A stretch of DNA of 64,000 bases from Ignavibacteria bacterium (GTDB lineage: Bacteria > Bacteroidota > Ignavibacteria > Tepidaquicellales > Tepidaquicellaceae): NCBI GenBank assembly GCA_015657505.1, contig JADLKE010000002.1, positions 190,067 through 254,066 on the forward strand. The letters are read 5' to 3'. Both the position numbers and the translations under genes were made by a program. Of the stretch, positions 1 through 64,000 are shown in pieces (the stretch's first letter is position 1; the number at the start of each line of letters is the position of its first letter). The notes under the pieces were generated by a model that was not told the origin of the DNA, did not search any database, and saw nothing but the letters and a program-made list of their open reading frames with translations.

Positions 1-1532
1 GTCTGTTTCGCGAGGAATGTTATCTTCCACTGTCCTCCGCCGAGATTCGTGAAATAATACTGATTCTGATACAGCGGATGATTCGGCTGGTACAGCCATG
101 CGTTATAGAACCAGGTGAGGTTCACACCCGTCACCGCCGTCATTTTCGTGAAGAAGTCCGGAATCGTCGCGTTCTTTAATTTGAAATTCACAGTATCGGT
201 AGCGTACGCCTTAATTCCCTTGAAGAAAAGAGAATCGCCGAGAGTGTACCTGAGAAGGTGAAGCACGCAGGACGCCTTGCAATAGGTTATGGCGTAATTG
301 AAGAGCGTGTTAGAGTTCGGAGTCGTGACGTCCCAGGAGGGTTCCGATATCGCCCAGCCGGGGTTTGAATTCATATACGAATTCGCGTCACTGTTTATCA
401 TCGACTTATAAGCGGAGTAACCGCCGGTTCTCTCGGCCCAGTAAGATTCGTTCCAGGTGGCGAAACCTTCATTGAGCCAGATGTTCGACCAGGTCGCGCA
501 GGTAATCATATCACCGAACCACTGGTGCGCGTATTCGTGCAGAGTCGTATTTTCATTCCAGGAGTTTATAGTCGTTAAAGTCTGATTCTCCATTCCTCCC
601 CACGTAAATCCCGCGCTGTTCGGCACGTAGCAGAACCCGTTTTTCTCGAAAGGCATCTCGCCGAAGACATTAGAGAAATATGTCGTCGCCGTCGGGAGTA
701 TCGCCGCGATAGAAGAACTGTTCGCCGTCGTGGGCGAATACAGCCTCAACGGAATGCTGTCAGCGGGATGTGAAGGCGGATGCCAGTAAACGATGTTTAT
801 AGTATATCCGACCCTCGAAGTCATTACCATTAAATAAGTGGAGAGCGGATCTCTGCTTATCCAGTGGTAATAAATCGAATCACCCGTGACGAGAGAGTCG
901 TTGAGCCTGCCGTTTGAAGCAAGTCTCACGGTAGAGGGCACCTTCGCGGTTAAATCTAATGTCGCCTTGTCGAACGGCCTGTCGAAGCAGGGGAACCAGC
1001 CGCGCGCGCCTTCAGGCTCGGCATCGGTGAATATATAACCCGTCGAGCCGCTGTTGTAGAAGGATGCGTCGGTCACGTTGTTGTGCCTGTAGTGAATCCT
1101 GATGCTTGCGACTTCATTCACGTTGTAGACTCTGTTAAGTGTAACGTTCAGAATATTGCTCGTGTGCGTGTATGCCAGCAAGGGACCGCCTATGAGCCTT
1201 ATCGAGTCAATAACGAGCGAGGTGTTATTCGCGTTCATCATTATCGACGACAGCGTCGAATCGACCTTGAATGTCATTACGTTAGAAGCGGTGAACGCTT
1301 TCGAATAAGGCGAAAAATAATTCGAGTAGAGGTCCACCTTTATTGTATAATTCAGTACATCATACGAATGCCTCGGTGTGTTGGGTGAATAGATTGAGAA
1401 GTTTTCGGGAAGCGTCATCTTTGTTCTTTTCTGCGAACAAACCTGCGAACCCCTCATTTGAGTCTGGTCCTGCGCTATCAACGATGAAGCGAACACGCAA
1501 AGGAGCAGAACCGCGGTAAAGATCTTTTTCAT
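1..1532 (-). CDS. M1-family zinc metallopeptidase (aminopeptidase N-like); C-terminus lies beyond window start
   Basis: Own translation of the minus strand. ATG at 1532-1530, signal peptide MKKIFTAVLLLCVFASS, GGMEN motif (~585-600) and HEYAHQWFGD..WLNEGFATW (HExxH+E, ~470-540). The ORF stays open to base 1, so it is missing from the ORF track. Paralog of 1599..3506. Confidence 0.8.
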   Translation of the reverse strand, partial: MKKIFTAVLLLCVFASSLIAQDQTQMRGSQVCSQKRTKMTLPENFSIYSPNTPRHSYDVLNYTIKVDLYSNYFSPYSKAFTASNVMTFKVDSTLSSIMMNANNTSLVIDSIRLIGGPLLAYTHTSNILNVTLNRVYNVNEVASIRIHYRHNNVTDASFYNSGSTGYIFTDAEPEGARGWFPCFDRPFDKATLDLTAKVPSTVRLASNGRLNDSLVTGDSIYYHWISRDPLSTYLMVMTSRVGYTINIVYWHPPSHPADSIPLRLYSPTTANSSSIAAILPTATTYFSNVFGEMPFEKNGFCYVPNSAGFTWGGMENQTLTTINSWNENTTLHEYAHQWFGDMITCATWSNIWLNEGFATWNESYWAERTGGYSAYKSMINSDANSYMNSNPGWAISEPSWDVTTPNSNTLFNYAITYCKASCVLHLLRYTLGDSLFFKGIKAYATDTVNFKLKNATIPDFFTKMTAVTGVNLTWFYNAWLYQPNHPLYQNQYYFTNLGGGQWKITFLAKQ

Positions 1533-1598
1533 TTTAGTGGAATTAATATTAAAAATATATTTTATAAATATAACTAAACACTTTTTCAATTTATATTG

Positions 1599-3506
1599 CT
1601 ATCGTATGTAAATCATCTTTTTCGAATCGATGTCGCTGCCCGATTTCAGGACGCAGAAGTAAATACCCGACGCGAGATTTACGGGTGTGAATTTCACCTG
1701 AAAGTTGCCGGGCCTCATTTTAGCGTTCACGAGTACAGCAATTTCCCTTCCGCGCACGTCGTAAACTGTAAGCGAAACGTCGTCGTACTTGTTTACGTGA
1801 TACGCTATCACAGTAGCGGGATTGAACGGATTCGGATAATTCTGATCGAGCCTGAAATCTATCGGCTCGACGGGGTCGTCTCCCGTTTTATCCTTAAGAA
1901 TGAAGTTTCCCGGGTCGAACGTCAGCCGCAAAGGCTCGCCCGTTATAGTAAAAACGAACGTCTGTGTCTGCGAGTTGTTGAACACGGTAACGGTAGTGTC
2001 GCCCGATTTCGTTTCAACCTTCACGTCAACAGGCATCGTGAAAAAAACGGGATTCGTGTTAACCGCCTGTTCAACGAGAAGATTCACATCGTAAGAGTTT
2101 CCGCCCACCTGCGACTTGCCCCAAGTGATTCTATATTTCGGATATTTTTCCCCGTATATCCATTCGTAAAAGAAATAACCGAGGCTCTTCCCGTATTTGC
2201 TTTCGGCGATTCTCTGGAAGTCTTCCGTTACTGCTGTACCGTAAGCGTGAAGTGTGTCGTTAACGTATGATTTCATTATGTCATAAAACAACGAATCGCC
2301 AGTTACGCCTCTCAGCATGTGAAGTATGACACCGCCCTTATAATATGAACGGTTCGTGTTGAATATCTCGCTTATTGAACCCGCGTTCTGGACATAAACC
2401 GTTCCGACCGCGTTTTTCGCGCTGTTCATTTTCTGCAGCATGAAATAATCATACGCTTCCCTGCCCTGCGAAGCTTCTATATAAACCGCTTCCGAATAAG
2501 TGGCGAAACCTTCGTTGAGCCAGATGTGATGGAAGTCCCTGCAAGTGACCTTGTCTCCGTACCACTGATGAGACAACTCGTGCGCTATTACTCCCGGCGT
2601 GAACGCTCCCATCGACGAAATCGTCTGGTGTTCCATTCCGCCTCCCCATCCGAACTGCGCGTGCCCGTATTTTTCCCTTATGAAAGGATACTGAGAATAT
2701 TTTTCCGAAAAGACTCTCATCATTTCAGGCGTCTCGTCAAGATTGCTCTTTAAACTGCCGAGATATTCAGGATAAACATAATGCGTGAGTGTAAGTGAAT
2801 CAGTCTGCGAATATCTGAAATAATTTTTATATAGTGCGTAGTTAGAAACCGCGATGGATATGAGGTAACTCGCTATCGGGTAAGAACCCTTCCACCTGTA
2901 CGTAGTCGTATTGTCGGGATTCGTTATTGTTTCTTTAAGAAGCCCGTTCGAAACCGCGGTCAGCGACGACGGGCAGGTTACCCACACATCGGAAGAATCT
3001 GCTTTATCGGCCGGCGCGTTCTTGTTAGGAAACCAGTCGGACGAGCCGTACGGCTCGCTTAGACTCCATATCGAAGGCTCCGGGCCGTGTGATGAAAAAA
3101 CAAAACTTCCGTATCCCGTCGCGGGAGGCAGTCCCCTGTAATAAACGTTAACGGCGAACTCTGACGAAAGAGAATTTAAATTGACGCGAAGTACGTCGTT
3201 CGAATGCGTGAACGACCCGATGTTCGCACCCGTAACGGAATCAACCGTCAGGGAATTTGCAAGATTAAGAAAAAATGAATTCCCCGGCGTTATAAATTTT
3301 CCGTTTACCGTTGTTATTCCTTTTATGTTGTCGGGATTGATTGATAGTTTTAACTGAAGTTTGTAATAGGTAACGTCAATCGTTGTATCGGTTTGTATGA
3401 CGGAAGAATTGTCTCCCGCACCCGAATAAAAAGGCAGCGTGGACTTATCACCCGCGGCGTGAAAACCGAGATAATAGAACAACAATAATGCGATTGTAAG
3501 TTTCAT
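1599..3506 (-). CDS. M1-family zinc metallopeptidase with T9SS C-terminal sorting domain
   Basis: 635-aa ORF with a signal peptide. GGGMEHQ and HELSHQWYGD...WLNEGFATY form the M1 signature. The C-terminal LDQNYPNPFNPATVI...KKMIYIR is a T9SS CTD. Confidence 0.88.
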   Translation of the reverse strand: MKLTIALLLFYYLGFHAAGDKSTLPFYSGAGDNSSVIQTDTTIDVTYYKLQLKLSINPDNIKGITTVNGKFITPGNSFFLNLANSLTVDSVTGANIGSFTHSNDVLRVNLNSLSSEFAVNVYYRGLPPATGYGSFVFSSHGPEPSIWSLSEPYGSSDWFPNKNAPADKADSSDVWVTCPSSLTAVSNGLLKETITNPDNTTTYRWKGSYPIASYLISIAVSNYALYKNYFRYSQTDSLTLTHYVYPEYLGSLKSNLDETPEMMRVFSEKYSQYPFIREKYGHAQFGWGGGMEHQTISSMGAFTPGVIAHELSHQWYGDKVTCRDFHHIWLNEGFATYSEAVYIEASQGREAYDYFMLQKMNSAKNAVGTVYVQNAGSISEIFNTNRSYYKGGVILHMLRGVTGDSLFYDIMKSYVNDTLHAYGTAVTEDFQRIAESKYGKSLGYFFYEWIYGEKYPKYRITWGKSQVGGNSYDVNLLVEQAVNTNPVFFTMPVDVKVETKSGDTTVTVFNNSQTQTFVFTITGEPLRLTFDPGNFILKDKTGDDPVEPIDFRLDQNYPNPFNPATVIAYHVNKYDDVSLTVYDVRGREIAVLVNAKMRPGNFQVKFTPVNLASGIYFCVLKSGSDIDSKKMIYIR

Positions 3507-3785
3507 CTATCACTTTCTTGTATAATGTATAATTTTATTTCGTATTAATAAATTCCAAAAGCCGCAATTTTTATTTGACGGCGGGATTCGCTTAAACCAC
3601 TAAAATGGAAAATCCGACACGTCGGACACGGGCAAAATCAGGAAGACAATTATATTCACGATCGGGTTAGCAATATATGTCAATACATTGATATGGATGT
3701 CAGAAAATTGCATAATATTTCCCAATAATGACATATATTTCAAATACCCCCTTTAAAAACAATCAATAATCGCACTTTTCAAATT

Positions 3786-3801
3786 TGGCACACGACTTGA
3801 T
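3786..3801 (+). promoter_or_regulatory. sigma-54-like -24/-12 element upstream of hsp20 (tentative)
   Basis: TGGCAC-acgac-TTGAT about 65 nt upstream of the hsp20 ATG. The GG element and spacing fit TGGCAC-N5-TTGCW, but the -12 element has A where C is expected. Confidence 0.3.
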
Positions 3802-3865
3802 ATACATTAGAGCGTAACATTGAAAATCAAAAATTATAAATTAAAATATAGTAAGGAGATTTAAA

Positions 3866-4297
3866 ATGAACTTAATAAAATTTAAAAAAGACGGCGACCT
3901 GATTAACGATGCTTTCAGGTCTATTTTCGATTCACCCTTCTTCAGGGGCGACGTACTCGACGCGTCAAGTTATACACCCAGAACAAGAATCACAGAGGAC
4001 AAGGACAGTTTCTATATCAACCTTGAACTCCCGGGTATCGCGAAAGAGAACGTGAAGATTGAAGTCGAAAACAACCTGCTTTCGATAAAGGGCGAAAAGA
4101 AATCGCAAAGCAAATCCGAAGACACGAACCTCGTTATGAACGAAATAGTGTACGGCGAGTTTTGCAGGTCATTCAATCTTTCGAAAGACATCAAGGTTGA
4201 CGGAATCGAAGCGGAATTTAAAGACGGTATGCTCACCATCACTTTACCTAAAGTCGAAGAAGCAAAACCGGTGGTTAAAGAAATAAAATTGAAATAA
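3866..4297 (+). CDS. Hsp20/alpha-crystallin family small heat-shock protein
   Basis: 143 aa with an alpha-crystallin domain pattern (FYINLELPGIAKENVKIEVENNLLSIKGEKK ... AEFKDGMLTITLPK). AAGGAG Shine-Dalgarno site just upstream. Confidence 0.92.
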   Translation: MNLIKFKKDGDLINDAFRSIFDSPFFRGDVLDASSYTPRTRITEDKDSFYINLELPGIAKENVKIEVENNLLSIKGEKKSQSKSEDTNLVMNEIVYGEFCRSFNLSKDIKVDGIEAEFKDGMLTITLPKVEEAKPVVKEIKLK

Positions 4298-4321
4298 CTT
4301 TCACAAACAGACGTCTAAACT

Positions 4322-4355
4322 ACGGAACTGCCTGCGGATACGCGGGTAGTTCCGT
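4322..4355 (+). terminator. strong stem-loop between hsp20 and dnaK (terminator/attenuator or processing site)
   Basis: ACGGAACT(G)CCTGCG-GATA-CGCGGG(T)AGTTCCGT gives about 15 paired positions. It is followed only by a TTT run and lies 26 nt before the dnaK ATG. Confidence 0.45.
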
Positions 4356-4381
4356 TTAAAGAAAGTGAGGCTTTTAAATTA

Positions 4382-6319
4382 ATGGGAAAAATTATTGGAA
4401 TAGATTTAGGTACGACTAACTCGTGCGTTGCGGTTATGGAAGGTAACGATCCTGTTGTTATACCAAACTCGGAAGGTATGCGGACAACCCCCTCGGTTGT
4501 CGCGTTCACCAAAACAGGAGAGCGGCTCGTCGGAGACCCTGCTAAAAGGCAGGCTGTCACTAATCCGACGAACACTGTATTCTCCATAAAAAGATTCATG
4601 GGGCGCAAGTTCGACGAAGTCGGAATGGAAATCGGCGAAGTCCCGTATAAAGTGATCAGAGGCGATAACGATGTAGCGCGCGTGGAAATCGATGACAAGA
4701 GCACGAATCAGAAACGCGTCTATTCTCCGCCTGAAATCTCCGCTATGGTTCTTCAGAAAATGAAGAAGACAGCGGAAGATTATCTCGGACAGACGGTAAC
4801 CGAAGCGGTCATAACCGTTCCGGCTTACTTCAACGACGCTCAGAGACAGGCGACAAAAGACGCGGGCAAGATAGCGGGACTCGACGTGAAAAGAATAATC
4901 AACGAACCGACAGCGGCGGCGCTTGCTTACGGTCTCGACAAGAAGAAAAAGAACCACAAGGTGGCGGTGTTCGACCTTGGCGGTGGAACGTTCGATATCT
5001 CTATTCTCGAACTCGGCGACGGAGTATTTGAAGTAAAATCAACGAACGGCGACGGGCACCTCGGAGGCGATGACTTTGACCAGAGACTTATTGAATATCT
5101 CGCGGAAGAATTCCAGAAGAAGGAAGGAATCAATTTAAGAAAAGACCCGATGGCATTGCAGAGACTGAAAGAAGCCGCAGAAAACGCGAAGAAGCAGTTG
5201 TCAACAAGTTCGCAGACCGAGGTTAACCTTCCGTACATTACTGCGACAGCCGACGGTCCGAAGTTCCTTCTCGAAACAATAACGCGCGCGAAGTTTGAAT
5301 CGCTCGTCAGTGACCTGGTCGAAAGTACCGTCGCTCCGTGTGAAAAGGCGCTTAGGGATTCGGGATTCAGCCTGAATGAAATCGACGAAGTTATTTTAGT
5401 AGGCGGCTCGACAAGGATTCCAATGGTTCAGGAAAGAGTGAAACAGATTTTCGGAAAAGAGCCGCATAAAGGCGTCAACCCGGACGAAGTCGTGGCGATA
5501 GGCGCTTCGATTCAGGGCGGCGTTCTCGCTGGCGACGTGACGGACGTGCTTCTTCTCGACGTTACACCGCTTTCTCTCGGCATCGAAACACTCGGAGGCG
5601 TCATGACGAAACTCATAGAAGCTAACACGACGATTCCGACTAAGAAGTCGCAGATATTTTCCACGGCGGGCGACAATCAGCCTTCGGTTGAAATTCACGT
5701 CCTTCAGGGCGAAAGACCTATGGCAATGGATAACCGCACGCTCGGAAGATTCCATCTCGACGGGATTCCTCCCGCACCGAGAGGAGTTCCGCAAATCGAA
5801 GTTACATTCGACATAGACGCGAACGGCATTCTTCACGTTACGGCGAAAGATATGGGCACGGGAAAAACGCAGGACATCAGAATTACACACTCGAGCGGAC
5901 TTACGGATCAGGAAATTGAAAAGATGAAGAAGGACGCGAAGGAGCACGAAGCGGACGACAAGAAGAAGAGAGAGGAAATCAACACTAAGAATCAGGCTGA
6001 CGCGATGATATTTCAGGGTGAAAAACAGTTGAAGGAATTCGAAGGAAAACTCAGCCAGGACGCGAGAGCGAAGATTCAATCCGCAATCGACAGGCTGAAA
6101 GACGCGGTGAAGACAAACAACGCAACGGAAATTAAATCCGCGATGGACCAGTACAACGCAGCCTGGAACGAAGCTTCCTCGCAAATGTACTCTCAGGCGA
6201 AGAATCAGGGATCCGAGCAGGGACAGCAATCCGCCGGTCAGCAGGGCGCGGGCGAACAGAAGAAGGACGACGGCAACGTTGAAAATGCGGACTTCGAAGT
6301 CGTTGACGATAAGAAATAA
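4382..6319 (+). CDS. dnaK: molecular chaperone DnaK (Hsp70)
   Basis: 645 aa with [17 protein letters not shown] and [11 protein letters not shown] motifs and an acidic C-terminal tail. Confidence 0.98.
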
Positions 6320-6347
6320 CCTATAATATATAATACTTCGAAACACG

Positions 6348-6376
6348 AATCCCCTCTTTTGAGGGGATTTTTTTTA
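6348..6376 (+). terminator. rho-independent terminator of dnaK
   Basis: AATCCCCTC-TTTT-GAGGGGATT followed by T7, 29 nt after the dnaK stop. Confidence 0.85.
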
Positions 6377-6525
6377 CCCGATATTCAGCCGCGAATATCA
6401 CGAATTTTATTTTTTTCTTCCTCCCCAAGTTCCGAGTTGGGAAGTAGAAAAAGTATAATCGCCCCGCCTCTTTGAATTTTTCAAAAATAAATGTGTTGTA
6501 ATGAAAAAGGGCAAATAATACTATT

Positions 6526-7392
6526 ATGGTTTCAAACACACAAAAAGAAAAAGCCGAAAGATTCCTGAAATATCATCACGACAAAGAAATACTGGTTCTT
6601 TTAAATTCCTGGGACATCAGTAGTTCCAGAATAATAGAAGCATGCGGTTACAAAGCAATCGCTACAACGAGCATGGGAATTGCGGCCTCATTGGGCTATC
6701 CCGATTGTCAGATAATAAAATTGTCCGAAATGATTGATGTCGTAAGGGGAATCGCAAACTCGGTGCAGGTTCCTGTGACCGTCGATATAGAAGCGGGATA
6801 TGGGAATAACACGGATGAAATAATTAAATCTGTAAAAGAGTTTATCGCGACAGGGATTAGCGGAATAAACATCGAAGACAGCATTGATTTAAGCCCAGTA
6901 TTAATCGACGAGACTGAATTTTGCGAAAGAATTTCAGCGATACGCGAATTATCGGAATCACTCGGCTTTCATCTTGTAATCAACGCGAGAACCGATTCAT
7001 TCTACACATCACCCGGTTCGCCGAAGAAAAATTTATCCGAGTCGATAAAACGCGGCAACAAGTACCGTGAGGCGGGAGCGGACTGCATTTTTGTTCAGCC
7101 TGTTTGGGATAAAGAAACAATCGCAACTCTCGTCAGAGAAATCAAAGCACCTGTAAACATTCTCGCGAATCCGTCAACCGGAGCGGGTTTGCCGCCGTCT
7201 GTTAGCGAACTGCAGGATTTAGGAATCGCGCGATTAAGTCTCGGCTCAAGCCTGATGAAAGCGACGCTGGCGCTTATAAAAAAAGCCGCTGACGAAATTT
7301 CGGAAAAAGGAACTTACAACGTTTTATCGGATGCTCTCACACCGCTTCCGGACGCGGTACTGGCTTACAAAATGACGATAGGAAAACAATAA
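6526..7392 (+). CDS. isocitrate lyase / PEP mutase family protein
   Basis: 288 aa with the family pattern ATTSMGIAASLGYPD, VDIEAGYG, INIEDS. Confidence 0.8.
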   Translation: MVSNTQKEKAERFLKYHHDKEILVLLNSWDISSSRIIEACGYKAIATTSMGIAASLGYPDCQIIKLSEMIDVVRGIANSVQVPVTVDIEAGYGNNTDEIIKSVKEFIATGISGINIEDSIDLSPVLIDETEFCERISAIRELSESLGFHLVINARTDSFYTSPGSPKKNLSESIKRGNKYREAGADCIFVQPVWDKETIATLVREIKAPVNILANPSTGAGLPPSVSELQDLGIARLSLGSSLMKATLALIKKAADEISEKGTYNVLSDALTPLPDAVLAYKMTIGKQ

Positions 7393-7450
7393 TGAATCAA
7401 AACTTTCCGGAAGAAAATAAAGACTTAAAATCAAAAAACATAAATTTACT

Positions 7451-8017
7451 ATGAGAAAACTCATTGCAGCAATCAATATGACGATTGACGGGTTTTGTGA
7501 CCACACCGTCGGTATCGCGGATGATGAACTTCATCAGCATTACAACGAACTTTTAAGCAATGCGGACTCACTTTTATTCGGAAGGATAACATATCAATTG
7601 ATGGAAAGTTACTGGCCGTCTGTCGCAAAGCATCCTACCGGCAACAAGCCGGGCGATGAATTCGCCGTATTAATAGACAACATTCAAAAAATTGTTTTTT
7701 CAAGAACGCTTCGACACATTGAATGGAAAAATACAATATTGAAAAATGAAATCGTGAAAGAGGAAATTTTAAAACTCAAGCAGCAATCAGGAAAAAATAT
7801 TTTTGCGGGCAGCCCCAGTTTAATAGTAACCTTGTCGCGGCTCGGCTTAATTGATGAATATATACTGTGCGTTCATCCAATTATATCGGGAAGCGGACTG
7901 ACATTATTTAAAAACATCAACGACAGAATCAACCTAAAACTCATACGAACAAAAACTTTTAACTCCGGCGCAATAGTTCTTTATTATGAGCCGGCAAAAT
8001 CTTATGAAGCTTATTAA
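7451..8017 (+). CDS. dihydrofolate reductase family protein (RibD C-terminal domain type), paralog 1
   Basis: 188 aa with N-terminal MRKLIAAINMTIDGF and ...LLFGRITYQLMESYWP, typical of RibD_C/YwjB-like proteins. Confidence 0.8.
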   Translation: MRKLIAAINMTIDGFCDHTVGIADDELHQHYNELLSNADSLLFGRITYQLMESYWPSVAKHPTGNKPGDEFAVLIDNIQKIVFSRTLRHIEWKNTILKNEIVKEEILKLKQQSGKNIFAGSPSLIVTLSRLGLIDEYILCVHPIISGSGLTLFKNINDRINLKLIRTKTFNSGAIVLYYEPAKSYEAY

Positions 8018-8046
8018 AGTATAAATAATAAAGGGAGACAAAAAAA

Positions 8047-8640
8047 ATGAGAAAAATAATCGTTTTATCTTTTTTATCACTTGACGGAGTAATGCAGGCG
8101 CCGGGCGGGCCCGATGAGGACAAGGAAGGCGGGTTCAAGTACGGCGGCTGGGTAACACCGTATTTTGACGAAGCAAGCGGAAAGTTAATGGGAAAACAGA
8201 TGAAGCCCGCGGATCTTCTTTTGGGCAGAAAAACCTACGAAATTTTCGCTTCGTACTGGCCTTCGCACGGTGACGTCTGGCCTGGAATAAACGACGTGAC
8301 AAAATACGTCCTTTCGAAATCACTGAAAAAGACGGACTGGAATAATTCGGTCATACTAAAAAGCCCTGCCGAAATAAAAGAGTTGAAAAACTCGGAAGGC
8401 GGCGACATTCAGGTTCACGGCAGCGGAGAAATGATTCAGACGCTCCTCAAAAACGATTTAGCGGACGAACTCTGGCTGAAGATATTTCCGGTGATACTTG
8501 GAAAGGGAAAAAGACTATTTGGCAAAGGCGCGATACCTGCAGCATTTGAATTAACGGAAACGACGGTCACGCCGTCGGGCGTAATCTTCGCGAATTACAA
8601 ACGCAGCGGGGATGTGAAAACGGGAACGATTGGAGAGTGA
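8047..8640 (+). CDS. dihydrofolate reductase family protein (RibD_C type), paralog 2
   Basis: 197 aa with SLDGVMQAPGGPDED...LLLGRKTYEIFASYWP. Confidence 0.8.
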   Translation: MRKIIVLSFLSLDGVMQAPGGPDEDKEGGFKYGGWVTPYFDEASGKLMGKQMKPADLLLGRKTYEIFASYWPSHGDVWPGINDVTKYVLSKSLKKTDWNNSVILKSPAEIKELKNSEGGDIQVHGSGEMIQTLLKNDLADELWLKIFPVILGKGKRLFGKGAIPAAFELTETTVTPSGVIFANYKRSGDVKTGTIGE

Positions 8641-8650
8641 CTTTTTTGTT

Positions 8651-8676
8651 CACCACTAAGGCATTAAGGACACCAA
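8651..8676. repeat. solo CACCAC-(9-nt period) repeat related to the GxxExxY cassette ends
   Basis: ttCACCACTAAGGCATTAAGGACACCAA has the same ttCACCAC head and 9-nt NNNNNNCAC periodicity as the inverted repeat at 48166..48193. I found no inverted partner nearby. Confidence 0.4.
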
Positions 8677-8692
8677 ATTAAAATAGAATTAT

Positions 8693-9262
8693 ATGACAAA
8701 AATAATTTCATTTATGCACGTTTCTCTTGACGGTTTTGTTGCGGGACCGAACGGAGAAATGGACTGGATTAAGTTCGATGAAGAATTGTTCGATTACGTC
8801 GGCAAACGGATTAGCGAATGCGACTCCGCGTTGTACGGACGTGTAACTTTTCAGATGATGGAAAATTACTGGCCTACGGCAGCAGAGAAGCCGGAAGCGT
8901 CAAAGCACGACATCGAACATTCGAAATGGTACATGAACGCTCACAAAATTGTTTTATCGAGAACAATGAAAGAGGAAGGTTTATCAAAAACAACTATTAT
9001 CAGGGACAATCTACCTGATAGAATAGAGGAAATAAAACAAAAAGCAGGGAAAGAGATACTGCTTTTCGGCAGCCCGCGTGCGACTCATTCGCTTATTCAA
9101 TTGAATTTTATTGACGGTTACTGGCTGTTTGTTAATCCGATTATTCTCGGACGGGGCATTCCGTTATTTTCGGGCGTCAAAGACAAAATTAATTTAAAAC
9201 TATTGAATACGCGGAAATTCACATGCGGTGTAACCGAACTGGATTATACGGTGGCAGGGTAA
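8693..9262 (+). CDS. dihydrofolate reductase family protein (RibD_C type), paralog 3
   Basis: 189 aa with FMHVSLDGFVAGPNGEMDW...ALYGRVTFQMMENYWP. Confidence 0.8.
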   Translation: MTKIISFMHVSLDGFVAGPNGEMDWIKFDEELFDYVGKRISECDSALYGRVTFQMMENYWPTAAEKPEASKHDIEHSKWYMNAHKIVLSRTMKEEGLSKTTIIRDNLPDRIEEIKQKAGKEILLFGSPRATHSLIQLNFIDGYWLFVNPIILGRGIPLFSGVKDKINLKLLNTRKFTCGVTELDYTVAG

Positions 9263-9306
9263 ATTAATTTCAAGTGACATACGAAAGAAACTTTAATAAA
9301 TTTCAA

Positions 9307-9753
9307 ATGAACATACAAACACAAATCAAAGAATACATAGCAAGTCAGCCCGAACCGAAGCGCGGCGACTTGCAGGAGTTGCACCGCATCATTCCGGAAA
9401 TTATGCCGGGATGCAAATTATGGTTCTTAGACGGGAAAGACGATAAAGGCAAAACTGTTTCCAACCCTAACATAGGATACGGACTTCGTAACATAAAATA
9501 CGCCGATGGAAAAACCAAAGAGTTTTATCAAATTGGTATCAGCGCGAACAAAACCGGAATCTCCGTCTATATACTTGGTATAGATGACAAGACATACTTA
9601 TCAAAAACATTCGGGAAAAAACTTGGCAAGGCAAGCGTTACGGGTTATTGCATTAAATTCAAAACACTTAATGACATAAACATCGAAGTACTAAAAGATG
9701 CGATACGATACGGGTTCGAGGGGAGGAAAGAAGGAAGGGCGCAAAGGGTTTGA
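9307..9753 (+). CDS. DUF1801 (YdhG-like) domain protein
   Basis: MNIQTQIKEYIASQPEPKRGDLQELHRII... pattern. I prefer the ATG at 9307; the track ORF starts at GTG 9274. Confidence 0.6.
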   Translation: MNIQTQIKEYIASQPEPKRGDLQELHRIIPEIMPGCKLWFLDGKDDKGKTVSNPNIGYGLRNIKYADGKTKEFYQIGISANKTGISVYILGIDDKTYLSKTFGKKLGKASVTGYCIKFKTLNDINIEVLKDAIRYGFEGRKEGRAQRV

Positions 9754-9794
9754 TAAAATATTTTTAGAAATAAGAGCACAAAAAAATCAATAGT

Positions 9795-10217
9795 ATGACA
9801 ACTGAAAATTTAGAAAAGAACAAAGGAATCGTCAGACGATTTAACAAAGAAGTAATTGAACAAGGGAATCTTGATACCTTCAGGCAACTGATGGACAATG
9901 ATTTCATTAACCGGACAGCCCCTGATTCAGCCAATGATGCAAACGGAATGTGGAATACATTTTCAAATATTTTACGACCGGCATTTCCGGACTTGACGGT
10001 AGAGATCTATGAACAAATTGCTGAAGGAGACAGGGTCGTTACAAGAAAAGCAATAACAGGAACGCATGAAGGTAAATTATTCGACATTTCTCCCACCGGG
10101 CAGAAAATCAGAATTGATGTAATTGATATTGTACGAGTAAAGGACGGAAAATATATTGAACATTGGGGCATTAATACTTTACAAACGGTTTTGACGGAAT
10201 TAAAAAAGCGTGAATAG
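9795..10217 (+). CDS. SnoaL-like / predicted ester cyclase
   Basis: 140 aa with NKGIVRRFNKEVIEQGNLD...FINRTAP...VDIVRVKDGKYIEHWG, typical of the SnoaL-like cyclase fold. Confidence 0.7.
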   Translation: MTTENLEKNKGIVRRFNKEVIEQGNLDTFRQLMDNDFINRTAPDSANDANGMWNTFSNILRPAFPDLTVEIYEQIAEGDRVVTRKAITGTHEGKLFDISPTGQKIRIDVIDIVRVKDGKYIEHWGINTLQTVLTELKKRE

Positions 10218-10325
10218 CAAAACGGCAGAAGCCAACTATGATTGTCATGAATTTCCTCCTGACTGTAACAAACCGTCAGTACTTTTCTTCATACGGACAC
10301 AAATAAAACGCTCATAAATTAGCCT

Positions 10326-11012
10326 CTACTTTTCTCCGTAATTCATCATCAGCAAGTCATTGAGGTCGGAGTAGAGGTCGAGGTAGTCCTGCCGGCTGCG
10401 CCGGATTATTTCGTATGCCTCTTCCCTGCCGTACACGTGCGTGATTTCGCAGATGCGCTTTTCGGCGCCGGGCGCTTCCTTATAAGTGAGGAAGTAGTGG
10501 CGGATTCTTTCGATTAAGGATGTCGGGCAGTCGGAGATATCGTCCCAGCCGCCGAACACATTGTCCTTATGCATCACCGCGATTATCTTGTCGTCCGCTT
10601 CTTCGCCGTCTATCATTCTCAGCCCGCCAATCGGAACAGCGTTCAGGATTATGTCGTTGTGAGTGATTACTTTTTCCGTCAGCACGCAAATGTCGAGCGG
10701 GTCGCCGTCTCCCTTTACCCCGCTTCTGCCTGTCTTGAGGCAGCAGAATTCCGCGACTCTTTCGCCGCAGTATGTCTGCGGAATCAGTCCGTAGGGAGTC
10801 GGGCAGACGTTCGAGTACAACTGCGGTCTGTCAATTTTAAGGTATCCCGACTGCTTGTCGAGTTCGAATTTCAACGTATCGGTCGGAACGATTTCGATGT
10901 AAGTCGAAACTACTTCGGGAGCGTTTTTTCCGATATATACTCCGTGCCACGGATGCGCTTTTATAAGCGGTCTTACTCTTTTGAACAGGTCAAACGCTTC
11001 ATTGTTTTTCAT
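10326..11012 (-). CDS. ppa: inorganic diphosphatase (family I)
   Basis: 228 aa with HPWHG, YIEIVPTD..KFE, DGDPLDICVL and DDKIIAV motifs. Confidence 0.85.
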   Translation of the reverse strand: MKNNEAFDLFKRVRPLIKAHPWHGVYIGKNAPEVVSTYIEIVPTDTLKFELDKQSGYLKIDRPQLYSNVCPTPYGLIPQTYCGERVAEFCCLKTGRSGVKGDGDPLDICVLTEKVITHNDIILNAVPIGGLRMIDGEEADDKIIAVMHKDNVFGGWDDISDCPTSLIERIRHYFLTYKEAPGAEKRICEITHVYGREEAYEIIRRSRQDYLDLYSDLNDLLMMNYGEK

Positions 11013-11013
11013 A

Positions 11014-11628
11014 CTACACTCTCGAAATAAAGTTTAATGATTTTTTTATGAGGTCTTCCGTGCCGAGATTCTCGCCCGGATTATTTTTCAGGACTTCCCT
11101 TATTATTTTTTCCGCGTCGGCGCGCTGGTAGCCGAGGTTCATAAGCGCGGTAAGAGCTTCGAGACGCGGAACGTCAGTGTCGCGGTTTCCCGCCGCCGAT
11201 TCCATTATTCCTCCGATGTCCGCGTTTATTTTAAACACCTTGTCTTTAAGCGCGAGCGAAATCATTTCGATTTTCTTCGGACCGATGCCGGGTATTTTTA
11301 TTCCCGTAAATGTCTTGTTCGCAATCAGCCCGAGTATGTCCTCAAACGAGGCGTGAACGAGTATCGTATGCGCGGTCTTCGCGCTTATGCCGCTGACCGA
11401 AATGAGCATCTTGAACATTTCTCTCTCCCTTTCGTCGTGGAAGCCGAAGAGCATAAGAGAATTTTCCTTGACGTCGAGATAAGTTATGACGGAAAAAGTT
11501 TCGCCCGCGGCGGGAAGGTTATCCCTGACCTTTCCTGAAACGTGAACCGAAAAGCCGACTCCGTTCACGTCGAGAATGATCGCGTTCCCCGCTTTCGATA
11601 TGAGAGTTCCTTTTAAGAGTGAAATCAT
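11014..11628 (-). CDS. ruvA: Holliday junction branch migration complex subunit RuvA
   Basis: 204 aa with an OB N-terminus MISLLKGTL, the HhH motif IPGIGPKK and a domain III tail. 4-nt overlap with ruvC. Confidence 0.92.
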   Translation of the reverse strand: MISLLKGTLISKAGNAIILDVNGVGFSVHVSGKVRDNLPAAGETFSVITYLDVKENSLMLFGFHDEREREMFKMLISVSGISAKTAHTILVHASFEDILGLIANKTFTGIKIPGIGPKKIEMISLALKDKVFKINADIGGIMESAAGNRDTDVPRLEALTALMNLGYQRADAEKIIREVLKNNPGENLGTEDLIKKSLNFISRV

Positions 11629-12188
11629 TTTTTTCTCCTGAGAATTTTATCGGGATTTTTTTCGATGTACTCTTTCCAGTCCTGACGCCTGCCGCGGATT
11701 TTCACTGCCGGAATCTTTTCGCCGCCGTTGAAGTAGTGGCAGAGAGCGATTGCGAGAGCGTCCGACGAGTCGCTGAGCATTTTGTTATCCTTCACGGAAA
11801 GAATATTTTTTATGAACGTCTGCACCGTCGGTTTCGAGGCTGAGCCGCTGCCCGTTACGGATTTCTTGACTTCCCTCGGTGAGTATTCGAAAACCCTTAG
11901 CCCGCTGTTCAGAGCCGCTATCATCACGGCGCCGCGAACCTGACCGAGTTTCATTGTTGACTGAATGTTCTTGCCGAAGAATGCCGTTTCGACGGAGAGT
12001 TCGTCGGGTTTGTATTTCTCGATTCTCGCAATGCAAAAATCGTAAATCATCTTGAGCCTCGACGGTATCGGCTGCTTCGAATTCATTTTCAAAGCGTCGT
12101 AAGACAGAACTTTGAAAGTTCCGTTCACGACTTCGATTATTCCCAGACCGGTAACGACAGAGCCGGGGTCTATACCGATGATTCTCAT
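11625..12188 (-). CDS. ruvC: crossover junction endodeoxyribonuclease RuvC
   Basis: 187 aa with MRIIGIDPGS and DSSDALAIALCH catalytic motifs. Confidence 0.93.
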   Translation of the reverse strand: MRIIGIDPGSVVTGLGIIEVVNGTFKVLSYDALKMNSKQPIPSRLKMIYDFCIARIEKYKPDELSVETAFFGKNIQSTMKLGQVRGAVMIAALNSGLRVFEYSPREVKKSVTGSGSASKPTVQTFIKNILSVKDNKMLSDSSDALAIALCHYFNGGEKIPAVKIRGRRQDWKEYIEKNPDKILRRKK

Positions 12189-12191
12189 TTT

Positions 12192-12911
12192 TTAAAAATC
12201 GCCGTTAGTGTATATGTTCTGCACGTCGTCGTTCTCCTCGACGAATTCGAGGAACTTCATCACGTCCGCCGCTCCGTGCTCGTCAAGCGCGACAAGGTCT
12301 TTCGCGATGTACTGCATTCCCGCGCTTTCAATCTTGAAATTTTTTTCTTCCATTGCCTTCCTTACTTTTTCAAGATTTTCAACGGTTGAAATGATTTCGA
12401 AAAATTCATCCTCGGTTTTCAGGTCGTCGGCTCCGGCGTCGAGTATTATTTCCATTACTTCGTCTTCGGAATGCTTTCCCCGTTCGACCGTAACGACGCC
12501 TTTTCTTTCGAACATCCAGGCGACCGAGCCCGACTCGCCGAGGTTTCCGTTGTGCTTGGAAATAAGATGCCTGAGTTCGGCGACGGTCCTGTTGCGGTTG
12601 TCCGTCACGCACTGGATAATACACGCGATGCCGTGCGGAGCATAGGCTTCGTAGTTGATTTCCTCGTACCTGACGCCTTCGAGTTCGCCCGTACCTTTCT
12701 TGACCGCACGTGTTATATTGTCCTGAGGCATGTTGCTTGCTTTAGCCGATTGAATTGCAAGCCTGAGGCGCGGGTTTCCCGCTGGGTCGCCGCCGCCGTC
12801 GCGCGCGGCAATAGTGATTTCCTTAATAATCTTTGTGAACACTTTACCCCTCGCCGCGTCGGTCGCGGCTTTTTTTCTCTTGATAGTCGCCCATTTAGAA
12901 TGTCCGGACAT
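12192..12911 (-). CDS. YebC/PmpR family DNA-binding transcriptional regulator
   Basis: 239 aa with the MSGHSKWATIKRKKAATDAARGK family signature. Confidence 0.93.
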   Translation of the reverse strand: MSGHSKWATIKRKKAATDAARGKVFTKIIKEITIAARDGGGDPAGNPRLRLAIQSAKASNMPQDNITRAVKKGTGELEGVRYEEINYEAYAPHGIACIIQCVTDNRNRTVAELRHLISKHNGNLGESGSVAWMFERKGVVTVERGKHSEDEVMEIILDAGADDLKTEDEFFEIISTVENLEKVRKAMEEKNFKIESAGMQYIAKDLVALDEHGAADVMKFLEFVEENDDVQNIYTNGDF

Positions 12912-12939
12912 AAAAAATAAATTTAAATTTTAATAATGT

Positions 12940-14676
12940 TTAATGAATTCTGATGTCTTTGATAATCAATTTTGTGTAACCGTTCCTCTGGTTCTTGTCG
13001 ATTGTATAGCAGATGTCGCAAACGGAATCTCTTGAAATGCTGTCGAGTCTGTCTTTAGAATTATAGAAGACCGCGTTCCAGGTCCTGTCCGAAATTCCGT
13101 CGCTCACTTTGAACACGTGCGATTCTACTTTAGTGAATTTAACGTCGTCAACAATCTTCACGTTCTTCGTGAGGAAAATCGGCTGCGGGTTTCCGGGACC
13201 GAACGGCTCGAAGAAAGAAATAATCTTTATGAATGTCGGATTAATATCTTCGAAATTAATCTCGAGGTCAACGTCGATTTCGGGTTTCAGGTCTTCGCTT
13301 ATAAGTTCTTTGACTGCTATTTCATTGAAGCGTTTTCTGAATTCGTCAATCTTTTCGACCTCGATTTCGAGACCAGCCGCGTGGCAGTGTCCGCCGTACT
13401 GTATAAGCAGGTCTTCGCAGTTCTTGAGCGCCTCGTAAACGTTGAATCCGTTTATGCTTCTCGCGCTCCCCTTTGCGGTTCCCTTTATAGTCGTAAGCAC
13501 GATTGTCGGACGGTTGAATCTTTCGACCATCCTCGCCGCGACTATGCTTATGACTCCGGGATGCCAGTCCGCGTTGTGAAGAACGATTGAGTATTCGTCC
13601 TTGTCCCCGTAAGTGTCCTTGTAAAGGCGGAACGCCTTTTCCGTAATGTTCTTGTCGATTTCTCTTCTGTTAGCGTTCTCGACGTCAAGAATGTTCACGA
13701 GGTCGTCGAGTTCTTTCAGGTCGTCGCTGATGAGCAGATTGACCGCCCTGTCGGCATCGCCGAGCCTTCCGACCGCGTTGATTCTCGGAGCGAGGGAAAA
13801 AACGATGTTCGTCGTGTTGACCCTGTTTTCCTTCAGTCCGATTTTTTCTATAAGGGCTTTAATTGAAGGACGCGGATTCGTGTTTATTTTGTTGAAACCT
13901 TCGTTCACGAGAATTCTGTTCTCGTCGGTTATAGGCACTATGTCCGACGAGGTCGCTATCGCAACGAAATCAAGCAGCGTGTAAGCGAACTTTTCGTCTC
14001 CGAGTTTTCCGCAAACGGACTGAATGAGTTTGAATGCGACGCCCGTGCCGCAAAGATGCTTGTAAGGATAATCGCAGCCCGGCTGTATCGGGTCCATAAT
14101 CGCGAACGCTTTTGGAAGCGTTTCCGGAGGCTGGTGATGGTCGCATACTATAACGTCAATCCCTTTCTCATTCGAATAGTCAACTGTATTTATCGCAGTA
14201 ATGCCGCAGTCAATCGCGACGAGCAGTTTTATGTTGTCGTCCTTCGCTTCGTCGATCGCGCTTTTTGAAAGACCGTATTCCTGACTGATTCTGTTGGGAA
14301 TGAAAACAGAAACTTCGACACCGAAATGCTTCAGAAAAAGAGAGAACATCGACGCGCCGATTATGCCGTCAACGTCGTAGTCTCCGAGAATCATAACTTT
14401 TTCTTTCTTGCTTATCGCGTCAAGTACCCTTTCGGTTGCTTCGGCGCAGCCTTTCATAAGCATCGGGTCGTGCAGTTTGTCCAGTGTGGGTTTAAAGAAT
14501 CTGATTACTTTCGAGTAATCGGTAACTCCCCGCATGTAGAGGAGTTTTGCTACAGAATCGGGAATTTTGATTCTGCCCTTGAGGCCTTGTACATCTTTGA
14601 TAAAAGTATCAAATCGGACGTACCCATCCCCCCCGTTTTCCGGGAATAAATTTTTTAACTTCCAGATTTTTTCCAA
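12940..14676 (-). CDS. recJ: single-stranded-DNA-specific exonuclease RecJ
   Basis: 578 aa with DHH-family motifs (GDYDVDG, AIDCG, VCDHHQP, GGHCHAAG). The track start is a TTG codon. Confidence 0.9.
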   Translation of the reverse strand: MEKIWKLKNLFPENGGDGYVRFDTFIKDVQGLKGRIKIPDSVAKLLYMRGVTDYSKVIRFFKPTLDKLHDPMLMKGCAEATERVLDAISKKEKVMILGDYDVDGIIGASMFSLFLKHFGVEVSVFIPNRISQEYGLSKSAIDEAKDDNIKLLVAIDCGITAINTVDYSNEKGIDVIVCDHHQPPETLPKAFAIMDPIQPGCDYPYKHLCGTGVAFKLIQSVCGKLGDEKFAYTLLDFVAIATSSDIVPITDENRILVNEGFNKINTNPRPSIKALIEKIGLKENRVNTTNIVFSLAPRINAVGRLGDADRAVNLLISDDLKELDDLVNILDVENANRREIDKNITEKAFRLYKDTYGDKDEYSIVLHNADWHPGVISIVAARMVERFNRPTIVLTTIKGTAKGSARSINGFNVYEALKNCEDLLIQYGGHCHAAGLEIEVEKIDEFRKRFNEIAVKELISEDLKPEIDVDLEINFEDINPTFIKIISFFEPFGPGNPQPIFLTKNVKIVDDVKFTKVESHVFKVSDGISDRTWNAVFYNSKDRLDSISRDSVCDICYTIDKNQRNGYTKLIIKDIRIH

Positions 14677-14699
14677 TTTCTCTCATATTTATTTTTTTG

Positions 14700-14783
14700 T
14701 GCTCAAAGGGGGACTCGAACCCCCACCCAAGTACATGGACTGCACCCTGAATGCAGCGCGTCTACCAGTTCCGCCATTTGAGC
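14700..14783 (-). tRNA. tRNA-Leu (anticodon CAG), type II with long variable arm; CCA not encoded
   Basis: Hand-folded cloverleaf: acceptor GCUCAAA/UUUGAGC, D arm GCGGAACUGGUAGACGC, anticodon stem CUGCA/UGCAG with loop UUCAGGG, variable arm, T arm GGGGG-UUCGAGU-CCCCC. Confidence 0.9.
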
Positions 14784-14912
14784 AGGTCCGGAAGTAATCA
14801 GGAAAAGAAGATACAAATTCACGTCAGCAAATTCAATTTCAAAAAAACGGTAAAAACATATTTTAACTGAGTCCTGTCCTGTACAGATGAAAAGAAATCC
14901 TTCAAAATGAAA

Positions 14913-14939
14913 TAAAAAAAGGCGGGCATTTGCCCGCCT
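14913..14939 (-). terminator. rho-independent terminator of 14961..15890
   Basis: GGCGGGCA-tt-TGCCCGCC followed by T7 on the minus strand. Confidence 0.85.
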
Positions 14940-14960
14940 TCATAATAATAGTCTTAAAGA

Positions 14961-15890
14961 TTATTTCACAAGAATCATTTTCTTGGTCTCCACATATTCG
15001 GGAGTCGAAAGCCTGTAGTAGTACATTCCGCTTGAAAGCCCGCTTCCGTCGAACTGCGTCTCATAATAACCCGCTTTTGTATAACCGTCGTGCAGGACTT
15101 TCACCAACTGTCCGAGATTGTTGTAAACTTCGAGCCTTACCTGCGAATTCCTGGGCAGGTCGAATTTTATCTTCGTCGTTGGATTGAAGGGATTCGGATA
15201 ATTCTGCCCGAGCGAGTAATTCTTCGGCAGGTTCGTTCCTATCTGGTTTATGCCGACGTACGACCTGTTACCGATGAATACGTCATCTATGTTACACCAG
15301 AATCCGTCGGCGCTCGTATTCATATAATACCTGAATGCGACGCAGATAGTCTGACCCGCGAAGGAGGAAAGTACAAACGTATGTTTCGTCCATACGTTAG
15401 TAGACAGAGGAACCCCTGCGCTGTCGTTGCTTTTAATCGTTGCAAGTTTGCTGATTTCGGCTCCGGGCGCCTGCGCCAATGATATCCAAACCTGCATTGT
15501 GTCAAGGTAAGGCTGGAAACCCTCAGGGCTTCCGAGTAACATCCAGAATGCAAGAGTGTCGCCTGCCATAACGGTAAACGTATCCGTGAACACCCAGTCG
15601 TTTGCGACAGGATCGCCTGCGCTCCAGGGTATTGTCAGAGCGCGAACGCTGTTATGCGCCTGAGCTACAAGCAGGGAATTCGTTCCTATATAGTGTGTTC
15701 CGGAATCGCGAACCGCCCATTCTTTACCGGGACCGGAAACGGGATCTTCGCTGAATTTGACCCAGTTAGGAGGAAGACTATCGGGACCGAAACCCGTATT
15801 CTCAAAATTTTGGTTTACAATAATCCTTTGAGCGTATAAGGTTGGAACCAAAAACACTAATACTAAAAAGGTAAATAATACTTTTTTCAT
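14961..15890 (-). CDS. secreted protein with T9SS C-terminal sorting domain (N-terminal domain unassigned)
   Basis: 309 aa with a signal peptide and the C-terminal LGQNYPNPFNPTTKI...KKMILVK CTD. Confidence 0.75.
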   Translation of the reverse strand: MKKVLFTFLVLVFLVPTLYAQRIIVNQNFENTGFGPDSLPPNWVKFSEDPVSGPGKEWAVRDSGTHYIGTNSLLVAQAHNSVRALTIPWSAGDPVANDWVFTDTFTVMAGDTLAFWMLLGSPEGFQPYLDTMQVWISLAQAPGAEISKLATIKSNDSAGVPLSTNVWTKHTFVLSSFAGQTICVAFRYYMNTSADGFWCNIDDVFIGNRSYVGINQIGTNLPKNYSLGQNYPNPFNPTTKIKFDLPRNSQVRLEVYNNLGQLVKVLHDGYTKAGYYETQFDGSGLSSGMYYYRLSTPEYVETKKMILVK

Positions 15891-16010
15891 ATTTCTCCTT
15901 TCATTATTTGTGATTACCTGAATTTAATAAAAAATAACATAAAATATACAGATAGAGAAAAATTTTTATTAAAAAAGGACGGAACTAAAATAACGAATGA
16001 ATATGAATAT

Positions 16011-16484
16011 TTACTGCTTCTTGCCTTCGCCTATCTTTTCCTGAAGCGTTATCAGGGCGTGAAGCAGGTTATCGGGACGCGGTGGGCATCCCGCTACGTA
16101 AATATCTACAGGCAGGAACTGGTCAATTCCCTGCACGACGGAATAACTGCGGTACATGCCGCCGGATGAAGTACAGGCGCCCATCGCTATTACCCACTTG
16201 GGGTCAGGCATCTGGTCGTAAATTTTTCTCACGACTTTCGCCATCTTATAGGTTGTTGTTCCCGCCACTATCATAACGTCGCACTGCCTCGGCGAGAACC
16301 TCATAACTTCCGAGCCGAATCTCGCGATGTCAAAGCGCGGAGCCGCGGCAGCCATCATTTCTATCGCGCAGCAGGAAATTCCCATTGGCATCGGCCACAG
16401 CGAATTCTTCCTCGCCCAGTCGATTACGTCGTTGAGTTTTGTGGTTATGAAGCCGTCATTGCCAAGTTTTTCCTCTAATCCCAT
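16011..16484 (-). CDS. nuoB: NADH-quinone oxidoreductase subunit B
   Basis: 157 aa with the Fe-S ligand pattern SCCAIEMM...GACTSSGG...GCPPRP. Confidence 0.95.
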
Positions 16485-16843
16485 TTCAGAACTCCTTTTC
16501 CGTATTCATAAACAAGTCCCGCAATCAGTATGAAAATAAATATTAAAGCGATTATCAGTGAATACATCATTTCTCCTGACGGCAGGCTCAGAAAGGACAC
16601 CGCCCAGGGATAAAGAAACACGATTTCAATGTCGAAAACGATGAAACTCACGGCGACCATATAGTATTTCACCGAAAAACGTTCACGGGCGGTCTGAATC
16701 GGCTCCATACCGCTCTCATACGTTGATTCTTTCTCTTTGTTCGGGTTTCTAGGTCCGAAAAAAACCGTGAATTTAACCATAACGACGGCGAAAATCACCG
16801 CGAATAATCCTATAATCAATATTGGTATATACGATGTGAGCAT
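16475..16843 (-). CDS. nuoA: NADH-quinone oxidoreductase subunit A
   Basis: 122 aa, 3 TM, with YESGMEP...[12 protein letters not shown]. Overlaps nuoB by 10 nt. Confidence 0.92.
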
Positions 16844-17028
16844 AGTTCAATATAAATGTTATAACAAAGAGTTTAAACTGAAAATTCAATCTTACAGGGA
16901 TGCGGAATCAATGTGTGAGTAGTTTGTAGTTAGTATCTCTGCTATTGCTCTTCTTTCTGAAAATCTTTCGCTTTTGATCAAAGATAAACAGAATCTTTCA
17001 GTTCCGAAGCAGACAATTTGCAAATCCA

Positions 17029-17060
17029 TAAAAAAACAGAGTCGGATCTTTCCGGCTCTG
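17029..17060 (-). terminator. orphan intrinsic terminator in the nuoA upstream region
   Basis: On the minus strand, CAGAGCCGG-AAAGAU-CCGACUCUG (one mismatch) followed by U7. No annotated gene lies upstream on that strand. Confidence 0.6.
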
Positions 17061-17235
17061 TCAACCTCGACATACTAGGAGACTGAAAATCGAAAGTTAT
17101 TGTTAATCAATTACTGCTCTCACTTATTTAGACGAAAGCTCGATTAAAAAGTTTCGAAATTGTATCTTCACTACGCTTCCCGTTAATTCGAAACCACATA
17201 CCGGGATTTGCGTATAATAAAAAAAATAAACCTCT

Positions 17236-18120
17236 ATGAATAAAGCATTTATCTTCTTCATTTTATTGTATGTTATGACGACAGCGTCATTTTCATATTC
17301 ACAGGACGTCTCGAGGGGACCAAAATGTAAAATCACACAACTGAATCCGGGTTTATGGGAAATCACAATTGCTTCTGTTAATGTGATTGCCTCTGCCGGT
17401 TCCGACGGCATATTAATAGTTGACGCGAACTACAGTGAATACGCGCGGTTTCTTGAAAAAGCAATCGACAGCATAGGCGGCGGAAAGAAGTTGAACTACA
17501 TTGTTGATACCCACTGGCACTTTGACCATACCGGAGGACAAAAGATTTTCGGCAGGGATACAAAAATTATTTCCCACAAAAATGTGAAGGAACTGCTTTC
17601 AAAAGATGATATCCTGCTCGGAGATACACAGAAAGCATATCCGGATTATGCGCTGCCGAATATCACATTTTCAGATTCGCTTGCTCTGAAATTTAACGAA
17701 AGCGACATCATAATAACATCCGTATCAGGAAGTCATTCCGCAGGAGACGCGGTTGTATATTTCAGGAAAGAGAAAGTACTTCACATCGGAGATATTATAT
17801 TCGCCGACGAGTTTCCTTTTGTCGATACGGAACACGGAGGCAGCGTGATAAAAATTCTTGAAAGTCTTAATAAAATAATTTCCTCTTATCCGACTGATAC
17901 GAGAATAGTGCCTGGACACGGAAGAACTTATTCAATATCGGATTTAAAAGAATACGCGGTAATGGTAGAAAGAACAATCGGCATTGTCAGGAAGGAAAAG
18001 CAAAAGGGGAAATCTCTCAAGGAAATTCAGAACGGGAACGCGCTTGAAGAATACAAGGGATACGCGGTTTCATTTTCGTGCAGCGACTGGATAGAATACA
18101 TTTATAAAAGCCTCGACTAA
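17236..18120 (+). CDS. MBL-fold metallo-hydrolase, secreted
   Basis: 294 aa with a signal peptide and the HWHFDHTGG metal-binding motif. Confidence 0.8.
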   Translation: MNKAFIFFILLYVMTTASFSYSQDVSRGPKCKITQLNPGLWEITIASVNVIASAGSDGILIVDANYSEYARFLEKAIDSIGGGKKLNYIVDTHWHFDHTGGQKIFGRDTKIISHKNVKELLSKDDILLGDTQKAYPDYALPNITFSDSLALKFNESDIIITSVSGSHSAGDAVVYFRKEKVLHIGDIIFADEFPFVDTEHGGSVIKILESLNKIISSYPTDTRIVPGHGRTYSISDLKEYAVMVERTIGIVRKEKQKGKSLKEIQNGNALEEYKGYAVSFSCSDWIEYIYKSLD

Positions 18121-18189
18121 TACGCCGTACTTAAGGGATTTGAATTATTTCTTTGCGATATTATGACTAAATTATGAAAAATCATTACG

Positions 18190-19134
18190 ATGGGACAAAA
18201 AAGAGTTTTAATCACGGGCGCAGCGGGATTTATCGGCTCACATCTGTGCGACAGGTTCATTAAAGAAGGATTTCAGGTTATCGGAATGGATAATCTGAGC
18301 ACGGGTTCGATGAAAAACATCGAGCATCTTTTTCCGAAGAAGGAATTCGAATTTTATTTTCACGACGTCACTAAATTCGTTCACGTACCGGGCCGCCTTG
18401 ATTATATTCTTCATTTCGCCTCACCCGCGAGCCCTATTGATTACCTCAAGATTCCGATACAGACATTGAAGGTCGGCTCGCTCGGAACTCACAACCTGCT
18501 CGGTCTGGCAAAGGAAAAGAAATCGAGATTTCTTATTGCATCGACATCCGAGATTTACGGCGACCCGAACGTGCACCCCCAGACGGAGGAATACTGGGGC
18601 AACGTGAATCCTATCGGTCCCCGCGGCGTTTATGACGAAGCCAAGAGATTCATGGAAGCGATTACGATGGCTTACCACACTTACCACGGACTCGATACAC
18701 GCATCGTGAGAATATTCAATACCTACGGTCCGCGAATGAGACTCAACGACGGCAGGGCTTTGCCCGCTTTCATAGGTCAGGCGATTCGGGGAGAGGACAT
18801 AACCGTATTCGGCGACGGCACTCAAACGAGATCTTTCTGTTTCATAGATGATATGATTGAAGGAATCTACAGGCTGCTAATGAGCGATTATACTATGCCC
18901 GTAAATATAGGGAATCCGGATGAGATTACGATAAATGAATTCGCGGAAGAAATCATTAAGCTTACTGGAACGAAGCAGAAAATCGTTTATCATCCGCTTC
19001 CTACGGACGACCCTAAACAAAGACAGCCGGACATTACGAAGGCGAAGAAAATTCTCGGCTGGGAGCCGAAAATCTCACGCTCGGAAGGATTAAAAATCAC
19101 TTACGAATATTTCAAGAAGGTTATCGGGAATTAA
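18190..19134 (+). CDS. uxs: UDP-glucuronate decarboxylase (UDP-xylose synthase) family SDR
   Basis: 314 aa with [26 protein letters not shown] and the conserved C-terminal [18 protein letters not shown]. Confidence 0.85.
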
Positions 19135-19135
19135 T

Positions 19136-20467
19136 CTACTTCCCCTTTACTGTCTTTCTCCCTATGCTGTAATAAGTATAGCCGAGTTCCTTCATAACAT
19201 TGACCGCGTATATGTTACGACCGTCGAATATTAATTTATTCTTCAACAACGCGGACATTTTTTCAAAATCAGGATTGCGGAATTCATTCCATTCGGTAAA
19301 TATCAGCAGCGCATCGGCGTTTTTCAAAGCGTCATATTCGTCATTTGCGTATGTTATCGTGTTCTTCAGGTAGAATTTCGATGTCTCAATCGCGGCGGGA
19401 TCGTAAGCGGACACTTTCGCCCCGGCTTTAAGCAGTTCGTTTATTATGACGACGGAGGGCGCTTCGCGCATGTCGTCCGTGTTGGGTTTGAACGCCAGGC
19501 CCCATGCGGCAAAATTCTTTCCTTTAATATCCCCGTTGAAGTGCTTCACGACCTTATCGAAAAGAATTTTTTTCTGCTGCTTGTTTATTCTGTCGACGAC
19601 TGTGAGCAGATTCATTTCCGAGCCGCGGTCAACGGAAGTTTTTATGAGCGCGTTCACGTCTTTCGGAAAGCAGGAGCCGCCGTACCCGATGCCCGCAAAG
19701 AGAAATCTCTTTCCTATTCTTGTATCCGTTCCCATCCCGCGTCTCACGTTGTCAATATCAGCCCCCACCGCTTCACAGAAATTCGCAAGTTCGTTCATAT
19801 AAGTTATTCGCATCGCGAGATAGGAATTCGCGGCGTACTTCGTCACTTCCGAACTCGCAGTATTCATTTCCACGATTGGATTGCCCTGTCTAACGAAAGG
19901 CTCATACAGGAGCCTCATTTTCTCGAGCGCGGTTTTGCTCTCGGAACCTATGACAATTCTGTCGGGCTTCATGAAATCTTCGACCGCAAAACCTTCGCGG
20001 AGAAATTCCGGATTTGAGACTATGTCAAAATTATCGCCGCCTTCCTTTCGAATTTCGTTCTCGACAAGTTGAGCCGTGCCCACGGGAACAGTGCTCTTGT
20101 TCACTATTATTTTATATTCCTTATTTCCGCTTGCTTTTAATATTCCGCCTATTTCCTTCGCGACGCCGAGCACGTACTGAAGGTCGGCGGAGCCGTCTTC
20201 ACCCTGCGGTGTCGGCAGGCAAAGAAACACGACTTCCGAATTTAATACTGCTTGCTTCAAATCACCCGTAAAAATCAGTCTTTTCTTTTCTATGTTTCTG
20301 CTGAAAATAATCTCGAGTCCCGGTTCGTAAATCGTAACTTCGGCGTTCTGTAACTTTTTAAGTTTTTCAGGGCTGTTATCGACGCAGATGACGTTATTGC
20401 CCATCTCCGCGAAACAGGTTCCCGACACCAATCCTACATATCCTGTACCAATAACGGAAATATCCAT
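19136..20467 (-). CDS. ugd: UDP-glucose 6-dehydrogenase
   Basis: 443 aa with IGTGYVGLVSG, the GGSCFPKD catalytic Cys motif, and the LAFKPNTDD pattern. Confidence 0.93.
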   Translation of the reverse strand: MDISVIGTGYVGLVSGTCFAEMGNNVICVDNSPEKLKKLQNAEVTIYEPGLEIIFSRNIEKKRLIFTGDLKQAVLNSEVVFLCLPTPQGEDGSADLQYVLGVAKEIGGILKASGNKEYKIIVNKSTVPVGTAQLVENEIRKEGGDNFDIVSNPEFLREGFAVEDFMKPDRIVIGSESKTALEKMRLLYEPFVRQGNPIVEMNTASSEVTKYAANSYLAMRITYMNELANFCEAVGADIDNVRRGMGTDTRIGKRFLFAGIGYGGSCFPKDVNALIKTSVDRGSEMNLLTVVDRINKQQKKILFDKVVKHFNGDIKGKNFAAWGLAFKPNTDDMREAPSVVIINELLKAGAKVSAYDPAAIETSKFYLKNTITYANDEYDALKNADALLIFTEWNEFRNPDFEKMSALLKNKLIFDGRNIYAVNVMKELGYTYYSIGRKTVKGK

Positions 20468-20490
20468 ATAAAATTTTTATTTGAAATTTA

Positions 20491-21465
20491 TTAATACTTT
20501 TGATTCTTATGCCAGTTCCAGGCAGTCTCGATTATTCTGCTCAATCCGTATTCAGGCTTCCACCCGAGAACTTTTTTCGCTTTCGAATTATCCGCGACCA
20601 ATACTGCAGGGTCCCCTGCCCTCCTGTCAACTATTTCGGATTTAATATCAATGCCCGTAATTTCCCTTGCCGCATTTACGATTTCCTTGACTGAGTATCC
20701 GTCGCCTGTGCCCAGATTGATTACGGTGGAAGGATTTCCCCCGTCAAGATACTCGAGCGCGAGCACGTGAGCATCAGCGAGGTCGTTGACGTGTATGTAA
20801 TCACGTATGCACGTACCGTCTTTCGTATCGTAATCATCACCGTAAATTTTTATGCTTTTTCTTTTTCCGAGCGCCGCAAAAAGAACGAGAGGGATTAAAT
20901 GAGGCTCGGGTTCATGACTTTCGCCTATCGAGCCGTCGTCCGAACATCCTGCAGCGTTGAAATATCTCAATGCTGCATATTTTAATCCGTGAGATTCGTC
21001 ATAATCGCCGAGTATGTTCTCAATCATTAATTTCGTTCTCGCGTAGGGATTTATCGGCGCGGGCTGCTGAACTTCGGAAATCGGAATCGTTACCGGATTC
21101 CCGTATATTGAGCAGGTTGACGAGAACACAAATTTCTTTATACCGTTCTCGTTAACAGCGTTTATGAGATTGTAACTTCCCACAACATTGTTTTCGTAAT
21201 AAAGACCGGGGTTTTCCACGGACTCGCCGACATACGCGAATGCTGCGAAATGAACGACAGCGTCGAATTCGTGATTCGAAAACACATTCTTCAAACCATC
21301 CTTATCGAGCAAATCCGCTTTTTCAAACAGTATGTTCGGCGGTACGGATTCTGCGTGACCGCGCGAAAGATTATCGAGTATTACTACTTCGTGCCCTTTC
21401 TTTAAAAGCCTTCTTACTGTATGTGAACCTATGTAACCCGCTCCGCCTGTTACGAGTACCCGCAT
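20491..21465 (-). CDS. galE: UDP-glucose 4-epimerase
   Basis: 324 aa with VTGGAGYIGSH, the YARTK catalytic motif and RYFNAAG. Confidence 0.9.
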   Translation of the reverse strand: MRVLVTGGAGYIGSHTVRRLLKKGHEVVILDNLSRGHAESVPPNILFEKADLLDKDGLKNVFSNHEFDAVVHFAAFAYVGESVENPGLYYENNVVGSYNLINAVNENGIKKFVFSSTCSIYGNPVTIPISEVQQPAPINPYARTKLMIENILGDYDESHGLKYAALRYFNAAGCSDDGSIGESHEPEPHLIPLVLFAALGKRKSIKIYGDDYDTKDGTCIRDYIHVNDLADAHVLALEYLDGGNPSTVINLGTGDGYSVKEIVNAAREITGIDIKSEIVDRRAGDPAVLVADNSKAKKVLGWKPEYGLSRIIETAWNWHKNQKY

Positions 21466-21572
21466 CCTTATGATTTAAATTTAAATATTAATCAAAGTAA
21501 TAATTTATAAGCGCTTTATAAATGCAGAAAATACTGTAATCCGGAATATTTGAAATGAAGGGAACCTCTTCG

Positions 21573-21608
21573 CGACGTTTACAAATCCTCGCTTGGACTT
21601 AGCCACGG
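21573..21608. repeat. dispersed repeat unit A, copy 1
   Basis: CGACGTTTACAAATCCTCGCTTGGACTTAGCCACGG is about 86% identical to copy 2. Confidence 0.7.
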
Positions 21609-21658
21609 ATGAAGCATTCTGATTTTTTTATTTATCGGAACTTGTCCGCATAAATGTA

Positions 21659-21708
21659 CGACGTTTAAAAATCTTCTCTTAGACTTAGCCCACGGCTTTA
21701 GCCGTGGG
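21659..21708. repeat. repeat unit A copy 2 plus hairpin CCCACGGC-TTTA-GCCGTGGG
   Basis: CGACGTTTAAAAATCTTCTCTTAGACTTAGCCCACGG. The 8-bp GC-rich hairpin is at 21689-21708. Confidence 0.75.
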
Positions 21709-21726
21709 TAGGATTAAAAAAAACAA

Positions 21727-21788
21727 AAACCGTTTTAACGGTTTCATTTTTGCTGACCAAACCGCTGCTTTAAACCGTTGAAACGGTT
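21727..21788. repeat. two AACCGTT/AACGGTT mini-hairpins
   Basis: AAACCGTT-TT-AACGGTTT at 21727-21744 and AACCGTT-GA-AACGGTT at 21773-21788. Confidence 0.65.
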
Positions 21789-21808
21789 ATGCTGTTTGTA
21801 TTTTCTAC

Positions 21809-21880
21809 CCCACGGCTAAAGCCGTGGGCTAGTTCGGAAAGATAATTCATTATCGTATCTGCTGTTCGTTTTTCAAGATT
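21809..21880. repeat. hairpin CCCACGGC-TAAA-GCCGTGGG plus repeat unit B copy 1
   Basis: The hairpin at 21809-21828 is the exact reverse complement of the one at 21689-21708. Unit B (52 nt, 21829-21880) matches copy 2 at 46/52 positions. Confidence 0.75.
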
Positions 21881-21929
21881 TAATTAAACGTACCTAAAGT
21901 TATTGGTATCCTTGATAGAATATACAATA

Positions 21930-22011
21930 CCCTAGGCTGTCCGCAGCGGCGGACGAGGGCTAATTCGGAAAGATAATTTATTATCGAATCGGCTTTTCGT
22001 TTTTCAAGATT
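21930..22011. repeat. hairpin (GTCCGC-AGCG-GCGGAC, outer CCCT/AGGG) plus repeat unit B copy 2
   Basis: Unit B at 21960-22011 reads CTAATTCGGAAAGATAATTTATTATCGAATCGGCTTTTCGTTTTTCAAGATT. Confidence 0.75.
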
Positions 22012-22049
22012 ATCATAAAAGGCGCTAAATGTTTGTGTATCTGCTATGG

Positions 22050-22069
22050 ATACCGGCTTTCGCCGGTAT
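22050..22069. repeat. hairpin ATACCGGC-TTTC-GCCGGTAT
   Basis: Perfect 8-bp stem in the same spacer. Confidence 0.6.
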
Positions 22070-22104
22070 GACAAACACAAAACTTATTGTCTTTTCAGAA
22101 ATCG

Positions 22105-22150
22105 AATTACTAATTATTAATTATTAATTACTAATTACTAATTGTAATTG
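22105..22150. repeat. heptamer tandem repeat (TAATTAY)n abutting a stop codon
   Basis: AATTAC TAATTAT TAATTAT TAATTAC TAATTAC TAATTGT AATTG ends at the base before the stop codon of 22151..23938. Confidence 0.8.
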
Positions 22151-23938
22151 CTACACCTTATGGTACATATTATCGATAATATGTTTGTACTTCTCCTCGA
22201 CGAATTTTCTTTTTATTTTCAGAGAAGGAGTAAGTTCGCCGCCTTCAATCGTGAATGGTGTCTGAAGAAGATTAAATTTCCTGATTTTCTCGAATGATGC
22301 GAGATTCTTCTGCAAGTCGTTTATATCTTTTTCAATCTGCTTGAGTATAACCTGGTTCGTGAATAAATCAGATTCAAATTCTATCGCTACGTTAAGTTTC
22401 CTCGCAAGAAGTTTCAGTTCGCTGATATCGGGAATTACAAGCGCGGTAACGTACATTCTCTCGTTACCGATTACTATTATCTGGTCAACATACGGCAAAG
22501 ATGAAACGAGTTCCTCGATGTGAGTAGGCGCGATGTATTTCCCTCCCGAAGATTTGAACAGCGATTTTTTCCTGTCAATAATTTTCAGGCGCCCTTCCGA
22601 ATCGAATTCACCGATGTCTCCGGTATGAAACCAGCCGCCTTCAAGCGCTTCCGCCGTTTCCCCGGGCTGGTTATAATACCCTTTCATAACGATATCGCCC
22701 TTAACGAGAATCTCGCCGTCTTCGGCAAGTTTAACCTGAACACCGCGCATTGGATATCCGACTGTCCCATACTTGTTGGAATCGAGGTGATTCACCGCCA
22801 CGACGGGTGAAGTTTCCGTCAGCCCGTATCCTTCGAGGGTCATTATTCCGAGTCCTTCGAAAAACTCGCCGACATTTTTATTCAATGCGCCGCCGCCTGA
22901 AACGAACAACTGAAGGCTCCCGCCTGTTTTCTCGCGAATCTTTCCGAAGACGAGTTTATCAGCCAGTTTCCATTTTACCGTATCCTTGTTGTGCCAGTTT
23001 TCCCTTGCGACGCCTATTCCCCAGTTGAATAACTTCTTCTTAATGCCGTCAGGCATTTCATAAGCGCTCTTCATAAGTTTATTGTAAATCTTGTCGAGCA
23101 GTCTGGGCACGGTTATTACTATCGTAGGCTTAACCTCTACCATCTGCGTTCCGATAGTATCAATGCTTTGCGCGTAATAAATCCTTGAGCCCCAGAAGAA
23201 TGGCAGATAATAACCCGCCGTCCTTTCGTATATATGCGAATACGGAAGGTACGAAAGAAAAACCTGAGTCTCGTCAATCAGTAATACGTCGGGAAAGGAA
23301 ACCAGATTGGAATAAATATTCTTGTGTGTAAGCATAACGCCTTTCGGCGTGCCTGTCGTGCCTGACGTATATATAATCGTAAGAAGGTCGTCATCATTCA
23401 CGCTGTCCGAGATTATCTCGATTCGTTCAAGCAGTTCGCTCTTCGAAAGTTTTTTCTTGTCGGAGAATATGTTCTGAAATGAAATTATATTTTCCTTGAT
23501 GTTCGCCCGTTCAAAACTGTTGAACGAAATTATGTACTTGAGGTCGGGACAGTCTTTTCTGATTGACAGAATCTTATCGAGTTGCATTCCAGTTGATACG
23601 AAAACTATTTCCGCCTTGCAGTCATTGAGAATGTATTTAATAGACTCAGCCGTAAGCGACGCATATATAGGTACCGTTCTGTTCTGGGAGAGTATGCAAG
23701 CCATATCGGTAATTACCCATTCGACGCGGTTTTCCGAAATGATGGCGAGATTGCTGTTCTTTCTTAATCCGAGGTTTTCGAGATACTCCTTTATGCAAAG
23801 GGAATAATTTATAATTTCAAACCTGTTGACCCCGTCGTATTCCTTGTCCTTTTTCGTGAAAATTATATCCTGCATCACATCAAACTTCTTCATCGAATCA
23901 ATAAGCAGCTGCACAAGTGTTTTTTTGTGAATATTCAT
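22151..23938 (-). CDS. long-chain fatty acid-CoA ligase (AMP-forming)
   Basis: 595 aa with the AMP-binding motif YTSGTTGTPKGVMLTHKN, GYGLTETS and the GWFHTGDIG pattern. Confidence 0.88.
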   Translation of the reverse strand: MNIHKKTLVQLLIDSMKKFDVMQDIIFTKKDKEYDGVNRFEIINYSLCIKEYLENLGLRKNSNLAIISENRVEWVITDMACILSQNRTVPIYASLTAESIKYILNDCKAEIVFVSTGMQLDKILSIRKDCPDLKYIISFNSFERANIKENIISFQNIFSDKKKLSKSELLERIEIISDSVNDDDLLTIIYTSGTTGTPKGVMLTHKNIYSNLVSFPDVLLIDETQVFLSYLPYSHIYERTAGYYLPFFWGSRIYYAQSIDTIGTQMVEVKPTIVITVPRLLDKIYNKLMKSAYEMPDGIKKKLFNWGIGVARENWHNKDTVKWKLADKLVFGKIREKTGGSLQLFVSGGGALNKNVGEFFEGLGIMTLEGYGLTETSPVVAVNHLDSNKYGTVGYPMRGVQVKLAEDGEILVKGDIVMKGYYNQPGETAEALEGGWFHTGDIGEFDSEGRLKIIDRKKSLFKSSGGKYIAPTHIEELVSSLPYVDQIIVIGNERMYVTALVIPDISELKLLARKLNVAIEFESDLFTNQVILKQIEKDINDLQKNLASFEKIRKFNLLQTPFTIEGGELTPSLKIKRKFVEEKYKHIIDNMYHKV

Positions 23939-24067
23939 AAATGTGAATTCAGTTATAAATGAGACCGGTGAAATTTAATAAAAATGGTTGTAAAATTAAA
24001 TATTTAAAGACTTCAGGCCTGATTAATTCTTTTTTGTCAGGCGTAAAGAATGAATCATCTTTTAAAA

Positions 24068-25201
24068 TTATCTGTACCCTATTGTGGCATATCCGACCCA
24101 ATGACGGTTGTTCGCGGGAGCCGTTACGCCCAATCTGGTCTCCGATACGGGAACCTGCGGATGGTCGATGCTCGTCGCGTACTTGACGATTGTACCTCTG
24201 AGGTTGTCCCCGTAAAGTTCCTGAAGATAATATGTCGTCAGAAGACCAAACGGCACGGAATATCTGCCGCACCAGGTCCACTTGTATTCCTTGAAATCAT
24301 CATCACTGACTGTGTATGAAGTGAACTTCCGAATCTTTTCGGGAAGTATTTTGCCTTCAAGACATGAACTCATAATTTCGTGCTCGTGATTTACCGCTTT
24401 GCAATAACCTGCGGAATCGACTCCGTAATCGGCGTAATTCTTTCCGCCCCAGTCTTCATCTCCGTAATGAACCGCGTCGGAAGAAATTACAAGAGCAAAA
24501 TCCTTTCCCCATTCGAGTTTGCTCCTCAATGCCGTCTCCTGTATCGCCAGCGACAACGATTTTGCGATGTCGTTCATAACTCCGTAAGACGCGTAAGGAA
24601 CGAGTATGCTGATTATCTCGACGTCTTTATTGTAATACTGCAGCACGGGAACAATCGCTTCTACCGAATGCTCCTCGGCCTGAACTTCGTCGTTGACTTC
24701 GTATATATTCTTATCCAGTTGTTTTATAATCTTATCCCGCATCTCGGAGACGGGCGCGCTTCCGTAAGGCGTTTTCCACTGCGTGTAACTGTCAAAGATT
24801 AATTTGTTTTCAAGATTGTATTGCTTTGCCTTGTGGCACACGCCGATGATTATGACCGTCTTCGCGTGTATGTTCCGGAGAATCGACGGATAAAGATATC
24901 CGACATATGTGTAATCGTCGTGAGGACAGATGACTGTTTTCCATCTTAAAGTTTCGTTCATTCCCGCGTCGTCTAATGTCTTTTTAACTAAATCATATTC
25001 GTTACCCTCAATATAGTTCATGAACCTGTCCAGTTTTTCCGCTGTGTTCGGAAATCCCACTGTATCAACCAATCTCCTCACCTTAATCTGACCGGATTTT
25101 CCGTCGTCCTGAGCGTACAAGCCGGAAGAACAAACAGAAATCGATGTAAGCAGTAAGGTGAATAGCAAGAAATTATGAATGCCGTAAGAAATATTTTTCA
25201 T
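24068..25201 (-). CDS. Memo-like (AmmeMemoRadiSam system protein B family) protein with signal peptide
   Basis: 377 aa. Memo-type motifs CPHDDYTYVGY, EEHSVEAIVPVLQY, SSDAVHYG and WCGRYSVPFG, with an N-terminal hydrophobic signal ending ...GLYAQDD. Confidence 0.6.
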   Translation of the reverse strand: MKNISYGIHNFLLFTLLLTSISVCSSGLYAQDDGKSGQIKVRRLVDTVGFPNTAEKLDRFMNYIEGNEYDLVKKTLDDAGMNETLRWKTVICPHDDYTYVGYLYPSILRNIHAKTVIIIGVCHKAKQYNLENKLIFDSYTQWKTPYGSAPVSEMRDKIIKQLDKNIYEVNDEVQAEEHSVEAIVPVLQYYNKDVEIISILVPYASYGVMNDIAKSLSLAIQETALRSKLEWGKDFALVISSDAVHYGDEDWGGKNYADYGVDSAGYCKAVNHEHEIMSSCLEGKILPEKIRKFTSYTVSDDDFKEYKWTWCGRYSVPFGLLTTYYLQELYGDNLRGTIVKYATSIDHPQVPVSETRLGVTAPANNRHWVGYATIGYR

Positions 25202-25226
25202 AAGGTTAAGTTTTAAATTACCCTTC

Positions 25227-25252
25227 GGGAAAAACCTCTTTCAAACTTAGCC
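25227..25252. repeat. third, shortened copy of repeat unit A
   Basis: GGGAAAAACCTCTTTCAAACTTAGCC shares GGGAAcCTCTT and (G/A)ACTTAGCC with 21560-21604. Confidence 0.5.
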
Positions 25253-25360
25253 TTCCGCTTTTAAAATTTCAAGTTTGATTTTCAACTTTTATTGGACTGC
25301 TCTTTATAACATTATCCTTATGTTATATATTTTTAATATTTTATTTTTGAAATTTGATAT

Positions 25361-25390
25361 AAAAAAAAGGGGCAACCTAAGATTGCTCCC
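25361..25390 (-). terminator. rho-independent terminator downstream of orphan CTD tail
   Basis: On the minus strand, GGGAGCAA-loop-TTGCCCC followed by T8. Duplicate of the terminator at 26424..26457. Confidence 0.75.
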
Positions 25391-25410
25391 TTCGAGAAAA
25401 AACTAATATT

Positions 25411-25485
25411 TTATTTTATCAGTATCATTCTCTTCACGTCAACGAAATTTTTAGATTCGAGGCGGTAGAAATAAACGCCGCCGGA
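25411..25485 (-). pseudogene. orphan 3' remnant of a T9SS CTD gene (last ~24 codons)
   Basis: Translates to ...SGGVYFYRLESKNFVDVKRMILIK*. It is about 90% identical at DNA level to the 3' end of the C25 peptidase gene (26478-26552). No upstream ORF body. Confidence 0.8.
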
Positions 25486-25505
25486 TATTATATTTACCGG
25501 ATCAA

Positions 25506-26140
25506 CTAAATCGGGAATATGATATTTAATCCGGCAGATGCCATAATATAACTCAGCCATCCGCTTTCATTTGATTTGAACGCATTAATTGACGGTTTGA
25601 ATTCGAGAGAAACATATTTCCCTAATGGAGTACTTATGCTTGCAAGAATTTTTCCGCCGAAACATACATCATCGACGCCTAACTCCCAACCGCCTTCATC
25701 GTCTTTTGAACGTTCATAAATGTAAGGTCCGAGCCCTAATCCGACATCGATTTTTGTATTATCGTTTTTGAATACCCTGTACAATATTCCGGTTGTAAAA
25801 TTCTTTAATCCAAACAAATGATTAACCGTTGCGGGATGATTTTCATTATTATAAAACATATACTCAAAATTCAGAAAAATATTATACCTGTCCTTAAGAA
25901 GCGCTTTAACGCCGACATCAAAAGATACCTTGCCTTTGGTGCAAATACTGTTAAACTCTCCTATTGATTTCGGAAACCCGACATCAAGATTCACGGATAT
26001 TTCGCTTAATGTTTTTACAGTGGCGTGCTTATACCCGCTTTCACTCCCCTTTGTCAGGCTTTGATTCCGGGTAATTATATCCTGACAATTTCCAAGATTT
26101 ACGATAAGGAAAAAAGAATTGCAATTTTCAAGGTATTCAT
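25506..26140 (-). CDS. small outer-membrane beta-barrel-like protein, interrupted by a -1 homopolymer frameshift
   Basis: The track ORF 25506..25994 starts at GTG. Upstream, ATG 26140 encodes MNTLKIAILF... and goes out of frame in the A6 run 26110-26115. Adding one base gives a continuous 211-aa protein with signal peptide MNTLKIAILFFLIVNLGNCQD. Confidence 0.6.
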
Positions 26141-26423
26141 GTATTAGAATAATTTAATTAAAAAAGTTATTATTAATTTTATTCCATATTTCAATTGAAT
26201 TGCAGGCGAGTTTTTAATCCTCCAACACCTCAAAAAAGTAAATTACTATTAACTAACATTGTATATTCACATAACAAAAATAATATATATATATAACAAA
26301 TACAATTATTCAGAATTAATGATATTTTCTTCATTAGAATTATGGGATAAATACCGGTAAATTTTATACATCAGGTATAACAAATCATAATTGAAAACTC
26401 TGACAGTATAATTTGAGTGTTGA

Positions 26424-26457
26424 TATAAAAAAAGGGGGCAAATATGAGATTGCCCCC
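26424..26457 (-). terminator. rho-independent terminator of the C25 peptidase gene
   Basis: GGGGGCAA-8 nt-TTGCCCCC followed by T7 on the minus strand. Confidence 0.85.
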
Positions 26458-26477
26458 TTTGAGAAAAAACTAATATT

Positions 26478-29400
26478 TTATTTTACAAGTATCATTCTCT
26501 TCACGTCAACGAAATCTTTAGATTCCAGGCGGTAGAAATAAACGCCGCTGGAGAATTCCGCACCGTTGAAATCAACAGAGTAAATTCCCGCCTGTTTCAC
26601 CTCGTTTACCAGCGTCCTGATTTCCCTTCCGAGCACGTCGTATATTTTAAGCGTTACGAGTCCCTGTTTCGGAAGAGCGAAATTAATCTTCGTTACGGGA
26701 TTGAACGGATTAGGATAATTCTGCGCCAGTTCATACTTATCGGGAATCGCGCTTGTATTGCCGCTGAGACCCGTAAGAGTTGTAAGCGTGAAGCATACGT
26801 TCGGTCTGTTCGACTGCGCAGAGCCGCTCGTCATCGTACAGCCTGTCTGGTTATCCGTATAATATCCCCGCGTCATGTTTGGAGCGGCTGTCGAATAAAC
26901 AGGCGAATAGGCTGTGTACGAAGAATTATCGAAGCATACCTCAACGAGAAGGTTGCTCGTCCCGTCGTACGCAAAATACGGAGTGGTCATATTAATATAC
27001 TGCCAGCCCGTTCCGGGTACCGTATAGGTTCCCGTGAATCCCGTCGTCCAGCCTGATGTCACCCAGGCGGAAAGGGACGTGAGAGAGGTATGCTGGAATT
27101 TCACGCTGAACCCGCTCATTAACTGGCTCGATGCCGAGATAACGTTGAATCCGATTTTTGTAATCGCGCTGTTGACAGCCGCGCCGCCTGCCGTAAGTTC
27201 GGCGGCTGTGAAGAGCATCTGTGTCCTTCCGTCCATCCAGTAAGTGGTGAACGGATAGTTCGAAGTTGCAGATCCGGTTCCGATACAGCAGTTGACCAGA
27301 TTTATTATCTTGAATTTATATACACCGGTTGAATCCGTGTTGTGCATGCTTGAGTTGTCTCTTGCGAAAATTCTGTAGAATACAGAGTCGTTGTAATTCA
27401 CCTGCGGCTGCGAAGAATTGAACGCGGCGGCGAAATTCGAACCGGATGTATTCAGCAATTTGAAATGCTTTATTCCCGTCGATGTGTTGTTGATGTACCA
27501 GCGCACCCATACGGAGTCAATTCCAATATTATCCGTCGCAGATGCCGTCACTGTTGCCGGCCATACCGATTTTGGAACGTCCTGTAAACCAGTATGAGTT
27601 ATTACAGGCTTTACGTTATCAGTTGACGCGGTAAATGAGTAATAGTTCGCCGGAGCGCCGCCCGGAGCCTTTGCTGTTCTTCCCAACGAGTCGATTGTGC
27701 TGATGTAATATCTGTAAACCGCTGACGAACCGTTTCCGGGAATGCTTGCCGACCAGTTGAAACCGCCTGTATTGGTCATAACAATGCTGTCCGTAAAACT
27801 CGTGCCTCTTGTCCAGAAGAGTTTGGTTTTTCCGGTCACTAAACCTGAGTTCAGGGTATTTATTGTCGCGTTCACTACGTACGGTCCCGCAAGGTTTTCG
27901 GTATTCGGAAGTTGATTGTGTGTGATTGCAGGTCCTAAAGGTACTCCGCGTGTCAGAAGCAGAGAACAGTCGCCGAATATGTTGTACTGTTCCATCATCT
28001 TAAGTCCTTCACCGCTGCTGCCTCCGTTAATGTCCATCGCCGCCATGAGGCCGAAGAAAGAAATCGCTCCCGCTGTTTTCTTCGATTGTCTTCCAAGATG
28101 TCTCATCGCCGCCATTTGCATGTCGCAGGGAGGAACCCAACTTGCATTTGTAGAGGATGCGTATATCGTAACGCAGCCTTTTGCATTTGCGGTGTCGCCC
28201 GCTCTAAGCAATGCTTCGGCAAGACATTCGTTAAGTGTAAAGTTTCCGTTCAGACAGGCTACGTCAACCAGGAAGGGCTGTCTCCAGCCGTTTGCCAGCT
28301 GATACGCGTTTGATACGGAAAATCCCGTATTGCTCCAGGATGTTCCCGAACCGTGACCGATATAGTTCAATACGTACCTTCCGTCGTTCAGACTATTTAT
28401 GAGCGTCTGAGGCGTCGCAACCGGTCCGTTTACTTTATCGACCTGTGTGAATCCGTGAGCCATAAGCGTGTCTCTTACCCAGTTCATTCTGATTGAATCG
28501 GCATACGGAGGCGAACCGCCAACATCCGGACCGCCGATTCCGGTACCTTTTGTATACCACGATGCGCCGAATTCTATATCTCTTTCAAACTTAATAAATT
28601 TCTTCGCGACGTAATCAACGCTAGCCGCGTTCTGACAGGAAATTCTCGAAATGAACGCGTCGGGATAAGCGTCATTTCCCGCCAGTTTTACATAGCAGGG
28701 ATCCGATGGAGCGGATTCGTACTGACCGTTCAAGGTCGGAACATCCGCAACGTCACCGACTAATATAATGTACGTTACGGAACCCGCGGAATTGTACATG
28801 TTCTGTATGTATGTCTTTATCGCCGTGTTTCCCGTTCCGGTCGCTGCCGGATATTCCGCTACGGTTACATTCAGTCCTCTCGATTGTTTCCATTGCACGA
28901 GCGGCTGTATTGCCGTCATGTATGAAGTCGGACATATAATAAGCATCTTGCCGGGTTCGGGTATCGAGTCGTATCTTGAATCTCCCGTACCGTAATTCAG
29001 GAACATGTCCCTGTAAATTCCCGCGAACTCGCTCGATACTCTTGTCAGGGGATTCAACCTGAGCAGAGGATTCACGACTTTTTTATTATTGTCAGAAAAG
29101 ATTTCTACCGTTATTTTCTTTGTAATTTTCAGTTTGCCCTGCACGGGATTATATTGCATGGGATTAAACTGAACGACCATTCCCCTGAAGTCCCTTAAAA
29201 CATACGGAGTGTCAAAGGAAATATTATCTTTCGGATAATAACTGTCCGTTGTATATACACCGCTGAAAGTGTAAGGAACGGTATTGGGGTCAATGTCTCT
29301 CGTGAAATGCCCTTTTGAAGGCATCACGGGAAGAGTGGAGACTGTTTCCGTTTCCTGAGAAAGTATCCTGTAATTCATCGCCGTGTTGTCGGGAATCAGT

Positions 29401-29681
29401 AGGCTTCTCTTGTAAGTAAGCAATTCAGGATTGCCTTTCTCCATCAGCCACGACATATCGGGCGCGGACACGGAGATATAAGTGCTGCCGTTAATTTTTA
29501 TTTCCTTCGAATCGAATCCGCCGAATACATACTCAAGTTTAGTGTATCCGCTTCTTGATTCGATTACCTTTACCGTTATACCTTCACCTGCGCCGCTTTG
29601 CGGAACAACATTCGTAAATGCAGAATTTGAAAATGCAAACAGAAGCGCAAGGATAAATTGGGGAAGTAGATGTTTCATCAT
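26478..29681 (-). CDS. C25 (gingipain-family) cysteine peptidase with propeptide-like N-domain, Ig-like domains and T9SS CTD
   Basis: 1067 aa with a signal peptide and a Propeptide_C25-like N-terminus (...VLRDFRGMVVQFNPMQYNP...). The C25 core has YIILVGDVADVPT, PSDPCYV and His/Cys motifs NYIGHGSGTSW / VDVACLNGNF. C-terminal LAQNYPNPFNPVTKI...KRMILVK. Confidence 0.8.
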   Translation of the reverse strand: MMKHLLPQFILALLFAFSNSAFTNVVPQSGAGEGITVKVIESRSGYTKLEYVFGGFDSKEIKINGSTYISVSAPDMSWLMEKGNPELLTYKRSLLIPDNTAMNYRILSQETETVSTLPVMPSKGHFTRDIDPNTVPYTFSGVYTTDSYYPKDNISFDTPYVLRDFRGMVVQFNPMQYNPVQGKLKITKKITVEIFSDNNKKVVNPLLRLNPLTRVSSEFAGIYRDMFLNYGTGDSRYDSIPEPGKMLIICPTSYMTAIQPLVQWKQSRGLNVTVAEYPAATGTGNTAIKTYIQNMYNSAGSVTYIILVGDVADVPTLNGQYESAPSDPCYVKLAGNDAYPDAFISRISCQNAASVDYVAKKFIKFERDIEFGASWYTKGTGIGGPDVGGSPPYADSIRMNWVRDTLMAHGFTQVDKVNGPVATPQTLINSLNDGRYVLNYIGHGSGTSWSNTGFSVSNAYQLANGWRQPFLVDVACLNGNFTLNECLAEALLRAGDTANAKGCVTIYASSTNASWVPPCDMQMAAMRHLGRQSKKTAGAISFFGLMAAMDINGGSSGEGLKMMEQYNIFGDCSLLLTRGVPLGPAITHNQLPNTENLAGPYVVNATINTLNSGLVTGKTKLFWTRGTSFTDSIVMTNTGGFNWSASIPGNGSSAVYRYYISTIDSLGRTAKAPGGAPANYYSFTASTDNVKPVITHTGLQDVPKSVWPATVTASATDNIGIDSVWVRWYINNTSTGIKHFKLLNTSGSNFAAAFNSSQPQVNYNDSVFYRIFARDNSSMHNTDSTGVYKFKIINLVNCCIGTGSATSNYPFTTYWMDGRTQMLFTAAELTAGGAAVNSAITKIGFNVISASSQLMSGFSVKFQHTSLTSLSAWVTSGWTTGFTGTYTVPGTGWQYINMTTPYFAYDGTSNLLVEVCFDNSSYTAYSPVYSTAAPNMTRGYYTDNQTGCTMTSGSAQSNRPNVCFTLTTLTGLSGNTSAIPDKYELAQNYPNPFNPVTKINFALPKQGLVTLKIYDVLGREIRTLVNEVKQAGIYSVDFNGAEFSSGVYFYRLESKDFVDVKRMILVK

Positions 29682-29931
29682 AATATATGATTATAATTTT
29701 ATTATTCTTTAATTTATGAAAGATATTTTCTTCTTGAAAGTGGAAAATATCGAATGCGGAACATTATAGTTCACTTTTTTATGGCGTATTATTGATCCTG
29801 TAATTCTTTAATATAATGAGATGATTGCTTTACCGACGGAATATCGCTTGATTTATCCCGTATCGCGCGGGAAATCGATGTTTGCATGTACAGGTATTTA
29901 ATATGAATTATAAAAATAAATGGTTAGTATA

Positions 29932-29968
29932 ATAAAAAATCCGGTTATCGCTCTGCAACAACCGGATT
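29932..29968 (-). terminator. probable terminator of the 42282->30073 gene array
   Basis: AATCCGGTT-13 nt loop-AACCGGATT followed by T6 on the minus strand, about 105 nt after the flippase stop. Confidence 0.55.
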
Positions 29969-30072
29969 GGTTTTAAATAAGAAAGGGTAATTCTTATTTT
30001 ATCTCATCCATCTACTACAAACATAAGTACATTATTCTTATTTGTCAAGAGAAAAATAAATAAAGTTATACT

Positions 30073-31539
30073 TTAGGTGCGATTTATAAATATTGATTTT
30101 ACAGTGGTTAATTTTATAGCGCCGGATATGTTTAAAGAAAAGATAAAAAATATTATGAGGATAAATGAAATAATTATTAAAATCGTGTTACCGAAACATA
30201 ATGAGGAAATGAAATAAAGCAAATAGCAAATCCCCGCAAACACAGCAATGACAAGGATTTTGGAGGTTTCATAATCAATTTTACAAATTTTCTGCGAGCG
30301 GAAGTATAGATAGACAAGCATTATTAAGTAAGTAATCAGTGTTGAGCCCGCCGCTCCTGTCATTCCGTATTTTGGTATCAGCAGAAAATTAAGAATGATG
30401 TTGGCGATGAATCCGAAAAGGGCCGTGAGAAAGAGTTCTCCCGTTCTGTTCGCGTAAAAAGGAGCGACACTCATCGCGGAATACAAGCCGGAGAAAAAGT
30501 AAGCGAGAAGAACTATCGGTATTATTACGAGTCCGCTCTGATATCTCGCATCGAGCAGCGAAAAGTTTCCGAAAGAAATTTTTACGACCGGTGCCGTAAA
30601 GAAAGAGAACACAAGGAACATCAGGAGACCCGCGAATACAAGATACGTAAAAATTTCCGATACAAGTTTTTTGTTCTCCGGATTTTTTTCAAGATTCAGG
30701 AAGTAAGGCGTCCACGAAAATCTGAATGCCGCCACGAGCAGAGACATTACCGAGGCGAGCCTGTAACTCGCGCTGTAAATTCCGACCACTTCTTCGCTAT
30801 AAAAATACTTCAGAAAAAATCTGTCTGATATATCAATTATCAGTATGAACAAGCCGATGTAAATGAATTTGTTCCCGTACAATACAAGGCGTTTCGCCGT
30901 ATCGAAAGAGAATCTGAATGCAATGTGTCTCGCGGTAACCGCAATCCCCGCCGCGAAAGTAACAACAACCGAAATTATGTAACTGTAGAAAATCGCTTCA
31001 ACGCCCGCGCCGAAACCCGCTATCAGAGCGAAATTCGCCGCGACGTTCACGAAAACCGAGAGCAAAGTCAGGTACAGGTACTTTTTCGCGTCAAGTTCGG
31101 CTCTCAGAAGCAGCAAAGGAAAACGGAAAAGCGTATCAGTAAATAGCAGCAGAGCCAGAATTTTTAAGAGTTTGATTCCCAGTACTGAATCCTCAAATTT
31201 TATCAGTGATGAAATCGACGGAGTAAGGAAATAGAACGCGGCAGAGAAGACAAGTGATGATGCCGACAACATTATCAATGTTGTCGAATAGACAGTTTTC
31301 TTCTCCGAATCATCCCTGCTGTCAATGAAAAACTTTATGAACGCCGTTTCCTGACCGTATATATAAATCAAAATAACGAAAAGCCATACTGACTGAACAA
31401 TATTGTAAACGCCGAGTTCGGCAGGAGCGAAACAGAACGTATAAAGCGGTAGCAGCAGGAATGATATCGCTTTGTTAGCGAACAGACCTATGCCGTATAT
31501 CGCGGTTTGAGAGAACAATTCTTTTACGTGCCTGCTCAA
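30073..31539 (-). CDS. Wzx/MOP-type oligosaccharide flippase
   Basis: 488 aa with ~12-14 TM and a polysaccharide-biosynthesis-protein N-terminus (FSQTAIYGIGLFANKAISFLLLPLYT). Confidence 0.8.
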   Translation of the reverse strand: MSRHVKELFSQTAIYGIGLFANKAISFLLLPLYTFCFAPAELGVYNIVQSVWLFVILIYIYGQETAFIKFFIDSRDDSEKKTVYSTTLIMLSASSLVFSAAFYFLTPSISSLIKFEDSVLGIKLLKILALLLFTDTLFRFPLLLLRAELDAKKYLYLTLLSVFVNVAANFALIAGFGAGVEAIFYSYIISVVVTFAAGIAVTARHIAFRFSFDTAKRLVLYGNKFIYIGLFILIIDISDRFFLKYFYSEEVVGIYSASYRLASVMSLLVAAFRFSWTPYFLNLEKNPENKKLVSEIFTYLVFAGLLMFLVFSFFTAPVVKISFGNFSLLDARYQSGLVIIPIVLLAYFFSGLYSAMSVAPFYANRTGELFLTALFGFIANIILNFLLIPKYGMTGAAGSTLITYLIMLVYLYFRSQKICKIDYETSKILVIAVFAGICYLLYFISSLCFGNTILIIISFILIIFFIFSLNISGAIKLTTVKSIFINRT

Positions 31540-32588
31540 ATTCCGTTCTCCGAATATAATTCTTCAAGCCTCTTGTTGACACTTTCAAACGAATGATATT
31601 TTTCCGCCCACGCTCTTCCTTTTTCGGAATAATCTCTGAGAATCGATTTATTCTCGAGAATACCCGCGATAGTGTTCTTCAATCCGTCTATATCCGAGCA
31701 AATAAATGGATTTTCAGGAATGAAATTCAGATACTCCTCGTAGAATTCCGTTATTGTCGGAAGACCCATAGACAGATTTTCAATAGAGTTTTTTCCGTAT
31801 CCCGAACCGCCCATCAGACCACCGACCTGGTCAATCGCGAGGCTGCAGCCGCGTTTAATTTCGAGCAGTTTCGAGCGGGAAACGTTTTCAGCGAGAATGA
31901 ACTCGAAATCGTATTTCCTTTTCAACTCTTCGATAACCGGTATAATCCTGTCCGTTCCTTTATACAGGCGGTTTGTCGGGGAATGTATTATTTTAACCTT
32001 GTCCTCAACATTAAAACGGTATTCGAATTTCTTCACGTCAAAAGGAAAGAAAAGATAATTGATATTCTTGTGTAATCTTATGTGGTCAAACTCAACGGTA
32101 AGATTCAGCCTGCTCATTTCGTCGAGTTCGCGGAATATGCCGCGCGTTCTCAAATCGCTTCCGAAATAACAGCAGACAATTTTCTTCCCGAGTTTATTTA
32201 TCTCTTTAGCGAATCTCAGGTCCCTGTAGAAGTCCATTCCCCCGTCGAAATGATAAACGTCAAAATCATAGAGTTTATTTTCTTCGATGAACTTTTCAAT
32301 TTTGCTTGTATTTTTCAGGTCGCGGAGTTTGAAATATATTTTCTCCGCGGTATTTTTTGGCTCGTAATACTTGAGGCTTGTAATCTTTGAATCCCGCCAT
32401 TGCTTGGCAATCCTGCCCGAGGGAAGTCTGAAGCCGAGAGTGAGGTCTTCGTCGAAGTTCAGCGTGTTTTGATAAATCGTTACGAGTCTTGCATAGTGGC
32501 CGTTTTCGGACTGCATCCTCGCGAAATCAAGCGGCATTCCCGCAAAGTTCTGAGGAGCTATATGTAATATGCGCTTACTCAACGCCAA
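31536..32588 (-). CDS. putative GT-B fold glycosyltransferase
   Basis: 350 aa. C-terminal half resembles GT1/GT4 donor-binding region (YGKNSIENLSMGLPTITEF). 4-nt overlap with the flippase. Weak assignment. Confidence 0.45.
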   Translation of the reverse strand: MALSKRILHIAPQNFAGMPLDFARMQSENGHYARLVTIYQNTLNFDEDLTLGFRLPSGRIAKQWRDSKITSLKYYEPKNTAEKIYFKLRDLKNTSKIEKFIEENKLYDFDVYHFDGGMDFYRDLRFAKEINKLGKKIVCCYFGSDLRTRGIFRELDEMSRLNLTVEFDHIRLHKNINYLFFPFDVKKFEYRFNVEDKVKIIHSPTNRLYKGTDRIIPVIEELKRKYDFEFILAENVSRSKLLEIKRGCSLAIDQVGGLMGGSGYGKNSIENLSMGLPTITEFYEEYLNFIPENPFICSDIDGLKNTIAGILENKSILRDYSEKGRAWAEKYHSFESVNKRLEELYSENGI

Positions 32589-33312
32589 GCAGTCTTGATA
32601 TATTTCGGTGAAATATCAATTCTTTTTCTTCGCTGCTAATGTTTAGACTTTCGATAACAGGTATGTACATTTTCGGAAGTCCGAGATTGTAATCGCTTCC
32701 GAATATTACCCTATCAGCGCCGACAGTCTTCACGACCTGATTCACGAAATGGAATTCCCTTACGGATTCCGTTCCGAGATAAACGTTCTTCAGTCCGCTC
32801 TCTTTTACCGCGGCCGCGCAGGACGTGCAAAGCGAAGGCTGGTCGCCTCCGAGATGCGCTATTATAACGTTAAGTTTCTTTCTTTTCTTCGCCGCCTCAA
32901 TCGGGTACTCAAAACCCGCTATTTCCTGCCATCTTCCGCAGTGAACGATGACGGGGAAATTATTCTCTTCGGCAATATCAAGATACTTCGCGTATGCCTT
33001 ATCCGTCACCCTCTTTTTCTGAAACGAGGGATGTATCTTGAATGCTTTGATATCTTTCAGGTTCTTTTCAATGAATGAATCCAGTTTTTCGTCATCGGGA
33101 TTAATCCAGCAAGCGAAATGAAACGTGAACTCTTTCTGAGATTTGATTTCATTCAGAAGTTCTTCGTTCATAAAGGTGTCGCACGGCAGAGCAACGGCTG
33201 AATCAATTCCAGAGTCTTTCATAACTTTAACAGCATCGCTGACCGTCGTGGCGTAGTCAAGAAACACCCCGCTCCATTTCCCGATATGTATGTGTCCGTC
33301 AATGATCTTCAA
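32575..33312 (-). CDS. amidohydrolase-family metal-dependent hydrolase (TIM barrel)
   Basis: 245 aa with N-terminal IDGHIHIG metal motif, VIVHCG and a ...FGSDY tail. Confidence 0.65.
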   Translation of the reverse strand: MKIIDGHIHIGKWSGVFLDYATTVSDAVKVMKDSGIDSAVALPCDTFMNEELLNEIKSQKEFTFHFACWINPDDEKLDSFIEKNLKDIKAFKIHPSFQKKRVTDKAYAKYLDIAEENNFPVIVHCGRWQEIAGFEYPIEAAKKRKKLNVIIAHLGGDQPSLCTSCAAAVKESGLKNVYLGTESVREFHFVNQVVKTVGADRVIFGSDYNLGLPKMYIPVIESLNISSEEKELIFHRNISRLLGVE

Positions 33313-34222
33313 TTGAAACTGTCCCCTTTTTTAAACGTTTCTTTATAATTTATTTCCTCCAGATTTTCATCCCTTACATCGTAGTTCATTATGTAACCGT
33401 CCTTGCATCTTACGATTATGTAGTCTTCGTTTACGTCCGCGATCACTCCCGGCTTCTCACCGGAATCGCCTGCCGGATAAGGTTTCGAACGGAGTATCAG
33501 AAATTTTTTCCCGCCGAACCCGGTAAATGCCGTAGGATACGGGTGCGCGAGTGCTCTGATTTTATTATAAACCGTTTTGACGCTTTCGTTCCAGTCAATT
33601 TTCCTTTCGGCATCCGTAATCATCCTGTTCGCTTTTTCCTTGCGAGGAGGTTTCTGCTTTCTGAAAATGTCCTTCTTTCCGGAAATTAATTTTTCGAAAA
33701 CTTCAATAAGAAGGTTCGCGCAGTTGAATGAACACTTGTAATAAAGCGTGTTCACGTCGTCCTCGTCATCAATTATAACGCTCTTCTCGAGAAGTATATC
33801 ACCCGAATCCACTCCGCTGTCAATCTTGTGAATAGTCAGGTACAGAGTATCGTTTCCGTCCATAATCGCGCGCGATATGGGAGCCCTTCCCCTGTATTCA
33901 GGAAGTTTGCCGCAATGTATGTTCAGTATTCCGTATACAGGAACATTAAAGACGTCTTCTTTTATTATCTCCATGAAACCCGCGCAAATACCGGCGTCGA
34001 ACCCTGTGAATCTTTCCTTGATTTCGGAAATGCTGTCCGTCTTTATGAGTTCTATTCCGTGCGCGCCGCAGAGGCTATCAATCTTTTCGTAGAATTTATG
34101 CTTTTGATTTTCATAATCGTACGTCCTGTGAGTTACAACAAAAGCGGGGGATATTTCATCATTATAAGGTCGTTAAGGCACCTCAGGCTCATTTCTCCGT
34201 ATGCAAGAAAAAAATATTTCAT
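33309..34222 (-). CDS. ArnA-N-like sugar-nucleotide formyltransferase, interrupted by a -1 homopolymer frameshift
   Basis: The track ORF 33309..33974 begins just before the NIHCGKLPEYRGRAP active-site motif (formyltransferase HxSLLPxxRG type). The missing N-terminal domain is encoded upstream from ATG 34222 (MKYFFLAYGEMSLRCLNDLIMMKYPP). The frame is lost in the G5 run 34146-34150, and one extra base restores a 304-aa protein. Confidence 0.7.
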
Positions 34223-35184
34223 TTGTTAAAATATTTTTTGTACCATTTGTACGTTCTTAAAATTCCTTCCGTCAAATCAATCTTAGGCTTGAAGCCGAGA
34301 ACTTTCTGCGCTTTCTCTATGCTCGGTATCCTTAGTTCGACGTCAACGTAATTCTTCGGTATGTATTTAATCTTCGATTTCGTTCCCGTCAGAAGCACAA
34401 TTTTTTCGGCAAGCGAACTGATTGTTATCGTGCCTTTTGGATTTCCAATATTGTATATTTCACCAACCGCCTTTTTGTTAGTCAGGCAAAGAATAGTTCC
34501 CTCAATCATGTCATCGATATAGCACCACGCTCTTATCTGGTCGCCGTCGCCGTGTATATGTATGTCTTTATTAAGAACCGCGTTCTTTATAAAAATCTGA
34601 ATGGCGCCTTCGCCAATCTGCCCCGGTCCGTAAATGTTGTAAGGTCTGATTGACACGGCGGGATATCCTCTCGTCTTATAATAACTGTAAAGCAAATGCT
34701 CGCCGGAAACCTTGCTTATAGAATAAGTCCATCTCCCTTCACCGACCGGAGCGAGGTTCGTGTTCGATTTCTCGCTTGATTTATAGGCGTACGCGCCGAG
34801 GACTTCGCTGGTAGAAAAATTGACGACCCGTTCGAGTTTGCCGCTGTATTTTTCGAGAGCCCTGACGAAATTAAACGTGCCGAGTATGTTTACTTCCATG
34901 GTTTTTACCGGATTGTTTATCACTGTATCGACGCCCGCTATCGCGGCGAGATGCAGGGCAATCTGCGGCTTGAAATCTTCAGTTGCTTTCTTCAACGCTT
35001 CGTAATCGGTTATGTCGCCGTTGACGATTTTGACGTTCTTTAGATTAATCTTCTTATACTTGAGTGAATCCCTCGCGAAAATGTCGTAAATCAGTATTTC
35101 ATTTTCCTTGCTGAACAACTCTGCGAGCCTGCTGCCTATGAATCCGCCTCCGCCCGTTAGCAGTATTCTTTTATTCTTAATCAT
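34219..35184 (-). CDS. NAD-dependent SDR, ArnA-C-like UDP-glucuronate (oxidative) decarboxylase/epimerase family
   Basis: 321 aa with TGGGGFIGSRL, STSEVLG and RWTYSISK (compare the RWIYSVSK catalytic region of E. coli ArnA as I recall it). Confidence 0.65.
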   Translation of the reverse strand: MIKNKRILLTGGGGFIGSRLAELFSKENEILIYDIFARDSLKYKKINLKNVKIVNGDITDYEALKKATEDFKPQIALHLAAIAGVDTVINNPVKTMEVNILGTFNFVRALEKYSGKLERVVNFSTSEVLGAYAYKSSEKSNTNLAPVGEGRWTYSISKVSGEHLLYSYYKTRGYPAVSIRPYNIYGPGQIGEGAIQIFIKNAVLNKDIHIHGDGDQIRAWCYIDDMIEGTILCLTNKKAVGEIYNIGNPKGTITISSLAEKIVLLTGTKSKIKYIPKNYVDVELRIPSIEKAQKVLGFKPKIDLTEGILRTYKWYKKYFNK

Positions 35185-35191
35185 GATTTTT

Positions 35192-36157
35192 CTATAAATT
35201 TAATGTATAACTTTTTCTTAAAAATCCGTCCGCCATGAACTTTTTCTTGAAGTCGAAAAGACCCTGCAGCAGTTCATTTCCGACGTTCGAAGTACCGATA
35301 TCGTAAAGCCTGAAATTATTCAGTTTTGACCATTCAATTGTCTTGTAAAGCAGGTAGTCCGAGACCCTGTCCTTCTTGTGCTCCTCGTCCGCGGCGAGAT
35401 AGAAATTCAGCACGACATCGTTCTTGACGAGAAACAAAGTGCAAATACCCGCTATCTGTCCGTTTACGCTTGCCGTGAATAGTTTTACCCTTTCGCTCAA
35501 TACGGTTTTCAGATAAACAAGTTCCTCGAGCGTGTGTGTAGGCTTGACATGCTTCAATTCCCTGTTCGCGTAAAGTATCCCGTAAAAATCGCGAAGGCTG
35601 TCTTCGGTTATGTTCTCTTCTATCAGGTCAATCCCGATAATCTTCGCTGATTTCTGTATCGACCTTTTCTTCGGATTCTTTAGTTTCTCAAATTCGAAAC
35701 TTTTCAGGTCCACGATGTTGGTTATCGAATATCTCGTAACGTTGAATCCAGAAAGAATGAGCGCGTACTCGTATTCCTCATTCGCGTTCCTGTGGTATAT
35801 GTACGGGGAGTTCCTGATAAGGCACTTCTTGAATTTCTGAGACTGAAGGTACTCCCTGAACTTGCCGATTGCTTCAATGAAATCGGTTATCTTAAGTTTG
35901 TCTCTCCACAGGAAGCCTCCGAAACTCACACCGTCGCAGGAAACGTATGACTTGCCTTCATTATCCGTGATTTCGTTGCCCGGAATTATCGCGATGATTT
36001 TGTTTTTATCCCTGAAAAGCAGATGATGCCATTTGATGTTCTTCCTGAAAATATCGTTGTAGCAAAGGAACCTCTTGTCGTAGAACATGTTATAATCCGC
36101 AGCGAGAAACTCATCCCACTCATGGCTTTTTGATATGTCTATTCTTTCTATTTCCAA
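35192..36157 (-). CDS. FemAB-like / GNAT-fold (aminoacyl or acyl) transferase
   Basis: 321 aa. C-terminal pattern LLYKTIEWSKLNNFRLYDIGTSN...GLFDFKKKF is typical of the FemAB-like acetyltransferase family. Confidence 0.5.
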   Translation of the reverse strand: MEIERIDISKSHEWDEFLAADYNMFYDKRFLCYNDIFRKNIKWHHLLFRDKNKIIAIIPGNEITDNEGKSYVSCDGVSFGGFLWRDKLKITDFIEAIGKFREYLQSQKFKKCLIRNSPYIYHRNANEEYEYALILSGFNVTRYSITNIVDLKSFEFEKLKNPKKRSIQKSAKIIGIDLIEENITEDSLRDFYGILYANRELKHVKPTHTLEELVYLKTVLSERVKLFTASVNGQIAGICTLFLVKNDVVLNFYLAADEEHKKDRVSDYLLYKTIEWSKLNNFRLYDIGTSNVGNELLQGLFDFKKKFMADGFLRKSYTLNL

Positions 36158-37824
36158 TTGTTTCTGTATAATTCGTATCCCGGAGACTTCTTCACCAGCG
36201 TGTAACCGCCGGGAATAAATGTTTTTGAATCGGGATAATCGCTTCTGTTAATTTTATCCTTCTCGACGATTATATTGTAAACACCGCTCTTTCCCGCTAT
36301 CGCGTTTCTAACCGCATCGGTCCCGCTCTTAGTGTCAAGGAATTCAAAATCGTAGTTTCCCCTGTTCCATCCGAGGTCGAGCCCTTCGAAATAGAAACTG
36401 AACTGCGGATTATGCCTGTAATTAGATGCAACGTATATCAGGTTCCTGCTTCCGCTCTTTTCAATTTCCTCCTTTATATCTGTAATCTTGAAAGAGTTCT
36501 CCCAGTAAGGAATCCTGACGGCGTAAAGCGTGTTCACGAAAATCAAAAATACTAAAATAAAAGCATAGTATATACTCGTAATGCCTGACCTCTTTTTGAT
36601 TATCAGTACTATTGACGCGGCGGAAATCAGCGCCCACAATACGGCAATGACCAGCAGCAGTTTCAATCCGCCGTTTTGAATTTTAAATCCTTCTTCTATC
36701 CTGAAGTAATTCAGCGCCGACCAGAAAATGTTCAACGCCGTGAGCGATAAAAGTGCGGTCTTCTCTTTGATGCCGGCTTTATCGATGTTTCTCACATAAT
36801 CGGCTGCCAGAAACGCACCGGGAACGAGCATAAGAAGTATATATACTTCAAGTTTAGTCCTGAAAAAAGTAATTATGAGCAGTCCCGTCACGAACCAGAC
36901 GAGCACGAATATCTCTTTCACGCCCGCATTCTTAAAATTAATAATCTTCTTTGCAGCGCCGAACAGCACTACCACTCCGTAAGGCAGAATTGTGAGCAGA
37001 TAATTTATATGGTATAAATAACCCGACCCTTTCGTGTTATGCTCTACGCCGAACAGGGCTCTTTCGTATATGTGATAGAAGAAAAAGTAATTCGCGAATT
37101 CCTTTCCGTAAACCGCGAACATGTACGCGTGCCACGGAGCCGCGATTAATATTCCAATCAGGGTAAGCATAAACAAATCCGAAAACGAGTATTTGAATTT
37201 TCCGCGCGCGGAAAGCATGACCAAAAAAATTACCATCGGAATGAAAAAGCCAACGAGAATTTTCACCATCAGGCAAAGCCCGAAAACGACCCCCGCCAGA
37301 TAGTTATATTTTCTTTCGCCCGTGTCGGAATACCTTAATATGAAATAGAAAGAGGATATTATCAGAAGCGAGTAAGGGATATCGAACTGGAACCTGTTGC
37401 AGAAAATACTAAAGATAATATTGCTCGATAATATAACGGCTGCAATTATTCCCGCGCGGGCATCGTAAATATTTCTGCCGAATATCATCATTACCCACAG
37501 CAGTACCGCGCTCAGTATAAAAATAAAAATTTTGAAACTGACGTTATTCATCCCGAACAGCGAAGTGAAGGCGTATCCCGCCCAGATGAGAAGCGGCGGG
37601 TGCGAGCCTGAATAAAATCCTCCGATTGAATGCGCGCTCTGGTCGATTATATCACCCGAAACCTTTATCGATAGTACACGCGTCGCGTACATACCCTCGT
37701 CCCAGGGCTGTATATCGGTTACGATCATCGTATGTATTTTCGCGGCAAATAAAAAAACGACGAGAAAGAAGAAGACATGCTTCAGATTTTTCCCGTCGTC
37801 AAAATATTTTAATATTCCCGTCAT
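36148..37824 (-). CDS. ArnT/PMT-family (GT-C) membrane glycosyltransferase
   Basis: 558 aa with ~12 TM, the acidic first-loop motif WDEGMYA and a periplasmic C-terminal domain. Confidence 0.75.
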   Translation of the reverse strand: MTGILKYFDDGKNLKHVFFFLVVFLFAAKIHTMIVTDIQPWDEGMYATRVLSIKVSGDIIDQSAHSIGGFYSGSHPPLLIWAGYAFTSLFGMNNVSFKIFIFILSAVLLWVMMIFGRNIYDARAGIIAAVILSSNIIFSIFCNRFQFDIPYSLLIISSFYFILRYSDTGERKYNYLAGVVFGLCLMVKILVGFFIPMVIFLVMLSARGKFKYSFSDLFMLTLIGILIAAPWHAYMFAVYGKEFANYFFFYHIYERALFGVEHNTKGSGYLYHINYLLTILPYGVVVLFGAAKKIINFKNAGVKEIFVLVWFVTGLLIITFFRTKLEVYILLMLVPGAFLAADYVRNIDKAGIKEKTALLSLTALNIFWSALNYFRIEEGFKIQNGGLKLLLVIAVLWALISAASIVLIIKKRSGITSIYYAFILVFLIFVNTLYAVRIPYWENSFKITDIKEEIEKSGSRNLIYVASNYRHNPQFSFYFEGLDLGWNRGNYDFEFLDTKSGTDAVRNAIAGKSGVYNIIVEKDKINRSDYPDSKTFIPGGYTLVKKSPGYELYRNNWK

Positions 37825-37862
37825 TAACTTTTCTTAACAGCAAGAACCGCTATTTCAAAGCA

Positions 37863-38759
37863 TTAGAAATTATAGCCGAGCGAAATCGAATTCCCCGAGC
37901 CGAATCCAATCGAATACGGCTGGAAAGCGTAGTCAACGTATAATGACTTGTACTTAAGACCAAGCCCCGCGGAGAAACTTTTATTTTCGTAACCAGTCTG
38001 ATAACCGCCTCTTAAAAATATGAAATCCTTGTAACCTCCCTCGATCCCTATGTGCGTGTGTAAAGCGCCCCCGTCAAGAACTTTAAAACCGTCTAGCGCG
38101 CCTGTAATAGAAAAGTTGTCCTTCCTGTACATGTAACTCGCGCCAAGCCTAAGCGATGTCGGCAGTTTCGTCTCGGAATTTAAAAGCGCGTTCATAGAGC
38201 CAACATTGGCCAGGACAACGGCGAATGAAACATTGTTGATTTTATAATTCGCGCCGAAATCAAGACCGTAACCTGACGCCTCATCGATGTATATTTTCTC
38301 GTAAAGCATTTTTACCGTAATCCCCGCGGTGAAATTGTTCTGGATATCATAGCATAGGCTTATGCCTCCCGAAAAGTTATCCGAGTTGAATGTTTCTATC
38401 GGAGCGCCGGGATTATTCCTGACTTCGATGTCGCTGACGGTTGTCTTCAGGAGACCGATTCCAATTCCGAATTTATTCAGCCTGAATTTAGCGCCAACAA
38501 AATTCGTCGTCATATCCATCATTGTCTTATTGAACATTGCGGTAACGTTTCCGTTTTCGGTGGCGTTTACTCTGGCAGGATTGTATATGTAAGCTGTCCC
38601 GTCGTCCGCGAGCGACACGAATGCTTCGCCCATCGCGATGGAGCGGGCTCCTATACCGAGTTTCAGGAAAGACAATCCCGTATTTCCCGCGCCGTCATTT
38701 TGTCCGAAAGTTATTCCCGCAAAGAATAATATCAGAGTCGTTATGAAAATTTTTCGCAT
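37863..38759 (-). CDS. PorV/PorQ-family-like outer-membrane beta-barrel
   Basis: 298 aa with a signal peptide and the N-terminal motif GLSFLKLGIGARSIAMGEAFVSLADDGTAYIYNPA. Alternating beta-strand pattern and a terminal Phe. Confidence 0.55.
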   Translation of the reverse strand: MRKIFITTLILFFAGITFGQNDGAGNTGLSFLKLGIGARSIAMGEAFVSLADDGTAYIYNPARVNATENGNVTAMFNKTMMDMTTNFVGAKFRLNKFGIGIGLLKTTVSDIEVRNNPGAPIETFNSDNFSGGISLCYDIQNNFTAGITVKMLYEKIYIDEASGYGLDFGANYKINNVSFAVVLANVGSMNALLNSETKLPTSLRLGASYMYRKDNFSITGALDGFKVLDGGALHTHIGIEGGYKDFIFLRGGYQTGYENKSFSAGLGLKYKSLYVDYAFQPYSIGFGSGNSISLGYNF

Positions 38760-38792
38760 ATAAATAAACTAATACTTCAAGTTATGAATAAA

Positions 38793-39839
38793 TTATTTGA
38801 ATTTAAAAGCAATTCCGATATTCTGAGCAGGCTTGTGCGTGTACGGCTCAATCTGGAAACTGTAATCCAGACCGATATTAATGTCCTTCGTGAACGATTT
38901 TGTCAGGCCTATACCCGCTCCGGGCTGAATGTTTCCCCAGAAGTCATCAGATTTAAAGTCCATTCTGTCAATGCCCGCGCGTATTTTCACGTAATCGTTC
39001 AGGTTTATTTCGCCTCCTACCTTGAGCGCGAAATTGTAATTTCTCTTGCTGTATGACTTAACGCCGAGAGTATCTGTCGTCTCGAACCTCGGATTCACGT
39101 AAGTATCAAGACCGACAGAAACCAGACCGAGTTTCTTCGGCAGGTTGTAAGTTCCTCCGAACGCTACGAGAACGGGAAATTTTTCTTCAGATGTTGTTCC
39201 GCTCGTTCCGTAAACATTCTGTCCCGTAGTCTCCCATTTATACTTCACTCCAAGGTCCCTGACTGCCAGACCGAACGACAAGTCCTTGCTCGCTAAGTAA
39301 GTAAAGCCTGCGTCAAAACCCACGCTCGTTGTAGTTACTTCTTCATAAAGTTTAGAGTAATACAGTTTAAATCCCACGCCTATGGATAAATCGGGCGCTA
39401 CGAGGATGCTCATACCCATAAGGAATTGATTTTCATAAGTTCCGAGCATTCCTATCGAACGGGCGTCATTGTCTCTTCCGTCAATATCCGAAACCCCCGC
39501 GTTAATCCAGGAAAGACTGATGCCAGCGGTCTGCTTGCCCCCTGACAGTGAAAACTTTTTCGCGAATGAAACGAAGTTTAGTTTTCTGTCAAGACTCAGG
39601 AATGTATAACCGAGATTCACGACTCCGTTTTCCTGAAAACAACTGAGAGACGGATTGTAGTATCCTGACACGTCGCCGTACCTGTCCGAAACGAGCGTGT
39701 TTCCCATTGAAAGACCTCTCGCGCCGAAGCCCATCCTGGCAAAACTTCCGGGGTAACTGCCCAATTGAGCGTTCGCGCCTGAGAATGCCGCCAGAATCAG
39801 TAATATCGCTAAGTATTTTTTCATATTCTGAAAACTCAT
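38793..39839 (-). CDS. second PorV/PorQ-like outer-membrane beta-barrel (more divergent)
   Basis: 348 aa with a signal peptide and FARMGFGARGLSMGNTLVSDRYGDVSGYYNPS, a beta-barrel-like sequence. Confidence 0.4.
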   Translation of the reverse strand: MSFQNMKKYLAILLILAAFSGANAQLGSYPGSFARMGFGARGLSMGNTLVSDRYGDVSGYYNPSLSCFQENGVVNLGYTFLSLDRKLNFVSFAKKFSLSGGKQTAGISLSWINAGVSDIDGRDNDARSIGMLGTYENQFLMGMSILVAPDLSIGVGFKLYYSKLYEEVTTTSVGFDAGFTYLASKDLSFGLAVRDLGVKYKWETTGQNVYGTSGTTSEEKFPVLVAFGGTYNLPKKLGLVSVGLDTYVNPRFETTDTLGVKSYSKRNYNFALKVGGEINLNDYVKIRAGIDRMDFKSDDFWGNIQPGAGIGLTKSFTKDINIGLDYSFQIEPYTHKPAQNIGIAFKFK

Positions 39840-39846
39840 TAAATTT

Positions 39847-41460
39847 TTATTTCATTAAAATAACTTTTCCCCAGAAAGGAGTCTCGTCGTCAACCTCTAT
39901 TCTGTAGAAATAGACAGCGTTTGCCGGTATGTAACCGTCGTCGTTCCTTCCGTCCCATATCGCGAAGTTTACGTCGTTGTTTGTCCTCGTCGCGTTCTGT
40001 ATAACCGTTCTGACGGGATTCATTCCGAAGTCGAAAATCTTTATTGTTACTTTCGAAACAGGTTTGCTTGTCTTGAAGAACAGCCGCGTTACTTCATTGT
40101 TCGGTGAAAAAGGATTCGGAGCCGCGTACGTTTCCGAAGTAGATGTCAAATTGCCGCAAGCCCTGAAAATCTTCCAGGGAGAAGACCACGGAGATACTGT
40201 CAATTTTGTGCGCAGCATTCCGTCAGCGCTTCCGAAATACAATGTATCGTTAATGTAATTCCCCGAATAAAAACTGCTTGACCTGCATAAATCCTTCGAT
40301 ACGGGATCGGCAATCAGCGAAGGTTTCGACCAGTCGAATTTTCCGAAATTGGCGCGCCACATTCCCCCGTCAGTGTAACCGAATACGATTGAATCCTTCG
40401 AACTTATTCCGTTCGGTCTGTAGCCGCCGAGCGTGTATTCCCAGGAATACCCGTTATTCGTGGAATAACTCAACGCGTCCACTTCGTTATTATCATTGGC
40501 TTTTCTCGATGCCGCCCACCAGACTTCCCTGCTTCCGTACTTCTGTACGTGAAATTTCACAACGAAATTCCCCGAAACCCTGTTTGTTCCGCTTCCAGAG
40601 TTCTGAAAATTATACTTCCTCCAACTTACACCCCAGTCTCTCGAAATGTTAATTCCGTTCGCGGAGCCGGCGAGTAGAGTTGAATCGTTCACCGCTACAA
40701 CCGAAAAGAGCCTGTGATTCAGGTTTATATTCGGATTCAAAACGAAGTTATAAACTCCTCCCGTGTATATGCTGTCGAGGTCGTCCGGAGGCAGCAGCAC
40801 TCTTTGCCAGGATACCCCGTAATCAGTGGATTTTCTGAGACCTCCGGCGAAACTCGTAATCCAGATAGTGTAATTTAAAGTATCGCCCTTTGTACGGGAA
40901 ATTGCAATATCGTAAGACAGATTCTGCTGAGGTACGACTACGGGCAGTGCGTGAATGTTGTTCAATCCGTATGTAACAACCGTATCGGTCAATCCGTCCA
41001 TCGGCTGCGGATATGAATTCCAGGAACGGCCGTAATCAGTCGAGACCTTGATTCCCGTTCCGGTAGCGACATTTTCACCGTCAATTAACTCACTTATCGC
41101 GGTAGCCGCGACGAACACTCTGTCTTTTACGTTCAAACCCGCGACGTCGTCCGTCCCGAAAGGTTCGGACTCGATGTAATAATCAAAACTGTTGAACCTG
41201 TCCGTCGTGCGCATCAGTCCGCTTCCCGTTCCGAACCAAACAGTATCACCCGAAAAAAAGATGTCCGTAACGAAGTTGCTTATCGGGCATTTAGAATTCT
41301 TCGGATTCACGACGACCGCCGTAAGTTTCGCGTTCTTGCCGGAAGTCTTAACGAAAACATTTTTGAACTTCCCCAGCGAGAAATTTTCGGGTATTGTCTG
41401 CGAAAACAGGTTGACTCCCGCGGTTAAAATCACGAATAAAAATATTTTTCTTAATATCAT
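39847..41460 (-). CDS. Asp-box (BNR-like) beta-propeller protein with CTD/FlgD-Ig-like C-terminal tail
   Basis: 537 aa with a signal peptide and the motifs STDYGRSW, STDYGVSW, SRDWGVSW, STNNGYSW. Tail APNPFSPNNE...VYFYRIEV...KVILMK. Confidence 0.6.
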   Translation of the reverse strand: MILRKIFLFVILTAGVNLFSQTIPENFSLGKFKNVFVKTSGKNAKLTAVVVNPKNSKCPISNFVTDIFFSGDTVWFGTGSGLMRTTDRFNSFDYYIESEPFGTDDVAGLNVKDRVFVAATAISELIDGENVATGTGIKVSTDYGRSWNSYPQPMDGLTDTVVTYGLNNIHALPVVVPQQNLSYDIAISRTKGDTLNYTIWITSFAGGLRKSTDYGVSWQRVLLPPDDLDSIYTGGVYNFVLNPNINLNHRLFSVVAVNDSTLLAGSANGINISRDWGVSWRKYNFQNSGSGTNRVSGNFVVKFHVQKYGSREVWWAASRKANDNNEVDALSYSTNNGYSWEYTLGGYRPNGISSKDSIVFGYTDGGMWRANFGKFDWSKPSLIADPVSKDLCRSSSFYSGNYINDTLYFGSADGMLRTKLTVSPWSSPWKIFRACGNLTSTSETYAAPNPFSPNNEVTRLFFKTSKPVSKVTIKIFDFGMNPVRTVIQNATRTNNDVNFAIWDGRNDDGYIPANAVYFYRIEVDDETPFWGKVILMK

Positions 41461-41478
41461 TTTAAATTCATTTTTCTT

Positions 41479-42282
41479 TTAATTTGGCCTGACAAATTTT
41501 ATGCTGTCTTTGTAAGTCGTGCTGAACACGTCCGAACGGTCCAGCGCGGTGAACCAGTACTTATAATAACCGTACGAAGAATCGGGTTCGGCATAAGATA
41601 CGGTGTTAGTATATGAATAAACATTATTTCCGTTGTACGTCATAGCGTACCTTCCTATGAAATTCCCGCTCGGTCTGTAAGCGTCCATGTAAACGAACGC
41701 GATATCGCAGGGTCCGTCCGCGTCTGTCGCTGTAAGAGAAAGAGTGAGATTTACGGAACCGGATAACGGTCTGACGACGCTGTCGGGTATGTCCGGGTTT
41801 GAAACAACGGGAGCAACATTCGCTGTGTTTTGCACATAAAATGAACTACTCAGCATGTTGCTGCTCAATCCCTGCTCGTTAGTTGCAATTACCTGAACAG
41901 TATAATCTCCGACTAGCAGACAGGAAACGCTGCCAAGGGTAAGAGTAGCGGCGTATTTCTTGCCTCCCGCGGTGTCGTAAGCATATACGAGATTTTGCGC
42001 GCCGTAACTGTTCAATTTCGGGTCCGTTACAGTGCAGGTAACGCCTGTCAAAGGCGTGCCGTTGTTGACGTCCGCGACTGCGGAAATGTAAAATTTAATT
42101 ACAGGTGAACCTGATGTAGTTTTCACGGTATCAGGCACCAGTACAAGATTCGAAAGTATCGGGGAATCGTATGTAGGATCAATAACGCCGTCATCCTTTT
42201 TCTCGCATGAAAATAACACCACGCAAGCCGATAGTAAAAATAAGGCGAAACTTGCTCTTTTTAACATTTTAATTTTATTCAA
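41479..42282 (-). CDS. lipoprotein with Ig-like domains, unknown function
   Basis: 267 aa with lipobox LLSACVVLFSC followed by EKKDD. No family recognised. Confidence 0.5.
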   Translation of the reverse strand: MNKIKMLKRASFALFLLSACVVLFSCEKKDDGVIDPTYDSPILSNLVLVPDTVKTTSGSPVIKFYISAVADVNNGTPLTGVTCTVTDPKLNSYGAQNLVYAYDTAGGKKYAATLTLGSVSCLLVGDYTVQVIATNEQGLSSNMLSSSFYVQNTANVAPVVSNPDIPDSVVRPLSGSVNLTLSLTATDADGPCDIAFVYMDAYRPSGNFIGRYAMTYNGNNVYSYTNTVSYAEPDSSYGYYKYWFTALDRSDVFSTTYKDSIKFVRPN

Positions 42283-42519
42283 CTTAAAAATTTTCTTTGT
42301 TGATTGACGAATAAGTTATTAAAATAATCAATAAAATAATACCTTTAAACGCAATCTGCGTTTTTGAATTATAAAACTATAAAAATTAATGATTTTGGTA
42401 TTTTCGGGCTTTATTGCTAAAACCGTATTTTAATCGGAAGAAATTTGCTATATGAATGAATTTGTTTGATTTAAATTAATTAATTCCGCAAATAATGTAA
42501 AGGAAAAAGTAATAAAGAA

Positions 42520-43404
42520 TCAAATTCCGTTTTTTAGAATCGCACCCACTTCATCGAATACGCTTCCCTGCGCGAGTCCATAGCCATTCAGTTTATCGGT
42601 ATTCATCGATACATCAGGCACCTGTACCAATCCCTTAACGGACTGGCACGAAACAGGAATAAGCAGATTCTTGTCAAATCCGCCTGCTTCGCAAATCATT
42701 TCTCCGATTTGAAGTCTCGATACCCTGTCTCTGCCGCCAAAGTTTACAACCTCGTTCCGAACGGGCATTCCGCATAATCTTGATATCATATTCGCCGCAA
42801 GCCGTATTGAAAGCGGCGTCCTGAACTGGTCGTAAAACATACGAACTTCTTTTCCCGCCTTCAGGTTCTCGTACGTGATGTGAAAATTGTTTCTGCTGTG
42901 ATTAAGACCGAATCCTATAAGCAAAGCGGTCCTTAATATTATGTAGTTATCGGAATTTCTCTGCACCGCGATTTCGCCCATAAGTTTGGATTCGGCATAT
43001 AAAGTCAGCGGATTCAACGCGCCGTTCTCGTCAGCCATTCCGCTTTCGGAATCCGCGTACACAAGGTCCGTTGATGTAAAAATCAGTTTTGAGCCGAAGC
43101 TGCCGCACAACCGCGCAATATTTTCAGTCGCCTCAACATTAAGTTTATACACTTCACTTCTCGGAAGACTTGCGCATATCTCGGGTCTGGAATAACAGGC
43201 AGTATGCACCACCGCGTCAGGTCTGAAATTTCCGAAAAGAAGCGACAATCTGCCATAATCGGTTATATCAACCTTTATCGAATCGAACTTATGGCAGTTC
43301 CCGGGATTCTCGTTATAAAGCGTCAGCAGTTCGTGTTCCGCGGACAATCTCAAGTTGAGATATTGACCCAGTAAACCGCTCCCGCCTGTCAGTAATATTT
43401 TCAT
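42520..43404 (-). CDS. RmlD-like SDR (dTDP-4-dehydrorhamnose reductase family)
   Basis: MKILLTGGSGLLGQ...YAESK. I prefer the ATG at 43404; the track start 43440 adds an unlikely leader. Confidence 0.7.
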   Translation of the reverse strand: MKILLTGGSGLLGQYLNLRLSAEHELLTLYNENPGNCHKFDSIKVDITDYGRLSLLFGNFRPDAVVHTACYSRPEICASLPRSEVYKLNVEATENIARLCGSFGSKLIFTSTDLVYADSESGMADENGALNPLTLYAESKLMGEIAVQRNSDNYIILRTALLIGFGLNHSRNNFHITYENLKAGKEVRMFYDQFRTPLSIRLAANMISRLCGMPVRNEVVNFGGRDRVSRLQIGEMICEAGGFDKNLLIPVSCQSVKGLVQVPDVSMNTDKLNGYGLAQGSVFDEVGAILKNGI

Positions 43405-43495
43405 AAGCAAATTTGTCTGAAATATAATAATTATATGCAATTAAGTATAGAATTAAATGACCGCTTTTGTTATGTTTGTGCATAATAAATAATTT

Positions 43496-44332
43496 ATGGA
43501 AAATACTCCGCACACCCAAAAATCGTTTTTCTACTATGTTAAAGTCTCGTTGCCCTGGATACTCGCTTTCCTGATAACCGCCGCGTCGGCTTATTACCAG
43601 AGAATCACGGGACCGACATACCCCGTCTCGGGAAAAATTGTTTTTCAGGGGAAAGAAATTAGTTATAAACTTAACAGGAGCCACAGTACGAGCGCGAACT
43701 GCCCCGTTCAGGTCGTCGTGCCGGACAATAGTCTGAAAGGAGTGCTGCTCTGGAAAAGACACAAGACGAAAGACGAAATTACTCGCGTCGAAATGGTGAA
43801 TGAAAACGGCGTTCTTAAAGCAGAACTTCCAAAACAACCCGCCGCGGGTAAACTCGATTATTCAATCCGGATTATCGGACAGAATACCGAAACGGAAATT
43901 CCTTCGGAGCCAGTAGTCATAAGGTACAAGGGCGATGTCCCGGACATCATTTTGATAATTCACGTCATACTAATATTTGCCGCAATGCTGCTTTCAACAC
44001 GTGCGGGACTTGAGGTTTTCAAAAAAGAAGCGCACCTTAAGAAATTCACTTTCTGGGCTCTCGGATTTATGTTCGCAGGCGGAATGATACTTGGACCGAT
44101 AGTTCAGAAATACGCGTTCGACGCGTACTGGACGGGAGTGCCGTTCGGGTTTGACCTTACCGACAACAAGACATTAATCGCTTTCATCGCGTGGATTGTT
44201 GCGGCAGTAATGGTGTATAAATCGAAAAAACCCGCGTACTGGGTTCTCGGCGCAGCAGTAGTGACTCTTATTGTATTCCTTATTCCTCACAGCGTGCTCG
44301 GCTCGGAACTTGATTACTCAAAAATGAATTAA
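43496..44332 (+). CDS. membrane protein, unknown function (N-terminal TM, extracytoplasmic beta-rich domain, 4 C-terminal TM)
   Basis: 278-aa ORF. Hydrophobicity pattern only. Confidence 0.5.
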   Translation: MENTPHTQKSFFYYVKVSLPWILAFLITAASAYYQRITGPTYPVSGKIVFQGKEISYKLNRSHSTSANCPVQVVVPDNSLKGVLLWKRHKTKDEITRVEMVNENGVLKAELPKQPAAGKLDYSIRIIGQNTETEIPSEPVVIRYKGDVPDIILIIHVILIFAAMLLSTRAGLEVFKKEAHLKKFTFWALGFMFAGGMILGPIVQKYAFDAYWTGVPFGFDLTDNKTLIAFIAWIVAAVMVYKSKKPAYWVLGAAVVTLIVFLIPHSVLGSELDYSKMN

Positions 44333-44352
44333 AGCAGTAAAAGAACACACAG

Positions 44353-46185
44353 ATGTATAAAATTTTTATTATAACGTGCCTGATATTAATTCAGGCGGGA
44401 TATGCTTCAGCGCAAAACGGCATCGAAAATGTCAGAAACAAAGACATTACAGGCAAAGAAGTATATGAGCACGTGAAATACCTCGCATCAGATGAACTCG
44501 GAGGTCGTTATCCGGGCACGCAGGGCGACGTTCTTGCTAGGCAATATATTAGCAAGGAATTTCAAAAATACGGACTCAAACCTGAAGGCGACAGCGCTTT
44601 CATACAAAGGTTCGATATGTATAACGGAGTCAAAGAAGGAAGCAACAACTCGCTGTCATTCTTCGTGCCAAAAGGACGTATAGACGCCATTCCGGAAGTA
44701 TTCACCCCTCTTTCCATTTCGGTCAACGGAACCGCGGAGGGTAAAATGGTTTTCGCGGGTTACGGAATTAAATCCGATAACCTGAATTACAACGACTTTC
44801 TTGACGCGAACGGTAACGCCGTAAACGTGGAAGGTAAGGTGGTTGTAATTATGCGTTACTCGCCTACTTATCTCAATCCGAACGATGATAAGTTTTCAAC
44901 ATTTGAAACTTTGCGGGCGAAATTGTCTATACTTAAAGATTTAAAACCCGCGGGGGTAATAGTTATTAATCCTCCGGACACATCATCTAATGACGACGAA
45001 CTGATGATTTTGGGAAATGAAATGGTAAAGCAGGATTTCGGTATTCCTGTGATAAACGCAAAACGCTCCGCAATCGAATCGATGATGAAAGACTTCGGAT
45101 ATGATTTGAATAAAATAAGCAGCAGTATCAATTCAACGTTAAAGCCAAACTGCATAGAGTTCAACGACATTACGGTGAATTTCTCCGTAGAACTTCAGGA
45201 CGATTACGAGAAGACAGGAAACGTGATAGGTCTGCTTGAAGGCTCGGACCCGGTGCTGAAAAATGAAGTTATTGTTGTAGGCGCGCATTTCGACCATCTC
45301 GGGCTCGGCGGCTCTAATTCCATGTACAGCGGGAAGGAAAAACTGATTCATTACGGCGCGGACGATAACGCGTCAGGCACCGCGGGCGTTCTTGAACTCG
45401 CGCAGAAACTATCGTCTGAAAAAAAGAACGTCAAGCGCAGCGTGCTTTTCCTCTGTTTCACGGGAGAGGAAGAGGGCTTGATAGGCTCTTCATATTTCAC
45501 GAAATCCGAGAAGTTCAAGGAGTTCAATATCATAGCAATGATAAACATGGACATGATAGGAAGACTTAAGGACGACAAATTGATTCTTAACGGCACAGGC
45601 ACTTCGTCGTACTGGATTCCGGAAATCGAAAAACTGAACAAGTCTTACTCGTTTTCTTTGTCTATGAATCCTGACGGATTCGGTCCGTCGGATCATTCCT
45701 CTTTCTACGGCAAGAACGTACCCGTACTGATGTTCTTCACTGACCTTCACGGAGATTACCATAAGCCTTCCGATACCTACGACAAGATAAACACGGAAGG
45801 CGAAGCAAAGGTTTTAAGATTGGTTTATGATTTGACTTACGGAATCGCGAACTCTCCCGTCAAACCCGAATTCACCAAAGTCGTGAAGAAGGAAGAAGAC
45901 AACAAGACCGAAAGGAAATCCGTAAGAGTTTATGTTGGCACTGTTCCCGACTTTTCGTACAACGGCGACGGGTTTAAGATTTCCGGTGTGCAGGCGGGAA
46001 GCCCAGCCGAGAAATACGGTCTGATGGCGGGAGACGTGATGATAAAATTCGGTGAGAAGGAAATTAAAAACATATATGATTACACGGCGGCTCTGGGAGA
46101 ATACAAGCCCGGGCAGGAAGTCGATGTAACTGTAAGAAGAGACGATAAGGAAGTTACCGTCAGGGTAACTCTCGGTAAGAAATAA
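44353..46185 (+). CDS. M28-family aminopeptidase with PA domain and C-terminal PDZ domain
   Basis: 610 aa with a signal peptide, VGAHFDHLG, GADDNASGTAGVLE, FTGEEEGLIGS, NMDMIGR and the PDZ-like GFKISGVQAGSPAEKYGLMAGDVMIKFG. Confidence 0.85.
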   Translation: MYKIFIITCLILIQAGYASAQNGIENVRNKDITGKEVYEHVKYLASDELGGRYPGTQGDVLARQYISKEFQKYGLKPEGDSAFIQRFDMYNGVKEGSNNSLSFFVPKGRIDAIPEVFTPLSISVNGTAEGKMVFAGYGIKSDNLNYNDFLDANGNAVNVEGKVVVIMRYSPTYLNPNDDKFSTFETLRAKLSILKDLKPAGVIVINPPDTSSNDDELMILGNEMVKQDFGIPVINAKRSAIESMMKDFGYDLNKISSSINSTLKPNCIEFNDITVNFSVELQDDYEKTGNVIGLLEGSDPVLKNEVIVVGAHFDHLGLGGSNSMYSGKEKLIHYGADDNASGTAGVLELAQKLSSEKKNVKRSVLFLCFTGEEEGLIGSSYFTKSEKFKEFNIIAMINMDMIGRLKDDKLILNGTGTSSYWIPEIEKLNKSYSFSLSMNPDGFGPSDHSSFYGKNVPVLMFFTDLHGDYHKPSDTYDKINTEGEAKVLRLVYDLTYGIANSPVKPEFTKVVKKEEDNKTERKSVRVYVGTVPDFSYNGDGFKISGVQAGSPAEKYGLMAGDVMIKFGEKEIKNIYDYTAALGEYKPGQEVDVTVRRDDKEVTVRVTLGKK

Positions 46186-46223
46186 TATTTTCAAGTAATA
46201 TAAAGTTTAATCCCGGAGGATTG

Positions 46224-46763
46224 ATGAAAAACTTTTTTGCATTCTTTATTTTTCTGTTGCTGGTCAGCGGCTGCATGACAGGCTCCATAGACTACACGAC
46301 GCAGGACGTATTCAATGAAAGCGCGCTCGGAACCATCAAGAACTGGACAATGCAGTACGATACAATTAACGGCAGGATTCTTACGAGCGACCTGCTCGGC
46401 GGGTCGACGGAGACAAAATTCCCCGATTCGACAAGCCCTGAAGAACTGCTCGACGAACCGCCGAAAATTGCCGAAGAGAGAGGCCGGAAACTTGCCGGTA
46501 TGATAAGGTCCGGCATGACTTCGAAGATTTCCGATACAGGGGAAGGCGTAATCAAGATTTCGAGACCTTATTTCAAGGACAAATTCATTTTACACACAAA
46601 GGTGACGTTTCTTGACAACGCCAACAATAAGATTGCCGAAATGGATTTATTCAACAGATGCGAATTTGACGGGCAGAAAACCACTATGGCGAATAACGCG
46701 ATGCACGATCTAGATTACGCGAGATACTGCGCGTTCAAAATTCACGAACTTATCGGGAAATAG
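46224..46763 (+). CDS. lipoprotein, unknown function
   Basis: Lipobox LLLVSGC with a GGAGGA Shine-Dalgarno site upstream. No family recognised. Confidence 0.5.
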   Translation: MKNFFAFFIFLLLVSGCMTGSIDYTTQDVFNESALGTIKNWTMQYDTINGRILTSDLLGGSTETKFPDSTSPEELLDEPPKIAEERGRKLAGMIRSGMTSKISDTGEGVIKISRPYFKDKFILHTKVTFLDNANNKIAEMDLFNRCEFDGQKTTMANNAMHDLDYARYCAFKIHELIGK

Positions 46764-46780
46764 ATTTAATTCGTAATAAA

Positions 46781-46808
46781 TTAATAAGCCCCGAACGGGG
46801 CTTATTAA
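46781..46808. terminator. bidirectional terminator between convergent genes
   Basis: TTAATAAGCCCC-GAAC-GGGGCTTATTAA is a perfect 12-bp palindrome with A/T-rich flanks. Confidence 0.8.
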
Positions 46809-46859
46809 TTCTAATCTCTGAATGAAATTTTCTTGAAGAACTTTTCCCGGTAGGTAATG

Positions 46860-48149
46860 CTATCTTAGCGAATGCACTTTATTCAAGACGGGAACATCAA
46901 TTTCATCTTTGGGTATTCTTTTTACGAATTCCTCTCTGAATTTTTTCACGGTCCATTTAACCGGCCAGGCGGCGGCGTCACCGAGCGCGCAGATTGTATT
47001 GCCCTCAATGTTTTGAGCAACCGATGTGAGCAGTTCGAGATCGTTAAGCCTTCCCTTGCCGTCATCAATTCTTTTCAGAACTCTCAAAAGCCATCCGGTC
47101 CCTTCCCTGCAGGGCGTGCATTGTCCGCAGGATTCGTGATAATAAAATTTCGCGATTCTTATTAGTACTTTAAGAATATCCGTATCCTCGTCCATAACCA
47201 TTACGCCTGCCGTTCCTATCGAAGAACCGAATTCCTTGAGACTTTCATTGTCCATGTTCGCTTTCAGGCATTCCTCTTTCGTGAGAGGCGGCATCGATGA
47301 GCCGCCGGGTATAACCATTTTGATTTCTTTGCCGCCGGTAATTCCGCCGCAGTAATCTTCGATTATTTTCATAAGCGGCGTGCCTGTCGGAAGTTCATAG
47401 ACTCCCGGTTTGTTCACGTGACCGCTCACCCCGAACAGGAGCGTGCCGGGATGTTTCGGCGCGCCTATTTTCGAGAACCACTCTGCTCCGTTCTTGATTA
47501 TTTCGGGAACGTTCGCGAGAGTTTCGATATTGTTTATAGTCGTCGGGCATCCCCACAGTCCGTTAGCCGCGGGAAACGGAGGCTTGACTCTCGGATAGCC
47601 GCGCTTGCCTTCGATTGAATTCATAAGCGCCGATTCTTCGCCGCAGATGTAAGCTCCCGCTCCGCGGTGAATGTAAACATCGGTTGAAAAATCTGTGCCG
47701 AGTATGTTTTTCCCTATGTACCCTTTTTTATAAGCATCGTCAATCGCAGCCTGAAGCAGATTTATCCATTTGTAATACTCGCCTCTTATGTAAACGTATG
47801 CGGATTTTATTCCCATCGCGTAACAAGCAAGAAGAACTCCTTCGATAAACTGGTGCGGATTTTTCTCAAATATTTCCCTGTCCTTGAAACTTCCTGGTTC
47901 CGACTCATCGCCGTTACAGCACAGGTATTTAGGCTTGTCGCTGTTCTTGGGCATGAATGTCCACTTAAGACCCGTCGGAAAACAGGCGCCGCCCCTGCCT
48001 CTGAGGTTTGAGTTCTTCACCTCGTTAGTTACTTCATCGGGGCTCATTTCTTTCAAAGCCTTCCTGAATGCGGAATAACCGCCGTTCGACTCGTAAACAC
48101 CTATCCTGTGTAAATCGGGTATATCTTTTAAAATTATTTTCATTTTCAT
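46860..48149 (-). CDS. nuoF: NADH-quinone oxidoreductase subunit F
   Basis: 429 aa with GRGGACFPTG (FMN site), GAGAYICGEESAL and ESCGQCTPCREG (4Fe-4S). Confidence 0.96.
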   Translation of the reverse strand: MKMKIILKDIPDLHRIGVYESNGGYSAFRKALKEMSPDEVTNEVKNSNLRGRGGACFPTGLKWTFMPKNSDKPKYLCCNGDESEPGSFKDREIFEKNPHQFIEGVLLACYAMGIKSAYVYIRGEYYKWINLLQAAIDDAYKKGYIGKNILGTDFSTDVYIHRGAGAYICGEESALMNSIEGKRGYPRVKPPFPAANGLWGCPTTINNIETLANVPEIIKNGAEWFSKIGAPKHPGTLLFGVSGHVNKPGVYELPTGTPLMKIIEDYCGGITGGKEIKMVIPGGSSMPPLTKEECLKANMDNESLKEFGSSIGTAGVMVMDEDTDILKVLIRIAKFYYHESCGQCTPCREGTGWLLRVLKRIDDGKGRLNDLELLTSVAQNIEGNTICALGDAAAWPVKWTVKKFREEFVKRIPKDEIDVPVLNKVHSLR

Positions 48150-48165
48150 TTCTTGTTTTATTATT

Positions 48166-48193
48166 CACCACAGAGAACACAGAGTACACAGAG
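48166..48193. repeat. inverted repeat, left copy
   Basis: CACCACAGAGAACACAGAGTACACAGAG, with a 9-nt CACAGAGNN periodicity. Confidence 0.85.
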
Positions 48194-48194
48194 A

Positions 48195-48566
48195 TTACAC
48201 GACTCTTCTTTTTATTCCATCCGTCAATATCTTTGTGTTGAAATTTATTAATAGCCCTGTTCTGATATTTGCTAGTTTTAAATATGATATTAACTGGGCC
48301 TCATGAATCGGCATCAAGGATTCCACTGATTTTATTTCAACGATAACATCCTTATTTACAAGTACATCCAATCTGTAACCGCAATCTAATTTAACTTCCT
48401 TATAAACCAAAGGTATCGGTTTTTGCCGTTCAACTATAAATCCTGCCTGAATCAATTCATAACACAGGCATTCCTCATAAGCACTTTCAAGTAAACCAGG
48501 TCCCAATGCTTTATGAACATTAATCGCACAACCGATTATCTTTTCAGTTAATGGATCCGTGTCCAT
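48195..48566 (-). CDS. GxxExxY family protein (PD-(D/E)XK-like)
   Basis: 123 aa with IIGCAINVHKALGPGLLESAYEECLCYEL...YRLDVLVNKDVIVEIKSV...PIHEAQLISYLKL...GLLINF, the classic family pattern. Confidence 0.9.
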   Translation of the reverse strand: MDTDPLTEKIIGCAINVHKALGPGLLESAYEECLCYELIQAGFIVERQKPIPLVYKEVKLDCGYRLDVLVNKDVIVEIKSVESLMPIHEAQLISYLKLANIRTGLLINFNTKILTDGIKRRVV

Positions 48567-48587
48567 ATTTCTGCTCTTTATATAAAT

Positions 48588-49103
48588 TTAGTTTTTCTCT
48601 GTGGTCTCTGTGTTCTCTGTGGTGATACTTTTTCCGAATTTTTTCAGCAAATTATCGATTATGACAGTATCAAGGTTTTCGTAATATTCCTTGTTGTTCA
48701 CCTGCATCATCGGCGCAGTCGCGCAGGAGCCGAGGCATTCTACTTCTTCAATCGTGAACATTCCGTCTGCAGTCGTTTCGTTGTTTTTTATTCCGAGTTT
48801 CTCCGATACGTAATTATACAGTTCATACCCGCCCCTCAGCATGCAGGAAACGTTCGTGCATATCTGCAGGTGATATTTTCCTCTCGGCTGGTTGTTGAAC
48901 ATCGTATAAAACGACACAACACCGAGAATGTGCTCATAAGGAACGCCGAGCAAATCACCCGCATATTTCATCGAGTCCGGCGAAATCCATCCTTCCTTTT
49001 CCTGAACCATCCAGAGCACTGGAAGCAGCGCCGCGCGGGCATCGGGGTAATGCGACTTGATCTCTTCTATTCTTTTTAATTCTTCTTCGTTGAATAACTG
49101 CAT
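48588..49103 (-). CDS. nuoE: NADH-quinone oxidoreductase subunit E
   Basis: 171 aa with the 2Fe-2S ligands CTNVSC...CLGSC. The C-terminal ...TTENTETTEKN is encoded by the repeat. Confidence 0.93.
   Translation of the reverse strand: MQLFNEEELKRIEEIKSHYPDARAALLPVLWMVQEKEGWISPDSMKYAGDLLGVPYEHILGVVSFYTMFNNQPRGKYHLQICTNVSCMLRGGYELYNYVSEKLGIKNNETTADGMFTIEEVECLGSCATAPMMQVNNKEYYENLDTVIIDNLLKKFGKSITTENTETTEKN
48597..48624. repeat. inverted repeat, right copy (inside the 3' end of nuoE)
   Basis: CTCTGTGGTCTCTGTGTTCTCTGTGGTG is the reverse complement of the left copy with 2 mismatches. Confidence 0.85.
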
Positions 49104-49127
49104 TCGGATTAATAATATGTTTTCAAA

Positions 49128-50405
49128 TTATTTGTCGGCTTCTCCCATAACGGGATCAATTCCGCCGATTATAACGACTGAATCGGAAATAAGACTGTCT
49201 TTAAGCATAACGGGAATTGCCTGAAGATTGCAGAATGACGGCGAGTGTATCTTTGTCCTGAAAGGCTTGCCGCTGCCGTCGCTTACTATATAAAAACCAA
49301 GTTCGCCTTTTGACGATTCAACGGCGCTGTACGACTCTCCGACAGGCGGATTCTGCCCGAAATTAATCAGCATGAAATCGTATATCAATTCTTCCATTTT
49401 TGTGTATATCTTTTCCTTGCGTGGAAGAGATTTCTTCGGCGATAAAGCGTTCACGGGTCCCTTCGGCATTTTTTCAATGCACTGCCTTATTATTTTTGCG
49501 GACTGGTACATTTCCTCGAACCTAATCCAGAACCTTGCGAGACTGTCGCTTTCGGTTGTCGTCGGCACGTCAAAATCAACTTTATCATACGCGAGATACG
49601 GACTGTCTTTTCTTAAATCGCAATCGACACCTGCCGCGCGAAGTATCGGTCCCGTAATCCCGTAATTAATCACGTCTTCCTTCGACATGTATCCGATTCC
49701 CTCAAGCCTGTCGACGAATACCCTGTTCCTCTCTATGATATCCCGCATCTCTTTCAGATAACCCGGGAACTCGTCCGTGAACTTATGAATCGCGGCGATT
49801 GCCTCGTCCGTGATGTCCTGAGCCACTCCTCCGATTCTCGAATAAGAAGTCGTGAATCTGACGCCGATATACATGTCATAAATATCGAGTATTTTTTCCC
49901 TTTCGCGCATTGCCCATAAGAAAGGCGTCAGCCCTCCAGTGTCCATCACGGTCGTACCGTACGCGATCAAGTGCGATTGTATTCTGCCGAGTTCGGCCGA
50001 GAGAGTCCTGAGATACTTTGACCTTTCGGGAATCTCGAGATTCAGAAGTTTTTCCACTGCGAGTGTGTACGCGATGTTATTAGCGACGGGCTGAAGATAA
50101 TCAAGCCTGTCGGTATGCGGAATGAACTCGTGATACGACATGTTCTCCGCGAGTTTCTCATAACCCCTGTGAAGATACCCGAGGTCGGGAACCGCCTTCT
50201 TTATGGTTTCCCCGTCGAGACTCAGCAGCAGCCTTAAGACTCCGTGTGTAGCGGGATGCTGCGGTCCCATGTTAAGCACCATTTCATTCTCAAGCGCATC
50301 ATTAAATTCAAGGCTCAAATCCTGTGACTCAAGCGCTTCCAGAATTTTTGATTTTGGAATGCTCGGGTCGTTTTTCTTCAGTTTTTCGTATACGGTGTGA
50401 GGCAT
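49128..50405 (-). CDS. nuoD: NADH-quinone oxidoreductase subunit D
   Basis: 425 aa with NMGPQHPATHGVLRL and a C-terminal DPVMGEADK-type ending. Confidence 0.96.
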   Translation of the reverse strand: MPHTVYEKLKKNDPSIPKSKILEALESQDLSLEFNDALENEMVLNMGPQHPATHGVLRLLLSLDGETIKKAVPDLGYLHRGYEKLAENMSYHEFIPHTDRLDYLQPVANNIAYTLAVEKLLNLEIPERSKYLRTLSAELGRIQSHLIAYGTTVMDTGGLTPFLWAMREREKILDIYDMYIGVRFTTSYSRIGGVAQDITDEAIAAIHKFTDEFPGYLKEMRDIIERNRVFVDRLEGIGYMSKEDVINYGITGPILRAAGVDCDLRKDSPYLAYDKVDFDVPTTTESDSLARFWIRFEEMYQSAKIIRQCIEKMPKGPVNALSPKKSLPRKEKIYTKMEELIYDFMLINFGQNPPVGESYSAVESSKGELGFYIVSDGSGKPFRTKIHSPSFCNLQAIPVMLKDSLISDSVVIIGGIDPVMGEADK

Positions 50406-50409
50406 AATT

Positions 50410-50895
50410 CTATTTTTTCGGCAAATTAATTGAACCCGGAATTCCCATCAGAGGAAAATCTTTTCTCAAAGGATAATATTCAAACTCTTCGGGCATGTAA
50501 ATTCTTCTTAAGTCGGGATGCCCCGTGAAGACTATTCCAAACATATCATAGGCTTCCCTTTCATACCAGTTAACTGATTTCCACAGGTTCGTCAACGTAG
50601 GAGTTTCCGGTTTCTTATTGTCTTCTATGATGACTTTTACGAAAATCCTGTCCCTGTACTTAAGCGAATACAAACTGTAAATCACTTCGAATCTGTTTTT
50701 CTTCGTAAACCTGTCAACGCCTACCGTGTCCCTGCACTGTTCGAACGAGATTGACCCCTCATTTTTCAGTACTTCACATATTTTCAGAACATTTTCAGGA
50801 GACGCTATGATTCCGGGCGTACCATTGACGTCGTAAAACTCGACACCTAAACCGTTAAGTTTCTCTTTTATAATATTTAATCTCTCTTCGTTCAT
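50410..50895 (-). CDS. nuoC: NADH-quinone oxidoreductase subunit C
   Basis: WYEREAYDMFGIVFTGHPDLRRI motif. I prefer the ATG at 50895 (MNEERL...). The track start 50967 adds a hydrophobic AT-rich leader. Confidence 0.9.
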   Translation of the reverse strand: MNEERLNIIKEKLNGLGVEFYDVNGTPGIIASPENVLKICEVLKNEGSISFEQCRDTVGVDRFTKKNRFEVIYSLYSLKYRDRIFVKVIIEDNKKPETPTLTNLWKSVNWYEREAYDMFGIVFTGHPDLRRIYMPEEFEYYPLRKDFPLMGIPGSINLPKK

Positions 50896-51115
50896 AACGT
50901 AATTTCGTAAAAAATAGGTTATAAGGCGTATAATTGAAATAACAAAATAAGGAAACTGAAAATTCAAAGAGCACAGGAAAATTTGTATTTAATTTTGTTT
51001 TGATTGCGAGTGAATTTCATTGCGATGTTTCCTTATCCGGCATCCGGAAATCACAGATTCATAAAAATAATGGATTTTATTGATTCCAAATTTGTTATCC
51101 GAATAAAGAGGAAAA

Positions 51116-52582
51116 ATGAAAAACACAATAATTTTACTGGCTTTTCTGATGCTGGCGGTTACCGCCTGCGCTCAGAATCCGAACGTGCAGTTAATAGACG
51201 CTTTTCCTGGTCTGACATTCAATAAACCGCTTCATTTCACTCATGCGGGTGACGGCACGAACAGGAATTTCGTCGTTCAGCAGGACGGAAAAATCATCGT
51301 CTTCGCAAACGACTCGAACACCGCGACTTCCAAAGTCTTCCTGAATATTTCGAATAAAATATCATCGTCTTCGGGCGAAGAGGGTTTGCTCGGACTGGCA
51401 TTTCACCCTAACTATCAGTCGAACGGTTATTTTTACGTGAATTACACCGCTCCGTCTCCGCTGCGTACGGTCATTGCAAGGTATAAAGTAAAAACGTCCG
51501 ACCCTGATAAAGCGGACTCTCTCAGCGAATATAAAATACTTGAAATCAATCAGCCGTATTCCAACCATAACGGCGGCACGGTGATGTTTGGTCTCGACGG
51601 TTTTCTTTATATAGGTATGGGTGACGGCGGAAGCGGAGGCGACCCGCAGAACAATGCTCAGAATCTTCAGGTGTTGCTCGGGAAAATGCTTCGCATAAAC
51701 ATTAATGATACGACAGCAACAAAACGATATGTCATACCGAATACAAATCCGTTTTACAACAATCCTTCAGCGGGACGCGAAGAGATATACGCCTGGGGTC
51801 TGAGGAATCCGTGGAAGTTCACGCAGGACGCCGTAACCGGATTGATTTACGTCGGTGACGTCGGGCAGAACAACTGGGAAGAAATCGACATTCTGCAAAA
51901 CGGAAAGAACTACGGTTGGCGGGTTATGGAAGGATTCGCTTGTTATAATCCTTCCTCGGGATGCGATACATCGGGAAAAACACTGCCGATAAAGGTTTAC
52001 GGCCATACAAGCGGCAACTGCTCCGTAACAGGCGGCGCTGTTTACAGGGGCTTACGCAGACCCGAACTAAACGGAGCCTATATATACGGCGATTACTGCT
52101 CGGGCATGGTATGGATGCTTCGATACAATAACGGAACTGTTACTTCGGACTCGCTTCTTGTTCAGAAGAATATCCTGATCAGCGGTATAGGAACGGATAA
52201 AAATAATGAAATGTATTTCATTCACACCGCGGCGACAGGAAAAATCTACAGGTTCAACAAGAGCCCCCTTGCCGGAATTATAAATAATCAGAATCCATCG
52301 CCCGGCAACTTTTATTTGAGTCAGAATTATCCGAATCCGTTCAATCCCGCGACTAAAATAAATTTTTCCGTTCCTAAACGGGTTTTCGTCTCGCTCAATA
52401 TTTATAATTCATCAGGCAAACTTGTAAGGACGCTGGTCAATACTTTTCTTCAGAAAGGAGAGTACGAATTTATCTGGAACGGAACCGACGATTTCAATGC
52501 TCAACAGTCGAGCGGTGTATATTTTTGTAAAATGTCCGCGGAAGATTACGGCGAAACAAAGAAAATGGTGCTGATGAAATAA
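51116..52582 (+). CDS. PQQ-dependent sugar (glucose/sorbosone) dehydrogenase-like beta-propeller with T9SS CTD
   Basis: 488 aa with GLLGLAFHPNY, HNGGTVMFGLDG, GDGGSGGDPQNNAQN, AWGLRNPW and the C-terminal LSQNYPNPFNPATKI...KKMVLMK. Confidence 0.85.
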   Translation: MKNTIILLAFLMLAVTACAQNPNVQLIDAFPGLTFNKPLHFTHAGDGTNRNFVVQQDGKIIVFANDSNTATSKVFLNISNKISSSSGEEGLLGLAFHPNYQSNGYFYVNYTAPSPLRTVIARYKVKTSDPDKADSLSEYKILEINQPYSNHNGGTVMFGLDGFLYIGMGDGGSGGDPQNNAQNLQVLLGKMLRININDTTATKRYVIPNTNPFYNNPSAGREEIYAWGLRNPWKFTQDAVTGLIYVGDVGQNNWEEIDILQNGKNYGWRVMEGFACYNPSSGCDTSGKTLPIKVYGHTSGNCSVTGGAVYRGLRRPELNGAYIYGDYCSGMVWMLRYNNGTVTSDSLLVQKNILISGIGTDKNNEMYFIHTAATGKIYRFNKSPLAGIINNQNPSPGNFYLSQNYPNPFNPATKINFSVPKRVFVSLNIYNSSGKLVRTLVNTFLQKGEYEFIWNGTDDFNAQQSSGVYFCKMSAEDYGETKKMVLMK

Positions 52583-53848
52583 TCAGACGGGAAAAATTCT
52601 CATTCCGAAGTATATTATCGTGAGAGCGATTAGTATTATTACGGTCGACCAGCCAATTATGTTGTTGAACAGTCTGTTCGTGTGATCGCCCATTACTTTC
52701 TTTTTGTTCACTATGAGCATAATCGATACGAGCACTATAGGCAGAAACATTCCGTTAAGAATCTGGGATATGAGTGTAATTTTAATCAGCGGGGCGTTAG
52801 GCATTAGTATTATCGCCATTGAAATTACAAGCATTCCGGTATATAGAATAAAAAATTCCGGCGCCTCTTTCCATTTCTTGTCTATGCCCGCTTCGAAGCC
52901 GAACGCCTCGCAAATGTAGAACGACGCGGCAAGAGGAAGTATAGTAGCCGAAAATATTGACGCTATAAACAGACCGAACGCGAATACCACGGCGGCAAGA
53001 TTGCCTGCAAGAGGCATAAGAGCAAGCGCCGCATCCTTGGCTTCGTTTATTACAACTCCCTGCGGATGCAGCGTCGATGCGCAGGCGACAATTATGAAGA
53101 ACGCCACGACGACGGTTGCAAGGCAGCCGATAATAATGTCGAGAAGTATGTACCTGTAGTTCTCTTTCTTCAATCCTTTTTCGATGACCGATGACTGCAT
53201 GTAAAAAAGCATCCACGGGGCGATTGTCGTACCTATAACTCCTATAACGATTCCTATATAACCCGAATCCACATTTGCTTTCGGGTTTATTATCGAACTT
53301 CCGATTTCGCTCCAGTTTGGATTCCCCATCAGTGCGGATATAATATACATGAAGAGCGCGAGGCTGAATACGATGAACACTCTTTCGGCGATTTTATAAT
53401 TACCCTTTACGACGAGAAACCACACGGCAATTCCCGCCAGCGGAACCGAGATGTACTTGCTGATCCCGAGCACCTCCATGCTGCCCGCAACACCCGCGAA
53501 CTCCGTCGTCGAGTTGCCGATATCGGCAATCAGAAGTCCGAGGAAAATAAAGAAGGTTGTCTTCAAGCCGGAGTTTTCTCTTATGAGGTCGGCAAGTCCC
53601 TTGCCCGTAACCACTCCCATTCTCGCGTTCATTTCCTGAATTACTATCAGAACCACAAAGGCGGGAATGAGCGTCCATATTAGATTGTAGCCGTAAAGCG
53701 CTCCCGCGACTGAATACGTAGTTATGCCGCCTGCGTCGTTGTCCACGCTGCCGGTAATAAGCCCGGGACCGAGTATCGCGAAAAATATCGCGATGTTTCT
53801 GAATAGCGCCCTTCTTCTTGTTCTGAATACTCTCCCGAACATCGTCAC
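52583..53848 (-). CDS. NRAMP-family divalent cation transporter, NRMT-like variant
   Basis: 421 aa with ~11 TM. TM1 reads GPGLITGSVDNDAGG (canonical DPGN replaced by DAGG). TM6 reads GTTIAPWMLFYMQS (canonical MPH replaced by APW). Confidence 0.8.
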   Translation of the reverse strand: MTMFGRVFRTRRRALFRNIAIFFAILGPGLITGSVDNDAGGITTYSVAGALYGYNLIWTLIPAFVVLIVIQEMNARMGVVTGKGLADLIRENSGLKTTFFIFLGLLIADIGNSTTEFAGVAGSMEVLGISKYISVPLAGIAVWFLVVKGNYKIAERVFIVFSLALFMYIISALMGNPNWSEIGSSIINPKANVDSGYIGIVIGVIGTTIAPWMLFYMQSSVIEKGLKKENYRYILLDIIIGCLATVVVAFFIIVACASTLHPQGVVINEAKDAALALMPLAGNLAAVVFAFGLFIASIFSATILPLAASFYICEAFGFEAGIDKKWKEAPEFFILYTGMLVISMAIILMPNAPLIKITLISQILNGMFLPIVLVSIMLIVNKKKVMGDHTNRLFNNIIGWSTVIILIALTIIYFGMRIFPV

Positions 53849-55095
53849 TCCGTCTTCCTTTTATCGAGAAGGTCTTCGACGATGTCGTCGATTACAACGA
53901 CGCCTTCCATTTTCTTCTCGTTGTTTATTACGGGTATTGCCAGAAGATTATATTTTGCGATTATTTCCGCGAGTGAATCAAGTTCATCGTTGTCATAAAC
54001 GTAAGCGACCGTTCTTCTCATTATATCGTTCAAAATCATGTTCGGGTCTGCGATTACAAGATCGCGAAGCGACACGGTTCCTTTAAGCCTGTTATCGTTG
54101 TCAACGACGTACAGATAATAAATCGTATCCGATTCAGGTTTTTCCGTGCGGAGAAATTCGAGCGTATCCTCTACGGTAATATTTTCCTTGAACGAAAGAA
54201 ATTCCGTCATCATCAGGCTTCCGACGGTATCATCCTTATACTGAAGGATTTCCCTGATATCGTCCGACGATTCTTTTTCAATTTCGTTCAGAAGTTGTTC
54301 AGCCTTATCGTCTTCGAGTTCGTCTATCAGGTCGGCGGCTTCGTCGGCGGGCATTTTTTCTATGACGTCGGCGGCCTTTTCGATTGAAAGGCTTTCAATC
54401 ATTTCCACCTGCGCTTCAGGTTCGAGCTCTTCAAGAACATCGGCTGCTTTTTCCTCATCGAGAGATTCGAAGAGCGCTTTGCCCGATTTCTTATCGAGGT
54501 CTTCAATAACGTCGGCGAGGTCCGACGGATGAAGCGTGTGAAGTTTCGTGTAAGGTTTCGAAAGTGTTATGCCGAAAGTTGAGTAATCAACGGCTTCGAC
54601 GTCATCGAAAAGTATGTACCTGCCCGGAACTTTCAGCCTTAGCGGCGAAAGCAATGATGTAACCGGTCTTTCGATTCCGAGTCGTCTGAAAATGCCGTCC
54701 ATTCCGACGTCAACCGCAACGGCGTAGGAGCCTGATGCGATTTTAACGAGCCGAACATCGTTCACACGAACTAATTTACGACCGTTAATATCAAGTATCT
54801 GTTTGTCAAGAATGTTTTCGGCAAGATAAAGAATGTTAGTGCCTTCGGGAATCACGTAATCAACAGGTTCATCGCAGTAAACGACGCAGTCGAACTGTAT
54901 GCGCCGGATGTCGAAATTACTGAAATCGAGAATCCTGTCCTGTCCTTTAATTCTCGCCTTAACCGCTACAACGCGCGGCTTCTCCTTCGAGAACGTCACG
55001 AGAACATCCTTAACTCTGCCGACAGGCTCGCCTGAATTGTCAAAAAATTTCCTGCCGAGGATGTTGCTTAGATAGTATGTGACCAGAAAACTCAT
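53845..55095 (-). CDS. soluble PRC-barrel + MgtE N-domain + CBS-pair protein (no transmembrane domain)
   Basis: 416 aa with two PRC-like repeats (GRKFFDNSGEPVGRVKDV; DINGRKLVRVNDV). The acidic MgtE_N region is HPSDLADVIEDL...AADVLEELEP...AADLIDELE, followed by a CBS pair. 4-nt overlap with the NRAMP gene. Confidence 0.75.
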   Translation of the reverse strand: MSFLVTYYLSNILGRKFFDNSGEPVGRVKDVLVTFSKEKPRVVAVKARIKGQDRILDFSNFDIRRIQFDCVVYCDEPVDYVIPEGTNILYLAENILDKQILDINGRKLVRVNDVRLVKIASGSYAVAVDVGMDGIFRRLGIERPVTSLLSPLRLKVPGRYILFDDVEAVDYSTFGITLSKPYTKLHTLHPSDLADVIEDLDKKSGKALFESLDEEKAADVLEELEPEAQVEMIESLSIEKAADVIEKMPADEAADLIDELEDDKAEQLLNEIEKESSDDIREILQYKDDTVGSLMMTEFLSFKENITVEDTLEFLRTEKPESDTIYYLYVVDNDNRLKGTVSLRDLVIADPNMILNDIMRRTVAYVYDNDELDSLAEIIAKYNLLAIPVINNEKKMEGVVVIDDIVEDLLDKRKTE

Positions 55096-55395
55096 ACTAC
55101 GTAAATTAAAGGTTTCGAAAAATGTTCACGGGATATTTTTCATATCCATAACAAAATAAACGCCGATTTCCGGTTATTGCTTCTGATACGCTGTCGAGGT
55201 GAATACTTTTTTGAATATGACTAATGATACTTTCCGGTTTCTTTATCTATCAGCATGAAGGATGACATATATTATCAGTAACAGCGCAATCGTTTCCGTT
55301 CAAGATACCCAAATATGATTTTTTATTATAGAGAATTTTTCATCCCAAAATATTTTTCCGTCACGAAGTTTATTCTGTATTCAGTTCTTCATTAT

Positions 55396-55421
55396 AATAA
55401 AAAGCCCGCTCACAGCGGGCT
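55396..55421 (-). terminator. rho-independent terminator of the HAL gene
   Basis: AAGCCCGCT-loop-AGCGGGCTT followed by T5 on the minus strand. Confidence 0.8.
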
Positions 55422-55430
55422 TAATATTTT

Positions 55431-55465
55431 TCTTCTAACTACTAACTTCTAACTGCTAACTTCTG
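55431..55465. repeat. short-period (C)TAAC tandem repeat next to a stop codon
   Basis: cttCTAACTAACTAACttCTAACtgCTAACttctg lies 3 nt from the HAL stop codon, between the stop and the terminator. Confidence 0.7.
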
Positions 55466-55468
55466 CTC

Positions 55469-56995
55469 TTAATAGATTTTCAATTCTCCGATTTCCATTT
55501 CCACCGCGTGCAGAATGTCTCTCCTCCTGACGCATGCCATCATGTTGTTGTGGTCTTTGAACAGAGGTCTGTCAATCTCTAGATGCTCTACGACTTTCCT
55601 GACCGCCGTATGCGCCGCTTTTGTTCCCTTGCCTACTTTATATTCCCTGAAGTCAATCGCCTGCGCAGCCGCAATGAATTCGATTCCGAGAATGCCGTAC
55701 GCGTTCTCGAGTATCTGTCTTGTCTTCAACGCAGTGTTCATTCCCATGCTGACGAAGTCTTCCTGGTCGGCCGCGGCGGGAATTGACTGTATCGACGCCG
55801 GCGCCGATAATATTTTCTGTTCTACAATCATCATATCCGCGGTGTACTGGCTGAGCATGTGTCCGGAAAACATTCCCGCGCCTTTTGTAAGGAAGGCAGG
55901 AAGACCGACGCTCAATGCCGGATGAAGCAACCTGTTAAGTCTTCTTTCCGAAAGCACGCAGACCATCGTAACAGCCGCTCCGAGCATGTCGAGAGGCACG
56001 CTTATAGGCGACCCCTGAAAGTTCGCTCCTGTCAGAACAACTTCATCATCGGGCAGGAATATCGGATTGTCTCCGACTCCGTTAAGTTCAATCTCTACCT
56101 GTTCGCGGGTCCATCTTAACTGGTCGCGCGCCGCACCGATAACCTGCGGTGTCGAACGCATCGAATACGCGTCCTGAACCTTAACCTTCACCTTGCCGAG
56201 TAAATCGGAACCGTCAATCATTCTTTTGATGTTTTCCGCAGATGTCACCGCGCCCTTGAAACCTCTCAGCGCGTGGAGTCTCGTATCGTAAGGTTTCATG
56301 TTCGCCATCAATGCTTCGAGGGTCATCGCGGCGGCGATTTCCGCCTGCTTGAGAAGTCTTTCTATTTCATATACCTGCAGACACGCCATCCCGTTAATAA
56401 CGTTGCTTCCGTTGATTGCCGCGAGTCCGTCGCGCGCCTGAAGACCCGGAACGGGTATTCCCGCTTTTTTCAGCGCTTCCGCTGTCGTCATTCTTTCGCC
56501 CTTATAAAATGAATCTCCTTCTCCCATCAGCGATAATGCTATCTGGCTCATAGGCGAAAGGTCTCCGCATGCGCCCACGCTGCCCTTCATGCAGGTGACG
56601 GGCGTTACGCCCTTGTTCAGCATGTCAACATACGTCTGTGTGATGACGGGACGGCAGCCCGAGTTACCGTTCGCGTGAACGTTAATGCGGGCGAGCATCG
56701 CCGCGCGGACTATCTCTATCGGGAAAGGTTCGCCGATACCTGCCGCATGGTTGTATATAAGAAATTTCTGGAATTCCTTAACCTGTTCGTCGTTAAGCAC
56801 CACGTTCGCGAGTTCGCCAATTCCAGTGTTAACTCCGTACATTATCTCCTTCGCTACAATTCTTTTTTCAAGAAATCCCCTGCATTTTATTATTCGCGCT
56901 ACCGCGTCAGGATGAAGTTCAACTTTCTCTCCGTTTACCGCAACGTTGTAAACATCCTCGATTTTCAGATTCTTACCTGTGATTATTACCGGCAT
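55469..56995 (-). CDS. hutH: histidine ammonia-lyase family (MIO-dependent aromatic amino acid lyase) with Ala-Cys-Gly at the MIO position
   Basis: 508 aa with YGVNTGIG, NHAAGIG and GSVGACGDLSPM (canonical GSVGASGDLAPL). Confidence 0.8.
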   Translation of the reverse strand: MPVIITGKNLKIEDVYNVAVNGEKVELHPDAVARIIKCRGFLEKRIVAKEIMYGVNTGIGELANVVLNDEQVKEFQKFLIYNHAAGIGEPFPIEIVRAAMLARINVHANGNSGCRPVITQTYVDMLNKGVTPVTCMKGSVGACGDLSPMSQIALSLMGEGDSFYKGERMTTAEALKKAGIPVPGLQARDGLAAINGSNVINGMACLQVYEIERLLKQAEIAAAMTLEALMANMKPYDTRLHALRGFKGAVTSAENIKRMIDGSDLLGKVKVKVQDAYSMRSTPQVIGAARDQLRWTREQVEIELNGVGDNPIFLPDDEVVLTGANFQGSPISVPLDMLGAAVTMVCVLSERRLNRLLHPALSVGLPAFLTKGAGMFSGHMLSQYTADMMIVEQKILSAPASIQSIPAAADQEDFVSMGMNTALKTRQILENAYGILGIEFIAAAQAIDFREYKVGKGTKAAHTAVRKVVEHLEIDRPLFKDHNNMMACVRRRDILHAVEMEIGELKIY

Positions 56996-57028
56996 AGATA
57001 ACTCCTAAGTTTATTTAATTAATGATTT

Positions 57029-57970
57029 TTAATTTTCGTATTTCAGTTCTTTAACCCACTCACGGAATTCCGCGTCAAGTTTCCCGGCCTTCATTCCCGT
57101 CACTTCTTCAAGAAATATCTTCCCTGTTTTATCTTTTTCGAAATTGTCCCTGAATTTCTTATAAAATTTTTTGAGCAGATTCTTATCCTGAAGATACTGG
57201 CAGAGATATCTCGCCTGCGCGTAATTAAACGAACTGTTGTCTCCGTAAAACGAATCATCGTCCGTTTTAATCAAAGCGGAGATTGGCGAGTACGTGCCGT
57301 CTTTCAGCGCGTCCTGAAGTTCCGGAAGCCGCCAGTTCACGTGTCCCAGAATCACCTTATCGGTCATGGAACATCTTTCGTACAGCGAGCCGAGCCCCTC
57401 GTTGAACCAGGATGGAATATCGGGAAAATCGTATCTGACAAAAGCGTGCGTCATCTCGTGCACGAGTGTGCCGGAACCCGTATTAATGTTCATCAGCATC
57501 GCTTTCTTCGACGTCTTGTAATATCCGAATCTTGAAAGGTCATCGGTATCGCCGTATAGTATTCCCGCCCACTTCCTGTACGAAGCGTCGTCCTTGAAAA
57601 GAAATATCGTAATCAGTTCATCCGGTTTTTTTTCGAAATAATCGCTGTAGAAACATTCTTCCGCGTTTGAAATGGTATTTTCGATTATGCTGTTTGTACG
57701 CTCACGCGTTAAGTTGCTCGCAACGATGAAACAGGAATGCGGCAGGATAACGAAATCTTCCGTAAGTTTGCTTTTTAAATCTGAAATCTTTTCGTCGTAA
57801 TCGAATACCGAGGTATCGGTTTCGAATCTGCTTATACCGGAATTATAAGATTCTCCTCCGTTCCGCATATCCGGGGATTCTTTTGTACCGCAGGATAATA
57901 ACTGAACGAATATTAGCAGTAGAATTCTATACATTCGGTTTAAGGTTTTCTGAAACTTGCCTTTTAGCAA
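57029..57970 (-). CDS. putative HExxH zinc metallopeptidase lipoprotein (DUF1570-like)
   Basis: 313 aa with lipobox-like VQLLSCG and GTLVHEMTHAF...WFNEGLGSLYE. Confidence 0.45.
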   Translation of the reverse strand: MLKGKFQKTLNRMYRILLLIFVQLLSCGTKESPDMRNGGESYNSGISRFETDTSVFDYDEKISDLKSKLTEDFVILPHSCFIVASNLTRERTNSIIENTISNAEECFYSDYFEKKPDELITIFLFKDDASYRKWAGILYGDTDDLSRFGYYKTSKKAMLMNINTGSGTLVHEMTHAFVRYDFPDIPSWFNEGLGSLYERCSMTDKVILGHVNWRLPELQDALKDGTYSPISALIKTDDDSFYGDNSSFNYAQARYLCQYLQDKNLLKKFYKKFRDNFEKDKTGKIFLEEVTGMKAGKLDAEFREWVKELKYEN

Positions 57971-58090
57971 TATAAGTTATTTATGCTCACCCTTAAATTC
58001 AATTTTTAATATCCGCTTTCCTCTGTAAAATTTCTTTCTTTTGCTGAAACCAAACAAGGTTTTTTCCGTCAAACTAATAAAACTCCTATT

Positions 58091-58942
58091 ATGAAAAAAA
58101 TAATTATAATTCTGTTTCTTTTTGCAATATTCTCGAACGCGAACGCGCAGCACGAACACTGGGATAACTGGCACGATGACTGGCTGCATATAAAACATCC
58201 CGTGATTGAAATCTCTTACGGCATTTCGAAAACAAATCTTGACGGATTCTCTTCAAAATTCGAGAATGTCTCGTCCGCCGATATAAAACTGGGATTTTCA
58301 AATGAAAAATATCATAGCAGAAAAGGCCTGACTAAGTATATATTCGCTTACTTTAATTTCGGGAATCATTCTTCAGATATCGACGCGAGGGAAAAAACGG
58401 CGGGAAACCTTGAATCAAGCAGTTGGCGATTCGGTTTCGGACGCAAGGAAGGATATCCTATACGCTTCGGCGAAGGCTCGTTCTCAATACTTCCTTACAC
58501 TTCCGGTCAGATGACCTGGACGCGGCTCGGCATGAACAGCCTGCCTGATTCATCTAATCTAACGGACTTGAACAGGCTGCTGCTTTTCGACAAGTCATTC
58601 CGTTTCGGACATGCGTGGGAAGGCGGACTCAGCGTGAATGTATCGCGCAACTTCGCTCTCAACGCGGGTTATGAACGCTCGAACACGTATCAGAGATATC
58701 TTTTCTGGAAAAATACGGGAAGCGTGCTGATCGAAGAGGTCGGAGTCGGATTGATAGACGGTTTCGTGAGAAAAATCTTACGGCGCGAACCCGTCGCGGG
58801 CTCAATAGTAAATTTCGTGCTTAAGAACGCTTACTATTTCGGCATCTATCAACTGCGCTCAAAGGAAATGAACTGGCCTTTCGGAGGCGAAGCGGCATTG
58901 AATTTCGATACGTTCAAATTCGGAGTCACAGTAACTTTTTAA
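58091..58942 (+). CDS. secreted/outer-membrane protein, unknown function
   Basis: 283 aa with a signal peptide ending ANAQ. Beta-rich, with a terminal Phe. Confidence 0.4.
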   Translation: MKKIIIILFLFAIFSNANAQHEHWDNWHDDWLHIKHPVIEISYGISKTNLDGFSSKFENVSSADIKLGFSNEKYHSRKGLTKYIFAYFNFGNHSSDIDAREKTAGNLESSSWRFGFGRKEGYPIRFGEGSFSILPYTSGQMTWTRLGMNSLPDSSNLTDLNRLLLFDKSFRFGHAWEGGLSVNVSRNFALNAGYERSNTYQRYLFWKNTGSVLIEEVGVGLIDGFVRKILRREPVAGSIVNFVLKNAYYFGIYQLRSKEMNWPFGGEAALNFDTFKFGVTVTF

Positions 58943-58965
58943 GAAATCCTAAATATTCCCAAATA

Positions 58966-58993
58966 AAAATCCCCGTTCTTAAACGGGGATTTT
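58966..58993. terminator. bidirectional terminator between convergent genes
   Basis: AAAATCCCCGTT-ctta-AACGGGGATTTT. Confidence 0.8.
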
Positions 58994-59047
58994 CACAATA
59001 TAATCCTCTGTCATTTTTTACGTAAAGAATCCGGGATGCATTAATCT

Positions 59048-60418
59048 TTATTTCAGCAATATCATCTTTCTTGAATCCATCCTTTTCCCATCGGCGAAAA
59101 GGACATAAATGTAAACGCCGCTTGATAGTCCGCTTCCGTTAATCGCTGTTTCATAAACACCCGCTTTCAGTCTTGAATTGACAAGCGTTTTCATTTCCTT
59201 TCCTTCAATATCATACACCGATACCCTTACATCAGAAGTTTTTTGTATCTCAAATCTTATAACAGAAGATGGATTAAACGGATTCGGATAATTCTGGTGC
59301 AGGCGGAATTTATCAGGCTCTTCAGTTCCGGTACCGCTTACACCCGATGGTATTGGACAATACCACACTTTCCCCGCTCCGGCGCCGCAGTAAACTATCG
59401 CGTCGTTGTATGAATTAAGGCAGTCAAACCAGGTGTTCGTGCCTTCGTCAAGTGTCCAGTTAGCGCCTCCGTTTGTCGTGAAAAGTATCGCGCCTGAATA
59501 AGGCGTTCCGTGAGCCGCATAGCCCCAGTCAGGGTCCGTGAAAAGAATATCATTTATTTGAACGTATGTGTATTGAGCGACAGGATTGTCCTGAAAAAAC
59601 CAGTTCAGTCCGCCGTTCGTGGTCTTGTAAATATTCTTCTTATCGAGATTGCTCGCGCCAATCCAGCCGGTGAGAGGATTCTGGAAATTAATGCAAAGCA
59701 GAGCGTTGGCGTTATTCGATGTCGGTGGAATCCCGGAGAAATAATTAGTAAAATTCGACGCGCCGTTTGTTGTTTTCATCAGGAAATTTTTCCCGCATAT
59801 CCAGCCTGTTGAACTGTTAAACCAGTATTGACCGGATAATTCGTTCTCCGTGGAAGTCGATGCTACAATCTCCGTCCAGTTTACTCCGCCGTTAGTCGTT
59901 TTGATTATGCAGGAGTTGTAATACATTCCCTGTCTTCCGATTGCGAAGCCCGTGTTAGCATCGAAGAAATAAACAGAATTGAGAACTCCCGCTATCGGAG
60001 GCGGCACCTGCCTTACCCAGTTGACACCTCTGTTTGTTGTCTTTCTGATTTGCAATGCGCCTCCTACTGTCCAGCCGGTAAACTGATTAATAAAATAAAC
60101 TCCGTTATACGTCGTGGTAAATGTTGTATCGTTAAACGATACCGACGTCCAGTTATAACCGCCGTTGCTGGTTAATACAAGCCCCATTCCTATATGAGAT
60201 GCCCAGCCCATGTATGAAATAAACTGAACCGACGTAATCTGATTTGTGGTCGATGTCTGGTAACTGTTCCATAAGGGAAATCCTTCCGACGAAGAAGTAA
60301 CAGGGTCACCGTAAGAATGAACGAAATAGTTCGCGTCCTGAATATGAATATAGTTTTTTTGAGCGGGAACAGTTTGAACGCAAACTACTAACGCAAATAT
60401 TAGTATTAACTGCTTCAT
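59048..60418 (-). CDS. Ycf48/BNR-like beta-propeller protein with T9SS CTD
   Basis: 456 aa with six TTNGGxNW-type blade motifs and the C-terminal LHQNYPNPFNPSSVI...RKMILLK. Confidence 0.75.
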   Translation of the reverse strand: MKQLILIFALVVCVQTVPAQKNYIHIQDANYFVHSYGDPVTSSSEGFPLWNSYQTSTTNQITSVQFISYMGWASHIGMGLVLTSNGGYNWTSVSFNDTTFTTTYNGVYFINQFTGWTVGGALQIRKTTNRGVNWVRQVPPPIAGVLNSVYFFDANTGFAIGRQGMYYNSCIIKTTNGGVNWTEIVASTSTENELSGQYWFNSSTGWICGKNFLMKTTNGASNFTNYFSGIPPTSNNANALLCINFQNPLTGWIGASNLDKKNIYKTTNGGLNWFFQDNPVAQYTYVQINDILFTDPDWGYAAHGTPYSGAILFTTNGGANWTLDEGTNTWFDCLNSYNDAIVYCGAGAGKVWYCPIPSGVSGTGTEEPDKFRLHQNYPNPFNPSSVIRFEIQKTSDVRVSVYDIEGKEMKTLVNSRLKAGVYETAINGSGLSSGVYIYVLFADGKRMDSRKMILLK

Positions 60419-60474
60419 TTAGAATAGTATTTAAACTTGTTGATAAATCTAATCATCCTGTTTCTTTATTCAAA

Positions 60475-62456
60475 TTACTTAATAACAACCATTCTTTTTA
60501 TATCGGAATATTCACCCGCGGTCAACCTGTAAAAATAGACTCCGCTCGACAGATTGCCTGAATTGAACATTACGATATAATCCCCTGCGCTCTGATAACC
60601 GCTTGTCAGCGTCCTGACTTCCCTGCCGAGCATATCATATACTTTCAGACTCACATCCGAGTTCTTCGGTATGGAATAAGGTATTTTCGTCGCCGAGTTG
60701 AAAGGATTCGGGTAATTCTGAGAAAGACTGTACTTCGACGGAAGGATTTCTTCGTTTACGCCGACCGTATGTTTATATTGAAGAGTTATACACCAGTTTG
60801 TCAAACTTCCCTGATTACCGGCTGCAACGTCTGTAACTTTAAAGATATATTTTCCGGAAACCGGTTCATCTGCCAAATAATTCAAAACGTTTTGAGGTTT
60901 AAAAGAACCTGTAAAAGGAGGTGTACCTTGTGTTATAGATATCGCAGCAGCATCATCGAAAATTGTATTAGTATAATTCTGTCCCCCCTGACCGTTTCTT
61001 TGGCTGAGGTTAATCGTTGCAATCCCGGGTTTCAATAATTGTAGAATCAAATCACCGTCATTAGAATGAATCAATGACAGACTCACAGTCGCTTTGACAA
61101 TGAATCCTGTTTCATTAAGCGTAACGGTGTCGGCTGTCGAATGGTTGTCAGTAATCGGTTTCGGCAGAGTAGACGAGCAATAATTTCCATCGCGGAATAC
61201 TTCATAATAATTATATGATGGCGGAGGGTTTGTTCCCGGCGGATTCAATCCGCTTCCGCCCGGGGGCAGAGTCAAGCAAACACCGCCTACGGAATCCTGC
61301 AGGGCAAAATAATACCTGATCGACGTTCCTTTCGGCTGACCCGGAATTTGGAATTTTAAAGTATCGTTACCGGAATAAAATGGTGACAAGTACGAATAAA
61401 TTCCGTTATTGATTTTATAGTATACGCGCGGCGAGTTGCCCGCCGGGGCGATTCTCATCGGACTCTGAACTTTGTATATCAAGATTTTTGATGAAGTATC
61501 GGAACTGGAAACTACAGGTTCGTGATTAATAGTAATATATTTACCCGTATTATAGGAAGCAAGCGTAACCACCGCGGCTTTAACGACATCAGTAAGATAA
61601 TTCAGGTTTATTTTAGAGAACTTGTCATCTTTAGAATGATAGTACGGATTAAACGTGTATTCCATAACCATTATTGCATTGTATCCTTTTATCTGAAACG
61701 GTAAGTGGTCGCTGCCTGCAGATTCACTCACTACTTCCATTGGGAATGAGGGTATTTGATAAATCAGAGAAGAATTACAAAAACCCGAAGACAACTGTAA
61801 TGACAAATGATTCGGAATTACGTTATATATTCCTGTAGATTCACCGTCATAACCTATCATATCCATACAAATCACGCCCATAATTGAGTCCCCGTGCGCA
61901 TAAGCCGAATCCACATACGCATAACTTCCAATCATCATATCTTCTTCCTCGTCAAATGCGATAAATCTAATAGAATAATCCGTATTAAATCCGGAAAGCA
62001 GCCTCGCCGATTCCAGTACAGCACACATTCCCGACCCGTTGTCGTCTGAACCGGGGATTGTATCCGTAGAATTATTGCTGTAATCATCGTAATGAGCGCA
62101 TATGATATAATGAATGTTTGGATATTTCGAACCCGTTTTCGACCCGATTACGTTTATACAGGTCGAATTGTTAACCTGATATCTGGTATTAAGACCGAAA
62201 CTTACAAATTTTTCATATATGTACTGAGCGGCAACCGGATTAAACGGCGAATTCGATTTACGGGAAATGATTCGAACCGTATTGGACCCGACAGTCGTAA
62301 TAGTATCTCCGCTCAACTCCCGGTTATATTTTCTAATCATCTGCGATGAAACAAGATTTTTCAGTGAATCGATTTTCTGAGAAAAAACCCCTGTGGATAT
62401 ACATCAAATGACAATATCAACAGAATGAACGACAGCAACAAAATCTTCTTCAGCAT
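60475..62456 (-). CDS. M28 peptidase + proprotein-convertase P-domain + T9SS CTD, interrupted by a -1 homopolymer frameshift
   Basis: The track ORF 60475..62340 lacks a signal peptide. ATG 62456 encodes MLKKILLLSFILLILSFDVYPQGFF and loses frame in the A6 run 62382-62387, and one extra base restores a 660-aa protein. M28 motifs are CAHYDD, GSDDNGSGMCAVLE, AFDEEE and MDMIGY. The P-domain has HSNDGDLILQL...WCITL. Confidence 0.75.
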
Positions 62457-62474
62457 ATATGTACTCCTTCAAAT

Positions 62475-64000
62475 TTATTTTATTAATAGCATTTTTTTAA
62501 TTTCAAAGTACTGTTCTGTCTTTAATACATAAAAGTATACTCCGCTCGACAGATTGCCCGAATTGAACATAACGATATAATCCCCCGCGCTCTGATATCC
62601 GCTTGCCAGCGTCCTTACTTCCCTGCCGAGCATATCATATACTTTCAGATTCACATCCGAGTTCTTCGGAATGGAATAAGATATTCTCGTCGCCGAGTTG
62701 AATGGATTGGGATAGTTCTGAGAAAGTCTGAAGACCGAAGGCGATTCATTTTCATTAATGCCTATAGATGATTTCACCAGAAAATTTATGCACCAATTCG
62801 ACAGCGTTCCCTGGCTGCCCGGCGCGGCGTCGAGAATCCTGAATATCCAGTACCCTGCAACGGGCAGATTTGCCAACCCTGTTAACGGATTCTGCGGTCT
62901 GTAAGGACCTGAAAAAGGCGGTGAACCCTGTGTTATAGACAATGAAGCATTGTCGTCAAATGTTGTATTGAAATAGTTGCTTCCGCCCTCTCCGTTTCTG
63001 CTGCTGAGCGTTATAGTTCCTGTACCGGCGTTCATCAACATTAATACCAAATCCCCGTCGTTCGGATGATACAAAGACAAATTGACAGTTCCTTTCACGA
63101 TATATCCGGGATAATTCACATAAATGCTGTCTGTTGTCAGTGAGTTGTCAAGAATCGGCTTCGGAAGAGTGACGGAACAGGAATTTTTCGTAGAAAATAT
63201 TTCGTAGTAGAACAAATTTGGAGGCGGAGTTGTCCCCGGAGGATTTATTCCCACGCCGCCTTCGGGAAGCGTCTTTACGTAAGCGCCGCCGGAATCCTGT
63301 GCCGCCAGATAATAATAAATCTTAGTACCCGAAGGAAAACCGGGAATATGGAATTTGTACTGAGTCTGGTTTACCTCGTATGCCTGAACGTATGAGAAGG
63401 GATTTCCGGTCGTCTTATAATAAAGCCGGGGCGCGTTCATACCTGTCTGCGAAGAAAAATCGATTGCCGCAACAGCCGTTCTCTGACTTGTATCCGTTGA
63501 AGAATTAAGCGGTACGTGTTCGATGAAAGGAATTAGTGAATCAATTATCGTCGCATAAACCTCGCACATGTGGTATTGTGCCAGCGGTCTCGGCCAAACG
63601 GGCCGTACTTTGTTGTTATAAGCCTCTATGCCAATGTATTCTCCTAAATAGAAAGCATTTATAATATTTGTAGTGCTTATCTTGATATTTTTAAAAGTAT
63701 TTCCGCCGTCGGTCGAACGCGCAACGTAAGCGTTCGAAACAGTAGACGGATTGTTTCTCGTATCAAGAAAAACAATCCAGACATACCCGGTTGCCATATC
63801 AACATTTATCCAGGGGAGTCTCTGGTCATTTCCCGGACCGTCATTGTTCACTCTTAAAGGCACGCTCCAGGTATTACCCTGATTTGTTGATTTCACAAGC
63901 CATATATCCCTGTCGTTCTCTCCGTTTCTCTGGTCGGCAAAACAGATATAAATCGTACCTCTGTAGGGTGAATTGGAAATATCGCAAGCCATTACGGGTG
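62475..64000 (-). CDS. BNR/sialidase-like propeller + P-domain + T9SS CTD protein; N-terminus beyond window end
   Basis: The ORF is open to base 64000. Asp-box motifs are KSTNQGNTW and RSTDGGNTF. The C-terminal ~330 aa are paralogous to 60475..62456. Confidence 0.75.
   Translation of the reverse strand, partial: PVMACDISNSPYRGTIYICFADQRNGENDRDIWLVKSTNQGNTWSVPLRVNNDGPGNDQRLPWINVDMATGYVWIVFLDTRNNPSTVSNAYVARSTDGGNTFKNIKISTTNIINAFYLGEYIGIEAYNNKVRPVWPRPLAQYHMCEVYATIIDSLIPFIEHVPLNSSTDTSQRTAVAAIDFSSQTGMNAPRLYYKTTGNPFSYVQAYEVNQTQYKFHIPGFPSGTKIYYYLAAQDSGGAYVKTLPEGGVGINPPGTTPPPNLFYYEIFSTKNSCSVTLPKPILDNSLTTDSIYVNYPGYIVKGTVNLSLYHPNDGDLVLMLMNAGTGTITLSSRNGEGGSNYFNTTFDDNASLSITQGSPPFSGPYRPQNPLTGLANLPVAGYWIFRILDAAPGSQGTLSNWCINFLVKSSIGINENESPSVFRLSQNYPNPFNSATRISYSIPKNSDVNLKVYDMLGREVRTLASGYQSAGDYIVMFNSGNLSSGVYFYVLKTEQYFEIKKMLLIK

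Follow-up and report, generated by a model that had tools for sequence, protein, structure and literature searches.

Could a single operon in an Ignavibacteria chromosome encode both a surface complex that holds T9SS cargo and the pathway for the sugar that anchors it? The question arises from eleven minus-strand genes, here called the array, that run from 42282 down to 30073 in the window, the whole 64,000-nt stretch analysed, from whose first letter all coordinates count. ORF computation recovers these genes and a neighbouring C25 peptidase gene, twelve ORFs in all, on the minus strand at the coordinates given in an earlier note on this DNA. In gene order, the features are:

41479..42282, minus strand: lipoprotein with Ig-like domains, ~262-267 aa, likely start ATG 42267 (g01)
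39847..41460, minus strand: secreted single beta-propeller with a divergent T9SS type-A CTD, from profiles and an AF2 model (g02)
38793..39839, minus strand: barrel A, PorV/PorQ-family-like outer-membrane barrel, 348 aa (g03)
37863..38759, minus strand: barrel B, PorV/PorQ-family 14-strand outer-membrane barrel, 298 aa (g04)
36148..37824, minus strand: polytopic GT-C glycosyltransferase (PMT_2, ArnT-like), PF13231 65.9 bits (g05)
35192..36157, minus strand: FemAB/VimA-like (aminoacyl)transferase, Acetyltransf_6 28.7 bits (GA 22), TIGR03019 31 bits (g06)
34219..35184, minus strand: extended SDR nucleotide-sugar dehydratase/decarboxylase (RmlB / UXS / ArnA-C-like), Epimerase 176 bits (g07)
33309..34222, minus strand: Fmt/ArnA-N-like formyltransferase, frameshifted (g08)
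32575..33312, minus strand: cytoplasmic metal-dependent amidohydrolase (Amidohydro_2), PF04909 68.9 bits (g09)
31536..32588, minus strand: divergent soluble GT-B (group 1) glycosyltransferase, 350 aa, constant core, from ortholog matches (g10)
30073..31539, minus strand: Wzx-type polysaccharide flippase, constant core, Polysacc_synt_3 66.6 bits, Polysacc_synt 56.9 bits (g11)
29938..29968, minus strand: intrinsic terminator ending the array, 14-bp stem with 6 GC pairs and a T-run
26478..29681, minus strand: gingipain-type C25 peptidase, T9SS cargo, 1067 aa, outside the conserved module

The junctions of the array, in gene order, are +18, +7, +33, +38, -10, +7, -4, -4, -14 and -4 nt, and their recomputation reproduces the range of -14 to +38 nt reported earlier. 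A terminator scan identifies the site at 29968-29938 as the sole strong one on the same strand past the array; weak matches inside the array occur at chance level (18 found vs 19.7 expected). Profile searches bear out the earlier assignments of the array genes at family level. The description of the locus as an island does not hold: its composition is that of the window, and the nuo ... DnaK neighbourhood around it is shared with relatives. The array is a vertically inherited operon that belongs to the core chromosome of Ignavibacteria.

The extent of this inheritance is apparent from 86 related loci at 36-99% identity, with evaluable subsets of 59 and 51. The lipoprotein, propeller-CTD, barrel A and barrel B genes are contiguous and in fixed order in all 59 evaluable loci, with the lipoprotein always first. 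Downstream, the FemAB-like gene is present in 51/51 loci, GT-C in 46, GT-B and amidohydrolase in 45 each, Wzx in 44 and formyltransferase in 33. The array order is kept in dozens of genomes, to 36% protein identity, and the physical coupling of outer-membrane and glycan genes proposed in the earlier note is strongly conserved. Four operon variants differ in their sugar-tailoring genes. The window type carries GT-C, SDR and amidohydrolase, with or without the formyltransferase; variant iii carries an EpsG/Wzy-like protein and an AsnB-type amidotransferase; the minimal variant (iv), at 36-40% identity, consists of seven genes (the outer-membrane four, FemAB-like, GT-B and Wzx), with a CE4 deacetylase (VimE family) just upstream. 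Variants iii and iv both lack GT-C, SDR, formyltransferase and amidohydrolase but retain the outer-membrane genes together with FemAB, GT-B and Wzx. The Arn-like genes are lineage-variable accessories outside the core. The core pathway for the lipid-linked sugar is the FemAB/VimA-like transferase, GT-B and Wzx, and the tailoring genes are lineage-specific.

The outer-membrane set begins with the lipoprotein, for which ATG 42267 is a likelier start than TTG 42282. Among its orthologs, S25 C26 E27 (the Ser-Cys of the lipobox and the Glu next to it) are invariant, and the consensus past the Cys is EKKDD. The window copy has no Pfam match, and 19/29 orthologs match NF041940 (choice-of-anchor X). 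In the next gene product, the propeller occupies residues ~50-435, with a weak BNR/Asp-box signal, and the CTD residues ~445-537 (nt ~39847-40128). The CTD-like tail noted earlier is recovered as a divergent type-A CTD by an iterated search that started from the cargo CTDs of the window itself; with the seven canonical CTD proteins of the window, this agrees with the earlier count of at least seven. In the AF2 model (pLDDT 80), strand assignment makes the C-terminal domain beta-rich, and we interpret it as probably immunoglobulin-like. The CTD is the best-conserved segment of the protein (0.80 vs 0.74), as would be the case if it served for docking and not solely for export. The best PDB match in Foldseek is PorZ (5m11, E 2.5e-10, TM 0.34/0.26), closely followed by BT4663 sensors and GH74 enzymes. 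The likeness to PorZ proposed earlier stands as far as rank is concerned, but the fold match is not specific at these TM values, and the protein has one propeller domain where PorZ has two.

The two adjoining barrels are 27% identical to one another. Relative to the NF033709 (PorV/PorQ family) cutoff of 90 bits, barrel B lies above at 132 bits and barrel A below at 77 bits, consistent with the earlier placement of both in this family. Both fall short of the equivalog cutoffs for PorV, PorQ and PorV2: barrel A scores 52 bits with the PorQ model and 22 bits with PorV, and barrel B 74.5 bits with PorQ (cutoff 220) and 47.6 bits with PorV (cutoff 250). The AF2 model of barrel B has 14 strands. It matches F. 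johnsoniae PorV (8gl6_F, E 3e-15, TM 0.76) better than FadL (E 2e-7, TM 0.63), and a FadL assignment, raised earlier as a refuting outcome, is not favoured. At 298 aa, barrel B falls ~70 residues short of the length of F. johnsoniae PorV (367 aa). Orthologs of barrel A have faint PorP_SprF and DUF5723 matches.

Synthesis of a linking sugar would involve the downstream genes. The GT-C scores 57 bits against an ArnT equivalog cutoff of 567. For the FemAB-like enzyme, an ortholog profile matches the aminoacyl-tRNA-dependent peptide synthase 9wqw (E 7e-5), and the ortholog in locus L069 matches FemAB PF02388 (42 bits). The comparison with VimA made earlier is sustained by signature, an N-acetyltransferase domain plus TIGR03019 being common to this protein and to VimA as reported (PMC7468200). 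The SDR scores 168 bits as dTDP-glucose 4,6-dehydratase, 130 bits as UDP-xylose synthase and 117 bits as ArnA, all below the equivalog cutoffs. The formyltransferase retains its family assignment but not its intactness: the longest ORF spans 33309-33974, and the initial 29 codons lie out of frame at 34133-34222, a split explained by the loss of 1 bp from a C5 run near 34145-34149 by comparison with an 89%-identical relative. The intact ortholog in locus L001 scores 134 bits as Fmt and 107 bits as ArnA, and the gene is cleanly missing in a subclade of relatives. The amidohydrolase is a candidate sugar N-deacylase. The window copy of the GT-B has no profile match; its orthologs match Glycos_transf_1 in 11/30 (best 3e-5) and Glyco_trans_1_2 in 10/30, and the orthologs in loci L085 and L086 carry Glyco_trans_1_2. 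These matches agree with the GT-B proposed earlier as a counterpart of VimF, which is described in papers as a glycosyltransferase. No aminotransferase or Wbp gene is present in the cluster. A UDP-glucose 6-dehydrogenase gene lies 10 kb from the array.

The earlier note also took the C25 peptidase as a PorU-like part of the array. Its gene follows after a gap of 391 nt, has its own strong terminator at 26460-26431, and adjoins the array in 2/51 evaluable loci, those of the closest relatives (L007 and L009). The protein contains Propeptide_C25 (the gingipain propeptide), Peptidase_C25 and Por_Secre_tail, and its closest solved relatives are RgpB (E 3e-54). As a PorU analogue it was rejected, with a PorU score of 50 bits against a 420-bit cutoff, over the CTD alone. 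The adjacent peptidase is a separate gene encoding ordinary cargo. No peptidase or sortase is present in the module, nor within 10 kb in any other locus.

No published description of this operon was found. In P. gingivalis the porQ, porZ, porU-porV, vim and wbp genes occupy separate loci, whereas here the outer-membrane genes share one operon with glycan genes. As in the PorQ-PorZ arm of the PorU/V/Q/Z system, a CTD-bearing propeller gene adjoins PorV/PorQ-family 14-strand barrels, and PDB fold searches rank PorZ first for the propeller and PorV first for barrel B. In contrast to that arm, the array has a single propeller where PorZ has two, barrels that score under the PorQ and PorV equivalog cutoffs, two barrels per CTD protein, an extra lipoprotein and no PorU. 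The VimF class is GT-B. Like the Wbp/Vim pathway of P. gingivalis and T. forsythia (VimA, VimE, VimF, WbpS, PorS/Wzx), the array combines a FemAB/N-acetyltransferase-type enzyme, likened by family and TIGR03019 similarity rather than by sequence identity, with a glycosyltransferase and a Wzx flippase; the amidotransferase of variant iii is WbpS-like, and the deacetylase upstream of variant iv belongs to the VimE family. Unlike that pathway, the cluster lacks WbpA/B/D/E genes, and the window variant has Amidohydro_2 in place of CE4 and adds GT-C, SDR and formyltransferase genes. A CTD protein beside outer-membrane barrels also recalls type-B CTD proteins (SprB-SprF, PG1035-PorP), which PMC9143113 describes as encoded next to their own surface-holding barrels, and the faint PorP_SprF and DUF5723 matches of barrel A orthologs are a further resemblance; here, however, the CTD resembles type A, PorV/PorQ is the best-scoring family for the barrels, and the pair sits inside a glycan operon.

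The operon could instead assemble a dedicated surface glycan or glycolipid (capsule-, EPS- or O-antigen-like) without any link to cargo anchoring. FadL-type barrels would serve to move the lipid-linked product or to seat it in the outer leaflet, the propeller would be a glycan-processing or -binding T9SS cargo on a partner barrel, and the FemAB-like enzyme would tune charge by an amino acid. Wzx, GT-B, GT-C or EpsG/Wzy-like protein, SDR and amidotransferase are standard polysaccharide-locus parts, TIGR03019 FemAB-like proteins are defined by exopolysaccharide (EPS) loci, PorV falls in the FadL fold class, the propeller weakly matches BNR, Sortilin-Vps10 and the F510_1955 glycosylhydrolase family and structurally GH74, and the module lacks a sortase. 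Yet an exporter of the Wza/Wzc, ABC or synthase type is absent, and PorV/PorQ-family barrels are not known to us as parts of any polysaccharide export system. The minimal variant, with one GT-B and no polymerase, better fits a single linking unit than a polymer, and the unusually conserved propeller CTD ties the module to T9SS. On balance this reading is somewhat unlikely.

An Arn-like modification of lipid A or LPS core, in which the GT-C adds an (aminoacyl-)amino sugar that alters outer-membrane charge and the adjacent outer-membrane proteins remodel LPS, would account for the ArnT-similar GT-C, ArnA-C-like (decarboxylase-type) SDR, ArnA-N-like formyltransferase, candidate deformylase (deacylase) and flippase, which follow the logic of the Arn (Ara4N) pathway, and for the UDP-glucose 6-dehydrogenase nearby. 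It is distinctly improbable: the cluster lacks the ArnB aminotransferase and the ArnC GT2, every Arn equivalog score is far under cutoff, the formyltransferase is missing in about a third of the loci as well as frameshifted in the window, and the Arn-like genes are dispensable across the family, their loss in variants iii and iv leaving the remaining genes in place. Equally doubtful is that the barrels and propeller are general T9SS components, the plain PorV, PorQ and PorZ orthologs of Ignavibacteria, lying in a conserved but functionally meaningless order beside an unrelated O-antigen operon. The barrels do belong to the PorV/PorQ family, and the 'PorV' surveyed in Ignavibacterium and Melioribacter (PMC11705866) could be one of them. 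Their equivalog scores are nevertheless 3- to 11-fold under cutoff, barrel B is short, and the barrel B-GT-C and GT-C-FemAB junctions are tight or overlapping. The linkage has also persisted while the enzyme set was rearranged four times over 36-99% identity, which is not expected for neutral adjacency.

The reading in which the array encodes a PorQ/PorZ-like surface complex together with a Vim-like linking-sugar pathway of its own has, in our judgement, about an even chance of being right. The reaction sequence would begin with N-deacylation of an amino sugar in the cytoplasm and its aminoacylation by the FemAB-like enzyme. The GT-B would then attach the aminoacylated sugar to an undecaprenyl-linked glycan to be flipped by Wzx, a parallel to P. 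gingivalis, where VimF is proposed to place the linking sugar on an Und-PP-linked linker before the linker is flipped (PMC13086638). Transfer to the final lipid or LPS acceptor, bound for the outer membrane, would fall to the GT-C or EpsG-like protein. The propeller, exported via T9SS, may be kept docked by its uncleaved CTD on one PorQ-like barrel, as PorZ is on PorQ. There it could handle the amine-bearing glycolipid for amide linkage to the C-termini of CTD cargo; for PorZ, a role in delivering A-LPS to the sortase is reported (PMC8545088). The transpeptidase would be encoded outside the module. A PorU-type linkage is unproven in the phylum, since a BLAST survey reported PorV, SprA and Plug, and no other T9SS proteins, in Ignavibacterium and Melioribacter (PMC11705866). 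For the Ignavibacteria, we infer by analogy a possible role for this operon in cargo anchoring, and it resembles a single-operon counterpart of the system by which Porphyromonas ties secreted proteins to its surface.

All twelve minus-strand open reading frames sit where the earlier note placed them. From 42282 down to 30073, the eleven genes of the array are joined by junctions of +18, +7, +33, +38, -10, +7, -4, -4, -14 and -4 nt. The terminator reported after the last gene is present at 29968-29938 as a 14-bp stem with a T-run and is the sole convincing one; terminator-like matches inside the array are about as common as in shuffled sequence. A sigma-70 promoter scan returned matches at chance level and is uninformative.

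Genes of the array (window coordinates)
41479-42282 (-): lipoprotein; the Ser-Cys-Glu of the lipobox is invariant, and the consensus EKKDD follows the Cys
39847-41460 (-): one beta-propeller with a beta-rich C-terminal domain (AF2 model, pLDDT 80)
38793-39839 (-): barrel A, PorV/PorQ-family-like (77 bits, cutoff 90)
37863-38759 (-): barrel B, PorV/PorQ family (132 bits, cutoff 90)
36148-37824 (-): GT-C of the PMT_2/ArnT type
35192-36157 (-): Acetyltransf_6/FemAB-type enzyme
34219-35184 (-): extended SDR dehydratase/decarboxylase
33309-34222 (-): Fmt/ArnA-N-like formyltransferase, frameshifted
32575-33312 (-): Amidohydro_2 hydrolase
31536-32588 (-): divergent GT-B; Glycos_transf_1 is matched by 11/30 orthologs
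30073-31539 (-): Wzx-type flippase

For the lipoprotein gene, ATG 42267 is a likelier start than 42282; a match to 'choice-of-anchor X', a short motif of surface proteins, occurs in 19/29 of its orthologs. In the propeller and both barrels, the residue following the predicted signal-peptide cleavage site is Gln, which recalls the Bacteroidetes N-terminal glutamine rule. In the propeller this is the invariant Q21, and in barrel B the invariant Q20.

Conservation of the array was assessed with a barrel B profile scan of a genome collection, which identified 80 loci at 44-99% identity; exact-protein look-ups added six more. Nearly all of the scan loci are labelled Ignavibacteria or Ignavibacteriae, with a few Bacteroidetes, Chlorobi or Kapaibacterium MAG labels. 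The lipoprotein, propeller and barrel A lie upstream of barrel B in 59/59 loci with enough upstream sequence. Downstream genes were counted wherever 8.5 kb or more of sequence was available beyond barrel B, which was the case for 51 loci.

Genes downstream of barrel B (loci with the gene/loci counted)
FemAB-like enzyme: 51/51
GT-C: 46/51
Amidohydrolase: 45/51
GT-B: 45/51
SDR: 44/51
Wzx: 44/51
Formyltransferase: 33/51
C25 peptidase: 2/51

The gene order, whose conservation the earlier note had proposed to check, is kept across Ignavibacteria, and chance adjacency is excluded. The description of the array as an island did not survive: its composition is unremarkable, and the neighbouring nuo genes, acyl-CoA ligase and DnaK are shared by the window and distant relatives. 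Composition and this conserved chromosomal neighbourhood together rule out a horizontally acquired island, and the array is core chromosome. Directly upstream on the same strand, across a 237-nt AT-rich spacer, is an RmlD-like reductase (42520-43440, -); it falls outside the conserved module, because no relatives but the closest (L007-L009, L014) have it at this position. Overlapping opposite-strand ORFs without a family match occupy 43313-43837 (-) and 43496-44332 (+), and the sole match in an Rfam scan of the window is one tRNA at 14700-14783 (-).

The loci fall into four variants by enzyme set. Variant i is the window type, and variant ii is variant i minus the formyltransferase. Variant iii comprises a clade at 44-50% identity; here the genes behind barrel B run FemAB, EpsG/Wzy-like membrane protein, glutamine amidotransferase of AsnB type, GT-B and Wzx, and the propeller gene has one or two extra genes for small outer-membrane proteins after it. 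The array of variant iv (one clade, 36-40% identity) consists of no more than seven genes, namely those for lipoprotein, propeller-CTD, both barrels (A, then B), FemAB, GT-B and Wzx, and a CE4 deacetylase lies a few genes upstream. From the comparison of all four, the invariant unit is the four outer-membrane genes together with FemAB, GT-B and Wzx. The Arn-like genes, which predominate in the array of the window, are accessory to it.

Several features are particular to these variants. In variant ii, the interval between the amidohydrolase and GT-B plus Wzx is non-coding, 0.45-1.3 kb long and 28-33% GC (L031 15253-15708, L041 15302-15810, L032 9691-10995); the AT-rich gap points to a second transcription unit there. 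GT-B and Wzx are missing altogether from the downstream region of several loci (L027, L044, L050, L055, L059, L063). The gap between propeller and barrel A in variant iii holds a small lipoprotein of ~128 aa with the conserved motif WSSGTGDIAP and, in some loci, an outer-membrane barrel of ~228 aa of 8-strand type (inserted genes: L074 8281-8958; L078 2627-3310 and 3328-3714; L083 7856-8563 and 8569-8952; L082 8590-8982). PagL lipid A deacylase was considered for this barrel and rejected, given one marginal match (22.2 vs 23 bits) and no conserved His-x-Ser in four orthologs. Upstream of the seven-gene variant, on the same strand, L085 (1055-5612) and L086 (997-5541) carry a conserved set of genes for a CE4 polysaccharide deacetylase, a GT2, a radical SAM protein, a DUF1207 protein and an M50 peptidase.

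The two barrels were proposed to be PorV/PorQ-like, and this assignment stands at the level of family, defined as an NCBIfam NF033709 score of at least 90 bits. Barrel B scores 132 bits, and its ortholog in locus L069 scores 162.7 bits. Barrel A scores 77.2 and 80.5 bits and is therefore family-like but below the cutoff. Orthology did not follow. Against the PorV (NF033710, cutoff 250), PorQ (NF033711, cutoff 220) and PorV2 (NF052325, cutoff 325) equivalogs, barrel B reaches 47.6, 74.5 and 70.6 bits and barrel A 22.4, 51.7 and 48 bits, with PorQ nearer than PorV by HMM score for both. The two barrels are 27% identical to each other. The AF2 model of barrel B has 14 strands and, in Foldseek, fits best on F. 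johnsoniae PorV (8gl6_F, E 3e-15, TM 0.76; 6h3i_F, TM 0.75), while FadL gives E 2e-7 and TM 0.63, and FadL and TodX do not exceed TM 0.63. Barrel B thus superposes on PorV clearly ahead of FadL and TodX, and the concern that FadL might be the better match does not apply to it. The exact barrel B sequence was absent from the database in an exact-sequence look-up, a single-sequence search of the PDB with it gave no match, and no additional PorV-family paralogs turned up around the module, either in the window or in 84 loci (L001-L084).

For the propeller as a PorZ analogue, only part of the original proposal holds: a tail resembling a divergent CTD is present, whereas PorZ is a two-propeller protein and the window protein has a single propeller domain, built from another type of repeat. 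The AF2 model places this propeller at residues about 50-435 and the C-terminal domain at 458-535. PorZ (5m11) tops the Foldseek matches at E 2.5e-10, with TM 0.34/0.26 and an rmsd of 23 Å, and BT4663 and GH74 are nearly equal; the NCBIfam matches include no family named for PorZ, and a single-sequence PDB search gave no match. The tail falls under the curated CTD cutoffs (TIGR04183 16.3 bits, cutoff 23; FlgD_ig 17 bits). A jackhmmer search from a window cargo CTD nevertheless recruits it at 68 bits, versus 120-140 for the seven cargo CTDs. The CTD is the best-conserved segment of the propeller among orthologs, and the propeller gene adjoins the barrels in all evaluable loci; these two observations bear only indirectly on whether the protein, like PorZ, would keep its CTD, dock on PorQ and bind A-LPS.

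The FemAB-like protein scores 28.7 bits for PF13480 (GA 22) and 31 bits for TIGR03019, short of that family's own cutoff of 260; its L069 ortholog scores 42 bits for PF02388 (GA 24) and 65 bits for TIGR03019. This Acetyltransf_6/FemAB and TIGR03019 similarity agrees with the original assignment and is the signature reported for VimA, which is described as an enzyme of N-acetyltransferase type that resembles TIGR03019 FemAB proteins (PMC7468200). A single-sequence PDB search with the protein gave no match; its ortholog profile matches 9wqw, an aminoacyl-tRNA-dependent peptide synthase. For the 350-aa GT-B protein, the same single-sequence search returned noise only, and its family profile reaches just E about 0.3 to GT-B enzymes. 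The flippase passes the gathering cutoffs of PF13440 (66.6 bits, GA 23) and PF01943 (56.9 bits, GA 28.2).

The formyltransferase was correctly assigned to its family, but its reading frame is not intact. The gene begins in an ATGA overlap with the SDR stop, and its first 29 codons (34133-34222) are out of frame with the remainder (33309-33974). Alignment with an 89%-identical relative indicates the loss of 1 bp in a C5 run near 34145-34149. As the gene is cleanly missing from a whole subclade of relatives, the frameshift may reflect real decay rather than sequencing error; no remnants were found in loci that do not carry the gene.

The C25 peptidase was proposed as the PorU analogue, and this is rejected. 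The PorU model NF033707 gives 50 bits against a cutoff of 420, in the CTD only. The protein has a Propeptide_C25 and a gingipain-type catalytic domain, its closest solved relatives are RgpB (gingipain R; E 3e-54), and its synteny is not conserved. A gap of 391 nt separates the gene from the last gene of the array, and a strong terminator of its own follows it at 26460-26431. Among the related loci, a C25 catalytic domain adjoins the array in the two closest relatives only; apparent 'C25' matches in other loci are CTDs of different cargo, and no extra C25 domains lie near the module in loci L001-L084 or the window. Its CTD clearly passes the TIGR04183 / PF18962 test (38.7 and 39.6 bits). It is one of seven such proteins in the window, about one per 9 kb, which include an M1 peptidase, a glucose/sorbosone dehydrogenase-like protein and a MAM-domain protein.

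Proteins with a canonical T9SS type-A CTD (window coordinates)
1599-3506
14961-15890
26478-29681 (-), the gingipain-like C25 peptidase
51116-52582
59048-60418
60475-62340
62475-63992

P. gingivalis and T. forsythia join the C-termini of cargo through an amide bond to an aminoacylated sugar, either 2-N-seryl-3-N-acetylglucuronamide or a glycyl mannuronic acid, whose last synthetic steps need VimE (a CE4 deacetylase), VimA and WbpS, an optional AsnB-type amidotransferase (PMC7468200). VimF is proposed to add this sugar to an Und-PP-linked pentasaccharide, which is then flipped and joined to O-antigen (PMC13086638). PorZ, with two propellers and a CTD, is reported to be held on PorQ and to hand the glycolipid to PorU (PMC8545088). 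Compared with this system, the invariant core supplies one member per class, sortase excepted. WbpS-like and VimE-family members come instead from variable genes in some clades. The likeness is one of parts and logic and stops short of orthology: the PorV and PorQ equivalog tests fail, the propeller differs from PorZ in domain number and repeat type, and the PorZ fold match is non-specific.

By analogy, the operon may combine a surface complex with a linking-sugar pathway for anchoring CTD cargo, a reading to which we give about even chances. In this scheme, a sugar that bears an amine and is decorated with an amino acid would be assembled by the enzymes on a polyprenol carrier, and Wzx would flip the carrier-linked sugar. 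A periplasmic-face transferase (GT-C, or the EpsG-like protein where present) would hand it to an outer-membrane lipid. The T9SS would export the propeller, its conserved CTD would keep it on a PorQ-like barrel, and propeller, second barrel and lipoprotein would present the glycolipid at the surface for cargo attachment. About 10 kb from the array, a UDP-glucose 6-dehydrogenase lies between two more SDR epimerase/dehydratases (18190-19134, +; 19136-20467, -; 20491-21465, -), a region that could be the source of UDP-glucuronate for the decarboxylase-type SDR.

The main weakness of this proposal is that no transpeptidase was found within 10 kb of the module in any locus. A surface-glycan synthesis and assembly system without a role in cargo anchoring is a rather unlikely alternative. 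Arn-like LPS modification is very unlikely: the ArnT score is 57 bits against a cutoff of 567, the SDR and a formyltransferase ortholog reach 117 and 107 bits against the ArnA cutoff of 777, and the array has no aminotransferase (ArnB) or GT2 (ArnC). As a core function, the Arn pathway is rejected because variants iii and iv lack these genes, which are thus dispensable. We regard it as just as improbable that plain PorV/Q/Z orthologs merely sit beside an unrelated glycan operon, since the PorV and PorQ equivalog tests failed and the linkage outlasts four enzyme-set rearrangements. A bolder version of the anchoring proposal is that in Ignavibacteria the whole T9SS attachment branch is a self-contained operon, in which propeller, barrels and lipoprotein would both receive the cargo and couple it to the aminoacyl-sugar lipid made by the operon, without a PorU-type C25 sortase. 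This is distinctly doubtful; if true, it would imply a new transpeptidation or anchoring mechanism and would make PorQ/PorZ-type components and the linking-sugar pathway one ancestral functional unit.

To our knowledge, a few Bacteroidota are the only bacteria in which the attachment of T9SS cargo to the cell surface is understood. In these, attachment proteins and anchor-glycan genes lie at scattered sites, and it took gene-by-gene work to connect them functionally. In the literature searched, neither this operon, nor T9SS anchoring in Ignavibacteria, nor any fusion of attachment-type with linking-sugar genes is described; the sole T9SS-relevant match to 'PorV2' was PorV plus reference number 23. 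One BLAST survey found PorV, SprA and Plug as the only T9SS proteins in Ignavibacterium and Melioribacter (PMC11705866), a sparse set that divergence could explain. The function of the operon is suggested by analogy.

Taken in aggregate, PorV/PorQ-type barrels, a PorZ-like CTD propeller and a VimA/VimF/Wzx-like pathway occur in one operon throughout a sister lineage. If the proposed role holds, this would be independent comparative evidence that these parts act as a unit. The minimal seven-gene set is now defined, with the lipoprotein as a partner unnoticed before. For T9SS specialists, the appeal of the operon would lie in a minimal gene set that can be tested, since the lineage has cultured members (Ignavibacterium album and Melioribacter roseus), and in an entry to T9SS anchoring outside Bacteroidota. 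As tailoring enzymes are swapped by lineage, different linking sugars are predicted in different clades.

What the first reader, a model, noticed from the sequence alone, without database searches (positions are those of the whole stretch)
30073..37824. Seven-gene translationally coupled glycan operon: split ArnA, ArnT-like GT-C and a FemAB-like transferase, but no ArnB/ArnC
**Seen.**
- Start/stop overlaps of 4, 14, 4, 4 and 10 nt link the flippase, GT-B, amidohydrolase, formyltransferase, SDR, FemAB-like and GT-C genes.
- The formyltransferase (NIHCGKLPEYRGRAP) and the SDR (RWTYSISK) are separate genes overlapping in ATGA.

**Established.**
- In the E. coli Arn pathway both activities are domains of a single ArnA protein.
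- ArnA acts with the ArnB aminotransferase, the ArnC GT2, the ArnD deformylase and ArnT to put 4-amino-arabinose on lipid A.

**Inference.**
- No aminotransferase or GT2 is present here.
- An amidohydrolase could substitute for the deformylase.
- A FemAB-like enzyme suggests aminoacylation of an amino sugar.
- UDP-GlcA supply (ugd at 19136..20467) is encoded 10 kb away.
- The end product is therefore probably not classical Ara4N-lipid A.
Basis: partly seen in the sequence, partly recalled or inferred. Interest (0 to 1): 0.6.

Follow-up and report, generated by a model that had tools for sequence, protein, structure and literature searches.

The report
Arn-like aminoacyl-sugar operon tied to T9SS
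This Ignavibacteria operon joins Arn-type enzymes for a 4-amino pentose to an enzyme that hangs an amino acid on a sugar, and its neighbours here and in other phyla suggest the product is the sugar handle that fastens type IX-secreted proteins to the cell surface.

Summary
The seven genes and their 4/14/4/4/10-nt overlaps are real. One flaw was missed: the formyltransferase gene is split by a one-base loss in a C-run, most likely an assembly error.

**Enzymes**
- The SDR keeps every ArnA decarboxylase catalytic residue.
- The formyltransferase keeps the ArnA N102/H104/D140 triad.
- The FemAB-like protein folds like aminoacyl-tRNA-dependent transferases, not like an acetyl-CoA GNAT.
- The unannotated gene is a GT4-like GT-B.
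- The GT-C is ArnT-like.

**Context**
- The operon is the 3' part of an 11-gene block: lipoprotein, CTD propeller and two PorV/PorQ paralogs, then FemAB...GT-B-Wzx.
- The block is kept across Ignavibacteria while the sugar-supply genes are swapped.
- In Gemmatimonadota, Glassbacteria and an unclassified MAG, each genome's only PorZ homolog lies directly upstream of the FemAB operon. In the first two, and in an Eisenbacteria MAG, that operon also has SDR and DegT.
- ArnB-like and ArnC-like genes exist elsewhere in this genome. The ArnC-like gene sits beside canonical porZ.

**Best reading (about 0.55):** an Arn/Vim hybrid that makes an N-aminoacyl-Ara4N-type linking sugar for T9SS cargo anchoring.

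**Status:** a new variant of a known kind. The scan met the same FemAB/PorZ theme before on other DNA (Ignavibacteria, Eisenbacteria, Fermentibacterota, Saprospiraceae).

The parts
36148..37824 (-). GT-C glycosyltransferase of the PMT_2/ArnT type, 558 aa
   Evidence: Pfam PMT_2 at 6e-18 and NCBIfam ArnT at 1e-15, sub-threshold. It is 25% identical to E. coli ArnT over residues 1-330 and keeps the first-loop DE motif.
35192..36157 (-). FemAB-family (VimA-like) aminoacyl transferase, probably aminoacyl-tRNA-dependent, 321 aa
   Evidence: Matches Acetyltransf_6 and TIGR03019. The family-f2 ortholog hits Pfam FemAB at 2e-11 and TIGR03019 at 9e-22. The model has pLDDT 94.5. Its top folds are Sba18/Sbb17, FemX, FemA and MprF, at TM 0.65-0.74.
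34219..35184 (-). ArnA-C-type SDR, probably a UDP-glucuronate C4-oxidase/decarboxylase, 321 aa
   Evidence: ArnA residues T432, S433, E434, Y463, K467, R619 and N492 are all conserved. PDB matches are 8vr2 at 1e-92, UXS at 2e-35 and ArnA-C at 2e-28.
33309..34222 (-). ArnA-N-type formyltransferase. It is 304 aa when intact, and is split here by a 1-nt loss in the C-run at 34146-34150.
   Evidence: The frames are shown. N102, H104 and D140 are conserved in the intact orthologs. NCBIfam hits are fmt, PRK06988 and ArnA.
32575..33312 (-). Amidohydrolase-superfamily metal hydrolase, 245 aa. Proposed N-deformylase/deacylase, an analogue of ArnD and VimE.
   Evidence: Pfam Amidohydro_2 at 8e-19. The HxH motif, K92, H124, H153 and D207 are invariant in 8 orthologs. 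The nearest structure is 3cjp at 7e-11.
31536..32588 (-). GT-B (GT4-like) retaining-type glycosyltransferase, 350 aa, in the VimF-like position
   Evidence: There is no Pfam hit. The profile hits GT4 C-terminal domains weakly. The model has pLDDT 92.7, and its top folds are BshA, MshA and PglA.
30073..31539 (-). Wzx-type MOP-family flippase, 488 aa
   Evidence: Pfam Polysacc_synt_3 at 3e-18 and Polysacc_synt at 3e-15.
29938..29968 (-). Intrinsic terminator closing the transcription unit
   Evidence: A 14-bp stem with 6 GC pairs followed by a T-run, about 105 nt after the Wzx stop.
37863..39839 (-). Two PorV/PorQ-family outer-membrane barrels directly upstream. They are paralogs, not the canonical PorV or PorQ.
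   Evidence: NCBIfam PorV_fam at 3e-38 and 2e-21. Canonical PorV and PorQ lie elsewhere in the genome. The synteny is conserved across the class.
39847..42282 (-). A 537-aa protein with a T9SS CTD-like tail and BNR/propeller signals, plus a 267-aa protein of unknown family. These are the first two genes of the conserved block.
   Evidence: The C-terminus matches the CTD of PorU at 2e-6 and Por_Secre_tail at 7e-3. The synteny is shown.
19136..20467 (-). UDP-glucose 6-dehydrogenase, the UDP-GlcA supply, about 10 kb away
   Evidence: All three UDPG_MGDP_dh domains are present. The best NCBIfam match is TuaD, 517 bits.

Best explanation
The seven genes are the biosynthetic half of an 11-gene unit. 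[quoted passage not shown]

Proposed steps:
1. Ugd makes UDP-GlcA (enzyme family shown).
2. The ArnA-C-type SDR oxidises and decarboxylates it to UDP-4-keto-pentose (catalytic residues shown, activity inferred).
3. A DegT aminotransferase encoded elsewhere makes UDP-Ara4N (inferred; in other phyla the gene sits inside the operon).
4. The ArnA-N-type formyltransferase N-formylates it (triad shown, substrate inferred).
5. The sugar is put on a lipid carrier or glycan. Candidates are the ArnC-like GT2 beside porZ and/or the GT4-like GT-B (inferred).
6. The amidohydrolase removes the formyl group, as ArnD or VimE would (inferred).
7. The FemAB-family enzyme transfers an amino acid, probably from aminoacyl-tRNA, onto the freed amine, as VimA does (fold shown, chemistry inferred).
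8. Wzx flips the product, and the ArnT-like GT-C places it on its periplasmic acceptor, most likely LPS (inferred).
9. The free alpha-amine of the added amino acid is then the nucleophile for the PorU sortase. The adjacent PorV/PorQ paralogs and CTD propeller handle the glycolipid, as PorQ and PorZ do in P. gingivalis (inferred from synteny).
For: **Enzymes**
- SDR residues match ArnA.
- The formyltransferase triad is conserved.
- The FemAB model is closest to aminoacyl-tRNA-dependent transferases, including ones that acylate an amino sugar.
- The GT-B fold is confirmed.
- The amidohydrolase metal ligands are invariant.
- The GT-C is ArnT-like.

**Pathway logic**
- SDR-DegT-Fmt-Amido-FemAB-Wzx occurs as one run in a Gemmatimonadota MAG and a Glassbacteria MAG.
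- SDR-DegT-FemAB-Amido-GT-B-Wzx occurs in an Eisenbacteria MAG.

**T9SS link**
- The FemAB gene is present in 41 of 41 genomes of the order.
- The block lipoprotein / CTD propeller / PorVQ2 / PorVQ1 / FemAB...GT-B-Wzx is kept in both families of the order and in four further families of the class.
- PorZ-like proteins (NF052228, 1e-40, 2e-36, 4e-25) lie directly upstream of the operon in three phyla. Another lies 8 nt upstream of FemAB in an unclassified MAG.
- In three of these genomes it is the only PorZ match.
- A PorU-like protein lies directly upstream of FemAB in one further lineage, and a PorV-like protein in another.
- All five genomes tested carry a PorU-family match, four of them above the curated cut-off.

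**Module swapping in a fixed scaffold**
- Family f2 has EpsG plus an AsnB-type amidotransferase instead. The latter resembles WbpS.
- One f1 genome lacks SDR-Fmt in the operon. It has DegT, a dehydratase-like SDR and Fmt inserted between porZ and the ArnC-like GT2.

**Literature**
- Known linking sugars are all N-aminoacyl amino sugars made by a deacylase, a FemAB-type enzyme and a GT4: Ser in P. gingivalis, Gly in T. forsythia, Ala-dHex in P. intermedia.
- Further pathways are expected (PMC7468200, PMC11969387, PMC13086638).
Against: - There are no biochemical data for any protein here.
- No aminotransferase or GT2 lies in or next to the operon in any Ignavibacteria f1 locus.
- The best ArnB-like gene lies in a separate EPS locus, and its orthologs are not co-distributed with SDR/Fmt.
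- This genome has canonical PorU, PorV, PorQ and PorZ elsewhere. The adjacent barrels and propeller are therefore paralogs of unknown role.
- In many phyla FemAB-GT-B-Wzx, or FemAB alone (WOR-3), has no T9SS neighbour.
- CTD-protein neighbours are no more frequent than chance.
- The amidohydrolase also occurs without a formyltransferase (Eisenbacteria, G020), so it is not only a deformylase.
- The formyltransferase scores as well against Met-tRNA formyltransferase as against ArnA.
- VimA itself could not be compared directly.
Confidence: 0.55

Rival explanations
1. An Arn/Lgm-type envelope modification unrelated to secretion. The operon decorates lipid A or LPS core with Ara4N, further aminoacylated, to tune surface charge. 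The PorV/PorQ-like neighbours are FadL-type barrels with some other lipid or LPS role.
For: - ArnA-type SDR and formyltransferase and an ArnT-like GT-C are present.
- An ArnC-like GT2 exists in the genome beside an LpxA-like gene.
- One DegT gene lies in a GT9 LPS-core-like cluster.
- Many phyla have the FemAB triad without T9SS neighbours.
Against: - This reading does not explain why the only PorZ homolog of three unrelated genomes abuts the FemAB operon.
- It does not explain the class-wide fusion with PorV/PorQ paralogs and a CTD protein.
- The ArnC-like GT2 is itself next to canonical porZ in several genera.
Confidence: 0.2
2. An ordinary Wzx-dependent O-antigen or exopolysaccharide unit that happens to contain an N-formyl or N-aminoacyl amino sugar. 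This would resemble PEP-CTERM-type EPS loci with FemAB and AsnB genes. The conserved neighbourhood would be inherited gene order without functional coupling.
For: - A Wzx flippase and a GT4 are present.
- The f2 version carries an EpsG-type polymerase and an AsnB-type amidotransferase.
- TIGR03019 is defined by EPS/exosortase loci.
- A second FemAB+AsnB EPS locus exists on contig 3.
Against: - The locus has no initiating phosphoglycosyltransferase, chain-length regulator or multiple glycosyltransferases.
- The gene set is conserved in 41 of 41 genomes of the order, unlike hypervariable O-antigen loci.
- The scaffold is kept while flanking genes vary.
- PorZ/PorU/PorV adjacency recurs independently in other phyla.
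Confidence: 0.15
3. The same system with a different order of steps. The Fmt-like enzyme formylates the alpha-amine of the amino acid, either on the tRNA or after transfer to the sugar, as a transient cap. The amidohydrolase removes it later. The SDR product need not be formylated at all.
For: - The formyltransferase scores slightly better against Met-tRNA formyltransferases than against ArnA.
- FemAB enzymes use aminoacyl-tRNA.
- The amidohydrolase tracks FemAB more closely than it tracks Fmt.
Against: - The gene order SDR-DegT-Fmt in the Gemmatimonadota and Glassbacteria MAGs mirrors arnB/arnA logic.
- In G020 a DegT-SDR-Fmt trio directly precedes the ArnC-like GT2, whose best family match is the Und-P Ara4FN transferase.
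- A separate canonical fmt exists.
Confidence: 0.1

Closest known systems
Wbp/Vim linking-sugar pathway of Porphyromonas gingivalis and Tannerella forsythia (vimA-vimE-vimF with WbpA/B/E/D/S); PMC7468200, PMC13086638
   Same: - Both follow the logic deacylate an N-acyl amino sugar, add an amino acid with a FemAB/TIGR03019-type enzyme, and transfer with a GT4.
- The gene order FemAB-deacylase-GT-B, seen in G020 and the Eisenbacteria MAG, mirrors vimA-vimE-vimF.
- Both are linked to T9SS attachment proteins.
- The f2 relatives even carry a WbpS-like AsnB amidotransferase.
   Different: - The sugar supply is Arn-type (UDP-GlcA decarboxylase plus formyltransferase), not Wbp-type (2,3-diamino uronic acid).
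- The deacylase is an amidohydrolase-superfamily enzyme, not CE4.
- An ArnT-like GT-C and a Wzx flippase are built in.
- The genes are physically fused to PorV/PorQ/PorZ-like genes, which is not the case in P. gingivalis.
Arn (Pmr) pathway for Ara4N-lipid A (ArnB-C-A-D-T-E-F). The split form ArnA1/ArnA2 of Burkholderia and Ralstonia is cited from my own knowledge.
   Same: - The SDR has all ArnA-C catalytic residues.
- The formyltransferase has the ArnA-N triad.
- A GT-C of the ArnT clade is present.
- A formylate-then-deformylate logic is plausible.
- An ArnC-like GT2 and ArnB-like aminotransferases exist in the genome.
   Different: - ArnB and ArnC are not in the operon.
- ArnD (CE4) is replaced by an amidohydrolase, and ArnE/F by Wzx.
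- A FemAB enzyme and a GT4 are added.
- The neighbours are T9SS-type proteins rather than PmrAB-regulated genes.
- All family scores are far below NCBI equivalog cut-offs.
Aminoacyl-tRNA-dependent amino-sugar acylation in streptothricin-type antibiotics (Sba18/Sbb17, PDB 9wqw-9wqy) and FemX of Weissella viridescens
   Same: These are the best structural matches of the FemAB-like protein, and its only PDB sequence-profile hit. Sba18 and Sbb17 acylate the amine of an amino sugar.
   Different: Sequence identity is 12-14%. The context there is natural-product or peptidoglycan synthesis, not a surface-glycan operon.
Bacillithiol and mycothiol logic (BshA/MshA GT4, then a deacetylase, then amino-acid addition)
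   Same: The GT-B model is closest to BshA and MshA. The three-step logic glycosylate, deacylate, aminoacylate is the same.
   Different: The flippase, GT-C and outer-membrane partners indicate an exported, lipid-linked product rather than a cytosolic thiol. The amino-acid-adding enzyme is of a different family.

Membership tests
ArnA C-terminal domain (UDP-GlcA C4-oxidase/decarboxylase) | Catalytic T432/Y463/K467 plus decarboxylation residues S433, E434 and R619 (residue roles from my knowledge of the ArnA structures) | tested here: met
   All are conserved, as is N492, in the alignment with E. coli ArnA. The TSE motif differs from the TDE of 4,6-dehydratases.
ArnA C-terminal domain (UDP-GlcA C4-oxidase/decarboxylase) | Score above the curated equivalog cut-off, or orthology | tested here: not met
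   ArnA model 117 bits against a cut-off of 777. PRK11908 130 bits against 294. Identity to ArnA is 30%. The closest structure, 8vr2 (1e-92), has no functional name.
ArnA N-terminal domain (UDP-Ara4N formyltransferase) | N102/H104/D140 triad and a Formyl_trans_N + Formyl_trans_C architecture | tested here: met
   tested on the intact orthologs. The window copy is frameshifted.
ArnA N-terminal domain (UDP-Ara4N formyltransferase) | Specific for a sugar nucleotide rather than Met-tRNA | tested here: inconclusive
   fmt 153 bits, PRK06988 135 bits, ArnA 134 bits, all below their cut-offs. PDB Fmt scores 6e-26 and ArnA 9e-23.
Arn pathway as a system | ArnB, ArnC, ArnD (CE4) and ArnE/F encoded with ArnA and ArnT | tested here: not met
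   None of them is in the operon or the window. ArnB-like and ArnC-like genes lie elsewhere. There is no CE4; an amidohydrolase and Wzx take those places.
ArnT / GT83 GT-C | PMT_2 core with the first-loop acidic motif, and a score above the ArnT cut-off | tested here: inconclusive
   PMT_2 at 6e-18, with the DE motif aligned to the ArnT sequence PDETRYA. The ArnT model gives only 57 bits against a cut-off of 567.
FemAB family (aminoacyl-tRNA-dependent transferases) | Tandem-GNAT FemX-like fold, closer to aminoacyl-tRNA-dependent enzymes than to acetyl-CoA GNATs | tested here: met
   The model has pLDDT 94.5. The top 21 PDB matches are Sba18/Sbb17, FemX, FemA and MprF/aaPGS, at TM 0.56-0.74. 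Acetyl-CoA tandem GNATs score 0.4-0.57. Pfam FemAB is found in orthologs.
FemAB family (aminoacyl-tRNA-dependent transferases) | Use of aminoacyl-tRNA as donor, and which amino acid | not testable with these tools
   This needs an enzyme assay.
Wbp/Vim linking-sugar pathway | VimA-type enzyme (TIGR03019-like FemAB) | tested here: inconclusive
   The same NCBIfam model that the paper reports for VimA matches here, at 31 bits for f1 and 77.5 bits for f2, against a cut-off of 260. No VimA sequence was available for direct comparison.
Wbp/Vim linking-sugar pathway | CE4 deacetylase VimE and the Wbp enzymes WbpA/B/E/D | tested here: not met
   There is an amidohydrolase instead of CE4, and no Wbp-type genes in the operon.
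Wbp/Vim linking-sugar pathway | Functional tie to the T9SS attachment complex | tested here: met
   The tie is shown by synteny only. PorV/PorQ paralogs and a CTD propeller are adjacent across the class. PorZ-like, PorU-like or PorV-like genes lie directly upstream of the operon in six lineages outside it.

The most novel reading that the evidence does not exclude
T9SS linking sugars are modular across the FCB superphylum. A conserved FemAB-GT4-Wzx core is plugged into interchangeable amino-sugar supply modules.

This Ignavibacteria family uses an aminoacyl-4-amino-pentose (Ara4N-type). The sugar would be delivered through an Und-P / ArnT-like route and handled by a second, paralogous PorQ/PorV plus single-propeller attachment module.

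That would be the first pentose linking sugar and the first Arn/T9SS hybrid.
Probability: 0.35. Interest if true: 0.75.

Novelty: new variant of a known kind. Interest (0 to 1): 0.62.

Why it matters
How T9SS cargo is anchored is known chemically in only three oral Bacteroidia. The latest paper states that other, unknown pathways for linking sugars must exist (PMC11969387).

This locus gives a concrete, testable candidate outside Bacteroidia:
- It predicts a specific mass on cargo C-termini: an amino acid plus a 131-Da aminopentose.
- It shows Arn-type enzymes recruited for a purpose other than polymyxin-type lipid A modification.
- It shows that the aminoacyl transferase, not the sugar, is the constant element.

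The comparative pattern of PorZ, PorU or PorV genes abutting FemAB operons in several phyla offers a genomic marker for anchor-glycan loci.

Tried and rejected
- **C25 peptidase at 26478-29681 as the PorU sortase: rejected.** The true PorU (936 bits) is elsewhere, and this protein matches only through its CTD.
- **The two adjacent barrels as canonical PorV/PorQ: rejected.** They rank 6th and 7th among the family matches in this genome's six-frame search.
- **The contig-3 DegT (38% to ArnB) as the dedicated aminotransferase: not supported.** It lies in a separate EPS locus, and its orthologs occur in f2 genomes that lack SDR/Fmt.
- **Enrichment of CTD-bearing neighbours around FemAB in other phyla: none.** About 11 of 48 loci have one, near the rough chance expectation for genomes with dozens of CTD proteins.
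- **A low-molecular-weight-thiol (Bsh/Msh-like) reading prompted by the GT-B fold: rejected** because of the Wzx flippase, the GT-C and the outer-membrane partners.
- **Identity of PDB 8vr2: not found** in the paper library.
- **Direct test against VimA: not possible.** The big protein search returned only 'GNAT family N-acetyltransferase' or unnamed relatives.
- **Sigma-70 promoter scan: uninformative.** It found 26 sites against 27.5 expected.

Full report
**1. Observation**

The minus strand between 37824 and 30073 carries seven ORFs of 558, 321, 321, (221), 245, 350 and 488 aa.
A 7-nt spacer separates the SDR and FemAB-like genes.
- Both quoted motifs are present.
- The formyltransferase is not a single ORF. 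The ATG at 34222, which overlaps the SDR stop as ATGA, reads 29 codons and then stops. The catalytic part (33309-33974) is in another frame.
- Aligned with a 97%-identical relative (G003) and a 77-84%-identical one (G008), the window has CCCCC where G003 has CCCCCC. On the plus strand this run is at 34146-34150.
- Every other relative examined has the two parts in one frame.
- A second single-base homopolymer loss (A6 against A7) lies at 26110-26115. The genome is a 3-contig assembly. I therefore read both as assembly errors rather than pseudogenes.
- A strong terminator follows Wzx at 29938-29968.

**2. What the proteins are**

*SDR (34219-35184).* It aligns with E. coli ArnA residues 314-651. 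It keeps T432, S433, E434, Y463, K467, R619 and N492. The residue roles are from my knowledge of the ArnA structures.
- It has the decarboxylase-type TSE motif, not the TDE motif of 4,6-dehydratases.
- Its closest solved relative is 8vr2 (E 1e-92), which has no functional name. Human UXS and ArnA-C follow at 1e-35 and 1e-28.

*Formyltransferase.* The intact 304-aa form in G003 has Formyl_trans_N and Formyl_trans_C domains and the ArnA N102/H104/D140 triad. It scores about equally against Met-tRNA formyltransferase and ArnA-N models, all below their cut-offs.

*FemAB-like protein.* It matches Acetyltransf_6 and TIGR03019 weakly. Its f2 ortholog matches Pfam FemAB (2e-11) and TIGR03019 (9e-22).
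- A profile of the family finds only the aminoacyl-tRNA-dependent peptide synthases 9wqw and 9wqy in the PDB.
- An AlphaFold model from 73 sequences (pLDDT 94.5) is closest to Sba18/Sbb17, which acylate the amino sugar streptothrisamine. Next come FemX, FemA and the aminoacyl-PG synthase domain of MprF, at TM 0.56-0.74.
- Acetyl-CoA-dependent tandem GNATs come later, at TM 0.4-0.57.
- The 'ordinary GNAT' refutation is not met.

*The 350-aa protein without a Pfam hit.* It is a GT-B. Its model (pLDDT 92.7) is closest to the GT4 enzymes BshA, MshA and PglA.

*Amidohydrolase.* The HxH motif, K92, H124, H153 and D207 are invariant in eight orthologs from four phyla. Its nearest structure is an uncharacterised amidohydrolase, 3cjp.

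*GT-C.* It is PMT_2/ArnT-like, 25% identical to E. coli ArnT, and keeps the first-loop DE motif.

*Flippase.* It is Wzx-type.

*Ugd.* The gene at 19136-20467 is a UDP-glucose 6-dehydrogenase.

**3. ArnB and ArnC**

No DegT aminotransferase or ArnC-like GT2 lies in the window.

The genome has six full-length DegT genes.
- The most ArnB-like (38% identity; C3:88553-89710) sits in a separate EPS locus with its own FemAB-like and AsnB-like genes.
- Its orthologs also occur in genomes that lack the SDR and formyltransferase, so it is not a dedicated partner.
- Another DegT lies in a cluster of three GT9 genes.

An ArnC-like GT2 lies divergently next to the canonical porZ gene, at C1:1110241-1111335.
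- It is 33% identical to ArnC. Its best NCBIfam match is the Und-P Ara4FN transferase, at 194 bits.
- This adjacency is kept in at least seven further genomes of the family, but not in family f2.

**4. The operon is part of a larger, conserved unit**

Upstream, with gaps of only 38, 33, 7 and 18 nt, lie four more genes:
- two PorV/PorQ-family barrels;
- a 537-aa protein with a T9SS CTD-like tail and BNR/propeller signals;
- a 267-aa protein of unknown family.

The organism is an Ignavibacteria MAG. The FemAB gene is present in 41 of 41 genomes of the order.

In 16 loci from both families of the order the order is u267 - u537 - PorVQ2 - PorVQ1 - [GT-C] - FemAB - [variable] - GT-B - Wzx, while the outer flanks differ. 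The same block occurs in four further families of the class.

The variable slot differs between lineages:
- Family f1 has SDR-Fmt-amidohydrolase plus the GT-C.
- Family f2 has an EpsG-type membrane protein and an AsnB-type amidotransferase. The latter recalls WbpS of P. gingivalis.
- One f1 genome (G020) has only the amidohydrolase in the slot.

In G020, a methyltransferase, an acetyltransferase, a DegT, a 4,6-dehydratase-like SDR and an ArnA-N-like formyltransferase are inserted elsewhere. They sit between canonical porZ and the ArnC-like GT2. This complementary placement ties three things together: an N-formyl amino-sugar module, the ArnC-like GT2, and porZ.

The FemAB tree puts the f1 enzymes, with all other amidohydrolase-linked FemABs, outside the 77-sequence main clade (SH-aLRT 87).
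- The main clade holds f2, other Ignavibacteria and most other phyla.
- A single clade of all PorVQ-linked FemABs is rejected (AU p about 1e-49). Two caveats apply: the group was named after seeing the tree, and long branches are involved.
- Between f1 and f2, GT-B, Wzx, the barrels and the propeller are 40-50% identical, but FemAB only about 30%.
- I read this as exchange of the FemAB type together with the sugar module, inside a fixed scaffold.

**5. Other phyla**

The FemAB-GT-B-Wzx trio, or parts of it, occurs in MAGs labelled as follows:
- Latescibacterota
- Neomarinimicrobiota
- Calditrichia
- KSB1
- Zhuqueibacterota
- Gemmatimonadota
- Eisenbacteria
- Glassbacteria

Arrangements of note:
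- A Gemmatimonadota MAG (L106) and a Glassbacteria MAG (L124) carry SDR-DegT-Fmt-amidohydrolase-FemAB-Wzx.
- An Eisenbacteria MAG (L092) carries SDR-DegT-FemAB-amidohydrolase-GT-B-Wzx.
- The aminotransferase missing from the Ignavibacteria operon is therefore an integral member elsewhere. This supports the route UDP-GlcA, then 4-keto-pentose, then 4-amino-pentose.

T9SS neighbours in these lineages:
- Directly upstream of the SDR in all three loci is a protein of about 750 aa with Reg_prop repeats. It matches NCBIfam T9SS_PorZ at 1e-40, 2e-36 and 4e-25.
- A further MAG (L084) has a PorZ-like gene 8 nt upstream of FemAB.
- In L106, L124 and L084 this is the only PorZ match in the whole genome.
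- L123 has a 1558-aa PorU-like protein directly upstream of FemAB, and L082 a PorV-like barrel.
- All five genomes tested carry a PorU-family match, four of them above the curated cut-off.

That makes six immediate adjacencies among about 48 non-Ignavibacteria loci. A rough expectation is well under one, assuming about ten such genes in about 3000, so the excess is large. This is an estimate, not a test. By contrast, mere presence of some CTD protein nearby is not above chance.

**6. Comparison with what is known**

- VimE (CE4) removes an acetyl group.
- VimA adds the amino acid. It is a putative N-acetyltransferase that matches TIGR03019.
- VimF (GT4) probably transfers the sugar.
- PorZ delivers the glycolipid to PorU (PMC7468200, PMC13086638; the PorZ role follows the NCBIfam name and my own knowledge).

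P. intermedia uses N-alanyl-deoxyhexose made by an unknown pathway. The authors expect several further pathways (PMC11969387).

The present operon has the same deacylase / FemAB / GT4 logic, and in G020 and L092 the same gene order. It differs in three ways:
- The sugar comes from Arn-type enzymes.
- The deacylase is of a different superfamily.
- An ArnT-like GT-C and a Wzx flippase are included.

A split ArnA is itself known from Burkholderia and Ralstonia (my own knowledge; NCBIfam PRK06988 and PRK11908 are the stand-alone forms). The split is therefore not the novelty.

**7. Verdict**

- The most likely purpose is synthesis of an N-aminoacyl-Ara4N-type linking sugar for T9SS cargo attachment (confidence about 0.55). 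About 0.8 can be given to the weaker statement that the operon makes an N-aminoacylated amino sugar on an exported glycoconjugate.
- Open points are the aminotransferase used in this family, the roles of GT-B against GT-C and the ArnC-like GT2, the acceptor, the amino acid, and what the paralogous barrels and propeller do beside the canonical PorU/V/Q/Z set.

The scan had already met the FemAB/PorZ theme on this stretch and on other DNA:
- Ignavibacteria: e1-3092996
- Eisenbacteria: e1-924729
- Fermentibacterota: e1-924375 and e1-924376
- Saprospiraceae: e1-3850295

What this report adds:
- the residue-level and fold-level tests of the enzymes;
- the module-swap picture;
- the ArnC-like/porZ adjacency and its G020 variant;
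- the sole-PorZ adjacency in three more lineages.

Noticed in passing
In two loci they are duplicated in tandem, downstream of SDR genes. These are candidates for the still unknown pathway that makes N-alanyl-deoxyhexose linking sugars, as in Prevotella intermedia (PMC11969387).
   Followed up: no
G000 C1:1107634-1112105 (outside the window); L198, L199, L200: Canonical porZ lies divergently next to an ArnC-like polyprenyl-phosphate glycosyltransferase and an LpxA-like hexapeptide protein. The adjacency is kept in several genera of the family. In G020 a methyltransferase, acetyltransferase, DegT, dehydratase-like SDR and formyltransferase set is inserted between them.
   Followed up: partly
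G000 C3:70000-98000 (outside the window): This is a large polysaccharide locus. It holds a second, distant FemAB-like gene, two AsnB-type amidotransferases, a nucleotide-sugar dehydrogenase, two DegT genes and a Wzx. It resembles PEP-CTERM-type EPS loci.
   Followed up: partly
window 26110-26115: A second single-base homopolymer loss (A6 here, A7 in the 97%-identical relative) lies upstream of the small ORF at 25506-25994. Together with the C-run at 34146-34150 it suggests systematic homopolymer under-calling in this assembly.
   Followed up: yes
window 26478-29681: A 1067-aa C25 peptidase with propeptide and T9SS CTD lies just downstream of the operon. It is cargo-like, not the PorU sortase. 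It keeps this position only in close relatives.
   Followed up: partly
G000 C1:1854863-1859270 (outside the window): A DegT aminotransferase (best NCBIfam match LegC-type) follows three GT9 heptosyltransferase-like genes. A paralog of similar length appears in most f1 genomes and is another candidate for the missing aminotransferase.
   Followed up: no
L087, L104, L125, L128, L129 (Neomarinimicrobiota and related MAGs): Here the order is FemAB, a PMT_2 GT-C, Wzx, a small GT2, then GT-B. An ArnT-like/GT2 pair therefore recurs with the FemAB core even without the SDR and formyltransferase.
   Followed up: partly

Follow-up and report, generated by a model that had tools for sequence, protein, structure and literature searches.

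A co-inherited propeller, barrel and lipoprotein gene block of Ignavibacteria as a possible PorQ-PorZ-like surface complex

The 64,000-nucleotide stretch of Ignavibacteria bacterium DNA analysed here (the window) carries a block of genes encoding a lipoprotein, a β-propeller protein with a C-terminal T9SS-type domain (CTD) and two barrels of the PorV/PorQ family. With moderate confidence, this block is read as specifying a barrel-docked, T9SS-exported surface complex, PorQ-PorZ-like in function and coupled to the synthesis of an anchor glycolipid. Throughout Ignavibacteria, the genes for the propeller and for both barrels are passed on together. Co-inherited and usually located beside genes for a putative amino-acid-tagged sugar, the genes of the block therefore resemble a simpler relative of the machinery by which secreted proteins are attached to the surface.

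An ORF check of the window confirmed four co-directional genes at 42282..37863, all on the minus strand, with gaps of 18, 7 and 33 nt. The strings quoted in the first-pass annotation were located as well: FLKLGIGARSIAMGEAFVSLADDGTAYIYNPA in barrel 1, ARMGFGARGLSMGNTLVSD..YYNPS in barrel 2, and APNPFSPNNE..VYFYRIEV..KVILMK in the 537-aa propeller protein. Position 37863, however, is not the end of the block: seven further genes follow, up to a terminator-like hairpin at which the transcription unit likely stops. This 11-gene unit spans 42282..~29938, and the lipoprotein, propeller and barrel genes form its 5' end (Table 1). Neither the PorU sortase gene nor core T9SS genes were found within the 64-kb window, a point against the reading given above.

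Table 1. Genes, domains and terminator-like element of the 11-gene unit (window coordinates)
Feature	Position	Strand	Evidence
Lipoprotein ORF, 267 aa from TTG start	41479..42282	-	no Pfam/NCBIfam family match
BNR/Asp-box propeller protein with C-terminal T9SS-type domain, 537 aa	39847..41460	-	AF2 model
Propeller domain, residues ~55-435, roughly seven blades	40156..41298	-	AF2 strands, Asp-boxes, Foldseek
Family-specific CTD, residues ~444-537	39850..40131	-	motifs, alignment, HMM scores
Barrel 2, 348 aa, divergent PorV/PorQ-family FadL-fold	38793..39839	-	NF033709, AF2, Foldseek
Barrel 1, 298 aa, PorV/PorQ-family	37863..38759	-	NF033709, profile match to PorV 6H3I_F
ArnT-like GT-C glycosyltransferase, PMT_2 family, 558 aa	36148..37824	-	PF13231 E 6e-18; ArnT model E 1e-15
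Fem-family VimA-like aminoacyl-transferase, 321 aa	35192..36157	-	Acetyltransf_6, TIGR03019, family profile
SDR sugar-nucleotide dehydratase/decarboxylase, like ArnA C-terminal domain and UDP-xylose synthase	34219..35184	-	
Formyltransferase, like ArnA N-terminal domain and Fmt; frameshifted in window	33309..34222	-	
Amidohydro_2 hydrolase, candidate deacylase/deformylase	32575..33312	-	PF04909 E 8e-19
Divergent GT-B glycosyltransferase, 350 aa, without library family	31536..32588	-	family profile
Wzx-type polysaccharide flippase, 488 aa	30073..31539	-	Polysacc_synt_3, Polysacc_synt
Terminator-like hairpin, 14-bp stem then T-run	29938..29968	-	

The signal peptide of the 537-aa protein ends ahead of an invariant Q21. 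Its AF2 model (pLDDT 84, pTM 0.75, ~30 strands) displays a single propeller followed by the CTD, as had been proposed. The four SxDxGxSW Asp-boxes counted at first comprise three strict copies (STDYGRSW, STDYGVSW, and SRDWGVSW) and a fourth, STNNGYSW, in which N replaces D. Matches to the BNR, Sortilin, and F510_1955 families are weak. In single-domain Foldseek comparisons, the best TM is obtained with Ycf48 (TMt 0.65), GH74 and PorZ (5M11) being also matched. Among the matches listed, all orthologues are named "hypothetical protein" except one, a "FlgD immunoglobulin-like domain containing protein". Relatives are numerous, with 266 representatives at E<=1e-30 in a library clustered at 50% identity.

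A CTD subtype of its own, specific to the family, forms the tail of the propeller protein. It is marked by TYAAPNPFSP..E, WDGRNDDG..ANAVYFYR, and WGKVILMK, without the cargo motif L.QNYPNPFNP; seven other window proteins do carry canonical cargo tails (QNYPNPFN[PS]), in agreement with the first-pass annotation. The tail reaches 23 bits on a local canonical-CTD HMM, against 100-145 for real cargo, and the reciprocal HMM of the tail subtype gives 124-160 bits versus a maximum of 54; the subtype stands clearly apart from 32 canonical Ignavibacteria CTDs. On TIGR04183, the model of T9SS type-A CTDs, the tail scores 16.3 bits (cutoff 23) and the six canonical window cargo proteins scanned score 30-48 bits; even at E<=0.01, this model is matched by 10 of 45 propeller orthologues. 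Nevertheless, an alignment with the seven canonical CTDs covers the whole tail, PNPF region included, at 20-35% identity, and by sequence it is clearly homologous to ordinary (cleavable) type-A CTDs along its full length. A full alignment of this kind had been named beforehand as evidence against a PorZ-like structural role; that objection therefore applies in part. The high conservation of this CTD is not special, being seen also in a family of ordinary cargo from these genomes, and some lineages may simply have this subtype as their common FlgD_ig-type CTD. In the reading preferred here, the CTD would stay on the propeller.

Both barrels belong with PorV/PorQ, as first suggested. On NF033709, the PorV/PorQ family model with a cutoff of 90, barrel 1 reaches 132 bits, and 33/33 of its orthologues match this model (best E 1e-49). 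Its family profile aligns over the full length with the solved PorV 6H3I_F (E 7.9e-26), and its hatch motif reads LKLGIGARSIAMGEA..YNPA. Barrel 2, the gene of which starts 7 nt past the propeller gene, possesses the N-terminal hatch GFGARGLSMGN..YYNPS. The window copy remains below the NF033709 cutoff (77.2 bits, E 1.7e-21), but all 46 of its orthologues match the model at E<=1e-5 (best E 9.5e-32), and some of them are named PorV/PorQ family by NCBI. The two barrels are paralogous (hhalign probability 99.8%); judged from these matches, barrel 2 is a divergent member of the family rather than a non-member. Its AF2 model (pLDDT 82) retrieves FadL and TodX by Foldseek (E about 1e-10 to 1e-8) and superimposes on PorV 8GL6_F and 6H3I_F with TM values of 0.57-0.60 (0.60/0.58 for 8GL6_F). 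A FadL-type barrel of 14 strands, as estimated from the DSSP string, with an N-terminal hatch was thus found. Three equivalog models were also compared, those of PorQ (NF033711, cutoff 220 bits), PorV (NF033710, cutoff 250), and PorV2 (NF052325, cutoff 325). They yield 74.5, 47.6, and 70.6 bits, respectively, for barrel 1, and 51.7, 22.4, and 48.0 bits for barrel 2, all far under the cutoffs. PorQ is the best equivalog for either barrel, though far short of its cutoff.

The lipoprotein harbors a lipobox, LFSC, followed after the Cys by EKKDDGVIDP. Its start is probably the ATG at 42267, giving MLKRASF...LFSC and then EKKDDG. The lipobox Cys and the motif CEKK.D.VIDP are conserved in ~46 orthologues, and the segment following the Cys is among the best-conserved parts of the protein. 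The "Ig-like" label initially given to it is not supported, the window copy being without a Pfam match and Ig/PKD matches being weak and scattered among 35 orthologues. A lipoprotein match lies upstream of the propeller gene in 55 of 74 loci (tblastn).

Conservation of the block, proposed earlier as a check, is borne out: propeller, barrel 2 and barrel 1 follow one another in this order in 67 of the 69 related loci with enough downstream DNA, at identities ranging from 98 to 34%. A double-propeller form of the unit, with propeller proteins of about 780-900 aa and the same tail subtype, occurs in Zixibacteria and other lineages. The double propeller is followed by two PorQ-like barrels in loci L086, L088, L089, and L090, and by one in L085 and L087; the sole barrel of such relatives fits the barrel-2 model slightly better than that of barrel 1. 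The window propeller protein aligns with residues 295-783 of the double-propeller protein P0296 (E 4e-37), tail included. Four of 11 double-propeller relatives match the NCBIfam PorZ model over its CTD segment only (E 4e-8 to 5e-4), and no match to this model is listed for the six canonical window cargo proteins (NCBIfam, E<=1e-5, with the C25 protease scanned at 1e-3).

The genes downstream of the barrels point to the handling of sugars. A FemAB-like GNAT domain, of the kind expected in Fem/VimA-type aminoacyl-transferases, is present in the 321-aa protein, which scores 28.7 bits on Pfam Acetyltransf_6 (PF13480, cutoff 22) and matches TIGR03019 (pepcterm_femAB) with an E of 1e-7 (31 bits, cutoff 260). 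Its family profile retrieves the aminoacyl-tRNA-dependent peptide synthase 9WQW (E 3e-8) and FemX (E 3e-3). For VimA itself, similarity to TIGR03019 and to an N-acetyltransferase domain has been reported (Veith et al. 2020, PMC7468200). The VimA-like gene follows barrel 1 in 43/58 loci; it is missing, together with the glycosyltransferase genes, from the other 15 and from the Zixibacteria loci. The GT-B family profile resembles the C-terminal domain of the PimB' mannosyltransferase (E 2e-3) and, weakly, PglA, and in distant loci the GT-B gene is conserved alongside the VimA-like one (42-48% identity). Within the clade of loci sharing more than 54% identity, the ArnT-like GT-C gene occupies the same place; in some distant loci it lies further downstream. 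Only that clade has the SDR, formyltransferase, and amidohydrolase genes, and the propeller-barrel triad persists without them. In the window, the formyltransferase gene is frameshifted: the match of the L008 orthologue breaks into two frames near 34140-34180 (tblastn).

We infer a PorZ-like role for the propeller, as the first-pass annotation had proposed, with evidence on both sides. PorZ reportedly consists of two tandem β-propellers followed by a CTD, about 750-780 aa in all. The PorZ model NF052228 has a length of 757, and the second propeller is absent from the 537-aa protein. This model does not match the window propeller protein at E<=0.1, and no solved PorZ of the PDB is retrieved at E<=10 by phmmer or by the family profile; among 45 close orthologues, a single one touches the model (E 0.0099). 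By Foldseek, PorZ 5M11 ranks first (E 2.8e-10, TMq 0.36, rmsd 16.6, 12% identity), but its E-value is tied with those of BT4663, BT4673, and GH74, unrelated double propellers that include HTCS sensor propellers, at TM 0.36. The role is favored by the synteny, the tails of the double-propeller relatives, and the VimA-like gene.

The following mechanism may be proposed. The propeller would cross the outer membrane via the T9SS, and its divergent CTD, instead of being a signal to be discarded, would then dock the protein on a cognate barrel. The most likely docking partner would be barrel 2, whose gene always follows that of the propeller. Such docking would mirror the P. gingivalis proteins PorZ and PorU, which retain their CTDs and are bound by PorQ and PorV, respectively (PMC10947112, PMC12365241). 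The second barrel and the lipoprotein would complete the complex. The Fem enzyme, GT-B, Wzx, and GT-C, helped in the clade that has them by the SDR, formyltransferase, and amidohydrolase, would make a sugar bearing an amino acid, flip it, and attach it to a lipid or LPS acceptor. The complex is therefore predicted most likely to bind this glycolipid and present it at the surface. There the glycolipid would be the molecule to which a sortase-type reaction anchors ordinary CTD cargo, and the complex would be a functional counterpart of PorQ-PorZ plus the Vim pathway.

A broader and more tentative proposal is that Ignavibacteria, as well as Zixibacteria and other FCB lineages with the double-propeller version, use a minimal, ancestral-looking attachment module, encoded in Ignavibacteria within one operon that also holds the complete anchor pathway. 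The module would comprise a BNR propeller, its dedicated "WGK-type" CTD remaining lodged in a PorQ-like barrel, together with a further PorQ/PorV-like barrel and the lipoprotein. The anchor would be a sugar aminoacylated by the VimA-like Fem enzyme, flipped by Wzx, and put on lipid A/LPS by the ArnT-like GT-C. If true, one locus specifies both the acceptor glycolipid and the machine presenting it to the T9SS sortase.

The propeller could instead be an ordinary T9SS substrate, for example a glycan-binding or hydrolytic one, with its own shuttle or anchor barrels and no role in attaching other cargo, the sugar genes belonging to a separate LPS/O-antigen modification that shares the operon. This is the foremost of the alternatives, yet a somewhat unlikely one. 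T9SS substrates are often genetically linked to cognate shuttle barrels, a pattern known from type-B substrates and PorP/SprF (PMC12618676); here, in contrast, the barrels are of the PorV/PorQ type. A second BNR propeller protein with a CTD, encoded at 59048-60418, shows that this architecture is that of ordinary cargo in the same genome, and the weak resemblance to the F510_1955 glycosylhydrolase, GH74, and Ycf48 leans the same way. However, the propeller orthologues are 55-78% identical across Ignavibacteria, with one copy per locus studied, and such class-wide conservation is more readily expected of a core component than of a niche enzyme. The linkage to the VimA-like enzyme cuts both ways, its co-transcription in most loci arguing against an ordinary substrate and its absence from the others, Zixibacteria included, for it. 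Lastly, the contact of the double-propeller relatives' tails with the CTD part of the PorZ model speaks against this explanation.

An improbable alternative is that the operon serves glycolipid or lipid A modification and export. A lipid-linked sugar, maybe aminoacylated or Ara4N-like, would then be held or passed through a lateral gate by the FadL-type barrels and processed by the propeller and the lipoprotein, and the T9SS would only export the propeller. FadL and TodX, the top structural matches of barrel 2, both transport hydrophobic substrates, and the operon does possess an ArnT-like GT-C, an ArnA-like SDR, a formyltransferase, an amidohydrolase, and a Wzx flippase. PorV, moreover, is said to have been first named LptO owing to an LPS deacylation defect. 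Against this, no transporter family comes close to the match of the barrels with PorV/PorQ models, the triad outlasts the SDR, formyltransferase, and amidohydrolase genes beyond their clade, and the dedicated CTD subtype would be left unexplained. A BamG/BamH-like accessory role of the barrels and lipoprotein in a Bacteroidota-type BAM complex is very improbable: Foldseek does match BAM-complex chains of Bacteroides (9HIV_F, TM 0.48, which we take to be BamG), F. johnsoniae, and P. gingivalis, and the post-Cys segment of the lipoprotein is well conserved, but the NCBIfam BamG model NF053685 is unmatched by either window barrel and matched by 1/33 barrel-1 (E 1.9e-6) and 0/46 barrel-2 orthologues, PorV is a better structural match to barrel 2 (TM 0.60), and bamA and bamD are absent nearby.

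The preferred reading, a docked surface complex coupled to anchor glycolipid synthesis, may be set against the known systems. BamG, a 14-stranded FadL-family barrel, binds the N-terminal region of the surface lipoprotein BamH (PMC12611786); the likeness is that of a FadL-fold barrel encoded with a probable surface lipoprotein, and the differences are the lack of BamG model matches for the window barrels and of a BAM gene context. Type-B substrates paired with PorP/SprF (SprB-SprF; Paillat et al. 2025) share with the block a specialised-CTD substrate linked to its own barrel, but the window barrels are of another family, and the tail is closest to type A, scoring 15.1 bits on the T9SS type-B CTD model TIGR04131, under its cutoff of 35. 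PorV, the type-A CTD shuttle of F. johnsoniae (6H3I, 8GL6), has in common with the window barrels the hatch motif and the FadL-type fold; the latter differ in their PorV equivalog scores (47.6 and 22.4, cutoff 250) and in their smaller size (298 and 348 aa versus about 400), and they adjoin one dedicated substrate gene, whereas PorV serves all cargo. With the Vim/Wbp linking-sugar pathway of P. gingivalis and T. forsythia (VimA, VimE, VimF), the unit shares a Fem-type enzyme that, like VimA, matches TIGR03019 and a GNAT-type acetyltransferase domain; in the window it is accompanied by a candidate deacylase hydrolase, a glycosyltransferase, and a flippase. Here, however, the hydrolase is Amidohydro_2 and not CE4, and the sugar genes are Arn-like (SDR, formyltransferase, GT-C) and not Wbp-like.

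The PorQ-PorZ pair of the P. gingivalis attachment complex (PorU/V/Q/Z) also associates a propeller of atypical CTD with a PorV/PorQ-family barrel. Among the equivalog models, both window barrels score best on PorQ, PorZ is the first-ranked Foldseek match of the propeller, and the double-propeller relatives are PorZ-sized, with tails touching the CTD part of the PorZ model; furthermore, the genes are linked here to a VimA-like enzyme. In contrast, the block encodes one BNR-type propeller (537 aa) where PorZ has two (776 aa), along with two barrels and a lipoprotein. PorZ, bound to PorQ, binds A-LPS and passes it to PorU; for the window propeller, the counterpart is gene adjacency to PorQ-like barrels and to a VimA-like pathway. 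The barrels score 74.5 and 51.7 bits against the PorQ cutoff of 220. The propeller and barrel genes are adjacent here, whereas porQ and porZ are not known to be adjacent in P. gingivalis.

The four co-directional genes with 7-33 nt gaps described in the first-pass annotation are minus-strand ORFs separated by 18, 7, and 33 nt. They encode a lipoprotein, a propeller protein ending in a T9SS-type C-terminal domain (CTD; the "tail", residues ~444-537), and two barrels, and all of the peptide strings quoted earlier are found in the encoded proteins. The unit extends downstream through seven more minus-strand genes, which overlap or lie at most 38 nt apart, except for an apparent break at a frameshifted formyltransferase. 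A terminator-like hairpin closes this series and a 237-nt AT-rich gap lies 5' of the lipoprotein gene; a transcription unit of ~12.3 kb and 11 genes is therefore likely. A sigma-70 promoter scan returned no more matches than in shuffled sequence. The formyltransferase frameshift lies near 34140-34180, residues 1-34 of the orthologue from L008 (a locus of another genome) being in one frame and residues 11-305 in another; the overlap of the two frames contains a C5 run, and the frameshift may reflect either a mistake in the assembly or a genuine pseudogene. A family profile of the 350-aa protein reaches the C-terminal domain of the GT-B mannosyltransferase PimB' (E 2e-3), suggesting a divergent GT-B. 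Elsewhere in the window, a UDP-glucose 6-dehydrogenase, an SDR, and GalE possibly supply UDP-GlcA-derived precursors to the sugar pathway of the operon.

Features of the operon and of related genes in the window
Feature	Position	Strand	Remark
Lipoprotein gene	42282..41479	-	267 aa
Propeller gene	41460..39847	-	537 aa
Barrel 2 gene	39839..38793	-	348 aa
Barrel 1 gene	38759..37863	-	298 aa
PMT_2/ArnT-like GT-C	37824..36148	-	operon gene after barrel 1
Acetyltransf_6/FemAB-like protein	36157..35192	-	321 aa
SDR	35184..34219	-	similar to ArnA C-terminal domain and UDP-xylose synthase
Formyltransferase	34222..33309	-	frameshifted
Amidohydro_2 hydrolase	33312..32575	-	
Protein without library family	32588..31536	-	350 aa
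Wzx-type flippase	31539..30073	-	
Hairpin and T-run	29968..29938		14 bp; likely downstream end of operon
C25 protein	29681..26478	-	1067 aa
UDP-glucose 6-dehydrogenase and second UDP-glucuronate decarboxylase-like SDR	18190-20467		
GalE	20491-21465		adjoins the preceding feature
Choice-of-anchor J cargo protein	14961-15890	-	309 aa
nuo genes	46860-50967		
PQQ-dehydrogenase-like CTD protein	51116-52582		adjoins nuoC
Second BNR/Ycf48-like propeller	59048-60418	-	456 aa

For the lipoprotein, the probable start codon is the ATG at 42267 (MLKRASF...LFS↓CEKKDDG). The Ig-like fold attributed to it found no support, as Pfam searches gave no consistent family. In the other three products of the block, a glutamine that is invariant or near-invariant in each family directly follows the cleavage site predicted for signal peptidase I: LFS↓Q in the propeller (Q21, 41398-41400), ANA↓Q in barrel 2 (Q25, 39765-39767), and TFG↓Q in barrel 1 (Q20, 38700-38702). 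These residues match the "Q-rule", which has been described for Bacteroidetes, not for the whole FCB group (PMC5837995).

Both barrels belong to the PorV/PorQ family, in line with the PorV/PorQ-like character proposed earlier. Barrel 1 scores 132 bits on the PorV/PorQ family model, above the curated cutoff of 90, with equivalog scores (PorQ 74.5, PorV2 70.6, PorV 47.6) that are all far under their cutoffs. Its profile, built from 33 orthologues, reaches the solved PorV of F. johnsoniae over the full length (6H3I_F, E 7.9e-26); PDB sequence searches with barrel 1 or barrel 2 as single sequences, or with the barrel-2 profile, gave zero matches. Barrel 2 stays under the family cutoff at 77 bits, and all 46 of its orthologues match the family model, some being named "PorV/PorQ family protein" by NCBI. 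Its AF2 model (pLDDT 82) displays a FadL-type barrel with an N-terminal hatch, for which Foldseek ranks FadL and TodX first by E-value, followed by PorV of translocon structures (TM 0.57-0.60). The two families are paralogous (hhalign probability 99.8%, 26% identity). Family scores, fold, and this paralogy therefore argue against generic 8-12-stranded OMPs lacking PorV/PorQ similarity.

The tail had been described as different from the CTDs of the seven cargo proteins of the window, which indeed all carry the canonical ..L.QNYPNPFN[PS].. motif. It nevertheless aligns end to end with these seven CTDs (20-35% identity) and retains all landmarks, namely PNPF, the.I.IYD strand, VRT, the [WF].G turn, GVYFYR, and K.ILxK. 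It is a homologue of ordinary CTDs, which counts in part against the PorZ-like role proposed earlier. The difference holds at the level of scores. The tail reaches 16.3 bits on the type-A model TIGR04183 (cutoff 23) and 15.1 on the type-B model (cutoff 35), and the six canonical cargo proteins scanned with NCBIfam models all pass TIGR04183 with 30-48 bits. When tails were assigned to two sets by homology of the protein bodies, a local HMM of 32 canonical Ignavibacteria CTDs gave 100-145 bits to canonical tails, 22-48 to orthologous propeller tails, and 23.0 to the window copy; the reciprocal HMM gave 124-160 bits to propeller tails and at most 54 to canonical ones. By these comparisons, the tail represents a discrete CTD subtype, whose hallmarks are TYA[AY]PNPFSP..E..RI.Y where cargo has L.QNYPNPFNP, a WDG.[ND]D.G..VANGVYFYR insert of FlgD_ig flavour, and a WGK[IV].V[LM][QK] terminus.

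Two further signs were rejected. The CTD of the propeller family is more conserved than the body (0.73 vs 0.64), and in an ordinary 306-aa cargo family taken from these 12 genomes the contrast is even larger (0.65 vs 0.48), so that high CTD conservation does not discriminate retention. The tail also matches the CTD segment of the PorU model (NF033707 positions 996-1079, E 2e-6), a generic likeness since canonical cargo scores higher on this segment (35-50 bits). The CTDs of PorZ and PorU are uncleaved (PMC10947112, PMC12365241), which offers a parallel with the present tail, not a proof. In five giant proteins of 1,750-2,460 aa (P0260, P0266, P0279, P0289, and P0360), 11-15 tandem stretches match the CTD part of the family profile (~450-531); the FlgD_ig-like β-sandwich is therefore also found as an internal repeat.

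The AF2 model of the propeller protein (pLDDT 84, pTM 0.75) has ~30 strands between residues 54 and 432, consistent with seven predicted blades, then a lower-confidence linker and a β-sandwich (444-534). Three of the four SxDxGxSW Asp-boxes noted earlier are strict, and the fourth reads STNNGYSW. In a Foldseek search of the PDB, PorZ (5M11) ranks first (E 2.8e-10), but the match is weak (TMq 0.36, 12% identity) and tied with the sensor propellers BT4663 and BT4673 and with GH74, and the best single-domain superposition is that of Ycf48 (TMt 0.65). The NCBIfam PorZ model (NF052228) does not match the protein at E<=0.1, and one of 45 propeller orthologues touches it (E 0.0099). A sequence link to PorZ was rejected, as PorZ was found in the PDB neither by phmmer nor with a 45-sequence propeller profile. 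The second propeller of the window carries a fully canonical type-A CTD, and a propeller followed by a CTD is therefore no proof in itself. This second protein is one of a small group of paralogous cargo proteins also present at loci L009 (3-4 copies, at least three in tandem) and L022, which shows this architecture to be an ordinary cargo design in these organisms. At locus L073, the lipoprotein and special-tail propeller genes are immediately preceded by one for a 530-aa paralogous propeller (~7351-8940) that ends in a canonical QNYPNPFNP tail, a natural pair for comparing the roles of the two tail types.

When 1.84 billion representatives were searched with a profile, 266 proteins were returned at E<=1e-30. 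Besides forms of 490-560 aa, they include longer ones of 780-900 aa, in each of which several stretches match. In one of these, P0296, residues 295-783 align with the window protein, tail included (E 4e-37), and the N-terminal part of the window protein also aligns to the first propeller of P0296. Four of 11 such double-propeller proteins match the PorZ model only within the CTD segment of that model (positions ~641-756, E 4e-8 to 5e-4); for the six scanned canonical cargo proteins of the window, no match to it is listed at a threshold of E<=1e-5, or of 1e-3 in the case of the C25 protease. In L086, L088, L089, and L090 (complete Zixibacteria genome), the double propeller is followed by a barrel of 322-336 aa, then by one of 299-312 aa scoring 186-217 bits on the barrel-1 HMM. 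In L085 and L087 (Zixibacteria), a single PorQ-like barrel of 306-308 aa follows, for which the barrel-2 HMM gives a slightly better score than the barrel-1 HMM does. Directly 3' of it, a SIS-domain (sugar isomerase) gene (11278-11838 and 9213-9782, respectively) is a recurring sugar-metabolism neighbour. L085 also encodes, 4 kb upstream of its double propeller and barrel, a 1170-aa C25 peptidase (777-4289) whose catalytic region matches positions 367-732 of the PorU sortase model (E 5e-14), possibly a PorU next to the module in an FCB lineage. L091, a shorter relative of 470 aa, has no barrel downstream. These repeated gene contexts indicate that the unit of BNR propeller(s) with this CTD subtype and PorQ-like barrel(s) is of old origin and extends across FCB phyla; in Ignavibacteria it takes a single-propeller form with an added lipoprotein.

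More than 1,100 propeller relatives (90%-identity clusters) are found at E<=1e-3. Among the 120 nearest, identity is 54-98% and coverage of the query is almost always at least 90%; their organism, where stated, is an Ignavibacteria or an unclassified Bacteroidetes/Bacteroidota MAG. One relative, P0386 (644 aa, KAK3604865.1, 1.2-Mb contig), is deposited under the freshwater mussel Potamilus streckersoni and is probably a bacterial sequence within a eukaryote assembly. Scanning one genome per species gave 80 loci (Ignavibacteria, Melioribacteraceae, and Rosettibacter), whose neighbours were counted by tblastn with the window's proteins among loci with enough DNA. The expected co-occurrence is largely kept: the order propeller, barrel 2, barrel 1 is found in 67 of 69 loci, the exceptions being L054 and L076, the latter without any barrel, and the lipoprotein lies upstream of the propeller in 55 of 74. 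The Fem-like gene follows barrel 1 in 43 of 58 loci, and the GT-B (24/43), Wzx (20/43), and GT-C (19/43) lie within 10 kb of the propeller; in Ignavibacteria, the block is frequently in one operon with a Fem-type sugar pathway. Presence of the SDR, formyltransferase, and amidohydrolase genes is restricted to the clade above 54% identity. Separately, orthologues of the choice-of-anchor J protein exist in L001 (3240-4160) and 11 other loci, lying inside the nuo operon (nuoC–nuoB interval) in L001 and L002; the window gene is ~30 kb from the nuo genes, where a different CTD protein adjoins nuoC.

The Fem-like protein passes Pfam Acetyltransf_6 and weakly matches TIGR03019 (pepcterm_femAB), and its family profile (30 orthologues) reaches the aminoacyl-tRNA-dependent peptide synthase 9WQW (E 3e-8) and FemX. 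An N-acetyltransferase domain and a match to TIGR03019 are also reported for VimA (Veith et al. 2020, PMC7468200). Together, the operon enzymes could plausibly produce a sugar that bears an amino acid and sits on a lipid or LPS acceptor. The C25 protein was rejected as a PorU sortase: it scores 50 bits against a cutoff of 420, its best stretch being the CTD segment, and it sits past the operon terminator. With a gingipain pro-domain, a canonical CTD, and RgpB as closest match (4IEF, E 3e-54), this protein is a homologue of gingipain R encoded by an Ignavibacteria genome.

PorU and PorZ are anchored via PorV and PorQ (PMC12365241). By analogy, the CTD would dock the propeller onto its cognate barrel, as PorZ on PorQ, a complex that we consider probable; propeller and barrels are co-inherited across deep divergence. 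This complex might in turn handle the glycolipid of the operon, its likeliest task being to present it so that cargo can be anchored in a sortase-type reaction; such a PorZ-like delivery function is tentative, and docking and delivery taken together are an even call. The main rival sees in the propeller an ordinary substrate served by shuttle barrels of its own, a pattern already known for type-B substrates (PMC12618676) and compatible with the cargo propellers described here; we regard it as rather unlikely. Block and sugar enzymes may instead constitute a glycolipid-handling device unrelated to cargo attachment, which seems improbable. A BAM accessory, with BamG/BamH identity for a barrel and the lipoprotein, is very improbable, the NCBIfam BamG model matching neither barrel of the window and one of 33 barrel-1 orthologues.

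If docking and PorZ-like delivery are correct, the single- and double-propeller forms would trace an evolutionary route to PorZ-PorQ, the tail would be a defined CTD subtype for studying docking versus cleavage specification, and a single operon would be open to transplantation or deletion in tests of anchor-glycolipid synthesis and presentation. Otherwise, the block remains a clear new case in which a substrate is encoded alongside PorV-family barrels of its own. A literature search on T9SS attachment in Ignavibacteria returned no paper joining Ignavibacteria, type IX secretion, and PorV; papers that name Ignavibacteria or Ignavibacterium as well as T9SS touch on the subject briefly, one remarking that BLAST suggests a T9SS may occur in Ignavibacteria. 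The propeller genes are mostly still named "hypothetical", all names among the matches listed being "hypothetical protein" save one "FlgD immunoglobulin-like domain containing protein".

T9SS cargo attachment is known mainly from Porphyromonas and close relatives. The PorU/V/Q/Z and Vim/Wbp genes of Porphyromonas are scattered over the genome; in the present module, which is conserved and compact, the genes for a propeller with a CTD, PorQ-like barrels, and a VimA-like enzyme are linked as neighbours over deep divergences. In the Vim pathway, VimA decides between Ser and Gly on the sugar through which cargo is joined to A-LPS, and the deacetylase VimE works ahead of it (PMC7468200). By comparison, the present operon has a Fem-type transferase, a hydrolase, a GT-B, a flippase, and a periplasmic-face GT-C.
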